Source: Azolla caroliniana
Lineage: Eukaryota > Plantae > Polypodiophyta
Reading direction: 5' to 3'
Assembly (NCBI GenBank): GCA_043228905.1
Contig: JBHGNT010000001.1
Span: 25,110,001-25,174,000, forward strand
DNA length: 64,000 bases
Shown: positions 1 through 64,000 of the stretch, piece after piece
Layout: each line of letters opens with the position of its first letter
Numbering within the stretch: the first letter of the stretch is position 1
Program-made: the position numbers and the translations under genes
The notes under the pieces: generated by a model
What the model saw: only the letters and a program-made list of their open reading frames with translations
Database searches by the model: none
What the model was told of the DNA's origin: nothing

Positions 1-895
1 TAGGTAAAAGAAATGGAATGGTTGATCTGGCACAAATTCCTTTTAAAAAGTGTATCGCATGTCAATCGCGATCCTCAATGGAAGTACAACCAATGGAAAA
101 ACTAAGATCCTATGGCACAATGGATAAGGCGTTGGTCTACGAAACCAGAGATTCTAGGTTCGATCCCTGGTAGGATCGATTAGGATTAGGTTTCGCTCCT
201 CCAAAATCGGAATACAATGATGACAACGAGACTACTCGGTAATGTTGCGCAATCAATACATGCGTGGATTCCTTGGGGAAGGGATAACATCGTGTATTTG
301 AACGTAATCATCGATCATGACGATGCCGTTTACATATTTTTAATGCGCATTCGCTTGAGGGAACATATGAAGAATGGCTTTCTTGCTTAGGCTCGTCGTG
401 CTCCTGTCTGGCCTAGTTCGAATACAAGAGAGTAGACGCAACAATGTGATGACGCCTAGTTGTTGTATGATATGTATTTGGATGTACTCGTCAACAAGGA
501 TGATGTCGTTTAAAATTTAGAAACAATCTACACGAAGGCCAACACTAAGAATTCACATGCGCGATACTTTTCACTTGGTTAGAGTAGAATGTGCGTATTC
601 GAGATTCAACAATGCAAATTTACGTACAAGTGGAAAAATCTAGCGGTTGGTATCATGAGACAAAAACACCATCTACACATCGGAGGTTCACAATTTGAGA
701 CGAAAACTCTTCTCGAAGGTCATTTGTATGGTCATGAATGCTTTTCTATGGAATACATACGTCATACCGCATAGATTTATCCGATAAACCCATTTAAGCT
801 CATCTCCTTAATGTGGCGAGTAATATAATGGTAAGGTAAGAGACAAGAGATCTTATGAAAAATATGATGATCAAGAAATATGATGAGAAATAAGA
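1..895 (+). repeat. Diverged partial copy of the 1180-bp tRNA-Arg unit
   Basis: Colinear with the array unit but with many substitutions and small indels; interrupted by an LTR at ~900. Confidence 0.92.
106..178 (+). tRNA. tRNA-Arg(ACG), degenerate copy (possible pseudogene)
   Basis: Cloverleaf with C12>A D-stem mismatch and C27>T relative to array copies. Confidence 0.7.
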
Positions 896-899
896 CATA

Positions 900-2950
900 T
901 GAAAAGAATGGTGTGCAGAAGCAATATAGGAAACTGAACAACAGAAAACGCAGGTTTAATGGAAACATTAGGTTTGTACAGTACGCACGGGAGAGAGAGA
1001 GAGAGAGGGTAAACACAAGAACTTAACTCAAAAATAATACTCGATCTGTACATCGTGTGTGTTCGATGAACACTTTTACACAAGTCCCTTTTGGACTGAT
1101 AGAAGTACTGACAGTACTTCAATGCTCATAAGGAGCCCCTACACTAACTCCCAAATATATTCCTTGCGGAATATCATTCTGATGGCCTCCCGGTTTCTGC
1201 ACCGATCCGGCTTTCCTATGCACCAATCTGCATACCGTTTTCTGCACCGATCCGGCCTAATCGATCGGTTCGAACCGATCTAGTCCTTGGCTTGCTCAGC
1301 CGATCCGGCCCATGTTGAGCTTGTCTCTCAAGACTCCCCCTCAAGCTCAACTTGAGGCTCTTCGGGATCTTCCGGATGACCGCTCCGGTTCCTCCTGGCT
1401 CCACGCCTCGCTCGCGCTCCTTGGCCTGTTTGACTCCACGTGCTTCGACCCTTTCGGTTGGTTTGTCTGCTCCCACGGCCCTTCACAGCTCCCTTAATGT
1501 CGCGGTGTTGGCGCTTCTCTTGCCGCCTTCTTTTCCGCTTGGCCCTCGGTTGATTTAGTGTATCTGAATTAAACATCCGAACCGAATTGGCTACCTCCGA
1601 TCGGTTTTCGCTCTCGTTTGAGTTGGCTATCTCCAACTCGTCTTCAGTCTTCTTGCCCTTGATGGTGTCATCTTCCCCATGCTTGGTTGGCTTCGGCTCT
1701 TTCTTTCGGCTGCTCCCCTTATGTCCGCTTTTGGACTCTTCCGCGGATCCGCCCTTGGCTTCTTCAGCCAATCCGAAGTTGAATTCGTCATCCGACTCGG
1801 TGTCGCGGTCTACGTCTTCCGGAACTTCTCTCCCTCTTCCATGTTTGGCACGTCGAGGTGAAGCAACCTAAGCGTACCCGAGAATTGTCGCAACTTGTCC
1901 AGACCAAGAGGCTTGGTGAAGATGTCGGCCGTTTGCCGATCCGTCGGAACATACTAAAGTTCGACTTCACTAGAAAGAACACGCTCACACACAAAATGGT
2001 AGTGCACCTCAATGTGCTTGGTCCGTGTGTGGAAAACCGGGTTCTTCACGAGCTGGATGCTGCTGAGGTTCTCACAGTAGATCGTCCTCGAATCGGACAC
2101 CTCTTGCAGGTCCTTAAGTAGCCGCTTCAGCCATATGGCTTCGCATGTCGCGACAGTTGCTCCTCGGTACTCAACTTCGGTGCTCAACAATGCAACTGTG
2201 GGCTGCTTCTTATTGCTCCACGCTATCGCGACACTCCCGAGAGAGAACGCATATCCGGACGTGGATCAACGATCAGTGGCGTTGCCAACCCAATTAGCAT
2301 CGGTGTAGCCGACCAACTGCGAGGCTGTACCGGTCCGATATAGCAGTCCCGGGTCCTTAGTGCCGCTTACGTACCGTAGTATGCATTGCGCACACTAAAG
2401 GTGCTCCTCGTTAGTGCTTCCTCCGTTTCTCCTTCGACACATGCACATACACAATGCTACCGGAAACTTGTAAGTGTTGCAAGTTCTCCCTCCTTCCGAA
2501 ATACATCTCCTGCACCAACAATTTGTCTTCGATATGGTTCTAGATGTATACCGCGGTCCTTACCGCTTCGGCCCAGTAGAACTTGGCCAAGCTCTTTTCT
2601 TCTAGCATTACCCATGCCGCTTCCACACACGACCGATTTTTCCACTCAGGCACACCGTTTTGCTCCGGCGTGTATCTACAACTAAATTTGCGCTGAATTC
2701 CCATCTGTTGTAGATAAACATTGAATTGACCGGAAAAGTATTCCTTTCTGCCATCCGACTGAAGGCACTTGAAATTTCTTCTTGTTTCCGTTTCCACGAT
2801 CCCATTGCGGTCCCGGAAACAGTCGAAGACTACGCTCTTCGTGTCGATGAGATAGATCCATGTGTGCCGAGTGTAGTCGTCGATGAAGGAGACGAAATAT
2901 CGGCTCCCGCCAAGACTAACGTTTTGTTCCGGCCCCCACACATCGAAGTG
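900..2950 (-). mobile_element. Truncated, internally deleted Ty1/copia LTR retrotransposon (integrase, RT end/RNase H, PPT, 3' LTR)
   Basis: Minus strand: integrase (HFDVWGP, YFVSFIDDYTR, YTPEQNGV, FYWAEAVRTAVY; ~2410-2950) joined directly to RT end/RNase H (GYTDANW, STEVEY, IYCENLSSI, NPVFHTRTKHIEVHYHF; ~1850-2400), with stop codons. PPT complement CTCCCCCTCAAG at 1334-1345. LTR ~900-1333; left boundary approximate. Confidence 0.9.
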
Positions 2951-3611
2951 TATCACGACGATAATCATCGATCACGACGATATTGTTTACATATTATTAA
3001 AGCGCATTCACTCGAGGGAAAATTTGAACAATGCCTTTCTTGCTTACGCTCGCCGTGCTCCTGTCTGGCCTGGTTTGAATACAAGTGAGAAGACGCAAGA
3101 ATGTGATGACACCTAGTTGTTGTATGATGTGTGTTTGGATGTAGTCCTCAACAAGGATGACGTCGTTTAAAATTTAGAAACAATCTACACGAAGGCCACT
3201 GCTAAGACGTCGCATGCACGATACTCTTCATTTGGATAGAGTAGAATGTGCGTATTCGAGATTCAACGATGCAAATTTACGTACGAGAGGAAGAACGTCG
3301 CGGCCGGGATCATGAGACGAGAACGGTATCTACATATCGGAGATTGACAGTTTGAGACGAAAACTCTTCTCGAAGGTCATTTTTATGGTCATGCATGCTT
3401 TTCTATGGATTGCATGCGTCACACCGCATACCTTTATCCGATAAACCCATTTAAGCTGATCTCCGTAATGTGGCGAGTAATAGAATGGTAAGGTAAGTGA
3501 CAAGAGATCCTATGAAAAATACGATGATCAAGAAATATGATGAGAAATAAGAGATCCTATCCGATCCCGTGCGAGATCTTCATTCCTTTCACATTTCGAT
3601 GAATGGTCAAA

Positions 3612-3684
3612 GATCCTATGGCCTAATGGATAAGGCGTTGGTCTTCGAAACCAAAGATTCTAGGTTCGACCCCTAGTAGGATCG
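3612..3684 (+). tRNA. tRNA-Arg(TCG), in old unit
   Basis: Identical to the array TCG gene; intact cloverleaf. Confidence 0.88.
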
Positions 3685-3949
3685 GTTTAGAATCGTGACC
3701 ACCCTAGTGTACGGACACGATGACCAAGAATCATTCACGGAGTCATAATGCGCATCCGTCTCGACCGTCTAGAAAATGCGTGGATCTTGTATCCACTGTT
3801 TTGGCTTAATGGATGCATTCATTTACGAGGATGATGATGTTGAATAGGTAAAAGAAATGGAATGGTTTATCTGGCACAAAATCCTCATCAAAAGTGCATC
3901 GCATGTCAATCGCGATCCTCAATGGAAGTAGAACCAATGGAAAACCAAA

Positions 3950-4022
3950 GATCCTATGTCCCAATGGATAAGGCGCTGGTCTACGAAACCAGAGATTCTA
4001 GGTTCGATCCCTGGTAGGATCG
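3950..4022 (+). tRNA. tRNA-Arg(ACG), G10>T variant (possible pseudogene)
   Basis: GATCCTATGTCCC...; the A-box/D-stem G10 is mutated. Confidence 0.7.
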
Positions 4023-4781
4023 ATTAGGATTAGGTTCCGCTTTTGGAGAATCGGAATACAACGAGACTGTTGCGCAATCAATACATGCGTGGATTCCTTG
4101 GGGAAGGGATAACATCGCGTATTTGAACGTAATCATCGATCACGACGATGCCGTTTACATATTTTTTTAATGCGCATTCGCTCGAGGGAACATATGAACA
4201 ATGCCTTTCTTGCTTACGCTCGCCGTGCTCCTGTCTGGCCTAGTTTGAATACAAGCGAGTAGACGCAAGAATGTGATGACGCCTAGTTGTTGTATGATGT
4301 GTATTTGGATGTAGTCCTCAACAAGGATGACGTCGTTTAAAATTTAGAAACAATCTACACTAAGGCCACCACTAAGACGTCGCATGCGCGATACTCTTCA
4401 TTTGGTTAGAGTAGAATGCGCGTATTCGAGATTCAACGATGTAAATTTACGTACGAGTGGAAGAACCTAGCGGTCGGTATCATGAGACGAGAACGGTATC
4501 TACACATCGGAGATTGACAGTTTGAGACGAAAACTCTTCTTGAAGGTCATTTGTATGGTCATGCATGCTTTTCTATGGATTGCATGCGTCACACCGCATA
4601 CCTTTATCCGATTAACCCATTTAAGCTCATCTCTGTAATGTGGCGAGTAATAGAATGGTAAGGTAAGTGACAAGAGATCCTATGAAAAATACGATGATCA
4701 AGAAATATGATGAGAAATAAGAGATCCTATCCGATCACGTGTGAGATCTTCATTCCTTTCACTTTTCGATGAATGGTCGAA

Positions 4782-4854
4782 GATCCTATGGCCTAATGGA
4801 TAAGGTGTTGGTTTTCGAAACCAAAGATTCTAGGTTCGACCCCTAGTAGGATCG
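4782..4854 (+). tRNA. tRNA-Arg(TCG), degenerate; LTR inserted just after 3' end
   Basis: C25>T and C32>T relative to array copies; followed by A then TGTTAAC (LTR). Confidence 0.7.
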
Positions 4855-4855
4855 A

Positions 4856-5262
4856 TGTTAACTCTTAGGGCCGGACAATGGCCTAACACAGGATGTCTAC
4901 GGAAGACACTTCACCAAAGGGGTCTTACGGCAAGAGGATTAGGCTCAATGATTAATCCGACTTAATGAGGTTACTTAGCAAGATCGTCCTTAATAATCAC
5001 ACGCGTAAGATATAACAATGAATGCAGAACGGCAATTAACATAGAGAGATAAAAACACTAAGCTTCATTAATTATCCGCTCCACATTACATTGGATCCGA
5101 GCCTTTAAATAGGTTTCTGGTTTATAGTACAAAACGGTGCCATCCGCACCTGTTCGGGATCGGTCCGGATCCGGAACGGCATACCGATTCCGGTCCGTCC
5201 GTCCACACTAATAGCTTACTTACAACCATTCCTTAATAATTAAATAACTCCTTTGTTTCACA
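4856..5262 (-). mobile_element. LTR (~407 bp) of a retrotransposon
   Basis: Termini TGTTAAC...TTTCACA (TG..CA). Minus-strand TATA-like CCTATTTAAAGG at ~5102-5113 followed by T-rich R/U5-like sequence. Confidence 0.65.
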
Positions 5263-6247
5263 CTCTGGACTCCTTTGTCGGCCGATAACACATGGCACGC
5301 TCGTGGGACAGTACCTTGTACGTTGAATCCACCATCTGGCCCTTGCTATTCTTCGTCCAAAATATCCAGAATGCTTTGTTCGTGAGTCTCCAATGGTTCA
5401 TCTGGAATTGGTTGTTGTTGTTATTGTTGTGGTTGCTATTGCTGCTCCGTTGATGTTTGCTGCGACTGGTCCGTTGGTGGCTGCTGCGGCTGCTCCTCCG
5501 TTTGTTGCTCTGACACCGGCATTTCCGTCGTTTCTCCCTCCATCGTAGTGGTCTCCGGTTGAATGGTTCTGGCCTGGCCCTCGTCTGGCGATGGTTCCTC
5601 ATCACTAAGGTTAACCGTTGCCGCTTCCCGTGCTTTTTCTTCCCGAACTCGGGACCGCTCGTAGCCCTCAAACTGGATTTGAGCGTCTAGCATATCATCA
5701 TCTAGCTGAGCTACGAGTTGCCAGACATACACCAGCTGTTCATCCGTCAGGACTTGGAAGGCTTCAGCCAGCTCGTCCCGTATGGCGGTGAAGTCCTCAG
5801 AAGTCAACGTGTAACAATCATCTCCTTCCTTCCACCGGTTTTCCACGTCTACCCGTAGCAATTGGAGTTCCGCCGTATTTTGTCCCAACTTTGTCCACCA
5901 TCTTACGGAGCTTTCATCAATCAAGCGTTTTGTCTGATTCAGCCATGCCCGGAGGATGCACTGAATCCGCGCCGTTCCAATTTGCAATTTGATCTCCGCA
6001 ACTTGCCGTTCCTCCTTCAATTGCTTGATGATTTTGATGTTGTCTTCCGCCTGCTCCTTGTAATGCGTCAATTGCCGTCTGCTTGATATGTGCTTTGTAA
6101 TTTTTGCAATACCGTTGACGCTCTCTCCCTTTCTTCCTACTGCTGCCTCTGGAGCTCCATTCGGACCTTCTCCGCCTCGTCAAACCGTTTTGTATTTTCC
6201 GCTCGTTCGTCAGCGAGCGCCGTTGTCGTGAAGATTTTGGGCAATAG

Positions 6248-7112
6248 TGTGAAAATCCCATAAAACGTACGAAATCGAGTATGAATCACATAATACAATA
6301 ATTGTGAAGATAACATTTTTAATATCTAAGTACAAAATGATGGAGGTTTCGAATGCACTTTATTACACGAGAAATGGACAACTAAATGTCAAGATATGAG
6401 GGTATAAAGTTTGTGAAAAGAAAAGAGAAAATTGTGAGATATCCCACATAGGCACGACAAATACGGCTCTCATCATATATAAGGTGGAGCAAAAGATATT
6501 ATCTTTGTGTCTATGTGTGGAGCATAGAGAGTTCAAGGTAACTTGAACTAAGAGTGGAGGTGGCTAGCTACTCGTAAAGGGTTTTGGCCAACCAAAACCG
6601 GACCGGCGATGGAGCCGGTTATCCAACGGCATCCGGCGGCGGCATCCGGCACCGGTATCCGGCGAGGCACCGGTAACCGACGGCATCTGGCGTCGGCGTC
6701 GGCATCCGACAGCAGCACCGGTATCTGGCGACGGTATCCGGCGAACCGGCGACTAGATAAATAAATATATAAATATATAAATATATATACATATTTACAT
6801 ATACAAGGAGGGCAAGTATGGATTCGAACCTTGCACCTCCAAGTTAGGAGTCAATTGGCTTACCATTAAGCCATGCTATTTAGTTGAAATTATATTTCTA
6901 TCATTGTACTTTTACATGTAAATTCTCATACATGAGAGCTAAAATGAGTGACATGGTTAGCATGCACCACATGTAATACTTAAGCGCCAAATGGCAAACA
7001 TGCAATTTATGCATGTCTTGTACCCTCACATGCATCATATGCCTGAGAGCATCTATAAAAGAGGGAAGGGGGAGGAGAAAAAACACGGTTTTTATTATGA
7101 AAATTAAGAGGA
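6248..7112 (+). mobile_element. Nested non-coding insertion, probably a truncated LTR
   Basis: Starts TGTGAAAATCCC and interrupts the coiled-coil ORF. Contains a GGCATCCGGC-like minisatellite (~6625-6750), an AT run, and CTATAAAAGAGGG at ~7053. No clear right terminus. Confidence 0.5.
6808..6880 (-). pseudogene. tRNA-derived (SINE-head-like) sequence
   Basis: Minus strand: TGGCTTAATGGTAAGC (A-box; GCTT/AAGC D-stem) ... TGACTCCTAA ... GGTTCGAATCC (B-box), followed by an AT-rich tail. Acceptor and T stems are broken. Confidence 0.55.
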
Positions 7113-8100
7113 AGAAATTCGTTATCAAATTGATCGTGTAATCTCAACTTCTCTCTTTCCCAATCTATCTTAAGTACTTTCTCGCCAAAGCTTGTATCGA
7201 CTCTAAATCCTTCTGGTCCAGAACCCCGGCGGTTCCGCCTCACGATCTGCACGTAGTGATGGATCTTCACGACACCATCGCGGCCCGATTAACTTCCTGC
7301 CGGAGCTCGGCCATCCGTTCCTTATGCTCCGTTTCCAGCCGTTTGTAGTCCCGATGCAGGTGCTCAAAATCATCTGTCTTTTGCTTGAGCCGTACGTTGA
7401 TCTGTCGACGGGCCCGGTCCTCGCGGTCCTTCTGCTGGCGGAGCTCCTCCTTTAGCCTTTCAATTTCCGTTTCCGTCGTCTTCCGCAGCTTGTCCTTTTC
7501 TTGCAGCACTTTGTCTTTTTCCTCCCTTAGCCGGTCGTACGCTTTATGGCCTTTCCGGAGGCTCTCCTCTGCCCGGCGGAGGTTCTCAGCAGTATTCTTT
7601 AATTTAGTTCTGCCGATGTCTTCAATTCCCGTTCACGGCTCCTTAGCGCTTCTTGTGCGGCAAGTTCATCTCTCAATTCCGCAAGCTCTTGGGCTTGCGC
7701 CACATATCTCTCTGGAACGGTTTCTGTTGCCGGGCTCTTATTAGTATGTACAGGTTGGTCTGGTTCTTTATTCTGTACACTTTCCGGAGTCACCGATGCT
7801 TGGATCTGTGTTGCCGTTAAGGCCATTTTGGCCATTTTAACCGTGACCTGTTCCAAGTCTTTTTCAAGGCACCGGATTCTGGACGGCATCCGACGAACAG
7901 GCGTTCGGCAACTAGATAAATAAATGCGCGGATCATGTATCCGCTGTTTTGGCTTAATGGATGCATTCATTTACGAGGATGATGATGTTTAATAGGTAAA
8001 AGAAATGGAACGGTTTATCCGGCACAAATTCCTCATCAAAAGTGCATCGCACGTCCATCGCGATCCTCAATGGAAGTACATTTTCCAATGGAAAACCGAA

Positions 8101-8173
8101 GATCCTATGGCCCAATGGATAAGGCGCTGGTCTACGAAACCAGAGATTCTAGGTTCGATCCCTGGTGGGATCG
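8101..8173 (+). tRNA. tRNA-Arg(ACG) copy 1
   Basis: GATCCTA-TG-GCCC-AATGGATA-AGGC-G-CTGGT-CT ACG AA-ACCAG-AGATT-CTAGG-TTCGATC-CCTGG-TGGGATC-G. Full cloverleaf, A and B boxes, Arg identity A20/C35/G36. U6-G67 wobble variant. Confidence 0.92.
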
Positions 8174-8931
8174 ATTAGGATTAGGTTCCGCTTCTCGAGA
8201 ATCGGAATACAACGAGACTGTTGCGCAATCAATACACGCGTGGATCCCTTGGGGAAGGGATAACATCGCGTATTTGAGCGTAATCATCGATCACGACGAT
8301 GCCGTTCACATATTTCTAATGCGCATTCGCTCGAGGGAACATATGAACAATGCCTTTCTTGCTTACGCTCGCCGTGCTCCTGCCTGGCCTGGTTTGAATA
8401 CAAGCGAGTAGACGCAAGAATGTGATGACGCCCAGTCGTTGTATGATGTGTATTTGGACGTGGTCCTCAACAAGGATGACGTCGTTTGAAATTTAGAAAC
8501 AATCTACACGAAGGCCACCGCTAAGACGTCGCATGCGCGATACTCTTCATTTGGTTAGAGTAGAATGCGCGTATTCGAGATTCAACGATGCAAATTTACG
8601 TACGAGTGGAAGAACCTAGCGGCCGGTATCATGAGACGAGAACGGTATCTACACATCGGAGATTGACAGTTTGAGACGAAAACTCTTCTCGAAGGTCATT
8701 TGTATGGTCATGCATGCTTTTCTATGGATTGCATGCGTCACACCGCACACCTTTATCCGATAAACCCATTTAAGCGCATCTCCGTAATGTGGCGAGTAAT
8801 AGAATGGTAAGGTAAAGTGACAAGAGATCCCATGAAAAATACGATGATCAAGAAATATGATGAGAAATATGAGATCCTATCCGATCACGTGCGAGATCTT
8901 CATTCCTTTCACGTTTCGATGAATGGTCGAA

Positions 8932-9004
8932 GATCCTATGGCCTAATGGATAAGGCGTTGGTCTTCGAAACCAAAGATTCTAGGTTCGACCCCTAGTAGG
9001 ATCG
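8932..9004 (+). tRNA. tRNA-Arg(TCG) copy 1
   Basis: GATCCTA-TG-GCCT-AATGGATA-AGGC-G-TTGGT-CT TCG AA-ACCAA-AGATT-CTAGG-TTCGACC-CCTAG-TAGGATC-G. All stems Watson-Crick. Confidence 0.92.
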
Positions 9005-9280
9005 GTTTAGAATCGTGACCCTAGTGTACGTCGACATCAAGAACACGACGACCAAGGATCATTCACGGAGTCATAATGCGCATCCGTCTCGACCGTCTAG
9101 AAAATGCGCGGATCTTGTATCCGCCGTTTTGGCTTAATGGATGCATTCATTTACGAGGATGATGATGTTTAATAGGTAAAAGAAATGGAACGGTTTATCC
9201 GGCACAAATTCCTCATCAAAAGTGCATCGCACGTCCATCGCGATCCTCAATGGAAGTACATTTTCCAATGGAAAACCGAA

Positions 9281-9353
9281 GATCCTATGGCCCAATGGAT
9301 AAGGCGCTGGTCTACGAAACCAGAGATTCTAGGTTCGATCCCTGGTGGGATCG
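9281..9353 (+). tRNA. tRNA-Arg(ACG) copy 2
   Basis: As copy 1 (G67). Confidence 0.9.
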
Positions 9354-10111
9354 ATTAGGATTAGGTTCCGCTTCTCGAGAATCGGAATACAACGAGACTG
9401 TTGCGCAATCAATACACGCGTGGATCCCTTGGGGAAGGGATAACATCGCGTATTTGAGCGTAATCATCGATCACGACGATGCCGTTCACATATTTCTAAT
9501 GCGCATTCGCTCGAGGGAACATATGAACAATGCCTTTCTTGCTTACGCTCGCCGTGCTCCTGCCTGGCCTGGTTTGAATACAAGCGAGTAGACGCAAGAA
9601 TGTGATGACGCCCAGTCGTTGTATGATGTGTATTTGGACGTGGTCCTCAACAAGGATGACGTCGTTTGAAATTTAGAAACAATCTACACGAAGGCCACCG
9701 CTAAGACGTCGCATGCGCGATACTCTTCATTTGGTTAGAGTAGAGTGCGCGTATTCGAGATTCAACGATGCAAATTTACGTACGAGTGGAAGAACCTAGC
9801 GGCCGGTATCATGAGACGAGAACGGTATCTACACATCGGAGATTGACAGTTTGAGACGAAAACTCTTCTCGAAGGTCATTTGTATGGTCATGCATGCTTT
9901 TCTATGGATTGCATGCGTCACACCGCACACCTTTATCCGATAAACCCATTTAAGCGCATCTCCGTAATGTGGCGAGTAATAGAATGGTAAGGTAAAGTGA
10001 CAAGAGATCCCATGAAAAATACGATGATCAAGAAATATGATGAGAAATATGAGATCCTATCCGATCACGTGCGAGATCTTCATTCCTTTCACGTTTCGAT
10101 GAATGGTCGAA

Positions 10112-10184
10112 GATCCTATGGCCTAATGGATAAGGCGTTGGTCTTCGAAACCAAAGATTCTAGGTTCGACCCCTAGTAGGATCG
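10112..10184 (+). tRNA. tRNA-Arg(TCG) copy 2
   Basis: As copy 1. Confidence 0.9.
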
Positions 10185-10460
10185 GTTTAGAATCGTGACC
10201 CTAGTGTACGTCGACATCAAGAACACGACGACCAAGGATCATTCACGGAGTCATAATGCGCATCCGTCTCGACCGTCTAGAAAATGCGCGGATCTTGTAT
10301 CCGCCGTTTTGGCTTAATGGATGCATTCATTTACGAGGATGATGATGTTTAATAGGTAAAAGAAATGGAACGGTTTATCCGGCACAAATTCCTCATCAAA
10401 AGTGCATGGCACGTCCATCGCGATCCTCAATGGAAGTACATTTTCCAATGGAAAACCGAA

Positions 10461-10533
10461 GATCCTATGGCCCAATGGATAAGGCGCTGGTCTACGAAAC
10501 CAGAGATTCTAGGTTCGATCCCTGGTGGGATCG
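10461..10533 (+). tRNA. tRNA-Arg(ACG) copy 3
   Basis: As copy 1 (G67). Confidence 0.9.
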
Positions 10534-11291
10534 ATTAGGATTAGGTTCCGCTTCTCGAGAATCGGAATACAACGAGACTGTTGCGCAATCAATACACGCG
10601 TGGATCCCTTGGGGAAGGGATAACATCGCGTATTTGAGCGTAATCATCGATCACGACGATGCCGTTCACATATTTCTAATGCGCATTCGCTCGAGGGAAC
10701 ATATGAACAATGCCTTTCTTGCTTACGCTCGCCGTGCTCCTGCCTGGCCTGGTTTGAATACAAGCGAGTAGACGCAAGAATGTGATGACGCCCAGTCGTT
10801 GTATGATGTGTATTTGGACGTCGTCCTCAACAAGGATGACGTCGTTTGAAATTTAGAAACCATCTACACGAAGGCCACCGCTAAGACGTCGCATGCGCGA
10901 TACTCTTCATTTGGTTAGAGTAGAGTGCGCGTATTCGAGATTCAACGATGCAAATTTACGTACGAGTGGAAGAACCTAGCGGCCGGTATCATGAGACGAG
11001 AACGGTATCTACACATCGGAGATTGACAGTTTGAGACGAAAACTCTTCTCGAAGGTCATTTGTATGGTCATGCATGCTTTTCTATGGATTGCATGCGTCA
11101 CACCGCACACCTTTATCCGATAAACCCATTTAAGCGCATCTCCGTAATGTGGCGAGTAATAGAATGGTAAGGTAAAGTGACAAGAGATCCCATGAAAAAT
11201 ACGATGATCAAGAAATATGATGAGAAATATGAGATCCTATCCGATCACGTGCGAGATCTTCATTCCTTTCACGTTTCGATGAATGGTCGAA

Positions 11292-11364
11292 GATCCTATG
11301 GCCTAATGGATAAGGCGTTGGTCTTCGAAACCAAAGATTCTAGGTTCGACCCCTAGTAGGATCG
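11292..11364 (+). tRNA. tRNA-Arg(TCG) copy 3
   Basis: As copy 1. Confidence 0.9.
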
Positions 11365-11640
11365 GTTTAGAATCGTGACCCTAGTGTACGTCGACATCAA
11401 GAACACGACGACCAAGGATCATTCACGGAGTCATAATGCGCATCCGTCTCGACCGTCTAGAAAATGCGCGGATCTTGTATCCGCCGTTTTGGCTTAATGG
11501 ATGCATTCATTTACGAGGATGATGATGTTTAATAGGTAAAAGAAATGGAACGGTTTATCCGGCACAAATTCCTCATCAAAAGTGCATCGCACGTCCATCG
11601 CGATCCTCAATGGAAGTACATTTTCCAATGGAAAACCGAA

Positions 11641-11713
11641 GATCCTATGGCCAAATGGATAAGGCGCTGGTCTACGAAACCAGAGATTCTAGGTTCGATC
11701 CCTGGTGGGATCG
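11641..11713 (+). tRNA. tRNA-Arg(ACG) copy 4 (C13>A)
   Basis: G67 plus a private C13>A. Confidence 0.85.
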
Positions 11714-12471
11714 ATTAGGATTAGGTTCCGCTTCTCGAGAATCGAAATACAACGAGACTGTTGCGCAATCAATACACGCGTGGATCCCTTGGGGAAGGGA
11801 TAACATCGCGTATTTGAGCGTAATCATCGATCACGACGATGCCGTTCACATATTTCTAATGCGCATTCGCTCGAGGGAACATATGAACAATGCCTTTCTT
11901 GCTTACGCTCGCCGTGCTCCTGCCTGGCCTGGGTTGAATACAAGCGAGTAGACGCAAGAATGTGATGACGCCCAGTCGTTGTATGATGTGTATTTGGACG
12001 TGGTCCTCAACAAGGATGACGTCGTTTGAAATTTAGAAACCATCTACACGAAGGCCACCGCTAAGACGTCGCATGCGCGATACTCTTCATTTGGTTAGAG
12101 TAGAGTGCGCGTATTCGAGATTCAACGATGCAAATTTACGTACGAGTGGAAGAACCTAGCGGCCGGTATCATGAGACGAGAACGGTATCTACACATCGGA
12201 GATTGACAGTTTGAGACGAAAACTCTTCTCGAAGGTCATTTGTATGGTCATGCATGCTTTTCTATGGATTGCATGCGTCACACCGCACACCTTTATCCGA
12301 TAAACCCATTTAAGCGCATCTCCGTAATGTGGCGAGTAATAGAATGGTAAGGTAAAGTGACAAGAGATCCCATGAAAAATACGATGATCAAGAAATATGA
12401 TGAGAAATATGAGATCCTATCCGATCACGTGCGAGATCTTCATTCCTTTCACGTTTCGATGAATGGTCGAA

Positions 12472-12544
12472 GATCCTATGGCCTAATGGATAAGGCGTTG
12501 GTCTTCGAAACCAAAGATTCTAGGTTCGACCCCTAGTAGGATCG
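12472..12544 (+). tRNA. tRNA-Arg(TCG) copy 4
   Basis: As copy 1. Confidence 0.9.
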
Positions 12545-12820
12545 GTTTAGAATCGTGACCCTAGTGTACGTCGACATCAAGAACACGACGACCAAGGATC
12601 ATTCACGGAGTCATAATGCGCATCCGTCTCGACCGTCTAGAAAATGCGCGGATCTTGTATCCGCCGTTTTGGCTTAATGGATGCATTCATTTACGAGGAT
12701 GATGATGTTTAATAGGTAAAAGAAATGGAACGGTTTATCCGGCACAAATTCCTCATCAAAAGTGCATGGCACGTCCATCGCGATCCTCAATGGAAGTACA
12801 TTTTCCAATGGAAAACCGAA

Positions 12821-12893
12821 GATCCTATGGCCCAATGGATAAGGCGCTGGTCTACGAAACCAGAGATTCTAGGTTCGATCCCTGGTGGGATCG
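12821..12893 (+). tRNA. tRNA-Arg(ACG) copy 5
   Basis: G67 variant. Confidence 0.9.
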
Positions 12894-13651
12894 ATTAGGA
12901 TTAGGTTCCGCTTCTCGAGAATCGGAATACAACGAGACTGTTGCGCAATCAATACACGCGTGGATCCCTTGGGGAAGGGATAACATCGCGTATTTGAGCG
13001 TAATCATCGATCACGACGATGCCGTTCACATATTTCTAATGCGCATTCGCTCGAGGGAACATATGAACAATGCCTTTCTTGCTTACGCTCGCCGTGCTCC
13101 TGCCTGGCCTGGGTTGAATACAAGCGAGTAGACGCAAGAATGTGATGACGCCCAGTCGTTGTATGATGTGTATTTGGACGTGGTCCTCAACAAGGATGAC
13201 GTCGTTTGAAATTTAGAAACCATCTACACGAAGGCCACCGCTAAGACGTCGCATGCGCGATACTCTTCATTTGGTTAGAGTAGAGTGCGCGTATTCGAGA
13301 TTCAACGATGCAAATTTACGTACGAGTGGAAGAACCTAGCGGCCGGTATCATGAGACGAGAACGGTATCTACACATCGGAGATTGACAGTTTGAGACGAA
13401 AACTCTTCTCGAAGGTCATTTGTATGGTCATGCATGCTTTTCTATGGATTGCATGCGTCACACCGCACACCTTTATCCGATAAACCCATTTAAGCGCATC
13501 TCCGTAATGTGGCGAGTAATAGAATGGTAAGGTAAAGTGACAAGAGATCCCATGAAAAATACGATGATCAAGAAATATGATGAGAAATATGAGATCCTAT
13601 CCGATCACGTGCGAGATCTTCATTCCTTTCACGTTTCGATGAATGGTCGAA

Positions 13652-13724
13652 GATCCTATGGCCTAATGGATAAGGCGTTGGTCTTCGAAACCAAAGATTC
13701 TAGGTTCGACCCCTAGTAGGATCG
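13652..13724 (+). tRNA. tRNA-Arg(TCG) copy 5
   Basis: As copy 1. Confidence 0.9.
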
Positions 13725-14000
13725 GTTTAGAATCGTGACCCTAGTGTACGTCGACATCAAGAACACGACGACCAAGGATCATTCACGGAGTCATAATGCG
13801 CATCCGTCTCGACCGTCTAGAAAATGCGCGGATCTTGTATCCGCCGTTTTGGCTTAATGGATGCATTCATTTACGAGGATGATGATGTTTAATAGGTAAA
13901 AGAAATGGAACGGTTTATCCGGCACAAATTCCTCATCAAAAGTGCATCGCACGTCCATCGCGATCCTCAATGGAAGTACATTTTCCAATGGAAAACCGAA

Positions 14001-14073
14001 GATCCTATGGCCCAATGGATAAGGCGCTGGTCTACGAAACCAGAGATTCTAGGTTCGATCCCTGGTGGGATCG
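14001..14073 (+). tRNA. tRNA-Arg(ACG) copy 6
   Basis: G67 variant. Confidence 0.9.
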
Positions 14074-14831
14074 ATTAGGATTAGGTTCCGCTTCTCGAGA
14101 ATCGGAATACAACGAGACTGTTGCGCAATCAATACACGCGTGGATCCCTTGGGGAAGGGATAACATCGCGTATTTGAGCGTAATCATCGATCACGACGAT
14201 GCCGTTCACATATTTCTAATGCGCATTCGCTCGAGGGAACATATGAACAATGCCTTTCTTGCTTACGCTCGCCGTGCTCCTGCCTGGCCTGGGTTGAATA
14301 CAAGCGAGTAGACGCAAGAATGTGATGACGCCCAGTCGTTGTATGATGTGTATTTGGACGTGGTCCTCAACAAGGATGACGTCGTTTGAAATTTAGAAAC
14401 CATCTACACGAAGGCCACCGCTAAGACGTCGCATGCGCGATACTCTTCATTTGGTTAGAGTAGAGTGCGCGTATTCGAGATTCAACGATGCAAATTTACG
14501 TACGAGTGGAAGAACCTAGCGGCCGGTATCATGAGACGAGAACGGTATCTACACATCGGAGATTGACAGTTTGAGACGAAAACTCTTCTCGAAGGTCATT
14601 TGTATGGTCATGCATGCTTTTCTATGGATTGCATGCGTCACACCGCACACCTTTATCCGATAAACCCATTTAAGCGCATCTCCGTAATGTGGCGAGTAAT
14701 AGAATGGTAAGGTAAAGTGACAAGAGATCCCATGAAAAATACGATGATCAAGAAATATGATGAGAAATATGAGATCCTATCCGATCACGTGCGAGATCTT
14801 CATTCCTTTCACGTTTCGATGAATGGTCGAA

Positions 14832-14904
14832 GATCCTATGGCCTAATGGATAAGGCGTTGGTCTTCGAAACCAAAGATTCTAGGTTCGACCCCTAGTAGG
14901 ATCG
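14832..14904 (+). tRNA. tRNA-Arg(TCG) copy 6
   Basis: As copy 1. Confidence 0.9.
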
Positions 14905-15180
14905 GTTTAGAATCGTGACCCTAGTGTACGTCGACATCAAGAACACGACGACCAAGGATCATTCACGGAGTCATAATGCGCATCCGTCTCGACCGTCTAG
15001 AAAATGCGCGGATCTTGTATCCGCCGTTTTGGCTTAATGGATGCATTCATTTACGAGGATGATGATGTTTAATAGGTAAAAGAAATGGAACGGTTTATCC
15101 GGCACAAATTCCTCATCAAAAGTGCATCGCACGTCCATCGCGATCCTCAATGGAAGTACATTTTCCAATGGAAAACCGAA

Positions 15181-15253
15181 GATCCTATGGCCCAATGGAT
15201 AAGGCGCTGGTCTACGAAACCAGAGATTCTAGGTTCGATCCCTGGTGGGATCG
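15181..15253 (+). tRNA. tRNA-Arg(ACG) copy 7
   Basis: G67 variant. Confidence 0.9.
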
Positions 15254-16011
15254 ATTAGGATTAGGTTCCGCTTCTCGAGAATCGGAATACAACGAGACTG
15301 TTGCGCAATCAATACACGCGTGGATCCCTTGGGGAAGGGATAACATCGCGTATTTGAGCGTAATCATCGATCACGACGATGCCGTTCACATATTTCTAAT
15401 GCGCATTCGCTCGAGGGAACATATGAACAATGCCTTTCTTGCTTACGCTCGCCGTGCTCCTGCCTGGCCTGGGTTGAATACAAGCGAGTAGACGCAAGAC
15501 TGTGATGACGCCCAGTCGTTGTATGATGTGTATTTGGACGTGGTCCTCAACAAGGATGACGTCGTTTGAAATTTAGAAACCATCTACACGAAGGCCACCG
15601 CTAAGACGTCGCATGCGCGATACTCTTCATTTGGTTAGAGTAGAGTGCGCGTATTCGAGATTCAACGATGCAAATTTACGTACGAGTGGAAGAACCTAGC
15701 GGCCGGTATCATGAGACGAGAACGGTATCTACACATCGGAGATTGACAGTTTGAGACGAAAACTCTTCTCGAAGGTCATTTGTATGGTCATGCATGCTTT
15801 TCTATGGATTGCATGCGTCACACCGCACACCTTTATCCGATAAACCCATTTAAGCGCATCTCCGTAATGTGGCGAGTAATAGAATGGTAAGGTAAAGTGA
15901 CAAGAGATCCCATGAAAAATACGATGATCAAGAAATATGATGAGAAATATGAGATCCTATCCGATCACGTGCGAGATCTTCATTCCTTTCACGTTTCGAT
16001 GAATGGTCGAA

Positions 16012-16084
16012 GATCCTATGGCCTAATGGATAAGGCGTTGGTCTTCGAAACCAAAGATTCTAGGTTCGACCCCTAGTAGGATCG
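16012..16084 (+). tRNA. tRNA-Arg(TCG) copy 7
   Basis: As copy 1. Confidence 0.9.
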
Positions 16085-16360
16085 GTTTAGAATCGTGACC
16101 CTAGTGTACGTCGACATCAAGAACACGACGACCAAGGATCATTCACGGAGTCATAATGCGCATCCGTCTCGACCGTCTAGAAAATGCGCGGATCTTGTAT
16201 CCGCCGTTTTGGCTTAATGGATGCATTCATTTACGAGGATGATGATGTTTAATAGGTAAAAGAAATGGAACGGTTTATCCGGCACAAATTCCTCATCAAA
16301 AGTGCATCGCACGTCCATCGCGATCCTCAATGGAAGTACATTTTCCAATGGAAAACCGAA

Positions 16361-16433
16361 GATCCTATGGCCCAATGGATAAGGCGCTGGTCTACGAAAC
16401 CAGAGATTCTAGGTTCGATCCCTGGTGGGATCG
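16361..16433 (+). tRNA. tRNA-Arg(ACG) copy 8
   Basis: G67 variant. Confidence 0.9.
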
Positions 16434-17191
16434 ATTAGGATTAGGTTCCGCTTCTCGAGAATCGGAATACAACGAGACTGTTGCGCAATCAATACACGCG
16501 TGGATCCCTTGGGGAAGGGATAACATCGCGTATTTGAGCGTAATCATCGATCACGACGATGCCGTTCACATATTTCTAATGCGCATTCGCTCGAGGGAAC
16601 ATATGAACAATGCCTTTCTTGCTTACGCTCGCCGTGCTCCTGCCTGGCCTGGGTTGAATACAAGCGAGTAGACGCAAGAATGTGATGACGCCCAGTCGTT
16701 GTATGATGTGTATTTGGACGTGGTCCTCAACAAGGATGACGTCGTTTGAAATTTAGAAACCATCTACACGAAGGCCACCGCTAAGACGTCGCATGCGCGA
16801 TACTCTTCATTTGGTTAGAGTAGAGTGCGCGTATTCGAGATTCAACGATGCAAATTTACGTACGAGTGGAAGAACCTAGCGGCCGGTATCATGAGACGAG
16901 AACGGTATCTACACATCGGAGATTGACAGTTTGAGACGAAAACTCTTCTCGAAGGTCATTTGTATGGTCATGCATGCTTTTCTATGGATTGCATGCGTCA
17001 CACCGCACACCTTTATCCGATAAACCCATTTAAGCGCATCTCCGTAATGTGGCGAGTAATAGAATGGTAAGGTAAAGTGACAAGAGATCCCATGAAAAAT
17101 ACGATGATCAAGAAATATGATGAGAAATATGAGATCCTATCCGATCACGTGCGAGATCTTCATTCCTTTCACGTTTCGATGAATGGTCGAA

Positions 17192-17264
17192 GATCCTATG
17201 GCCTAATGGATAAGGCGTTGGTCTTCGAAACCAAAGATTCTAGGTTCGACCCCTAGTAGGATCG
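17192..17264 (+). tRNA. tRNA-Arg(TCG) copy 8
   Basis: As copy 1. Confidence 0.9.
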
Positions 17265-17540
17265 GTTTAGAATCGTGACCCTAGTGTACGTCGACATCAA
17301 GAACACGACGACCAAGGATCATTCACGGAGTCATAATGCGCATCCGTCTCGACCGTCTAGAAAATGCGCGGATCTTGTATCCGCCGTTTTGGCTTAATGG
17401 ATGCATTCATTTACGAGGATGATGATGTTTAATAGGTAAAAGAAATGGAACGGTTTATCCGGCACAAATTCCTCATCAAAAGTGCATGGCACGTCCATCG
17501 CGATCCTCAATGGAAGTACATTTTCCAATGGAAAACCGAA

Positions 17541-17613
17541 GATCCTATGGCCCAATGGATAAGGCGCTGGTCTACGAAACCAGAGATTCTAGGTTCGATC
17601 CCTGGTGGGATCG
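17541..17613 (+). tRNA. tRNA-Arg(ACG) copy 9
   Basis: Last G67 copy. Confidence 0.9.
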
Positions 17614-18371
17614 ATTAGGATTAGGTTCCGCTTCTCGAGAATCGGAATACAACGAGACTGTTGCGCAATCAATACACGCGTGGATCCCTTGGGGAAGGGA
17701 TAACATCGCGTATTTGAGCGTAATCATCGATCACGACGATGCCGTTCACATATTTCTAATGCGCATTCGCTCGAGGGAACATATGAACAATGCCTTTCTT
17801 GCTTACGCTCGCCGTGCTCCTGCCTGGCCTGGGTTGAATACAAGCGAGTAGACGCAAGACTGTGATGACGCCCAGTCGTTGTATGATGTGTATTTGGACG
17901 TGGTCCTCAACAAGGATGACGTCGTTTGAAATTTAGAAACCATCTACACGAAGGCCACCGCTAAGACGTCGCATGCGCGATACTCTTCATTTGGTTAGAG
18001 TAGAGTGCGCGTATTCGAGATTCAACGATGCAAATTTACGTACGAGTGGAAGAACCTAGCGGCCGGTATCATGAGACGAGAACGGTATCTACACATCGGA
18101 GATTGACAGTTTGAGACGAAAACTCTTCTCGAAGGTCATTTGTATGGTCATGCATGCTTTTCTATGGATTGCATGCGTCACACCGCACACCTTTATCCGA
18201 TAAACCCATTTAAGCGCATCTCCGTAATGTGGCGAGTAATAGAATGGTAAGGTAAAGTGACAAGAGATCCCATGAAAAATACGATGATCAAGAAATATGA
18301 TGAGAAATATGAGATCCTATCCGATCACGTGCGAGATCTTCATTCCTTTCACGTTTCGATGAATGGTCGAA

Positions 18372-18444
18372 GATCCTATGGCCTAATGGATAAGGCGTTG
18401 GTCTTCGAAACCAAAGATTCTAGGTTCGACCCCTAGTAGGATCG
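18372..18444 (+). tRNA. tRNA-Arg(TCG) copy 9
   Basis: As copy 1. Confidence 0.9.
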
Positions 18445-18720
18445 GTTCAGAATCGTGACCCTAGTGTACGTCGACATCAAGAACACGACGACCAAGGATC
18501 ATTCACGGAGTCATAATGCGCATCCGTCTCGACCGTCTAGAAAATGCGCGGATCTTGTATCCGCCGTTTTGGCTTAATGGATGCATTCATTTACGAGGAT
18601 GATGATGTTTAATAGGTAAAAGAAATGGAACGGTTTATCCGGCACAAATTCCTCATCAAAAGTGCATCGCACGTCCATCGCGATCCTCAATGGAAGTACA
18701 TTTTCCAATGGAAAACCGAA

Positions 18721-18793
18721 GATCCTATGGCCCAATGGATAAGGCGCTGGTCTACGAAACCAGAGATTCTAGGTTCGATCCCTGGTAGGATCG
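18721..18793 (+). tRNA. tRNA-Arg(ACG) copy 10
   Basis: A67, perfect GATCCTA/TAGGATC acceptor stem. Confidence 0.92.
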
Positions 18794-19524
18794 ATTAGGA
18801 TTAGGTTCCGCTTCTCGAGAATCGGAATACAACGAGACTGTTGCGCAATCAATACACGCGTGGATCCCTTGGGGAAGGGATAACATCGCGTATTTGAGCG
18901 TAATCATCGATCACGACGATGCCGTTCACATATTTCTAATGCGCATTCGCTCGAGGGAACATATGAACAATGCCTTTCTTGCTTACGCTCGCCGTGCTCC
19001 TGCCTGGCCTGGTTTGAATACAAGCGAGTAGACGCAAGAATGTGATGACGCCCAGTCGTTGTATGATGTGTATTTGGACGTGGTCCTCAACAAGGATGAC
19101 GTCGTTTGAAATTTAGAAACCATCTACACGAAGGCCACCGCTAAGACGTCGCATGCGCGATACTCTTCATTTGGTTAGAGTAGAATGCGCGTATTCGAGA
19201 TTCAACGATGCAAATTTACGTACGAGTGGAAGAACCTAGCGGCCGGTATCATGAGACGACAGTTTGAGACGAAAACTCTTCTCGAAGGTCATTTGTATGG
19301 TCATGCATGCTTTTCTATGGATTGCATGCGTCACACCGCACACCTTTATCCGATAAACCCATTTAAGCGCATCTCCGTAATGTGGCGAGTAATAGAATGG
19401 TAAGGTAAAGTGACAAGAGATCCCATGAAAAATACGATGATCAAGAAATATGATGAGAAATATGAGATCCTATCCGATCACGTGCGAGATCTTCATTCCT
19501 TTCACGTTTCGATGAATGGTCGAA

Positions 19525-19597
19525 GATCCTATGGCCTAATGGATAAGGCGTTGGTCTTCGAAACCAAAGATTCTAGGTTCGACCCCTAGTAGGATCG
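19525..19597 (+). tRNA. tRNA-Arg(TCG) copy 10
   Basis: As copy 1. Confidence 0.9.
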
Positions 19598-19873
19598 GTT
19601 TAGAATCGTGACCCTAGTGTACGTCGACATCAAGAACACGACGACCAAGGATCATTCACGGAGTCATAATGCGCATCCGTCTCGACCGTCTAGAAAATGC
19701 GCGGATCTTGTATCCGCTGTTTTGGCTTAATGGATGCATTCATTTACGAGGATGATGATGTTTAATAGGTAAAAGAAATGGAACGGTTTATCCGGCACAA
19801 ATTCCTCATCAAAAGTGCATCGCACGTCCATCGCGATCCTCAATGGAAGTACATTTTCCAATGGAAAACCGAA

Positions 19874-19946
19874 GATCCTATGGCCCAATGGATAAGGCGC
19901 TGGTCTACGAAACCAGAGATTCTAGGTTCGATCCCTGGTAGGATCG
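19874..19946 (+). tRNA. tRNA-Arg(ACG) copy 11
   Basis: As copy 10. Confidence 0.9.
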
Positions 19947-20704
19947 ATTAGGATTAGGTTCCGCTTCTCGAGAATCGGAATACAACGAGACTGTTGCGCA
20001 ATCAATACACGCGTGGATCCCTTGGGGAAGGGATAACATCGCGTATTTGAGCGTAATCATCGATCACGACGATGCCGTTCACATATTTCTAATGCGCATT
20101 CGCTCGAGGGAACATATGAACAATGCCTTTCTTGCTTACGCTCGCCGTGCTCCTGCCTGGCCTGGTTTGAATACAAGCGAGTAGACGCAAGAATGTGATG
20201 ACGCCCAGTCGTTGTATGATGTGTATTTGGACGTGGTCCTCAACAAGGATGACGTCGTTTGAAATTTAGAAACCATCTACACGAAGGCCACCGCTAAGAC
20301 GTCGCATGCGCGATACTCTTCATTTGGTTAGAGTAGAATGCGCGTATTCGAGATTCAACGATGCAAATTTACGTACGAGTGGAAGAACCTAGCGGCCGGT
20401 ATCATGAGACGAGAACGGTATCTACACATCGGAGATTGACAGTTTGAGACGAAAACTCTTCTCGAAGGTCATTTGTATGGTCATGCATGCTTTTCTATGG
20501 ATTGCATGCGTCACACCGCACACCTTTATCCGATAAACCCATTTAAGCGCATCTCCGTAATGTGGCGAGTAATAGAATGGTAAGGTAAAGTGACAAGAGA
20601 TCCCATGAAAAATACGATGATCAAGAAATATGATGAGAAATATGAGATCCTATCCGATCACGTGCGAGATCTTCATTCCTTTCACGTTTCGATGAATGGT
20701 CGAA

Positions 20705-20777
20705 GATCCTATGGCCTAATGGATAAGGCGTTGGTCTTCGAAACCAAAGATTCTAGGTTCGACCCCTAGTAGGATCG
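20705..20777 (+). tRNA. tRNA-Arg(TCG) copy 11
   Basis: As copy 1. Confidence 0.9.
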
Positions 20778-21053
20778 GTTTAGAATCGTGACCCTAGTGT
20801 ACGTCGACATCAAGAACACGACGACCAAGGATCATTCACGGAGTCATAATGCGCATCCGTCTCGACCGTCTAGAAAATGCGCGGATCTTGTATCCGCTGT
20901 TTTGGCTTAATGGATGCATTCATTTACGAGGATGATGATGTTTAATAGGTAAAAGAAATGGAACGGTTTATCCGGCACAAATTCCTCATCAAAAGTGCAT
21001 CGCACGTCCATCGCGATCCTCAATGGAAGTACATTTTCCAATGGAAAACCGAA

Positions 21054-21126
21054 GATCCTATGGCCCAATGGATAAGGCGCTGGTCTACGAAACCAGAGAT
21101 TCTAGGTTCGATCCCTGGTAGGATCG
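21054..21126 (+). tRNA. tRNA-Arg(ACG) copy 12
   Basis: As copy 10. Confidence 0.9.
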
Positions 21127-21884
21127 ATTAGGATTAGGTTCCGCTTCTCGAGAATCGGAATACAACGAGACTGTTGCGCAATCAATACACGCGTGGATCC
21201 CTTGGGGAAGGGATAACATCGCGTATTTGAGCGTAATCATCGATCACGACGATGCCGTTCACATATTTCTAATGCGCATTCGCTCGAGGGAACATATGAA
21301 CAATGCCTTTCTTGCTTACGCTCGCCGTGCTCCTGCCTGGCCTGGTTTGAATACAAGCGAGTAGACGCAAGAATGTGATGACGCCCAGTCGTTGTATGAT
21401 GTGTATTTGGACGTGGTCCTCAACAAGGATGACGTCGTTTGAAATTTAGAAACCATCTACACGAAGGCCACCGCTAAGACGTCGCATGCGCGATACTCTT
21501 CATTTGGTTAGAGTAGAGTGCGCGTATTCGAGATTCAACGATGCAAATTTACGTACGAGTGGAAGAACCTAGCGGCCGGTATCATGAGACGAGAACGGTA
21601 TCTACACATCGGAGATTGACAGTTTGAGACGAAAACTCTTCTCGAAGGTCATTTGTATGGTCATGCATGCTTTTCTATGGATTGCATGCGTCACACCGCA
21701 CACCTTTATCCGATAAACCCATTTAAGCGCATCTCCGTAATGTGGCGAGTAATAGAATGGTAAGGTAAAGTGACAAGAGATCCCATGAAAAATACGATGA
21801 TCAAGAAATATGATGAGAAATATGAGATCCTATCCGATCACGTGCGAGATCTTCATTCCTTTCACGTTTCGATGAATGGTCGAA

Positions 21885-21957
21885 GATCCTATGGCCTAAT
21901 GGATAAGGCGTTGGTCTTCGAAACCAAAGATTCTAGGTTCGACCCCTAGTAGGATCG
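21885..21957 (+). tRNA. tRNA-Arg(TCG) copy 12
   Basis: As copy 1. Confidence 0.9.
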
Positions 21958-22233
21958 GTTTAGAATCGTGACCCTAGTGTACGTCGACATCAAGAACACG
22001 ACGACCAAGGATCATTCACGGAGTCATAATGCGCATCCGTCTCGACCGTCTAGAAAATGCGCGGATCTTGTATCCGCTGTTTTGGCTTAATGGATGCATT
22101 CATTTACGAGGATGATGATGTTTAATAGGTAAAAGAAATGGAACGGTTTATCCGGCACAAATTCCTCATCAAAAGTGCATCGCACGTCCATCGCGATCCT
22201 CAATGGAAGTACATTTTCCAATGGAAAACCGAA

Positions 22234-22306
22234 GATCCTATGGCCCAATGGATAAGGCGCTGGTCTACGAAACCAGAGATTCTAGGTTCGATCCCTGGTA
22301 GGATCG
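22234..22306 (+). tRNA. tRNA-Arg(ACG) copy 13
   Basis: As copy 10. Confidence 0.9.
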
Positions 22307-23064
22307 ATTAGGATTAGGTTCCGCTTCTCGAGAATCGGAATACAACGAGACTGTTGCGCAATCAATACACGCGTGGATCCCTTGGGGAAGGGATAACATC
22401 GCGTATTTGAGCGTAATCATCGATCACGACGATGCCGTTCACATATTTCTAATGCGCATTCGCTCGAGGGAACATATGAACAATGCCTTTCTTGCTTACG
22501 CTCGCCGTGCTCCTGCCTGGCCTGGTTTGAATACAAGCGAGTAGACGCAAGAATGTGATGACGCCCAGTCGTTGTATGATGTGTATTTGGACGTGGTCCT
22601 CAACAAGGATGACGTCGTTTGAAATTTAGAAACCATCTACACGAAGGCCACCGCTAAGACGTCGCATGCGCGATACTCTTCATTTGGTTAGAGTAGAATG
22701 CGCGTATTCGAGATTCAACGATGCAAATTTACGTACGAGTGGAAGAACCTAGCGGCCGGTATCATGAGACGAGAACGGTATCTACACATCGGAGATTGAC
22801 AGTTTGAGACGAAAACTCTTCTCGAAGGTCATTTGTATGGTCATGCATGCTTTTCTATGGATTGCATGCGTCACACCGCACACCTTTATCCGATAAACCC
22901 ATTTAAGCGCATCTCCGTAATGTGGCGAGTAATAGAATGGTAAGGTAAAGTGACAAGAGATCCCATGAAAAATACGATGATCAAGAAATATGATGAGAAA
23001 TATGAGATCCTATCCGATCACGTGCGAGATCTTCATTCCTTTCACGTTTCGATGAATGGTCGAA

Positions 23065-23137
23065 GATCCTATGGCCTAATGGATAAGGCGTTGGTCTTCG
23101 AAACCAAAGATTCTAGGTTCGACCCCTAGTAGGATCG
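23065..23137 (+). tRNA. tRNA-Arg(TCG) copy 13
   Basis: As copy 1. Confidence 0.9.
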
Positions 23138-23413
23138 GTTTAGAATCGTGACCCTAGTGTACGTCGACATCAAGAACACGACGACCAAGGATCATTCACG
23201 GAGTCATAATGCGCATCCGTCTCGACCGTCTAGAAAATGCGCGGATCTTGTATCCGCTGTTTTGGCTTAATGGATGCATTCATTTACGAGGATGATGATG
23301 TTTAATAGGTAAAAGAAATGGAACGGTTTATCCGGCACAAATTCCTCATCAAAAGTGCATCGCACGTCCATCGCGATCCTCAATGGAAGTACATTTTCCA
23401 ATGGAAAACCGAA

Positions 23414-23486
23414 GATCCTATGGCCCAATGGATAAGGCGCTGGTCTACGAAACCAGAGATTCTAGGTTCGATCCCTGGTAGGATCG
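23414..23486 (+). tRNA. tRNA-Arg(ACG) copy 14
   Basis: As copy 10. Confidence 0.9.
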
Positions 23487-24244
23487 ATTAGGATTAGGTT
23501 CCGCTTCTCGAGAATCGGAATACAACGAGACTGTTGCGCAATCAATACACGCGTGGATCCCTTGGGGAAGGGATAACATCGCGTATTTGAGCGTAATCAT
23601 CGATCACGACGATGCCGTTCACATATTTCTAATGCGCATTCGCTCGAGGGAACATATGAACAATGCCTTTCTTGCTTACGCTCGCCGTGCTCCTGCCTGG
23701 CCTGGTTTGAATACAAGCGAGTAGACGCAAGAATGTGATGACGCCCAGTCGTTGTATGATGTGTATTTGGACGTGGTCCTCAACAAGGATGACGTCGTTT
23801 GAAATTTAGAAACCATCTACACGAAGGCCACCGCTAAGACGTCGCATGCGCGATACTCTTCATTTGGTTAGAGTAGAATGCGCGTATTCGAGATTCAACG
23901 ATGCAAATTTACGTACGAGTGGAAGAACCTAGCGGCCGGTATCATGAGACGAGAACGGTATCTACACATCGGAGATTGACAGTTTGAGACGAAAACTCTT
24001 CTCGAAGGTCATTTGTATGGTCATGCATGCTTTTCTATGGATTGCATGCGTCACACCGCACACCTTTATCCGATAAACCCATTTAAGCGCATCTCCGTAA
24101 TGTGGCGAGTAATAGAATGGTAAGGTAAAGTGACAAGAGATCCCATGAAAAATACGATGATCAAGAAATATGATGAGAAATATGAGATCCTATCCGATCA
24201 CGTGCGAGATCTTCATTCCTTTCACGTTTCGATGAATGGTCGAA

Positions 24245-24317
24245 GATCCTATGGCCTAATGGATAAGGCGTTGGTCTTCGAAACCAAAGATTCTAGGTTC
24301 GACCCCTAGTAGGATCG
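24245..24317 (+). tRNA. tRNA-Arg(TCG) copy 14
   Basis: As copy 1. Confidence 0.9.
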
Positions 24318-24593
24318 GTTTAGAATCGTGACCCTAGTGTACGTCGACATCAAGAACACGACGACCAAGGATCATTCACGGAGTCATAATGCGCATCCGT
24401 CTCGACCGTCTAGAAAATGCGCGGATCTTGTATCCGCTGTTTTGGCTTAATGGATGCATTCATTTACGAGGATGATGATGTTTAATAGGTAAAAGAAATG
24501 GAACGGTTTATCCGGCACAAATTCCTCATCAAAAGTGCATCGCACGTCCATCGCGATCCTCAATGGAAGTACATTTTCCAATGGAAAACCGAA

Positions 24594-24666
24594 GATCCTA
24601 TGGCCCAATGGATAAGGCGCTGGTCTACGAAACCAGAGATTCTAGGTTCGATCCCTGGTAGGATCG
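24594..24666 (+). tRNA. tRNA-Arg(ACG) copy 15
   Basis: As copy 10. Confidence 0.9.
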
Positions 24667-25424
24667 ATTAGGATTAGGTTCCGCTTCTCGAGAATCGGAA
24701 TACAACGAGACTGTTGCGCAATCAATACACGCGTGGATCCCTTGGGGAAGGGATAACATCGCGTATTTGAGCGTAATCATCGATCACGACGATGCCGTTC
24801 ACATATTTCTAATGCGCATTCGCTCGAGGGAACATATGAACAATGCCTTTCTTGCTTACGCTCGCCGTGCTCCTGCCTGGCCTGGTTTGAATACAAGCGA
24901 GTAGACGCAAGAATGTGATGACGCCCAGTCGTTGTATGATGTGTATTTGGACGTGGTCCTCAACAAGGATGACGTCGTTTGAAATTTAGAAACCATCTAC
25001 ACGAAGGCCACCGCTAAGACGTCGCATGCGCGATACTCTTCATTTGGTTAGAGTAGAGTGCGCGTATTCGAGATTCAACGATGCAAATTTACGTACGAGT
25101 GGAAGAACCTAGCGGCCGGTATCATGAGACGAGAACGGTATCTACACATCGGAGATTGACAGTTTGAGACGAAAACTCTTCTCGAAGGTCATTTGTATGG
25201 TCATGCATGCTTTTCTATGGATTGCATGCGTCACACCGCACACCTTTATCCGATAAACCCATTTAAGCGCATCTCCGTAATGTGGCGAGTAATAGAATGG
25301 TAAGGTAAAGTGACAAGAGATCCCATGAAAAATACGATGATCAAGAAATATGATGAGAAATATGAGATCCTATCCGATCACGTGCGAGATCTTCATTCCT
25401 TTCACGTTTCGATGAATGGTCGAA

Positions 25425-25497
25425 GATCCTATGGCCTAATGGATAAGGCGTTGGTCTTCGAAACCAAAGATTCTAGGTTCGACCCCTAGTAGGATCG
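25425..25497 (+). tRNA. tRNA-Arg(TCG) copy 15
   Basis: As copy 1. Confidence 0.9.
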
Positions 25498-25773
25498 GTT
25501 TAGAATCGTGACCCTAGTGTACGTCGACATCAAGAACACGACGACCAAGGATCATTCACGGAGTCATAATGCGCATCCGTCTCGACCGTCTAGAAAATGC
25601 GCGGATCTTGTATCCGCTGTTTTGGCTTAATGGATGCATTCATTTACGAGGATGATGATGTTTAATAGGTAAAAGAAATGGAACGGTTTATCCGGCACAA
25701 ATTCCTCATCAAAAGTGCATCGCACGTCCATCGCGATCCTCAATGGAAGTACATTTTCCAATGGAAAACCGAA

Positions 25774-25846
25774 GATCCTATGGCCCAATGGATAAGGCGC
25801 TGGTCTACGAAACCAGAGATTCTAGGTTCGATCCCTGGTAGGATCG
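25774..25846 (+). tRNA. tRNA-Arg(ACG) copy 16
   Basis: As copy 10. Confidence 0.9.
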
Positions 25847-26604
25847 ATTAGGATTAGGTTCCGCTTCTCGAGAATCGGAATACAACGAGACTGTTGCGCA
25901 ATCAATACACGCGTGGATCCCTTGGGGAAGGGATAACATCGCGTATTTGAGCGTAATCATCGATCACGACGATGCCGTTCACATATTTCTAATGCGCATT
26001 CGCTCGAGGGAACATATGAACAATGCCTTTCTTGCTTACGCTCGCCGTGCTCCTGCCTGGCCTGGTTTGAATACAAGCGAGTAGACGCAAGAATGTGATG
26101 ACGCCCAGTCGTTGTATGATGTGTATTTGGACGTGGTCCTCAACAAGGATGACGTCGTTTGAAATTTAGAAACCATCTACACGAAGGCCACCGCTAAGAC
26201 GTCGCATGCGCGATACTCTTCATTTGGTTAGAGTAGAATGCGCGTATTCGAGATTCAACGATGCAAATTTACGTACGAGTGGAAGAACCTAGCGGCCGGT
26301 ATCATGAGACGAGAACGGTATCTACACATCGGAGATTGACAGTTTGAGACGAAAACTCTTCTCGAAGGTCATTTGTATGGTCATGCATGCTTTTCTATGG
26401 ATTGCATGCGTCACACCGCACACCTTTATCCGATAAACCCATTTAAGCGCATCTCCGTAATGTGGCGAGTAATAGAATGGTAAGGTAAAGTGACAAGAGA
26501 TCCCATGAAAAATACGATGATCAAGAAATATGATGAGAAATATGAGATCCTATCCGATCACGTGCGAGATCTTCATTCCTTTCACGTTTCGATGAATGGT
26601 CGAA

Positions 26605-26677
26605 GATCCTATGGCCTAATGGATAAGGCGTTGGTCTTCGAAACCAAAGATTCTAGGTTCGACCCCTAGTAGGATCG
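26605..26677 (+). tRNA. tRNA-Arg(TCG) copy 16
   Basis: As copy 1. Confidence 0.9.
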
Positions 26678-26953
26678 GTTTAGAATCGTGACCCTAGTGT
26701 ACGTCGACATCAAGAACACGACGACCAAGGATCATTCACGGAGTCATAATGCGCATCCGTCTCGACCGTCTAGAAAATGCGCGGATCTTGTATCCGCTGT
26801 TTTGGCTTAATGGATGCATTCATTTACGAGGATGATGATGTTTAATAGGTAAAAGAAATGGAACGGTTTATCCGGCACAAATTCCTCATCAAAAGTGCAT
26901 CGCACGTCCATCGCGATCCTCAATGGAAGTACATTTTCCAATGGAAAACCGAA

Positions 26954-27026
26954 GATCCTATGGCCCAATGGATAAGGCGCTGGTCTACGAAACCAGAGAT
27001 TCTAGGTTCGATCCCTGGTAGGATCG
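26954..27026 (+). tRNA. tRNA-Arg(ACG) copy 17
   Basis: As copy 10. Confidence 0.9.
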
Positions 27027-27784
27027 ATTAGGATTAGGTTCCGCTTCTCGAGAATCGGAATACAACGAGACTGTTGCGCAATCAATACACGCGTGGATCC
27101 CTTGGGGAAGGGATAACATCGCGTATTTGAGCGTAATCATCGATCACGACGATGCCGTTCACATATTTCTAATGCGCATTCGCTCGAGGGAACATATGAA
27201 CAATGCCTTTCTTGCTTACGCTCGCCGTGCTCCTGCCTGGCCTGGTTTGAATACAAGCGAGTAGACGCAAGAATGTGATGACGCCCAGTCGTTGTATGAT
27301 GTGTATTTGGACGTGGTCCTCAACAAGGATGACGTCGTTTGAAATTTAGAAACCATCTACACGAAGGCCACCGCTAAGACGTCGCATGCGCGATACTCTT
27401 CATTTGGTTAGAGTAGAATGCGCGTATTCGAGATTCAACGATGCAAATTTACGTACGAGTGGAAGAACCTAGCGGCCGGTATCATGAGACGAGAACGGTA
27501 TCTACACATCGGAGATTGACAGTTTGAGACGAAAACTCTTCTCGAAGGTCATTTGTATGGTCATGCATGCTTTTCTATGGATTGCATGCGTCACACCGCA
27601 CACCTTTATCCGATAAACCCATTTAAGCGCATCTCCGTAATGTGGCGAGTAATAGAATGGTAAGGTAAAGTGACAAGAGATCCCATGAAAAATACGATGA
27701 TCAAGAAATATGATGAGAAATATGAGATCCTATCCGATCACGTGCGAGATCTTCATTCCTTTCACGTTTCGATGAATGGTCGAA

Positions 27785-27857
27785 GATCCTATGGCCTAAT
27801 GGATAAGGCGTTGGTCTTCGAAACCAAAGATTCTAGGTTCGACCCCTAGTAGGATCG
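27785..27857 (+). tRNA. tRNA-Arg(TCG) copy 17
   Basis: As copy 1. Confidence 0.9.
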
Positions 27858-28133
27858 GTTTAGAATCGTGACCCTAGTGTACGTCGACATCAAGAACACG
27901 ACGACCAAGGATCATTCACGGAGTCATAATGCGCATCCGTCTCGACCGTCTAGAAAATGCGCGGATCTTGTATCCGCTGTTTTGGCTTAATGGATGCATT
28001 CATTTACGAGGATGATGATGTTTAATAGGTAAAAGAAATGGAACGGTTTATCCGGCACAAATTCCTCATCAAAAGTGCATCGCACGTCCATCGCGATCCT
28101 CAATGGAAGTACATTTTCCAATGGAAAACCGAA

Positions 28134-28206
28134 GATCCTATGGCCCAATGGATAAGGCGCTGGTCTACGAAACCAGAGATTCTAGGTTCGATCCCTGGTA
28201 GGATCG
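28134..28206 (+). tRNA. tRNA-Arg(ACG) copy 18
   Basis: As copy 10. Confidence 0.9.
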
Positions 28207-28964
28207 ATTAGGATTAGGTTCCGCTTCTCGAGAATCGGAATACAACGAGACTGTTGCGCAATCAATACACGCGTGGATCCCTTGGGGAAGGGATAACATC
28301 GCGTATTTGAGCGTAATCATCGATCACGACGATGCCGTTCACATATTTCTAATGCGCATTCGCTCGAGGGAACATATGAACAATGCCTTTCTTGCTTACG
28401 CTCGCCGTGCTCCTGCCTGGCCTGGTTTGAATACAAGCGAGTAGACGCAAGAATGTGATGACGCCCAGTCGTTGTATGATGTGTATTTGGACGTGGTCCT
28501 CAACAAGGATGACGTCGTTTGAAATTTAGAAACCATCTACACGAAGGCCACCGCTAAGACGTCGCATGCGCGATACTCTTCATTTGGTTAGAGTAGAATG
28601 CGCGTATTCGAGATTCAACGATGCAAATTTACGTACGAGTGGAAGAACCTAGCGGCCGGTATCATGAGACGAGAACGGTATCTACACATCGGAGATTGAC
28701 AGTTTGAGACGAAAACTCTTCTCGAAGGTCATTTGTATGGTCATGCATGCTTTTCTATGGATTGCATGCGTCACACCGCACACCTTTATCCGATAAACCC
28801 ATTTAAGCGCATCTCCGTAATGTGGCGAGTAATAGAATGGTAAGGTAAAGTGACAAGAGATCCCATGAAAAATACGATGATCAAGAAATATGATGAGAAA
28901 TATGAGATCCTATCCGATCACGTGCGAGATCTTCATTCCTTTCACGTTTCGATGAATGGTCGAA

Positions 28965-29037
28965 GATCCTATGGCCTAATGGATAAGGCGTTGGTCTTCG
29001 AAACCAAAGATTCTAGGTTCGACCCCTAGTAGGATCG
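28965..29037 (+). tRNA. tRNA-Arg(TCG) copy 18
   Basis: As copy 1. Confidence 0.9.
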
Positions 29038-29313
29038 GTTTAGAATCGCGACCCTAGTGTACGTCGACATCAAGAACACGACGACCAAGGATCATTCACG
29101 GAGTCATAATGCGCATCCGTCTCGACCGTCTAGAAAATGCGCGGATCTTGTATCCGCTGTTTTGGCTTAATGGATGCATTCATTTACGAGGATGATGATG
29201 TTTAATAGGTAAAAGAAATGGAACGGTTTATCCGGCACAAATTCCTCATCAAAAGTGCATCGCACGTCCATCGCGATCCTCAATGGAAGTACATTTTCCA
29301 ATGGAAAACCGAA

Positions 29314-29386
29314 GATCCTATGGCCCAATGGATAAGGCGCTGGTCTACGAAACCAGAGATTCTAGGTTCGATCCCTGGTAGGATCG
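29314..29386 (+). tRNA. tRNA-Arg(ACG) copy 19
   Basis: As copy 10. Confidence 0.9.
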
Positions 29387-30144
29387 ATTAGGATTAGGTT
29401 CCGCTTCTCGAGAATCGGAATACAACGAGACTGTTGCGCAATCAATACACGCGTGGATCCCTTGGGGAAGGGATAACATCGCGTATTTGAGCGTAATCAT
29501 CGATCACGACGATGCCGTTCACATATTTCTAATGCGCATTCGCTCGAGGGAACATATGAACAATGCCTTTCTTGCTTACGCTCGCCGTGCTCCTGCCTGG
29601 CCTGGTTTGAATACAAGCGAGTAGACGCAAGAATGTGATGACGCCCAGTCGTTGTATGATGTGTATTTGGACGTGGTCCTCAACAAGGATGACGTCGTTT
29701 GAAATTTAGAAACCATCTACACGAAGGCCACCGCTAAGACGTCGCATGCGCGATACTCTTCATTTGGTTAGAGTAGAATGCGCGTATTCGAGATTCAACG
29801 ATGCAAATTTACGTACGAGTGGAAGAACCTAGCGGCCGGTATCATGAGACGAGAACGGTATCTACACATCGGAGATTGACAGTTTGAGACGAAAACTCTT
29901 CTCGAAGGTCATTTGTATGGTCATGCATGCTTTTCTATGGATTGCATGCGTCACACCGCACACCTTTATCCGATAAACCCATTTAAGCGCATCTCCGTAA
30001 TGTGGCGAGTAATAGAATGGTAAGGTAAAGTGACAAGAGATCCCATGAAAAATACGATGATCAAGAAATATGATGAGAAATATGAGATCCTATCCGATCA
30101 CGTGCGAGATCTTCATTCCTTTCACGTTTCGATGAATGGTCGAA

Positions 30145-30217
30145 GATCCTATGGCCTAATGGATAAGGCGTTGGTCTTCGAAACCAAAGATTCTAGGTTC
30201 GACCCCTAGTAGGATCG
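30145..30217 (+). tRNA. tRNA-Arg(TCG) copy 19
   Basis: As copy 1. Confidence 0.9.
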
Positions 30218-30493
30218 GTTTAGAATCGTGACCCTAGTGTACGTCGACATCAAGAACACGACGACCAAGGATCATTCACGGAGTCATAATGCGCATCCGT
30301 CTCGACCGTCTAGAAAATGCGCGGATCTTGTATCCGCTGTTTTGGCTTAATGGATGCATTCATTTACGAGGATGATGATGTTTAATAGGTAAAAGAAATG
30401 GAACGGTTTATCCGGCACAAATTCCTCATCAAAAGTGCATCGCACGTCCATCGCGATCCTCAATGGAAGTACATTTTCCAATGGAAAACCGAA

Positions 30494-30566
30494 GATCCTA
30501 TGGCCCAATGGATAAGGCGCTGGTCTACGAAACCAGAGATTCTAGGTTCGATCCCTGGTAGGATCG
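30494..30566 (+). tRNA. tRNA-Arg(ACG) copy 20
   Basis: As copy 10. Confidence 0.9.
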
Positions 30567-31324
30567 ATTAGGATTAGGTTCCGCTTCTCGAGAATCGGAA
30601 TACAACGAGACTGTTGCGCAATCAATACACGCGTGGATCCCTTGGGGAAGGGATAACATCGCGTATTTGAGCGTAATCATCGATCACGACGATGCCGTTC
30701 ACATATTTCTAATGCGCATTCGCTCGAGGGAACATATGAACAATGCCTTTCTTGCTTACGCTCGCCGTGCTCCTGCCTGGCCTGGTTTGAATACAAGCGA
30801 GTAGACGCAAGAATGTGATGACGCCCAGTCGTTGTATGATGTGTATTTGGACGTGGTCCTCAACAAGGATGACGTCGTTTGAAATTTAGAAACCATCTAC
30901 ACGAAGGCCACCGCTAAGACGTCGCATGCGCGATACTCTTCATTTGGTTAGAGTAGAATGCGCGTATTCGAGATTCAACGATGCAAATTTACGTACGAGT
31001 GGAAGAACCTAGCGGCCGGTATCATGAGACGAGAACGGTATCTACACATCGGAGATTGACAGTTTGAGACGAAAACTCTTCTCGAAGGTCATTTGTATGG
31101 TCATGCATGCTTTTCTATGGATTGCATGCGTCACACCGCACACCTTTATCCGATAAACCCATTTAAGCGCATCTCCGTAATGTGGCGAGTAATAGAATGG
31201 TAAGGTAAAGTGACAAGAGATCCCATGAAAAATACGATGATCAAGAAATATGATGAGAAATATGAGATCCTATCCGATCACGTGCGAGATCTTCATTCCT
31301 TTCACGTTTCGATGAATGGTCGAA

Positions 31325-31397
31325 GATCCTATGGCCTAATGGATAAGGCGTTGGTCTTCGAAACCAAAGATTCTAGGTTCGACCCCTAGTAGGATCG
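31325..31397 (+). tRNA. tRNA-Arg(TCG) copy 20
   Basis: As copy 1. Confidence 0.9.
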
Positions 31398-31673
31398 GTT
31401 TAGAATCGCGACCCTAGTGTACGTCGACATCAAGAACACGACGACCAAGGATCATTCACGGAGTCATAATGCGCATCCGTCTCGACCGTCTAGAAAATGC
31501 GCGGATCTTGTATCCGCTGTTTTGGCTTAATGGATGCATTCATTTACGAGGATGATGATGTTTAATAGGTAAAAGAAATGGAACGGTTTATCCGGCACAA
31601 ATTCCTCATCAAAAGTGCATCGCACGTCCATCGCGATCCTCAATGGAAGTACATTTTCCAATGGAAAACCGAA

Positions 31674-31746
31674 GATCCTATGGCCCAATGGATAAGGCGC
31701 TGGTCTACGAAACCAGAGATTCTAGGTTCGATCCCTGGTAGGATCG
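31674..31746 (+). tRNA. tRNA-Arg(ACG) copy 21
   Basis: As copy 10. Confidence 0.9.
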
Positions 31747-32504
31747 ATTAGGATTAGGTTCCGCTTCTCGAGAATCGGAATACAACGAGACTGTTGCGCA
31801 ATCAATACACGCGTGGATCCCTTGGGGAAGGGATAACATCGCGTATTTGAGCGTAATCATCGATCACGACGATGCCGTTCACATATTTCTAATGCGCATT
31901 CGCTCGAGGGAACATATGAACAATGCCTTTCTTGCTTACGCTCGCCGTGCTCCTGCCTGGCCTGGTTTGAATACAAGCGAGTAGACGCAAGAATGTGATG
32001 ACGCCCAGTCGTTGTATGATGTGTATTTGGACGTGGTCCTCAACAAGGATGACGTCGTTTGAAATTTAGAAACCATCTACACGAAGGCCACCGCTAAGAC
32101 GTCGCATGCGCGATACTCTTCATTTGGTTAGAGTAGAATGCGCGTATTCGAGATTCAACGATGCAAATTTACGTACGAGTGGAAGAACCTAGCGGCCGGT
32201 ATCATGAGACGAGAACGGTATCTACACATCGGAGATTGACAGTTTGAGACGAAAACTCTTCTCGAAGGTCATTTGTATGGTCATGCATGCTTTTCTATGG
32301 ATTGCATGCGTCACACCGCACACCTTTATCCGATAAACCCATTTAAGCGCATCTCCGTAATGTGGCGAGTAATAGAATGGTAAGGTAAAGTGACAAGAGA
32401 TCCCATGAAAAATACGATGATCAAGAAATATGATGAGAAATATGAGATCCTATCCGATCACGTGCGAGATCTTCATTCCTTTCACGTTTCGATGAATGGT
32501 CGAA

Positions 32505-32577
32505 GATCCTATGGCCTAATGGATAAGGCGTTGGTCTTCGAAACCAAAGATTCTAGGTTCGACCCCTAGTAGGATCG
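32505..32577 (+). tRNA. tRNA-Arg(TCG) copy 21
   Basis: As copy 1. Confidence 0.9.
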
Positions 32578-32853
32578 GTTTAGAATCGTGACCCTAGTGT
32601 ACGTCGACATCAAGAACACGACGACCAAGGATCATTCACGGAGTCATAATGCGCATCCGTCTCGACCGTCTAGAAAATGCGCGGATCTTGTATCCGCTGT
32701 TTTGGCTTAATGGATGCATTCATTTACGAGGATGATGATGTTTAATAGGTAAAAGAAATGGAACGGTTTATCCGGCACAAATTCCTCATCAAAAGTGCAT
32801 CGCACGTCCATCGCGATCCTCAATGGAAGTACATTTTCCAATGGAAAACCGAA

Positions 32854-32926
32854 GATCCTATGGCCCAATGGATAAGGCGCTGGTCTACGAAACCAGAGAT
32901 TCTAGGTTCGATCCCTGGTAGGATCG
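32854..32926 (+). tRNA. tRNA-Arg(ACG) copy 22
   Basis: As copy 10. Confidence 0.9.
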
Positions 32927-33684
32927 ATTAGGATTAGGTTCCGCTTCTCGAGAATCGGAATACAACGAGACTGTTGCGCAATCAATACACGCGTGGATCC
33001 CTTGGGGAAGGGATAACATCGCGTATTTGAGCGTAATCATCGATCACGACGATGCCGTTCACATATTTCTAATGCGCATTCGCTCGAGGGAACATATGAA
33101 CAATGCCTTTCTTGCTTACGCTCGCCGTGCTCCTGCCTGGCCTGGTTTGAATACAAGCGAGTAGACGCAAGAATGTGATGACGCCCAGTCGTTGTATGAT
33201 GTGTATTTGGACGTGGTCCTCAACAAGGATGACGTCGTTTGAAATTTAGAAACCATCTACACGAAGGCCACCGCTAAGACGTCGCATGCGCGATACTCTT
33301 CATTTGGTTAGAGTAGAATGCGCGTATTCGAGATTCAACGATGCAAATTTACGTACGAGTGGAAGAACCTAGCGGCCGGTATCATGAGACGAGAACGGTA
33401 TCTACACATCGGAGATTGACAGTTTGAGACGAAAACTCTTCTCGAAGGTCATTTGTATGGTCATGCATGCTTTTCTATGGATTGCATGCGTCACACCGCA
33501 CACCTTTATCCGATAAACCCATTTAAGCGCATCTCCGTAATGTGGCGAGTAATAGAATGGTAAGGTAAAGTGACAAGAGATCCCATGAAAAATACGATGA
33601 TCAAGAAATATGATGAGAAATATGAGATCCTATCCGATCACGTGCGAGATCTTCATTCCTTTCACGTTTCGATGAATGGTCGAA

Positions 33685-33757
33685 GATCCTATGGCCTAAT
33701 GGATAAGGCGTTGGTCTTCGAAACCAAAGATTCTAGGTTCGACCCCTAGTAGGATCG
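33685..33757 (+). tRNA. tRNA-Arg(TCG) copy 22
   Basis: As copy 1. Confidence 0.9.
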
Positions 33758-34033
33758 GTTTAGAATCGCGACCCTAGTGTACGTCGACATCAAGAACACG
33801 ACGACCAAGGATCATTCACGGAGTCATAATGCGCATCCGTCTCGACCGTCTAGAAAATGCGCGGATCTTGTATCCGCTGTTTTGGCTTAATGGATGCATT
33901 CATTTACGAGGATGATGATGTTTAATAGGTAAAAGAAATGGAACGGTTTATCCGGCACAAATTCCTCATCAAAAGTGCATCGCACGTCCATCGCGATCCT
34001 CAATGGAAGTACATTTTCCAATGGAAAACCGAA

Positions 34034-34106
34034 GATCCTATGGCCCAATGGATAAGGCGCTGGTCTACGAAACCAGAGATTCTAGGTTCGATCCCTGGTA
34101 GGATCG
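34034..34106 (+). tRNA. tRNA-Arg(ACG) copy 23
   Basis: As copy 10. Confidence 0.9.
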
Positions 34107-34864
34107 ATTAGGATTAGGTTCCGCTTCTCGAGAATCGGAATACAACGAGACTGTTGCGCAATCAATACACGCGTGGATCCCTTGGGGAAGGGATAACATC
34201 GCGTATTTGAGCGTAATCATCGATCACGACGATGCCGTTCACATATTTCTAATGCGCATTCGCTCGAGGGAACATATGAACAATGCCTTTCTTGCTTACG
34301 CTCGCCGTGCTCCTGCCTGGCCTGGTTTGAATACAAGCGAGTAGACGCAAGAATGTGATGACGCCCAGTCGTTGTATGATGTGTATTTGGACGTGGTCCT
34401 CAACAAGGATGACGTCGTTTGAAATTTAGAAACCATCTACACGAAGGCCACCGCTAAGACGTCGCATGCGCGATACTCTTCATTTGGTTAGAGTAGAATG
34501 CGCGTATTCGAGATTCAACGATGCAAATTTACGTACGAGTGGAAGAACCTAGCGGCCGGTATCATGAGACGAGAACGGTATCTACACATCGGAGATTGAC
34601 AGTTTGAGACGAAAACTCTTCTCGAAGGTCATTTGTATGGTCATGCATGCTTTTCTATGGATTGCATGCGTCACACCGCACACCTTTATCCGATAAACCC
34701 ATTTAAGCGCATCTCCGTAATGTGGCGAGTAATAGAATGGTAAGGTAAAGTGACAAGAGATCCCATGAAAAATACGATGATCAAGAAATATGATGAGAAA
34801 TATGAGATCCTATCCGATCACGTGCGAGATCTTCATTCCTTTCACGTTTCGATGAATGGTCGAA

Positions 34865-34937
34865 GATCCTATGGCCTAATGGATAAGGCGTTGGTCTTCG
34901 AAACCAAAGATTCTAGGTTCGACCCCTAGTAGGATCG
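34865..34937 (+). tRNA. tRNA-Arg(TCG) copy 23
   Basis: As copy 1. Confidence 0.9.
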
Positions 34938-35213
34938 GTTTAGAATCGCGACCCTAGTGTACGTCGACATCAAGAACACGACGACCAAGGATCATTCACG
35001 GAGTCATAATGCGCATCCGTCTCGACCGTCTAGAAAATGCGCGGATCTTGTATCCGCTGTTTTGGCTTAATGGATGCATTCATTTACGAGGATGATGATG
35101 TTTAATAGGTAAAAGAAATGGAACGGTTTATCCGGCACAAATTCCTCATCAAAAGTGCATCGCACGTCCATCGCGATCCTCAATGGAAGTACATTTTCCA
35201 ATGGAAAACCGAA

Positions 35214-35286
35214 GATCCTATGGCCCAATGGATAAGGCGCTGGTCTACGAAACCAGAGATTCTAGGTTCGATCCCTGGTAGGATCG
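35214..35286 (+). tRNA. tRNA-Arg(ACG) copy 24
   Basis: As copy 10. Confidence 0.9.
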
Positions 35287-36044
35287 ATTAGGATTAGGTT
35301 CCGCTTCTCGAGAATCGGAATACAACGAGACTGTTGCGCAATCAATACACGCGTGGATCCCTTGGGGAAGGGATAACATCGCGTATTTGAGCGTAATCAT
35401 CGATCACGACGATGCCGTTCACATATTTCTAATGCGCATTCGCTCGAGGGAACATATGAACAATGCCTTTCTTGCTTACGCTCGCCGTGCTCCTGCCTGG
35501 CCTGGTTTGAATACAAGCGAGTAGACGCAAGAATGTGATGACGCCCAGTCGTTGTATGATGTGTATTTGGACGTGGTCCTCAACAAGGATGACGTCGTTT
35601 GAAATTTAGAAACCATCTACACGAAGGCCACCGCTAAGACGTCGCATGCGCGATACTCTTCATTTGGTTAGAGTAGAATGCGCGTATTCGAGATTCAACG
35701 ATGCAAATTTACGTACGAGTGGAAGAACCTAGCGGCCGGTATCATGAGACGAGAACGGTATCTACACATCGGAGATTGACAGTTTGAGACGAAAACTCTT
35801 CTCGAAGGTCATTTGTATGGTCATGCATGCTTTTCTATGGATTGCATGCGTCACACCGCACACCTTTATCCGATAAACCCATTTAAGCGCATCTCCGTAA
35901 TGTGGCGAGTAATAGAATGGTAAGGTAAAGTGACAAGAGATCCCATGAAAAATACGATGATCAAGAAATATGATGAGAAATATGAGATCCTATCCGATCA
36001 CGTGCGAGATCTTCATTCCTTTCACGTTTCGATGAATGGTCGAA

Positions 36045-36117
36045 GATCCTATGGCCTAATGGATAAGGCGTTGGTCTTCGAAACCAAAGATTCTAGGTTC
36101 GACCCCTAGTAGGATCG
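36045..36117 (+). tRNA. tRNA-Arg(TCG) copy 24
   Basis: As copy 1. Confidence 0.9.
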
Positions 36118-36393
36118 GTTTAGAATCGCGACCCTAGTGTACGTCGACATCAAGAACACGACGACCAAGGATCATTCACGGAGTCATAATGCGCATCCGT
36201 CTCGACCGTCTAGAAAATGCGCGGATCTTGTATCCGCTGTTTTGGCTTAATGGATGCATTCATTTACGAGGATGATGATGTTTAATAGGTAAAAGAAATG
36301 GAACGGTTTATCCGGCACAAATTCCTCATCAAAAGTGCATCGCACGTCCATCGCGATCCTCAATGGAAGTACATTTTCCAATGGAAAACCGAA

Positions 36394-36466
36394 GATCCTA
36401 TGGCCCAATGGATAAGGCGCTGGTCTACGAAACCAGAGATTCTAGGTTCGATCCCTGGTAGGATCG
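36394..36466 (+). tRNA. tRNA-Arg(ACG) copy 25
   Basis: As copy 10. Confidence 0.9.
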
Positions 36467-37224
36467 ATTAGGATTAGGTTCCGCTTCTCGAGAATCGGAA
36501 TACAACGAGACTGTTGCGCAATCAATACACGCGTGGATCCCTTGGGGAAGGGATAACATCGCGTATTTGAGCGTAATCATCGATCACGACGATGCCGTTC
36601 ACATATTTCTAATGCGCATTCGCTCGAGGGAACATATGAACAATGCCTTTCTTGCTTACGCTCGCCGTGCTCCTGCCTGGCCTGGTTTGAATACAAGCGA
36701 GTAGACGCAAGAATGTGATGACGCCCAGTCGTTGTATGATGTGTATTTGGACGTGGTCCTCAACAAGGATGACGTCGTTTGAAATTTAGAAACCATCTAC
36801 ACGAAGGCCACCGCTAAGACGTCGCATGCGCGATACTCTTCATTTGGTTAGAGTAGAATGCGCGTATTCGAGATTCAACGATGCAAATTTACGTACGAGT
36901 GGAAGAACCTAGCGGCCGGTATCATGAGACGAGAACGGTATCTACACATCGGAGATTGACAGTTTGAGACGAAAACTCTTCTCGAAGGTCATTTGTATGG
37001 TCATGCATGCTTTTCTATGGATTGCATGCGTCACACCGCACACCTTTATCCGATAAACCCATTTAAGCGCATCTCCGTAATGTGGCGAGTAATAGAATGG
37101 TAAGGTAAAGTGACAAGAGATCCCATGAAAAATACGATGATCAAGAAATATGATGAGAAATATGAGATCCTATCCGATCACGTGCGAGATCTTCATTCCT
37201 TTCACGTTTCGATGAATGGTCGAA

Positions 37225-37297
37225 GATCCTATGGCCTAATGGATAAGGCGTTGGTCTTCGAAACCAAAGATTCTAGGTTCGACCCCTAGTAGGATCG
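37225..37297 (+). tRNA. tRNA-Arg(TCG) copy 25
   Basis: As copy 1. Confidence 0.9.
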
Positions 37298-37573
37298 GTT
37301 TAGAATCGCGACCCTAGTGTACGTCGACATCAAGAACACGACGACCAAGGATCATTCACGGAGTCATAATGCGCATCCGTCTCGACCGTCTAGAAAATGC
37401 GCGGATCTTGTATCCGCTGTTTTGGCTTAATGGATGCATTCATTTACGAGGATGATGATGTTTAATAGGTAAAAGAAATGGAACGGTTTATCCGGCACAA
37501 ATTCCTCATCAAAAGTGCATCGCACGTCCATCGCGATCCTCAATGGAAGTACATTTTCCAATGGAAAACCGAA

Positions 37574-37646
37574 GATCCTATGGCCCAATGGATAAGGCGC
37601 TGGTCTACGAAACCAGAGATTCTAGGTTCGATCCCTGGTAGGATCG
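37574..37646 (+). tRNA. tRNA-Arg(ACG) copy 26
   Basis: As copy 10. Confidence 0.9.
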
Positions 37647-38404
37647 ATTAGGATTAGGTTCCGCTTCTCGAGAATCGGAATACAACGAGACTGTTGCGCA
37701 ATCAATACACGCGTGGATCCCTTGGGGAAGGGATAACATCGCGTATTTGAGCGTAATCATCGATCACGACGATGCCGTTCACATATTTCTAATGCGCATT
37801 CGCTCGAGGGAACATATGAACAATGCCTTTCTTGCTTACGCTCGCCGTGCTCCTGCCTGGCCTGGTTTGAATACAAGCGAGTAGACGCAAGAATGTGATG
37901 ACGCCCAGTCGTTGTATGATGTGTATTTGGACGTGGTCCTCAACAAGGATGACGTCGTTTGAAATTTAGAAACCATCTACACGAAGGCCACCGCTAAGAC
38001 GTCGCATGCGCGATACTCTTCATTTGGTTAGAGTAGAATGCGCGTATTCGAGATTCAACGATGCAAATTTACGTACGAGTGGAAGAACCTAGCGGCCGGT
38101 ATCATGAGACGAGAACGGTATCTACACATCGGAGATTGACAGTTTGAGACGAAAACTCTTCTCGAAGGTCATTTGTATGGTCATGCATGCTTTTCTATGG
38201 ATTGCATGCGTCACACCGCACACCTTTATCCGATAAACCCATTTAAGCGCATCTCCGTAATGTGGCGAGTAATAGAATGGTAAGGTAAAGTGACAAGAGA
38301 TCCCATGAAAAATACGATGATCAAGAAATATGATGAGAAATATGAGATCCTATCCGATCACGTGCGAGATCTTCATTCCTTTCACGTTTCGATGAATGGT
38401 CGAA

Positions 38405-38477
38405 GATCCTATGGCCTAATGGATAAGGCGTTGGTCTTCGAAACCAAAGATTCTAGGTTCGACCCCTAGTAGGATCG
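38405..38477 (+). tRNA. tRNA-Arg(TCG) copy 26
   Basis: As copy 1. Confidence 0.9.
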
Positions 38478-38753
38478 GTTTAGAATCGTGACCCTAGTGT
38501 ACGTCGACATCAAGAACACGACGACCAAGGATCATTCACGGAGTCATAATGCGCATCCGTCTCGACCGTCTAGAAAATGCGCGGATCTTGTATCCGCTGT
38601 TTTGGCTTAATGGATGCATTCATTTACGAGGATGATGATGTTTAATAGGTAAAAGAAATGGAACGGTTTATCCGGCACAAATTCCTCATCAAAAGTGCAT
38701 CGCACGTCCATCGCGATCCTCAATGGAAGTACATTTTCCAATGGAAAACCGAA

Positions 38754-38826
38754 GATCCTATGGCCCAATGGATAAGGCGCTGGTCTACGAAACCAGAGAT
38801 TCTAGGTTCGATCCCTGGTAGGATCG
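38754..38826 (+). tRNA. tRNA-Arg(ACG) copy 27
   Basis: As copy 10. Confidence 0.9.
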
Positions 38827-39584
38827 ATTAGGATTAGGTTCCGCTTCTCGAGAATCGGAATACAACGAGACTGTTGCGCAATCAATACACGCGTGGATCC
38901 CTTGGGGAAGGGATAACATCGCGTATTTGAGCGTAATCATCGATCACGACGATGCCGTTCACATATTTCTAATGCGCATTCGCTCGAGGGAACATATGAA
39001 CAATGCCTTTCTTGCTTACGCTCGCCGTGCTCCTGCCTGGCCTGGTTTGAATACAAGCGAGTAGACGCAAGAATGTGATGACGCCCAGTCGTTGTATGAT
39101 GTGTATTTGGACGTGGTCCTCAACAAGGATGACGTCGTTTGAAATTTAGAAACCATCTACACGAAGGCCACCGCTAAGACGTCGCATGCGCGATACTCTT
39201 CATTTGGTTAGAGTAGAATGCGCGTATTCGAGATTCAACGATGCAAATTTACGTACGAGTGGAAGAACCTAGCGGCCGGTATCATGAGACGAGAACGGTA
39301 TCTACACATCGGAGATTGACAGTTTGAGACGAAAACTCTTCTCGAAGGTCATTTGTATGGTCATGCATGCTTTTCTATGGATTGCATGCGTCACACCGCA
39401 CACCTTTATCCGATAAACCCATTTAAGCGCATCTCCGTAATGTGGCGAGTAATAGAATGGTAAGGTAAAGTGACAAGAGATCCCATGAAAAATACGATGA
39501 TCAAGAAATATGATGAGAAATATGAGATCCTATCCGATCACGTGCGAGATCTTCATTCCTTTCACGTTTCGATGAATGGTCGAA

Positions 39585-39657
39585 GATCCTATGGCCTAAT
39601 GGATAAGGCGTTGGTCTTCGAAACCAAAGATTCTAGGTTCGACCCCTAGTAGGATCG
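39585..39657 (+). tRNA. tRNA-Arg(TCG) copy 27
   Basis: As copy 1. Confidence 0.9.
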
Positions 39658-39933
39658 GTTTAGAATCGCGACCCTAGTGTACGTCGACATCAAGAACACG
39701 ACGACCAAGGATCATTCACGGAGTCATAATGCGCATCCGTCTCGACCGTCTAGAAAATGCGCGGATCTTGTATCCGCTGTTTTGGCTTAATGGATGCATT
39801 CATTTACGAGGATGATGATGTTTAATAGGTAAAAGAAATGGAACGGTTTATCCGGCACAAATTCCTCATCAAAAGTGCATCGCACGTCCATCGCGATCCT
39901 CAATGGAAGTACATTTTCCAATGGAAAACCGAA

Positions 39934-40006
39934 GATCCTATGGCCCAATGGATAAGGCGCTGGTCTACGAAACCAGAGATTCTAGGTTCGATCCCTGGTA
40001 GGATCG
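39934..40006 (+). tRNA. tRNA-Arg(ACG) copy 28
   Basis: As copy 10. Confidence 0.9.
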
Positions 40007-40764
40007 ATTAGGATTAGGTTCCGCTTCTCGAGAATCGGAATACAACGAGACTGTTGCGCAATCAATACACGCGTGGATCCCTTGGGGAAGGGATAACATC
40101 GCGTATTTGAGCGTAATCATCGATCACGACGATGCCGTTCACATATTTCTAATGCGCATTCGCTCGAGGGAACATATGAACAATGCCTTTCTTGCTTACG
40201 CTCGCCGTGCTCCTGCCTGGCCTGGTTTGAATACAAGCGAGTAGACGCAAGAATGTGATGACGCCCAGTCGTTGTATGATGTGTATTTGGACGTGGTCCT
40301 CAACAAGGATGACGTCGTTTGAAATTTAGAAACCATCTACACGAAGGCCACCGCTAAGACGTCGCATGCGCGATACTCTTCATTTGGTTAGAGTAGAATG
40401 CGCGTATTCGAGATTCAACGATGCAAATTTACGTACGAGTGGAAGAACCTAGCGGCCGGTATCATGAGACGAGAACGGTATCTACACATCGGAGATTGAC
40501 AGTTTGAGACGAAAACTCTTCTCGAAGGTCATTTGTATGGTCATGCATGCTTTTCTATGGATTGCATGCGTCACACCGCACACCTTTATCCGATAAACCC
40601 ATTTAAGCGCATCTCCGTAATGTGGCGAGTAATAGAATGGTAAGGTAAAGTGACAAGAGATCCCATGAAAAATACGATGATCAAGAAATATGATGAGAAA
40701 TATGAGATCCTATCCGATCACGTGCGAGATCTTCATTCCTTTCACGTTTCGATGAATGGTCGAA

Positions 40765-40837
40765 GATCCTATGGCCTAATGGATAAGGCGTTGGTCTTCG
40801 AAACCAAAGATTCTAGGTTCGACCCCTAGTAGGATCG
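40765..40837 (+). tRNA. tRNA-Arg(TCG) copy 28
   Basis: As copy 1. Confidence 0.9.
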
Positions 40838-41113
40838 GTTTAGAATCGCGACCCTAGTGTACGTCGACATCAAGAACACGACGACCAAGGATCATTCACG
40901 GAGTCATAATGCGCATCCGTCTCGACCGTCTAGAAAATGCGCGGATCTTGTATCCGCTGTTTTGGCTTAATGGATGCATTCATTTACGAGGATGATGATG
41001 TTTAATAGGTAAAAGAAATGGAACGGTTTATCCGGCACAAATTCCTCATCAAAAGTGCATCGCACGTCCATCGCGATCCTCAATGGAAGTACATTTTCCA
41101 ATGGAAAACCGAA

Positions 41114-41186
41114 GATCCTATGGCCCAATGGATAAGGCGCTGGTCTACGAAACCAGAGATTCTAGGTTCGATCCCTGGTAGGATCG
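41114..41186 (+). tRNA. tRNA-Arg(ACG) copy 29
   Basis: As copy 10. Confidence 0.9.
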
Positions 41187-41944
41187 ATTAGGATTAGGTT
41201 CCGCTTCTCGAGAATCGGAATACAACGAGACTGTTGCGCAATCAATACACGCGTGGATCCCTTGGGGAAGGGATAACATCGCGTATTTGAGCGTAATCAT
41301 CGATCACGACGATGCCGTTCACATATTTCTAATGCGCATTCGCTCGAGGGAACATATGAACAATGCCTTTCTTGCTTACGCTCGCCGTGCTCCTGCCTGG
41401 CCTGGTTTGAATACAAGCGAGTAGACGCAAGAATGTGATGACGCCCAGTCGTTGTATGATGTGTATTTGGACGTGGTCCTCAACAAGGATGACGTCGTTT
41501 GAAATTTAGAAACCATCTACACGAAGGCCACCGCTAAGACGTCGCATGCGCGATACTCTTCATTTGGTTAGAGTAGAATGCGCGTATTCGAGATTCAACG
41601 ATGCAAATTTACGTACGAGTGGAAGAACCTAGCGGCCGGTATCATGAGACGAGAACGGTATCTACACATCGGAGATTGACAGTTTGAGACGAAAACTCTT
41701 CTCGAAGGTCATTTGTATGGTCATGCATGCTTTTCTATGGATTGCATGCGTCACACCGCACACCTTTATCCGATAAACCCATTTAAGCGCATCTCCGTAA
41801 TGTGGCGAGTAATAGAATGGTAAGGTAAAGTGACAAGAGATCCCATGAAAAATACGATGATCAAGAAATATGATGAGAAATATGAGATCCTATCCGATCA
41901 CGTGCGAGATCTTCATTCCTTTCACGTTTCGATGAATGGTCGAA

Positions 41945-42017
41945 GATCCTATGGCCTAATGGATAAGGCGTTGGTCTTCGAAACCAAAGATTCTAGGTTC
42001 GACCCCTAGTAGGATCG
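41945..42017 (+). tRNA. tRNA-Arg(TCG) copy 29
   Basis: As copy 1. Confidence 0.9.
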
Positions 42018-42293
42018 GTTTAGAATCGCGACCCTAGTGTACGTCGACATCAAGAACACGACGACCAAGGATCATTCACGGAGTCATAATGCGCATCCGT
42101 CTCGACCGTCTAGAAAATGCGCGGATCTTGTATCCGCTGTTTTGGCTTAATGGATGCATTCATTTACGAGGATGATGATGTTTAATAGGTAAAAGAAATG
42201 GAACGGTTTATCCGGCACAAATTCCTCATCAAAAGTGCATCGCACGTCCATCGCGATCCTCAATGGAAGTACATTTTCCAATGGAAAACCGAA

Positions 42294-42366
42294 GATCCTA
42301 TGGCCCAATGGATAAGGCGCTGGTCTACGAAACCAGAGATTCTAGGTTCGATCCCTGGTAGGATCG
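42294..42366 (+). tRNA. tRNA-Arg(ACG) copy 30
   Basis: As copy 10. Confidence 0.9.
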
Positions 42367-43124
42367 ATTAGGATTAGGTTCCGCTTCTCGAGAATCGGAA
42401 TACAACGAGACTGTTGCGCAATCAATACACGCGTGGATCCCTTGGGGAAGGGATAACATCGCGTATTTGAGCGTAATCATCGATCACGACGATGCCGTTC
42501 ACATATTTCTAATGCGCATTCGCTCGAGGGAACATATGAACAATGCCTTTCTTGCTTACGCTCGCCGTGCTCCTGCCTGGCCTGGTTTGAATACAAGCGA
42601 GTAGACGCAAGAATGTGATGACGCCCAGTCGTTGTATGATGTGTATTTGGACGTGGTCCTCAACAAGGATGACGTCGTTTGAAATTTAGAAACCATCTAC
42701 ACGAAGGCCACCGCTAAGACGTCGCATGCGCGATACTCTTCATTTGGTTAGAGTAGAATGCGCGTATTCGAGATTCAACGATGCAAATTTACGTACGAGT
42801 GGAAGAACCTAGCGGCCGGTATCATGAGACGAGAACGGTATCTACACATCGGAGATTGACAGTTTGAGACGAAAACTCTTCTCGAAGGTCATTTGTATGG
42901 TCATGCATGCTTTTCTATGGATTGCATGCGTCACACCGCACACCTTTATCCGATAAACCCATTTAAGCGCATCTCCGTAATGTGGCGAGTAATAGAATGG
43001 TAAGGTAAAGTGACAAGAGATCCCATGAAAAATACGATGATCAAGAAATATGATGAGAAATATGAGATCCTATCCGATCACGTGCGAGATCTTCATTCCT
43101 TTCACGTTTCGATGAATGGTCGAA

Positions 43125-43197
43125 GATCCTATGGCCTAATGGATAAGGCGTTGGTCTTCGAAACCAAAGATTCTAGGTTCGACCCCTAGTAGGATCG
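43125..43197 (+). tRNA. tRNA-Arg(TCG) copy 30
   Basis: As copy 1. Confidence 0.9.
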
Positions 43198-43473
43198 GTT
43201 TAGAATCGCGACCCTAGTGTACGTCGACATCAAGAACACGACGACCAAGGATCATTCACGGAGTCATAATGCGCATCCGTCTCGACCGTCTAGAAAATGC
43301 GCGGATCTTGTATCCGCTGTTTTGGCTTAATGGATGCATTCATTTACGAGGATGATGATGTTTAATAGGTAAAAGAAATGGAACGGTTTATCCGGCACAA
43401 ATTCCTCATCAAAAGTGCATCGCACGTCCATCGCGATCCTCAATGGAAGTACATTTTCCAATGGAAAACCGAA

Positions 43474-43546
43474 GATCCTATGGCCCAATGGATAAGGCGC
43501 TGGTCTACGAAACCAGAGATTCTAGGTTCGATCCCTGGTAGGATCG
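43474..43546 (+). tRNA. tRNA-Arg(ACG) copy 31
   Basis: As copy 10. Confidence 0.9.
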
Positions 43547-44304
43547 ATTAGGATTAGGTTCCGCTTCTCGAGAATCGGAATACAACGAGACTGTTGCGCA
43601 ATCAATACACGCGTGGATCCCTTGGGGAAGGGATAACATCGCGTATTTGAGCGTAATCATCGATCACGACGATGCCGTTCACATATTTCTAATGCGCATT
43701 CGCTCGAGGGAACATATGAACAATGCCTTTCTTGCTTACGCTCGCCGTGCTCCTGCCTGGCCTGGTTTGAATACAAGCGAGTAGACGCAAGAATGTGATG
43801 ACGCCCAGTCGTTGTATGATGTGTATTTGGACGTGGTCCTCAACAAGGATGACGTCGTTTGAAATTTAGAAACCATCTACACGAAGGCCACCGCTAAGAC
43901 GTCGCATGCGCGATACTCTTCATTTGGTTAGAGTAGAATGCGCGTATTCGAGATTCAACGATGCAAATTTACGTACGAGTGGAAGAACCTAGCGGCCGGT
44001 ATCATGAGACGAGAACGGTATCTACACATCGGAGATTGACAGTTTGAGACGAAAACTCTTCTCGAAGGTCATTTGTATGGTCATGCATGCTTTTCTATGG
44101 ATTGCATGCGTCACACCGCACACCTTTATCCGATAAACCCATTTAAGCGCATCTCCGTAATGTGGCGAGTAATAGAATGGTAAGGTAAAGTGACAAGAGA
44201 TCCCATGAAAAATACGATGATCAAGAAATATGATGAGAAATATGAGATCCTATCCGATCACGTGCGAGATCTTCATTCCTTTCACGTTTCGATGAATGGT
44301 CGAA

Positions 44305-44377
44305 GATCCTATGGCCTAATGGATAAGGCGTTGGTCTTCGAAACCAAAGATTCTAGGTTCGACCCCTAGTAGGATCG
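44305..44377 (+). tRNA. tRNA-Arg(TCG) copy 31
   Basis: As copy 1. Confidence 0.9.
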
Positions 44378-45279
44378 GTTTAGAATCGCGACCCTAGTGT
44401 ACGTCGACATCAAGAACACGACGACCAAGGATCATTCACGGAGTCATAATGCGCATCCGTCTCGACCGTCTAGAAAATGCGCGGATCTTGTATCCGCTGT
44501 TTTGGCTTAATGGATGCATTCATTTACGAGGATGATGATGTTTAATAGGTAAAAGAAATGGAACGGTTTATCCGGCACAAATTCCTCATCAAAAGTAGGT
44601 TATCCGGCAATCATGCATTAGGTTAGTAGTTGATGTTAAATTTCATGTTAAATTTCTGCTAGATATGTTACTTCCAATGTTGCAATCCAAGGATACACGA
44701 GACCCATTATAGAAGTAGGGCATTATAATATAGAGAGAGAGAGAGAGAGAGATGTTATGTTAGTAAATCAACTTCACTAGCTTTGCATTTCACACCGGTG
44801 AAGGTGATGCATGAGTTTGGGCTTGTCTTTTAATTTCTATTTTAAAAGAAACTTTTTTGGCCTAACCTCGGGCGTTCTCCAGTGGACAAGACATCGGCCT
44901 CGTCCAGCACAACGTGTTTCGAATATTTGTAGGAGTTACAATTCCTCGCTCGGGGGTCAGAATCAAGATCGAAATAATCCATCGTGATCCTCAAGGCAAA
45001 GTCTCATGTTTACGAACCAAGTTTCCTAGAGAGACCATTCAGTGTTTCATTATATGTCAAATTTGCATAACTTGGTCTCCGAAGCTCATAATTTTGACCC
45101 GAAACTTCTGTCGTGCTACTTGGTTGACCAGGAAAATAAGGATTTGCACAAGATAATTGAAATATAAATTAAATTAAATTTTTATAAGTAATAATAAGTT
45201 CATGAGGGTGTGTAAATACAATGAGAAGATCCTCGGCTTTGTTACATGGAGTGATCAAGATACAAAAAAAATGGATAGG

Positions 45280-45492
45280 TGTTGAGAATGATTAAAGTTA
45301 TAGCTAAAATGGCTAGTCCAACGGCTACTCAACCCTAACAACTAGTTATCCCAACAGCCAGATATTGGCCTTTAAGAGGAACCTTCTCCTCATGTAAAAA
45401 GTTATCTGTGTTTTTCTCTCTCCTATTGTGACATATATGTATATTCTTGAGAATAAAGGTGTTTTTCTCATTTTTCAATATGGTATCAGAGC
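45280..45492 (+). mobile_element. Short 5' LTR plus tRNA-iMet primer-binding site of an LTR retrotransposon remnant
   Basis: TGTTGA...TCAATA (degenerate TCAACA) at 45280-45480, immediately followed by TGGTATCAGAGC. Confidence 0.75.
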
Positions 45493-46050
45493 CTAGATCC
45501 TCCCCTTTGCCAAACCCTACATTTGTCCCTCTGCTGGTGTAATAGTGATCGGAACAACACTGTCCTAGCATCCAAGAGAGGAAAGGGAGGCTTCTCCTTC
45601 TAGGATGACAGTGATATGTGAATGAGAGGTGACTTCAAAAAAGAAGTCAAAAGAGGAGAGAAGAGATAGTCTAGGTTCAGAAGATGGATGAGGTGTTGTC
45701 AAATTTGAACTAGGATAAGGTGAAAACGTTGGTGAAATACATGAAGCATGTTGAGAACACAACCACCACCTTGACTTCCAGAAGGAGGACGTGGGCAAAC
45801 TAGAGGTCACAGTCGTGCCGATTGTTATTTGCATGCTCTACTTTTCCTCTAGCACATTATGCTAACAAAAACATAATCATAAAAAATCCTTAACCACTCA
45901 CTTTTAGCACAAGCTTTTAGCAATTGAGCTAAGGCATTTTGTTGTATTTAAATACAAGTCATTATATGTCCTTCTTACCACACCCTTGCCCTATCATTTA
46001 ACCTTTCTCATATTCCTACTTTAACTTATTTCTTCCTATGCACTCCCCCC

Positions 46051-46385
46051 TAAGAGTTGGCAACGACTAGGCTCAAGCCTAAACCGAGTCGTTAAACCAT
46101 TTTTAAATGGTTTGGGACTTTGGTTGTTTGATTCAGTTCCGGTTTGAGCTTCCCAAACTACTTTGAGTTTGGTTTGGCAAGGCCCAAGCCGAACCAAACT
46201 ATTTTGGGCCAAAACGGTTCCCAAACCAGTCCCTAAACTGGTATAAGCTTAACTAGTTTGGCCAAACTATTGAAGCCTTAACCAATTTAGGAATCGATTC
46301 GATTCAAGTTTGAAAACCTCCAAACCGGTTTGGTTTAGGCAAGGCCAAACTGGTTAAGCCAAAATCGAACCATTGCCGATTCCTA
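46051..46385. mobile_element. hAT-type MITE
   Basis: TIRs TAAGAGTTGGCAACG / CATTGCCGATTCCTA (11/15 match). 8-bp TSD CTCCCCCC / CTCCGCAC. Interior rich in AAACCG/GGTTTG subterminal motifs. Confidence 0.7.
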
Positions 46386-46638
46386 CTCCGCACATCACGA
46401 CAACATGGTGCAATCTATGCTCTTTTTTCTTTTTGTGCAACCTCGACAAGCTAGACATCAAGTTATTAACCCCACATTTCTTTTCTTGTGACCATTGAGA
46501 AATAGGCATGAACGAGAAATGAAAGCCATTAGTCCTATACTTCTTTGCTACCTTTGGGAGAATTCATCGAATGAATGTACTCACGACTAAGATGCTATTG
46601 ATTCCTCTTTTCTTGCGATCAATGAGAACCCACAACAT

Positions 46639-47063
46639 GAGCATGGCTTTGGTGTCCATGAGTATGAACAAAGCCCCTAGAAACAGAAGTATTTAGTTAG
46701 GACTAGACTAGCCTGCACTCTATTGGCGAATCCGTGTTTTTTTTCCCCAAAAAATCGCAAATCCATTTTATGCTTAACCCTCAGATTGATGTACGCTTCG
46801 TAAGATGACTCTGTTTCTGATTTGGGACAGAACATGGCAGAACAAACAGAGCATGGCTTTGGTGTCCATGAGTATGAACAAAGCCCCTAGAAACAGAAGT
46901 ATTTAGTAAGAACTAGACCAGCCTGCACTCTATTGGCAAATCCGTTTTTTTCCCCCCAAAAAATGGCAAATCCATTTTATGCTTAACCCTCAGATTGATG
47001 TACTCTTCCTAAGATGACTCTGTTTCTGATTTGGGACAGAACATGGCAGATCAAACAGAGCAT
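46639..47063. repeat. Direct tandem duplication, 2 x ~210 bp, upstream of the PPR gene
   Basis: GAGCATGGCTTTGGTGTCC... starts at 46639 and 46849; GAGCAT recurs at 47058. Confidence 0.95.
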
Positions 47064-47174
47064 TGTGAAAAACAAGAGGCTCCTATTAATAGATGTAGAT
47101 TGGCCATCCTAAACATGGGAATACAAAGAGAAAACAGGGGAAAAGAAAATTATGGTATCAACACTTAAACAGAA

Positions 47175-49211
47175 ATGAAGAGAATGTCTAAAGAAGATTT
47201 CAATGTTGTGGCATTTCTCAAAGGTTGTGCTCAGAGGAAGGATCTTTCTGAAGGTTCTAGAATACATTCATATATTGTGAGGAAAGGGTTGCTTGAAAAA
47301 AGCCTGTATCTAGCAACCACTTTGATCAGCATGTATGCTAAATGTGGTGCTCTTTTGAAAGCACAAAAAGTGCTCGAAAAGTTACCAACCCGAAATGTTA
47401 TATCATGGAATGCGTTAATTTCAGGTTATGCACAAGAAGGCCGAGTTTATGAAGCTTTAAAATGCTTCGAAATGATGCAAAACGAGGGCATTTCTCCTGA
47501 TACCATCACCTTTATTTGCATCTTGAAAGCATGTAGCATAGCAAGAGATGTAGAAATGGGCATAAGAATTCATGTAAAGATTGTTTCTAATTGCTTTCTA
47601 TTCAAAGATATCGCACTTGGAAATGCACTAGTGGATATGTATGCGAAATGTGGATTGATTAATAAAGCGCAAGACGTGCTTGAAGAGCTTCCAGTCCGAG
47701 ATGTAGTTTCTTGGAATATTATGATCGACGGATGTGTGCAAAATGAACAAAATAACAAAGCATTGAGCATCTATGAACAAATGCGAAGTGAAGGTCTTGC
47801 TTCTGATTCAATCACCTTTATTTTGATTCTGAAAGCATGTAGCAGCATTGGCCTTATCGAGAAAGGTGAAGAAATTCATGAAAAGCTTCTCAGGAGAGGA
47901 TTGTTGGAGAATGATATCGTTCTTAGCACTGCTTTAGTGGATATGTATGCAAAATGTGGTGCACTCGAAAAAGCTCAACAAGTGCTTGACGGGCTTTTTG
48001 CTCGAGACTCCATTTGTTGGAATGCATTAATCACAGGGTATACTCAGCAAGGGCATGACCAAGAGGCATTAAATTGTTTCAAACAAATGGAAAATGAGGG
48101 TCTTCCTCCCAATGGAGTCACTTACCTTTCTATCTTGAAGGCATGTGGCAATATAGGGGCTACAGAAAAAGGCAAACAAATTCATGATCAAATTAGGAGC
48201 CGAAACTTCATAGAGAAGGATATTGTGCTTGGTAACGCTTTAGTTGATATGTATGCTAAATGTGGAATGCTTGACAAAGCCCAAAAAGCACTTGAAGACC
48301 ATTCTAATCGCAATGTCATCACATGGTCTGCATTAATTTCTGGGTATGTTCAACATGGACAAAGCCATGAAGCACTCGATAGTTTCAAAAGAATGCAAAA
48401 GGAGGGCTTATCACCTGATTCTATTACATTTATTTGCACTCTAAAGGCCTGTGGAAGCATGGGTGCTATAGACAAGGGCAAGCAAATTCATGATGAGGTC
48501 GTGAAAAGGAAATTGTTGGAGAAGGATGTAGTTCTTGGCACTGCTCTGGTTGATATGTATGCTAGATGTGGTATGCTTGAGAAAGCAAGAAAAGTATTGG
48601 AAGAGCTTCATCTTCGAGATGTGATTGCTTGGTCAGCCCTTATTGCTGGCTATGCTCAACAAGGACAAGGACATGAAGCCCTGAAGTGTCTCAAACACAT
48701 GGAAAGTGAGGGCATATCACCTGACAGCATAACATTATTATGTGTGTTGAGTGCATGTGCTCACTCTGGGCTCATAAACGATGCCAAAATGCTTTTTGAG
48801 ATTATGACTACAAAATATTGTATTTCTCCAAACTTAGAGCATCTTAATTGCATGGTTGTAGTATTTGGATGTGGGGGGCAATTTGATAAGGCTATTTCAG
48901 TGATCAAGGCAATGCCATTTTTTGAGTATTCAGCCATATGGATTTCACTATTGGGTGCTTGTAGGAAATGGGGAAATGTGAAGCTTGGGAGATTGTCTTT
49001 TGATCAAGCCATACAACTAGATAATAGTGGTGCGGCGGCATATGTTCTCATGGCTGATATATTTGGAAGTGCTGGTATGTTAGAGGATGCAAAAAAAATC
49101 GAAAACATGATTAGAATAAAACATGATTCTTGGAGAAAGCAAGAATATGAGCATGCCATGAATGTCTATGTCAATGAGCATACTATGGATGCCTATATTG
49201 ATCATGGATGA
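47175..49211 (+). CDS. PLS-class pentatricopeptide repeat protein with E domain, no DYW (organellar RNA-editing factor family), 678 aa
   Basis: Repeated P-L-S triplets (LGNALVDMYAKCG..., RDVVSWN.LI.GY, PD.ITF..ILKAC) and E motifs (WISLLGACRKWGN, AAYVLMADIF). Single uninterrupted ORF. Confidence 0.93.
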   Translation: MKRMSKEDFNVVAFLKGCAQRKDLSEGSRIHSYIVRKGLLEKSLYLATTLISMYAKCGALLKAQKVLEKLPTRNVISWNALISGYAQEGRVYEALKCFEMMQNEGISPDTITFICILKACSIARDVEMGIRIHVKIVSNCFLFKDIALGNALVDMYAKCGLINKAQDVLEELPVRDVVSWNIMIDGCVQNEQNNKALSIYEQMRSEGLASDSITFILILKACSSIGLIEKGEEIHEKLLRRGLLENDIVLSTALVDMYAKCGALEKAQQVLDGLFARDSICWNALITGYTQQGHDQEALNCFKQMENEGLPPNGVTYLSILKACGNIGATEKGKQIHDQIRSRNFIEKDIVLGNALVDMYAKCGMLDKAQKALEDHSNRNVITWSALISGYVQHGQSHEALDSFKRMQKEGLSPDSITFICTLKACGSMGAIDKGKQIHDEVVKRKLLEKDVVLGTALVDMYARCGMLEKARKVLEELHLRDVIAWSALIAGYAQQGQGHEALKCLKHMESEGISPDSITLLCVLSACAHSGLINDAKMLFEIMTTKYCISPNLEHLNCMVVVFGCGGQFDKAISVIKAMPFFEYSAIWISLLGACRKWGNVKLGRLSFDQAIQLDNSGAAAYVLMADIFGSAGMLEDAKKIENMIRIKHDSWRKQEYEHAMNVYVNEHTMDAYIDHG

Positions 49212-52200
49212 GTTGATAGATCTAGTGGGTTTTCACAACTCATAAACATGAACATACCATTAATATCCACATCAATGAACTTGTCATGGATGCATTTACT
49301 GATGAGATTAACATGGATTTCTATATCAATGGGTGATGTATATAAGGGGACCTGAATCTGCAACCTATGAACATGAATATATATCATGGATGTTGATGAA
49401 CATGTAATAAAATTTCTGCCCATAATGCATAGATCTAGGGGAACTTGAGTTCACAAATCAAGGGTCATGAACCCAAGCTCAGTGCTTGGAGAAAGCAAGG
49501 AATATTGAACATCAATGTACAAAAAACTGTGTGGTTATTGTATATACACATCAAATCGGCCATGATGAGAGTACAAGGGAATCGGTTGGTATATTCGTTT
49601 ATCCAACACAACTTTTGTATTTTTTATGATTTTATAATACCGGGGTGTATCTTTTTGTAATAAAAAAAAAAATTATACCAATGATGGGTAGATCTAGGGA
49701 AACTTGAGAGTTCGCAATCTTTAGGGCATAAAGCACAAGCTTGGTGCTTAGAGAAAGGCACAAAATAGTGATCATAATGTACCATGGATGTTTATATTGA
49801 TGTATGTACCATGGATGCCTATATCAGCGAGCATGCCCACAATGCATCAGTTATGAAACCCCAGTTTTGTAACTGGATCAATGACTTTTGTATATAGAAC
49901 TATAATTTTTTCATGAAGCCTTAGTTTTATGACAAACTCAAGTGTCTATACACACTTTTGGAGAACGGTATAATCATGATATTTATGAGATCTTGATGTG
50001 AACTAGAGATGGTTTAATTATCCCTCAATTGCATCAATGTGGGATCAATTTAGCTTTTGCGAAAAAAGAATAGTGATTTGCTTATTTCAAAAATTTAATG
50101 ACCTTTTGGTATATTCCATTCATGAGAGCAATACATGTTGGTACTCTCACGGTTCACCACCATTTAAAAACACAAACATGTGAAAGTGATGACGATGTTC
50201 CCTCTCATCCTTTAGACAAGGTGATCTTTGGCTTCAAGTAAGGCTCTAACATGTAATGTATATGTATCCTACAATCTAGCTAAAAAGCATGCATAATAAG
50301 TTGCATTTCCAATTGCTCGTTACATTACTTACATTTACATTTAAATATATATGACATTGTTTTGAGTGTTGATTCTTATTTCAAAAACTTACTTTGGTAA
50401 AATGCAAGGGGGTATAGGAGAGCATGGTAATTCAATTGGGATAGAATACCAATAAGCATAAGTCCGGATACATTAATTTCTAGAAGAACGGAGTTAGTAT
50501 CCAAAGGAGTTCATGGAGTCATGAGTAAAAATGGACAAGGGCCAATACCACATTTGGTAGAAGTTGATGGCAATAGCTTGTCAATCCAACTTTGGATTGT
50601 GGAACTCGAGCAATTGAAACCTATTATGATTCAAATACTAATGATAAAGCAATGAATACTCATATTAAGAAAAGAACGGTTTTAAGGGTGCTTAATCACA
50701 ATGATCACCCTTGTGTGAAGCAGAAGCGACAAACATGTAAGCTAATAAAAATACTACACTGCATCTTATTGATTTCAATTACTGATATTGATTGGACAAC
50801 CCCAACACATAAAGATCAACCCTTCCTGCCATCCACTCCACCTATCGTGTGGTCAAAATACCATAAACATATGATCCACTTGTTAATGGCCTTGTATGGA
50901 GAGTACTAACTTCAACATGTACTACTTTGGTCATAGCTAGGAACCCAATAATGACATGTGTGGGCTATATTTGAGCCTGCACCTTAAATGATCAATACCA
51001 TTTATAAATAATGCAATACTTTTCATTTTGTTCTATTTCATTCCGAAGGTTTTTTCTCTTCAAATAACTATCTACAAAAATATAAGGTTTGAACCTCGCA
51101 AAACAAGGTAACCTCCAAAATCAATTTACATGTATGTTTCTTAAAACATAAGGTGCAAAACCGGGTAACCTCTAAAATCAATTTTTAAGAAACATAAGAT
51201 AAATCCATAAAAATAACTCAATCATGTAGAAGCTAAATCAAGCATCAAATATGCCATATATTTAGTTAATTTGTCATGAGCATACATACAAAATGCAATA
51301 GTCATGGCAAAGATTTGAAGCCATGATTTCTTTAAAAAATATCTTTAACCTTAACCATTAACATACATTATAATATTCATTGCAAATTTTCGTTGATAAT
51401 CCAAAGTATATGCATAATATTATGAAATGTCACCACTTCACACAAGCTAATGCATGATCACCAAATGGCATGCTTGCGTGAATGCAATGGTGATCATATA
51501 CATGGATACAAAGTCGCAAGCATGCTTATATCCAAACCATGTGTGTCTTCTCGTATTGATGAACCATTAGAGTTCAATTATTAATCTTCAACATATTATT
51601 GTATATTATTGTCAATACATTATCATTCTCCTATTTTTCCCTCTTCTTTGCTACTGACCTAATCTTCTTCTATTGTTTCCCTCTTCTCATTCTATTATTG
51701 AGCCCAATCTTGTTCTTCTTGCCCCCTTTCCTTTAACAATGAGTACCATAAGTCACAAATAAATATAATTTGTTGGACACAACTTTGGAGTTCAAAAAGG
51801 TTTCCACCTCATATTCTACACCATTCACAAAGTTCAACAAGAAGTGTAGGAACAACACAATTCACAACAAAGGTCCTCCTCCACCTCATGTTGTCACTTA
51901 GCTATTAGTCATGACTTAAACGATTAATTGTTGGACTGGTAGCCACTTATCTAATTAGCTAATTATTTACTCCCTATCAAATAGCTAGTTAACTATTATT
52001 TACACATAGCTAGTAAGCTAAAATAACGACTGTTTATTTATTTGTTAGGTTTACCAAATGCATCCTATAATCAAAGTTAAACTATGAACATTTGAGTTGT
52101 AATCCCGTCGTTACACTTACCAACAAGGCCCATCAACGAATCCTACCAACAAGGCATTTCACAAAATGTTACTGACGTGACCTATCAATGAATACTACCA

Positions 52201-52589
52201 ACACGGCCTACCAACAAAGTTTACCAATGAGTCGTGTTTGTCATAATGTTAAGAGGGAAAGCAACAAAGACATTAACTTGCATATGCACTTGTCTCACAC
52301 ATGTTCTACCCAGATGACCTTTAGGTAATAGTTACAATGAGTTCTAATAGAGAATAAACAAGGGTTCAATAGCAACCAACATGCCATGTGTGGAGGGTTG
52401 TTGAGGAAATGACCCATGGAAGCATGAAGTGTTCGAGATGGGAGCATATAGTTTGCTATAATGCCACCATGAGTGTACTATCATTTAGACTAAAATAACT
52501 TGCCTCTAACACTCGTCTCGTTTCAAACATCCAATATATCATCTCCCTTACTATGTCTGAGCTTAACTCATAGGTCTTATCCATAAGGG

Positions 52590-52850
52590 GAACAAATTGA
52601 CATATATAAAGGCTTTGTACACATGCATAACTATTTAAATTGAGGACTACTAGAGTTCCCACAACCACTAATGTTGCCTAGTAACCACAAAAAGGGAATG
52701 TATATTCAAGAATTTTATCATGGGTTTACCACATACCAATCAATGGTAATTCATGTTGGGTTATTATGGACTATTGGACTAAGATATATGTCAAGTTCAT
52801 TACTTTGAAAAACCAAATACATATTCTAAGCTAGTGCAAACTATTTGCGA
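52590..52850 (+). mobile_element. Highly degraded Ty3/gypsy integrase fragment
   Basis: Frameshifted translation GLL..QPL.LP...FIMGLPHT...WVIMDYWTK...FI resembles the gypsy GLLQPLPIP..W..ISMDFI.GLP.T..IWVIVD.LTK motif. Confidence 0.55.
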
Positions 52851-53260
52851 TTGAGCACTCCACCAGGAAATTTTGTCACATCTTCACCAAAATCTAGTTG
52901 AACTTTTCGGAACTTGTTAGTATTGATTCTTGAATAACGAGAACTGCCCAAAATATATTTATGGCAGTTTCCTTGCTTTCATGTTGTGAAATGCACATAG
53001 AGGTAATCCAAACTAGCTTGCCTTACTTCTTACTTTTTGCTCAATTTATAATTGATACATTGATACCTATTTGGGTTTGTTTGGCTACATGCGTGCTAAA
53101 AAGGTGGCACAAAGGAGCAATGGTACACCGTAGCATGAAGGCATGCTATGCTCAAAAGGTACACCACAATATGCTTTTAAGCATTAGAAGCCAATTTGGT
53201 AGATACGTTATAATGAAACCCTCAAAACTTAATGGAATCCATTTAAGTACCTTTTTTATA

Positions 53261-53393
53261 GGAAATTGGTAAATTCACAGTTTTTTATGTATTTTCACAG
53301 TTTTTCAGAAATATGATTACAAATGATAGCCAGATTCCATCCCCCCCAAAAAACTGCGAAAATACGGGAAAAACTGTGAATTTACCAATTGCC
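53261..53393. mobile_element. Mutator-like MITE (fold-back)
   Basis: ~45-bp TIRs GGAAATTGGTAAATTCACAGTTTTT... / ...AAAAACTGTGAATTTACCAATTGCC. Flanking direct repeat TTTTTATA at 53253-53260 and 53394-53401. Confidence 0.8.
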
Positions 53394-54349
53394 TTTTTAT
53401 AAGTTCAATTTACAGTCCCAAAATAGATTTTTAAAAAAGTATTGGTATAAATTTTTATATTTTTTTTCTTTCACAATAGTTTTATTCAATTGCTCCTTAG
53501 AATGAGGCTCCCCAAATCTATTTTGCGTAACGTTTCCAAGCAATATACTTCTCTTCACATATGAGTAGTAATTTGGATTGTACTCTTAGATGATAAAAAA
53601 ACCGTATGTTGGACGTGTATGAAGGGTGCATTATACGTGAGATGCCACTATATGCCCCCTAAAGGATGTGGGCATGAACCTTCTTGTGCATAACTTAGTT
53701 GGTAACTAGTCGTAGGTCATCCCTAAGTAGAGGCAGAAAATGTAAGGCAATAACTAGTTGGCAAGGCACACGTTCTTCTTCCCCATGTCTCTTGTTTCCA
53801 TGTTAAATTGCACGGTACAATTGATTTATATTTTGGTTTATTAAATATTAGGATGAAAATTGATCAAATTGTCCTTTGTGGATCTAATACTAACTTTAGA
53901 TAAACACGCACCTCATTAAGAGTTGAAGGGAATTTGCATTATAATTTATACATATACACACACACGCTATTGTAAAGATAGAGATAATAACTATTGTCCA
54001 TCAAACGAGCATTCATAATAAATTTTTGTTAGCGCTACATAGCAAAATCTCCGATGCTTCTTTTTTTTTAAATGGCCCTTTCAATCGTTGGGTTGTCTAA
54101 GTAGACTTCGTAAAGCCATTATTTAAGAGCAATGTGTGAATGATCTTAAACAAAAAACAAAAGGTTCCGGATTAAAGTGAATGCAAGCCATTGTTCCCTC
54201 TAAAAGTGGTAGTGCACATGATCTCAAACTAAACCTATGAATATGTTATTACAATGAAAACATTGTTAGGCGCCTCACTTTTGACTTGAGACCAAAATTT
54301 TAATGATCTACCTAAAAAAGCAAAAGATTTATTGCAATATCAACATGTT

Positions 54350-55560
54350 TCCACATTTCTCACATAATTATAATATATTATGGATGTGTAAGCACAATGC
54401 TTTCGCCTTGCATTGTAGCACGTATTTTGCATCTTCTTATATCGTGTCGACTATTTTGGTGGACTTTTCAATTTATAATTTGCAACAAAGGAAATCCATA
54501 TCCTCCTAGCAAATAGCTTATCATACAATAATACACATCACTAATTCTACCAAGAAAGATGACCTAACTGATATTCAATTCGCCCATGAAGTTATAATTC
54601 TATCAAGTAATGTACGGCTCCATGTGCTTTCAATAAATAAACAAAATAATTCAAAAGGACTACGTGTAATAGTTGACGCAACAATGAAATGTTTACACGA
54701 GGGTACGTTGTATGGAACAAATCTAGAAGAGACCTAATAGTTAATGCATGCCATACAATAATAAAAAGTTGATGCAAAGATACACTATAGGCAACAAATC
54801 TACAAGAAAACTACCCTCATGTTGTATCATCATCTTTCTGTTGGTTCAAATATTTGAATCGGTATATTTCACCCAAACGGTCCATTTTGTAATGCGCTTA
54901 TATGAGACAAAATTAGATGCTACCTTTGATTCCACTACATGAGTTTTTATTTTTCCAAAAGTGGAAATAGTTTGCCAATGTTGCATGTTTAAAGGGAGGG
55001 CATGCTGCCGTTTTCACTCATGGTATCATGCAAGTATGTCAATGTCAATGTAGAAAGTTGTTTTCTAGCTACAAAATGACAACGACATTGTAGGATATAC
55101 CTCAAATTAAGATTGCCATTGTTTTTTCATCGAACCCAAAACCATAATGTTGGAAATCACGATGTTTTATACTTGAGTTTTAGAACTTCAATACAATAAA
55201 ATTGTGAATCTATAACAAGTGATTTTCTAAACTTCTACATTCTTCTTATAGTGCCTTTGTTTTCTTGACTAATTTTTATTTTACATAGATCAATATTCCA
55301 CTTCCTTTACATCATGGTGTGAATCAAGTTGCATGAATACCATGTACTTATAAGCGAAGTGCATATACTACGTATAAAAATGTTGAAATAATCAACGGAA
55401 TTGATTTGGGTTGGATAAAAAACAACACATGGATATTTGAGGCTCAACCAATAGGTTGTTAACGCCGAAACTTCCTCTCGAATAGATCCTCGTTAATGAA
55501 TGAAGGTTGTCCACATTTTAATAACCAAACATGTAGAATTGCATTATTTGTTATTCGTTG
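54350..55560 (-). mobile_element. Possible ancient PIF/Harbinger transposase remnant
   Basis: Minus-strand fragments FINEDLFERKFRR and YLLGGYGFPLL weakly resemble Harbinger FRRRFRM and YLLGD.GYPL motifs; heavily decayed. Confidence 0.3.
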
Positions 55561-58075
55561 CCACTACTTCCCATCTCACGTATATGTAAGTTGAGAGGTT
55601 TATTACTCATGAAAATAAGAAATGAATAGTTCAATTGGCTTTATCTTGGATATTAATGGATCAAATGAACACAATAAAAAGTCATTTTGCTTGGGCCCAA
55701 GTATTGGAAAGAAAATATAACCAAGGCAGAGCACAAGGACAAAGAGCAGGGTATTGTTCACACAACAATTGAATAAAAGCTACATAAGTGACAAGAAAGC
55801 ACAAGACAAACAAGATAAGGGCGAGGACATACCATCGCCTATTGTCAACATAAGTTTTTGAATCATTATACATCGACATGTGTTTACGATGACGGTATAA
55901 TGGGCTCTTCTTTTGAGAAAAACATGGTAATTAATACCTTATGTTATATCGGCAACTTGCAACTTCATGTATCACTATCACCGATAAAATTTTCTATTGT
56001 TCGGCCATGTGTGAGAACACTCAAGAGGTTTGAGATTCTATTGGTTGCGTCTATGTTCATTCCTTGTAAAGTCACCTTGTTTGCTTTCATTGGTTACAAT
56101 AGATTTGGAGCCATTTTCACAACACATATGGCTTGGGTTGAAATCATAGAGTAATTGTATTTCATTTGTCAACTTTGCTAGCGCTTGGATCATTTCATTC
56201 ATTACTTAATACATTTGAATTATCTCACCCTTGAATCGTTGAAATTAGCTTTTCTGAAATTGATTTCCAAGGTTACACCTATAACTAATAGTTAGTATCT
56301 CTTCAATAGATTCTACCACATAGTCAAGTATTTGGGAGAAACGATTCTTCCAAGTATTCCATAATAATACTCGAAATCAAACTGAAGGTAATATCTTAAT
56401 GATGGACCTAAGCCTCCCTATAGAGGCAATATCATTGTAATGCATGTAAAATATCTTAAGATGTGTGCATAAATACAAGGTGTGAGAACTAGCCTTCATA
56501 TATTCAATGAAGAACCATCATATGCTTGACCACAACTTTTTGTGCAAGAAAGAAAACTTGCATGCAAGCCTGCACTTGACGCGAATAGACAAAAACACAT
56601 TGGTTTGCATGAACCTGTGAACATAATGTACTTGTGACTTCTTTATCTAAGGACTACTCATTTGTATTGAGAACTTTGTGATAAAGCAAGTGTTCTCTCT
56701 ATATGCACTACACTACATCACAATGAGGATTGTAGGCGGTTGAACAAATGATGTAATTTTGGTCTTGGGTGGACAAGAAGTTAAAACATTTCTACAATTG
56801 GCGAAGCACTCCCCTTCTCCTCTCTTTTCTGTAACATTATGAGGATAAATTTTCCTATTTGTTTGGGGAAAAATTGAAATACCCATGAATTTTTTAAAAT
56901 TTCCAAAATCCCATCTACATTAAATTGCATAACATCATGAGTCACTACCAAAGTCTACTCATATTACACGAAAATGTTTCTTACGCTCTTGGGGTTCATA
57001 GGTAATATCTTACCTCTAAGAACAAGAATAAAACCTCTGTCTCATTCTCTAAACACTTTTGTGGTTTCCCCCATCTACGAGAAGGTGACAATCGTGTGCA
57101 TATATGAAAATGGACTTTTAGAAAATAATCAATAGGGCCATTGGGACTTGGAATGTTTCCCACTCTCAACTCTTTGGGTAGTGTAGTAATATTAGTGATT
57201 AACGTCAATTGATGGTTGACAACTTTGTTAAATAAAGGAAGGCATTGAAAAGGTAACGTGGCCCTTTGCCAAAAAGTTAAGAGCGTTTTGGAGTTTAGTA
57301 TGTATACATAGTAGGTGGAGTCTTAATAGATCCAAAATAGAAGGTAATGTTTGGGAAGACTCTAAATATGGATAATCATGCATTATGTATAATAACAAGC
57401 CACTTAAAATGGTAGAAAGCTTCAAATACCTCTTTGTCTTGAAGTTTCATCTAATTGTGTAGATGGAATGAGCCTTCATAGGACTTAGTTGAATAAGAGA
57501 ACTATGGACTGGTGGAGGAAAACAAAACAATTCCATTTGGAGAGATGCTTTTGTAGCATTTTGGTGACACCCCGTACTTTTTTTTCTGTATGGGGTCGTG
57601 GTACAAGGTGGTTGTAACATGTCTATGCAAAAGAGTTTGAAAATGTCCAAAACCAAATTTCCATGAAGTTTCTTCGAGTTAAGGTATGACCACTTTGTAA
57701 TTCCTACATTGTGGAGATCGGGTGAGACTATGGGCGCATATGCATAGAGAGGGGGTTACAGAGTATGTATATAGGTAGAAGTGAAAAAGATGACTGTGAC
57801 ATCATATCACTAGAATGGTAAGGGTAGAGAGGAAAGAAATTTAGAAGGTACATGGAAATCAAATGTATTGAGCCCCGGGGACAGATGCAAGATATGATAA
57901 TAGAGAGATAGTAGGATCGAATATGGGGTGCATGTTCGGGCGAGTCCGGCCAATGGCGGGGAGGAGGCGCCCCCGGCCGGCCGGCCGGCCCTATGCGGGG
58001 CTATCCACGGGATGCGAGAGGGGACGATGCCCACAAATGCCGCATGGACAGCCCACACCTATCTCCCCTCCCCCC

Positions 58076-58077
<2 letters not shown>

Positions 58078-58110
<33 letters not shown>

Positions 58111-58184
58111 AACAATTGTCTCATGGGCCAATTTTGGTCTTAGAAGACGTTAATATGTACATATGTCTTTCTCTCTCTCTCTCG

Positions 58185-58225
<41 letters not shown>

Positions 58226-58303
58226 CGTAAATAATGGCTTTCATTACTAAAGAAAAAACACGACCATTACTAACTTACTACAAACTACTATAGAACCCCT
58301 TCT

Positions 58304-58338
<35 letters not shown>

Positions 58339-58426
58339 CTGAGCTGTCGCCTCTCCCCGTTTACCCTAGAAGCTCGCCATATCCATGGACCTCGTTCTCA
58401 TCATGCGCGCTCTGCCGAAAAAGTCC

Positions 58427-58497
<71 letters not shown>
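58078..58497. repeat. Cluster of (CT)n microsatellites in the probable promoter/5' region of the kinase gene
   Basis: Four CT tracts at ~58078-58107, 58170-58221, 58308-58334 and 58430-58498. Confidence 0.9.
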
Positions 58498-58502
<5 letters not shown>

Positions 58503-59091
58503 CTTCTTCCTCGCCCGCCCGTTTCCCCGTGACACAGACATCCATTCGCACATCTCACAGATGACAACCTTCTGCTAAATGTCGCTCCCTCAGGCACTGA
58601 AACTTTTCTTTTTTCTTTTCCCTTTTTTGGCATTTCATCTCTGATGAATGAACGCTGTTATGCTGGATTTTTAACTGACTGCAAACCGAAGACATTTTAT
58701 TTATCTCATTAACAGAAATCATTAACTAATTGCATATAAGAAGAAGAAAGAAGAAGTAGAAGATTTCTGAATCCCTTCTTCTCCGATTAGTGACAACCTT
58801 CCATTGTTCTGCGGATATCTGAGCATCGTCGTCAATCGAAATTCCTAAATGTCATTGGTATGAGCATTTAATGTCTCGCGTTTATCTGCAACCGAGTTGC
58901 AGATATCAGTGCGGTAGGATAAGTTTGTACAAGTAGAGCTGGTACAAAGTCAAATTATAAATAGAGATCCGAATCAATTTATACCGAGTTAGTAATTAGA
59001 AGAAGAATAGTTGATCCTTCAATGATTCTCACCATATCCATTTTTGATGTTGCAGCAGCGTCAGAAGAAGAAGACACAGACGAAGAATCAG

Positions 59092-59096
59092 GTAAG

Positions 59097-59134
<38 letters not shown>

Positions 59135-59149
59135 CACACATACATACAT

Positions 59150-59214
<65 letters not shown>

Positions 59215-59504
59215 CATCTGAAACATATGCATTGCAAAAATATGTATGCTACGCTTTATATATGTGACATGTCATATGACCAGAATTCGTTTGTATTTAT
59301 GCATTGCTCTGTATAGATGCCCATCATCTAATTTTGCTCTATTTAGTACAGATGATATAACAGTATTGATTAGCCAAATGCCAAATGTAGTCGCATTAGT
59401 CAATTGAAACCTGTACACATACAATTTGATGATCATTTCATGTAAAGTTCGAATATATAACCGTGATTCTTAACAGCATATCCACGTCTTTCCTTATTAC
59501 ACAG
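59092..59504 (+). other. Probable 5'UTR intron with compound (CT)n(TA)n..(TA)n(GA)n microsatellite
   Basis: CAG|GTAAGT donor at 59092 and pyrimidine-rich ...TTACACAG acceptor at 59504, upstream of the ATG at 59631. Confidence 0.55.
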
Positions 59505-59630
59505 ATTTTAAAGAAATATAATCTGCAAAGGAAGCATTATGCTAGAACGCCATAGCTGAGGAGGACAGATACCCATGTGCACACATACACAGTGAAAAAA
59601 ACTACACTAGATCTATCAGCCGTTAAATTA

Positions 59631-61989
59631 ATGGCTGATTCTTGTCATCATCAAAATACTATGCAACTCGTGATCTCGCCAATATACTGTTTCCCATTAA
59701 TCCTTCTTCTCATCGTGTCGACTCTATTAATCCAATCATTCTCCCTCTTTGCGATTGCTGCAACAGATCAAAATGATTTATCAGTCCTTAATGTTTTCTT
59801 TACATCCATAACAGAAAATCTACCATGGAATAAGTCCATAACAGATCCATGTCTTCAAGATGAGAGATGGAAAGGTATTTTCTGTACAGGATCAAGAGTT
59901 ACACAGGTTCAGCTCAAAAACATGAACCTCAAGGGCTCTCTTCCTTCTAATTTCAGTAAACTCTCAGAGGTCCAACAAATAGGCCTTCAAGGGAACTCCT
60001 TGAGTGGGGATTTACCATCATTTAATGGGTTGTCCAAGCTTATCAATGCCTATCTAACTGGTCAGCAATTCTCTACCATTCCTTATGATTTTTTCCAAGG
60101 TCTGAGCTCTCTTGAAACTCTAAGTTTGCAAGGTAACCCTCTCAACAACAGCCAGGGAGGATGGAATCTTCCTGCAGATATACTTTCTTCTTCTTCTTCT
60201 CTTATCAATCTCGATCTCACAAATTCAAGCCTATCAGGTTCAATTCCAGAGTTTCTTGGGAACTTGACTTCTCTGCAAACTCTTCGGCTCTCATACAATA
60301 GTCTCTCTGGGGTCCTCCCTTATTCTTTCAGTAAGCTCACACAGCTTTCCCAATTAATTCTTAATAACAATTCTCCATCAGGTCTTTCCGGGACAATTGA
60401 TGTGATAGGAACTTTGCCCTCCCTGCAAACACTATGGCTACAAGTGAATAAGTTCAATGGTACAATCCCTGAATCCATAGCTACCATCATTTCTTTACGA
60501 GACATTAGACTTAATGACAACAACTTTGTTGGTGTAATTCCATGGTCTTTCAATGGCTCCACAAGTGTGCAAACATTGATGGTTCAAAACAATAAGCTTG
60601 TAGGACCATTACCGTTCATAAGTAATACAACAACGGGTAATTACACATATGGTGGACCGAATAACAAGTTTTGTCAGTCGGAGATAGGTGTCCTTTGTGA
60701 TTCGCAACTCTCAGCTCTTCTCTCATTCATGGAGTATGTGGGTTTCCCGCCGTCTCTTACTTCTTCCAGTTGGGATGGCACCAATCCGTGTACATTGCCA
60801 GGGGTTGCTTGCGAAGGAGGGAATGTGACAGCCATCATTCGGCCATCTGCACAACTTTCTGGGAGGATATCACCATACCTTGGAAATCTTACCTATCTCA
60901 GAACGCTTGATCTTAGCAACAACAACCTCACAGGCACCATTCCAGACTCTCTTACAAGGCTCAGATTTCTGGTATCAATAAACGTGAGCAACAACAATTT
61001 ATATGGACCAGTACCTGTGTTCGATAGCAGTGTTAATTTGGTTGTGACAGGTAACCCAAATATTGGCACAGTTCTTTCTCCTCCTCCTCCATCTCCTGGC
61101 AGCAGCCCTAACAGTGTCGGAACACCACCATCCTCAGGATCACCACCATCAGAAAACCCAGGTGCCAAAAGATCCAATTTGGGTACGATTATTGGTGGTG
61201 TTGTCGGAAGTTTCGTTTTTTCACTTACTCTGCTACTTGGATTTGCTGTTTGCAAACGGAGAAGAAAGTTTAGGAGGGTCGAGATTCCACCGTCTGCTGC
61301 AAACAGCGGAGATGTGACTAAAAGCAATGTTAATGGAACTCGTCCTGATGTCCTCAGTATCAGCACTAGTGATAATATGGAGAATGTGCATCTGCTCGAC
61401 ACTGGCAATCTAGTGATCTCTATCCAAGTTATTCGTGACATAACTGGAAACTTTAGTGAAGAGAATTTTCTTGGAAAAGGGGGTTTTGGATCTGTTTACA
61501 AAGGAGAATTGGATGATGGAACCAAGATTGCAGTGAAGAAAATGGAATCATCTGTAGTAACTAAGAAAGGGTTGGATGAGTTTCACGCTGAGATCTCGGT
61601 ATTAACAAAAGTTCGACACAGACATTTAGTTTCTCTTCTGGGTTATTGCATCGATGGTGATGAAAGGATACTAGTTTATGAATACATGCCAATGGGAACT
61701 CTGAGTGACCATCTCTTTGAAAGGAAGAAATTTGAATTTCCACCATTAAGTTGGGAGAGAAGACTTAACATTGCATTGGATGTGGCTCGTGGGATGGAGT
61801 ATCTCCACGGATTAGCTCGTGAGAGTTTCATACACAGAGATCTAAAGCCTTCCAACATTTTATTAGGAGATGATTATAGAGCCAAGGTATCAGATTTTGG
61901 TCTGGTTAAGATGGCCCCTGGTGGTGGAAAGTTTTCCATAGAAACGAGGCTTGCTGGTACCTTTGGATATCTTGCCCCTGAATATGCTG
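59631..61989 (+). CDS. TMK: TMK-family (LRR-IX) receptor-like kinase, exon 1
   Basis: Signal peptide; LRR block, non-LRR Cys island (FC...CD, WDGTNPC..VAC), second LRR block; S/P-rich stalk; TM; kinase (GKGGFG, EISVLTKVRHRHLVSLLG, ESFIHRDLKPSNILLGDD, DFG, ETRLAGTFGYLAPEYA). Donor G|GTAAG at 61989/61990. ATG at 59631 or 59661; the ORF track starts at a GTG. Confidence 0.93.
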
Positions 61990-62599
61990 GTAAGAAAGCT
62001 TAACGTGACTAGAATGCCCGGAATACCCCTCTAGAGTACTGAATTTTACTACGAAAGGGTATGTATGCTAGTAATTTGTTTTGGAAACTTAGGGCAATAT
62101 ATATACACATACACATATAAGCACACATATGATTGGCAAATTAGGGTTATTCTAGTAGTTATCTAGCATGTCAGGGGTATTTGTTTTTGGTAAATTTCTG
62201 AAAATTTAAGAATATATTTGTAGCAGACCCAACAAGTTAGGAGTATTCTCAGTGTTTATCTCTTGCTAGGTATTGTAAGGAAATTGATCTTTTTTATCCT
62301 TAGGAAAATAACACAATACTTCTAATTCGTTGGGTATTTCAGGCCTAGGTTTTAGAAATTACCACAATAACTCTCGGAAGTACCATTTGGGAGAGTATTT
62401 CGGCCTGTTTTTGAAATCTTGGGGGGTTATTACCAGAAATACCCAACAAGTTAGGTGTATTTGGTTAACGTTTGAAGACTTGAACGAAAATCCCTTTGTT
62501 TTTCCCCCTTCATATATGCGCATGAAGACTCATATGCGAGTTTTTGGGGGTTTCTCTATGTGAAAAGATTAATCTTTGACATGCTTTCTTTTTTTTCAG

Positions 62600-63129
62600 T
62601 CACAGGGAGAGTGACAACCAAAGCTGATGTGTTTAGCTTTGGAGTGATACTGATGGAACTGGTAACAGGAAGAAAAGCTCTAGATGACAATCAACCAGAG
62701 GAAAGCATGCATCTAGTAACTTGGTTCCGACGACAAATACAGGGGAACAAATTAGAAAGCATATTCAAATTTATTGATCCAACACTTCAGCTTAATGATG
62801 AAACCTCCAAGAGTCTCCTTGTTGTGACTGAATTAGCTGGTCATTGCACTTCAAGAGAGACACAAAACAGACCAGATATGGGTTATGTTGCGAATGTCCT
62901 TTCGTCTCTTGTTCAACAATGGAAACCCGAAGCTAGTTTAGAGGAGGATGAAGAGAGCATAGATCTAGATATGGGCCTTCCACAAATCCTTAAGAAATGG
63001 CAAGCCTATGAAGGGAACTCAATGTCTTATTCAGATTATATGAATGATAACACTGGTTCATCGTTGGCCAGTATACCGCCCCGGCCATCAGGGCTTGCTC
63101 ACACCTTCAATTCAGCTGATGGACGGTAG
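62600..63129 (+). CDS. TMK: TMK-family receptor-like kinase, exon 2
   Basis: Acceptor TTTTTTCAG|TC restores EYA-V-TGRVTTKADVFSFGV. Ends with the TMK-typical P.RP.G.A.TF.SADGR. Spliced CDS from 59631 is 2889 nt (962 aa). Confidence 0.93.
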
Positions 63130-63564
63130 GCTCTCAACTATATATATATATATAAAAATAAAGACCATCATCTGTGGTGAAGAAATCAACAAAACAAGCT
63201 TAAACTGGTTATGCGCTTTGATGCTATCATTGAAGAAAAAAGTGCATAGCTACAAGCATTGAAGAGTCACAGGAAGTTCATGGAAGATAAATGAATTACA
63301 GGGTTTTTATTCGTGTTTAGTTAATGTCATAGATGCATGAATGATCAACATCATTGCAATGTTTGTATATATACACTGAATTCTTTTGGGGAGCGACATG
63401 ATTGATTGTATTGGAGTGCTCTCATATTTTTGAAGCATTGAATGTTAAGAATAAGAGGTGACTCAAAATTTCCAGGACCACATTGTCTTATTGTTAACAT
63501 TGATTGGCAAATACTCTGAAAATCATGAATACCAAGTTGAATTTGAATTTCTACCCATAATGTC

Positions 63565-63974
63565 GATGGCCAGAATGACATTAGAAGTCTTTGAGTAAGG
63601 GAGGCATTGTGCAAGTGCCAATTGAAGTTTATATGGAGTTCAAGAAGCCATTCCATTCTTTTGATCAAACATATTGGTCTAGTTGGATTGTCGATCACAA
63701 TATCCACGTCTTCCCTAGTTTTTTCTGTGTTCTAATATCCACTCTTTGATATATGGATGTGGATGCAAAAGTTGATGGCCAGAATGACATTTGAAGTCTT
63801 TGAGTAAGGGAGGCATTGTGCAAGTGCCAATTGAAGTTTATATGGAGTTCAAGAAGCCATTACATTCTTTTGATCAAACTTATTGGTCTAGTTGGATTGT
63901 CGATCACAATAACCACGTCTTCCCTAGTTTTTTCTGTGTTCTAATATCCACTCTTTGATATATGGATGTGGATG
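63565..63974. repeat. Direct tandem duplication, 2 x ~209 bp
   Basis: GATGGCCAGAATGACA...GGATGTGGATG at 63565-63765 and 63774-63974. Confidence 0.95.
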
Positions 63975-64000
63975 GAAATGTTGTCCAAGCACCTATATAC

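What the first reader, a model, noticed from the sequence alone, without database searches (positions are those of the whole stretch)
7922..44596. 36.7-kb rDNA-like tandem array of paired tRNA-Arg(ACG)+tRNA-Arg(TCG) genes
Seen: 31 near-identical 1180-bp units hold 62 intact same-strand tRNA-Arg genes, with 4 older copies at the margin. Established: ICG reads CGU/C/A and UCG reads CGA/G, so each unit covers the whole CGN box. Plant tRNA tandem arrays are known (Arabidopsis Tyr-Tyr-Ser and Pro clusters), but I do not recall an Arg ACG/TCG pair array. Inference: a concertedly evolving Pol III locus. It could supply tRNA-Arg dosage, or act as a TFIIIC-bound chromatin boundary between TE-rich DNA and the PPR/TMK genes.
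Basis: partly seen in the sequence, partly recalled or inferred. Interest (0 to 1): 0.85.

Follow-up and report, generated by a model that had tools for sequence, protein, structure and literature searches.

The report
Fern arginine tRNA gene tandem array
A plant genome, likely a fern's, carries 31 head-to-tail copies of a 1.2-kb unit with two arginine tRNA genes that related organisms keep almost letter for letter while the spacers drift, so the array likely works like ribosomal DNA, as a self-homogenising bulk store of arginine tRNA genes.

Summary
Confirmed: 31 units (30 of 1180 bp, one of 1153), 62 same-strand tRNA-Arg genes, 4 margin copies. The host is likely a fern. New here: (1) the ACG and TCG genes share one body (67/73 identical, one compensatory pair), pointing to an anticodon switch. 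(2) Relatives carry the same repeat with other unit lengths; 1 of 145 tRNA sites differ against 171 of 762 spacer sites, so the tRNAs are under purifying selection. (3) 15 of 16 changes separating the array from its margin copies are AT-to-GC, as in GC-biased conversion. (4) Head-to-tail joints occur in DNA runs of three studies at roughly 25-165 times flank depth: not an assembly artefact. No T4 terminator lies within 120 nt of either gene. Expression is untested. Best reading (0.6): an rDNA-like, concertedly evolving Pol III array supplying tRNA-Arg(ICG/UCG); main rival (0.27): a mostly silenced reserve, as in Arabidopsis. The boundary idea has no support. Plant tRNA arrays are known; an Arg pair array was not in the surveys I read. 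The scan had not noted it on other DNA.

The parts
7922..44596 (+). Main array: 31 head-to-tail units plus a 122-bp partial unit at the right end; GC 45.7%, CpG observed/expected 1.43
19695..20874 (+). Modal 1180-bp unit (unit 11): 179 bp lead, tRNA-Arg(ACG), 758-bp spacer, tRNA-Arg(TCG), 97 bp tail; no other RNA family reaches its gathering score; the one spacer frame scanned (7986-8408) has no Pfam match
19874..19946 (+). tRNA-Arg(ACG) gene, example of 31; cloverleaf, A and B boxes, A20, U20a, C35, G36, A38, G73; first T4 545 nt downstream
   Evidence: identity elements from PMC9976931 passages
20705..20777 (+). tRNA-Arg(TCG) gene, example of 31 identical copies; differs from the ACG gene at 13, 27/43 (compensatory), 34, 59, 64; first T4 123 nt downstream, at a T4-T5 tract also present in relatives
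8101..17613 (+). Block of nine ACG genes with the derived G67 allele (T6-G67 wobble), usable as an array-specific marker in tRNA-seq
19258..19284 (.). Approximate site of the 27-bp spacer deletion in unit 10 (unit columns 717-743 are missing)
1..898 (+). Stranded margin copy A (88% identical to the unit) with the ACG gene at 106-178; runs off the window edge
2962..4854 (+). Stranded margin copies B and C (93-96% identical) with genes at 3612 (TCG), 3950 (ACG), 4782 (TCG)
899..2961 (-). Broken LTR-retrotransposon fragment (integrase core; likely copia-type) interrupting the margin copies
   Evidence: rve, E 8e-7, below the curated cut-off
4855..7921 (-). Retroelement-like insert between margin and main array; its LTR-like end starts 1 base after the 4782 gene
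   Evidence: no Pfam retroelement match

Best explanation
This is a tandem array of paired tRNA-Arg(ACG) and tRNA-Arg(TCG) genes, shared with related organisms, that likely works like 5S or ribosomal DNA: RNA polymerase III would transcribe some of the copies from their internal promoters to supply arginine tRNA for CGN codons. Shown: the array, its homogeneity, the conservation of the tRNA bodies against drifting spacers, and the AT-to-GC bias of its fixed changes. Inferred history: one tRNA-Arg gene duplicated and one copy switched anticodon (direction unknown); the pair became the repeat unit before the related lineages split; unequal exchange and GC-biased gene conversion have since kept the central copies uniform, while copies cut off by retroelements decay towards AT. 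Inferred function: TFIIIC binds the A and B boxes, Pol III runs on to distant or weak T tracts, and long 3' trailers are removed by tRNase Z; after A34-to-I34 editing and U34 modification the two tRNAs would read CGU/C/A and CGA/(G) (general decoding rules, from my own knowledge). Probably only part of the copies are active at a time.
For: Selection on the whole tRNA: 7 of 7 full-length TCG genes in six related contigs are 73/73 identical to the window's, and 6 of 6 ACG genes are 71-72/73, while the long spacer is 522/727 identical; 1/145 tRNA sites against 171/762 spacer sites differ, Fisher p 1.6e-13. The ACG/TCG differences keep or improve pairing and those at 13, 27/43, 34 and 59 persist in L002 and L008. 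All arginine identity elements listed in PMC9976931 are present. Concerted evolution: mean 2.85 differences per 1180 bp, in neighbouring blocks; relatives have their own unit lengths (928 bp, 812 bp, about 1430 bp). GC bias: at 16 of 786 sites all covering margin copies differ from the array; the outgroup sides with the margins in 14 and with the array in 0, and 15 of 16 are AT-to-GC in the array; margin-specific changes are 33 GC-to-AT against 10 AT-to-GC. Head-to-tail joints in DNA contigs of X2, X6 and X9. 8-9 T in the first 25 nt downstream matches the ~8 reported for non-flowering plants (PMC13578239 passages); human tRNA genes with distant T4 are transcribed with long trailers (PMC3141230 passages).
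Against: No expression data. First T4 is 545 nt (ACG) and 123 nt (TCG) downstream; the T5-T7 tract that margin copies have behind the ACG gene reads TTTCT in the main array, a motif with under 10% termination in human extracts. No CAA at -10 to -3 in either main-array gene. Arabidopsis clusters with intact promoters are methylated and silent (PMC7544208 abstract), and the Arabidopsis array's copy number looks neutral (PMC2886086 passages). The two flanking genes use CGN for only 21 of 62 Arg codons (two genes only). Four of the six related contigs (L003, L008, L010, L012) are 98.5-99.9% alike and count as one locus. Gene conversion from active dispersed copies could keep silent copies intact. 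In run X21 the related ACG family shows many CpG-type changes, including at the anticodon, so such families also hold decaying copies.
Confidence: 0.6

Rival explanations
1. Silenced surplus, as in Arabidopsis: the array is methylated heterochromatin whose copy number drifts; the tRNA bodies stay intact through conversion with active dispersed copies or through use in a few cell types.
For: Arabidopsis clusters are silent and methylated; the Ser-Tyr-Tyr cluster is reactivated only in root-cap cells (PMC13437025 passages). Weak termination and no CAA. Depth ratios differ about five-fold between X2 and X6. Retroelements at the margin.
Against: CpG observed/expected is 1.43 in the unit against 0.47 in the right flank, and both GC-to-AT variants in the array are singletons; GC-biased conversion could, however, mask methylation decay. 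Near-perfect conservation of two distinct bodies across about 25% spacer divergence needs steady selection or isoacceptor-specific conversion.
Confidence: 0.27
2. Chromatin boundary: TFIIIC bound to the array shields the PPR and TMK genes from transposon-rich chromatin, and this is the selected function.
For: 62 A/B box pairs lie between a retroelement-rich margin and two intact genes. tRNA genes act as barriers in yeast and animals (own knowledge).
Against: Acceptor stem, anticodon arm and identity bases are conserved as strictly as the boxes. High-depth repeats also lie at 45190-46570 on the gene side. The family has several junction types at high depth, so it is probably not tied to this one border; no related contig showed similarity to the right flank.
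Confidence: 0.05
3. Retroelement link: the array supplies primer tRNA, or 3' tRNA fragments, for the tRNA-Arg-primed Gypsy elements noted elsewhere in this genome.
For: Earlier unreviewed notes describe Gypsy elements with tRNA-Arg sites; one such site lies at 5292-5309 here.
Against: That site does not match the 3' ends of the array's tRNAs, and no site complementary to them (TGG plus 12 bases, up to 2 mismatches) occurs in the window or the 12 loci. The whole genome could not be searched.
Confidence: 0.05
4. Assembly artefact: a few real units were expanded by the assembler.
For: Units are nearly identical, several exactly; no listed contig piece bridged the right junction (only the longest pieces are shown).
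Against: Variants fall into ordered blocks with a private deletion. The exact head-to-tail joint has contig depth 2498, 525 and 527 in X2, X6, X9 against 15-18, 16-22 and 7.6 for near-identical flank contigs.
Confidence: 0.03

Closest known systems
Arabidopsis Ser-Tyr-Tyr array (27 units, 81 genes, about 40 kb; PMC2886086 passages, PMC7544208 abstract and section 13)
   Same: Multi-gene unit repeated head to tail, one strand, similar size, concerted evolution by unequal crossing-over, decayed copies at the ends.
   Different: Here one amino acid and two isoacceptors from one body; likely a fern; family seen at high depth with several unit types; terminators distant. Silencing is shown there, unknown here.
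Pro (AGG/TGG/CGG) homoclusters of dicots (PMC12652284 part 2 of 4; PMC13437025 passages and Table S3)
   Same: Neighbouring isoacceptors of one four-codon box, up to six differences at over 90% identity with compensatory stem changes; A34 plus U34 pair.
   Different: Pro clusters are irregularly spaced and smaller (at most 26 genes in the rows read); Arg is absent from that paper's list of amino acids with such pairs; here strict alternation in a fixed unit.
Maize Ile(AAT) 472-bp array and Ala arrays (PMC13437025 Table S3)
   Same: Regular, highly uniform tandem repeats of tRNA genes.
   Different: One gene per unit, a single anticodon in the Ile array, species-specific; here the pair is shared among related organisms.
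Entamoeba tRNA arrays (PMC2652664, abstract)
   Same: Units with several tRNA genes, uniform within an isolate, spacers diverged between species.
   Different: There nearly all tRNA genes are arrayed and E. histolytica spacers hold short tandem repeats; none found here.
5S and 45S rDNA (own knowledge; search listing)
   Same: Conserved gene and fast spacer, homogenisation, GC and CpG enrichment, orphan copies at the edges.
   Different: The genes are tRNAs with type-2 internal promoters; no rRNA match in the unit.

Membership tests
Plant tDNA homocluster (PMC13437025 definition) | At least 5 tRNA genes within 5 kb | tested here: met
   Two genes per 1180 bp over 36.7 kb
Plant tDNA homocluster (PMC13437025 definition) | Single isotype, same orientation, repeated module with uniform flanks | tested here: met
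   All Arg, all +, 13 variable sites and one deletion in 1180
Functional cytosolic tRNA-Arg gene | Cloverleaf with intact A and B boxes | tested here: met
Functional cytosolic tRNA-Arg gene | Arginine identity set A20, U20a, C35, G36, A38, G73 | tested here: met
   Read from the sequences against PMC9976931 passages
Functional cytosolic tRNA-Arg gene | Purifying selection relative to flanks | tested here: met
   1/145 against 171/762
Functional cytosolic tRNA-Arg gene | Oligo-T terminator close downstream and CAA at -10 to -3 (angiosperm pattern) | tested here: not met
   First T4 at +545 and +123; CAA at -15/-33 or absent. This pattern is weaker in non-flowering plants, so it lowers but does not exclude activity.
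Functional cytosolic tRNA-Arg gene | Mature, modified, CCA-bearing transcript | not testable with these tools
   Only contig-type runs were offered
Concertedly evolving tandem family (rDNA-like) | Units more alike within a genome than between lineages; edge copies diverged | tested here: met
   About 99.8% within, 72-78% spacer identity between, 88-96% at the margin
Arabidopsis-type silenced cluster | DNA methylation, repressive chromatin, no transcripts | not testable with these tools
   Indirect only: CpG o/e 1.43
Entamoeba-type array | Short tandem repeats in the spacers | tested here: not met
   No Tandem Repeats Finder row between 7922 and 44596
tRNA-derived SINE | Degenerate tRNA head with a tail, dispersed copies (features recalled) | tested here: not met
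   Complete conserved tRNAs in head-to-tail order, no A-rich or simple-repeat tail

The most novel reading that the evidence does not exclude
In this fern lineage the CGN-reading arginine tRNAs come mainly from an rDNA-like repeat family of hundreds or more copies, in which a UCG gene remoulded from the ACG body has taken over from the separate UCG family of other plants, and GC-biased homogenisation is eroding the array's own terminators. Such families could explain part of the extreme, unexplained tRNA gene counts reported for a fern (7,848 in Azolla filiculoides; PMC13437025 Table S1).
Probability: 0.3. Interest if true: 0.7.

Novelty: new variant of a known kind. Interest (0 to 1): 0.52.

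Why it matters
Land-plant tRNA genes are described as mostly dispersed, with a few Pro, Ser-Tyr, Ile, Ala and Gln clusters, and whether clusters are adaptive or by-products is stated as open (PMC13578239 passages). This array adds a new isotype and probably a new lineage, and it comes with built-in tests: a cross-lineage selection signal, a marker allele (G67) for array-specific expression, and stranded margin copies that act as an internal control for GC-biased conversion. It also shows an isoacceptor pair of common origin kept distinct inside one homogenising unit, and offers a concrete lead on inflated fern tRNA gene counts.

Tried and rejected
No whole genome is held, so genes inside versus outside the array could not be counted. 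No RNA holder was listed; laying three same-label runs of guessed or unknown type gave nothing for X22 and X24 and two depth-2 variant contigs for X23: no evidence either way on expression. Hidden RNA in the spacer: Rfam gave only tRNAs plus matches far below gathering scores. Hidden protein: the 141-aa frame across the ACG gene has no Pfam match. Bacterial or phage origin: 0 exact matches of the 32-base core in GTDB genomes and IMG/VR. Of 12 metagenome loci, L001 duplicates L002; L004, L006, L007, L009 and L011 share only the tRNA core and were left out of the spacer comparisons. Synteny with the PPR/TMK side: no blastn or tblastx hit in the related contigs, which are short. Leader-trailer pairing of pre-tRNAs: seen in the predicted fold of 1 of 4 sequences, z-scores -0.7 to -1.4, not supported. 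Primer-site link: none found. The tRNA sequence tables of PMC12652284 could not be read, so the claim that other plants' ACG and TCG genes are separate families rests on its Table 1 and on recall; those tables include one pteridophyte and may bear on novelty. In PMC6786969 the held supplements mention tRNA only in an orthogroup table; a supplementary text not held may describe fern tRNA-Arg expansions. Literature searches without a report of this array: (open-licence library only). I did not determine the species.
Full report
Observation. ARAGORN lists 66 tRNA-Arg genes, all on the + strand: 62 alternating ACG and TCG from 8101 to 44377 and four at 106, 3612, 3950 and 4782. Cutting the array at 7922 gives 30 units of 1180 bp and one of 1153 bp. 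The alignment has 13 variable single sites and one 27-bp deletion, mean 2.85 differences per pair, and the variants come in neighbouring blocks (units 1-9 or 2-10 against 11-31; a further allele in 11 of units 18-31).

Host. The PPR gene at 47175-49211 has its best named hits mostly in Adiantum and Ceratopteris (up to 53% identity), with some lycophyte and conifer rows; the gene at about 59600-63129 is an LRR receptor kinase. The host is likely a fern other than those two. No genome is held.

The two genes. Both fold as cloverleaves and score 60.0 and 69.4 bits on RF00005. They are 67/73 identical with the same acceptor stem; the differences are C13/T13, C27-G43/T27-A43 (compensatory), the wobble base, 59 and 64, and outside about 80 bases their flanks are unrelated. 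Both carry A20, U20a, C35, G36, A38 and G73, the arginine identity set (PMC9976931, passages). Across 50 plants, ACG and TCG Arg genes are enriched in different sequence clusters (PMC12652284, Table 1 passage), so a shared body points to an anticodon switch or remoulding in this lineage. The direction is unknown, and the same D- and anticodon-arm core with TCG also occurs in unrelated loci (L004, L006, L007, L009, L011), so the core itself is old. Flanking signals are weak: no CAA at -10 to -3, first T4 at +545 (ACG) and +123 (TCG), 9 and 8 T in the first 25 nt. About 8 T is the reported norm for non-flowering plants (PMC13578239, passages), and human tRNA genes with distant terminators are transcribed with long trailers (PMC3141230, passages).

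Relatives. An exact search for the TCG core in metagenome contigs gave 12 loci. Seven loci (six contigs) carry the same repeat; five share only the tRNA core. In the six contigs, 7 of 7 full-length TCG genes are identical to the window's and 6 of 6 ACG genes differ at one or two sites, while the long spacer is 522/727 identical. Against an outgroup consensus, 1 of 145 tRNA sites and 171 of 762 spacer sites differ (p 1.6e-13). Four of the six contigs are near-copies of one locus, so there are about three independent unit types. Unit length and order vary: 928-bp TCG-ACG units, an 812-bp ACG-only step, about 1430 bp in L005. A T4-T5 tract 109-123 nt behind the TCG gene is kept in the window, L002, L003, L005, L008 and L010, a candidate terminator.

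Sequencing runs. 20 of 24 listed runs hold part of the unit, 9 with half or more of its words, none on record as RNA. I laid 8 of the 24. In X2, X6 (organism A) and X9 (organism B), from three studies, a contig runs over the head-to-tail joint at depth 2498, 525 and 527, against 15-18, 16-22 and 7.6 for near-identical flank contigs: roughly 140-165, 24-32 and 70 times; further junction variants have similar depths. The tool warns that depth is no copy number, so these are rough; they exclude a few-copy artefact and suggest more units than these 31 and variation between samples. X17 (organism D) covers almost only the tRNA bins, at summed depth above 10,000, with loose ends that match L002's flanks by eye, and its PPR-like contig has 26 differences in 487 bases at depth 4. 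X21 (organism F) has 690 contigs on the tRNA bins only, the eight listed pieces with 7-10 differences, other flanks and many CpG-type changes (no single-copy control in that call). The family is therefore old, amplified, and partly decaying in at least one relative.

How it evolves. The margin copies are 88-96% identical to the unit and are cut by retroelements. At 16 of 786 sites covered by two or more margin copies and the outgroup, the margins agree and differ from the array; the outgroup sides with the margins in 14, with the array in none, and 15 of the 16 are AT-to-GC in the array. Among the 13 segregating sites, my polarisation gives 8 AT-to-GC alleles in 1-29 copies and 2 GC-to-AT alleles, both singletons. 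Margin-specific changes run the other way, 33 GC-to-AT against 10. This is the pattern expected from GC-biased gene conversion in a homogenising array (interpretation from my own knowledge). It also accounts for CpG o/e of 1.43 without requiring unmethylated DNA, for the spread of the weaker G67 wobble pair, and for a T-to-C difference (unit site 395) that breaks the T5-T7 tract present in margin copies behind the ACG gene (the outgroup has a third base there, so its direction is less sure).

Function. Selection on acceptor stem, anticodon arm and identity bases is what a translated tRNA needs and more than a boundary or a satellite needs. I put 0.6 on an rDNA-like supply array with a share of active copies, 0.27 on a largely silenced reserve as in Arabidopsis (PMC7544208, abstract and section 13), 0.05 each on a boundary and a retroelement link, 0.03 on an artefact. 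Against the supply reading: weak termination, only 21 of 62 Arg codons in the two flanking genes are CGN, and copy number of the Arabidopsis array looks neutral (PMC2886086, passages). Earlier unreviewed notes on tRNA-Arg-primed Gypsy elements in this genome led me to test a primer link; the site at 5292-5309 does not match the array's tRNAs and no matching site was found in the window or loci.

Known and new. Tandem tRNA arrays in plants are known. [quoted passage not shown] Eight searches found no report of a fern Arg array. The scan's own notes hold nothing like it. Azolla filiculoides is reported with 7,848 tRNA genes, without a demonstrated cause; I did not establish that this window or the runs belong to that genus. 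Verdict: a real, selected, concertedly evolving tRNA-Arg array; a new variant of a known kind; interest 0.52.

Noticed in passing
window 4855-5309: An LTR-like end begins 1 base after the 3' end of the TCG gene at 4782; 2 bases beyond its inner edge lies a CCA-ending tRNA-tail copy (5292-5309, sense on the - strand), as in earlier unreviewed notes on Gypsy elements lacking a polypurine tract. It does not match the array's tRNAs.
   Followed up: partly
window about 6807-6884, - strand: A degenerate tRNA-like stretch with A-box and B-box matches and CCT at the anticodon position, next to GC-rich short repeats; not called by Rfam or by relaxed ARAGORN. Possibly a SINE head.
   Followed up: partly
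window 19948-19962 and the same place in every unit; L002, L005, L008: The 15 bases from +2 behind the ACG gene are identical in all five aligned rows although the spacer is about 25% diverged; they resemble telomere-type repeats. Role unknown.
   Followed up: partly
window 44571-44610 and 7905-7930: The right junction restarts with a near copy of 12 bases from 25 bases upstream, and the left junction shows microhomology with the adjoining element: signs of end-joining at the array edges.
   Followed up: no
L004, L006, L007, L009: Dense clusters of 8-19 eukaryote-type tRNA genes in 1-2.5 kb with repeated Ile(TAT)-Leu(TAA) pairs, resembling giant-virus tRNA clusters (label from recall); their Arg(TCG) gene shares the core of the array's genes.
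   Followed up: no
run X21 laid on window 43417-44596: A very deep family of related tRNA-Arg(ACG) copies with other flanks and many CpG-type changes, including in the anticodon: perhaps an ACG-dominated, partly dead sister array.
   Followed up: partly
window 46634-47063 and 63565-63983: Two unrelated tandem duplications, each with a 209-bp period, one just upstream of the PPR gene.
   Followed up: no
window 45190-46570: High-depth repeat DNA, including a likely LTR with a tRNA-Met-type primer site near 45481 (motif recalled), lies between the array and the PPR gene.
   Followed up: no
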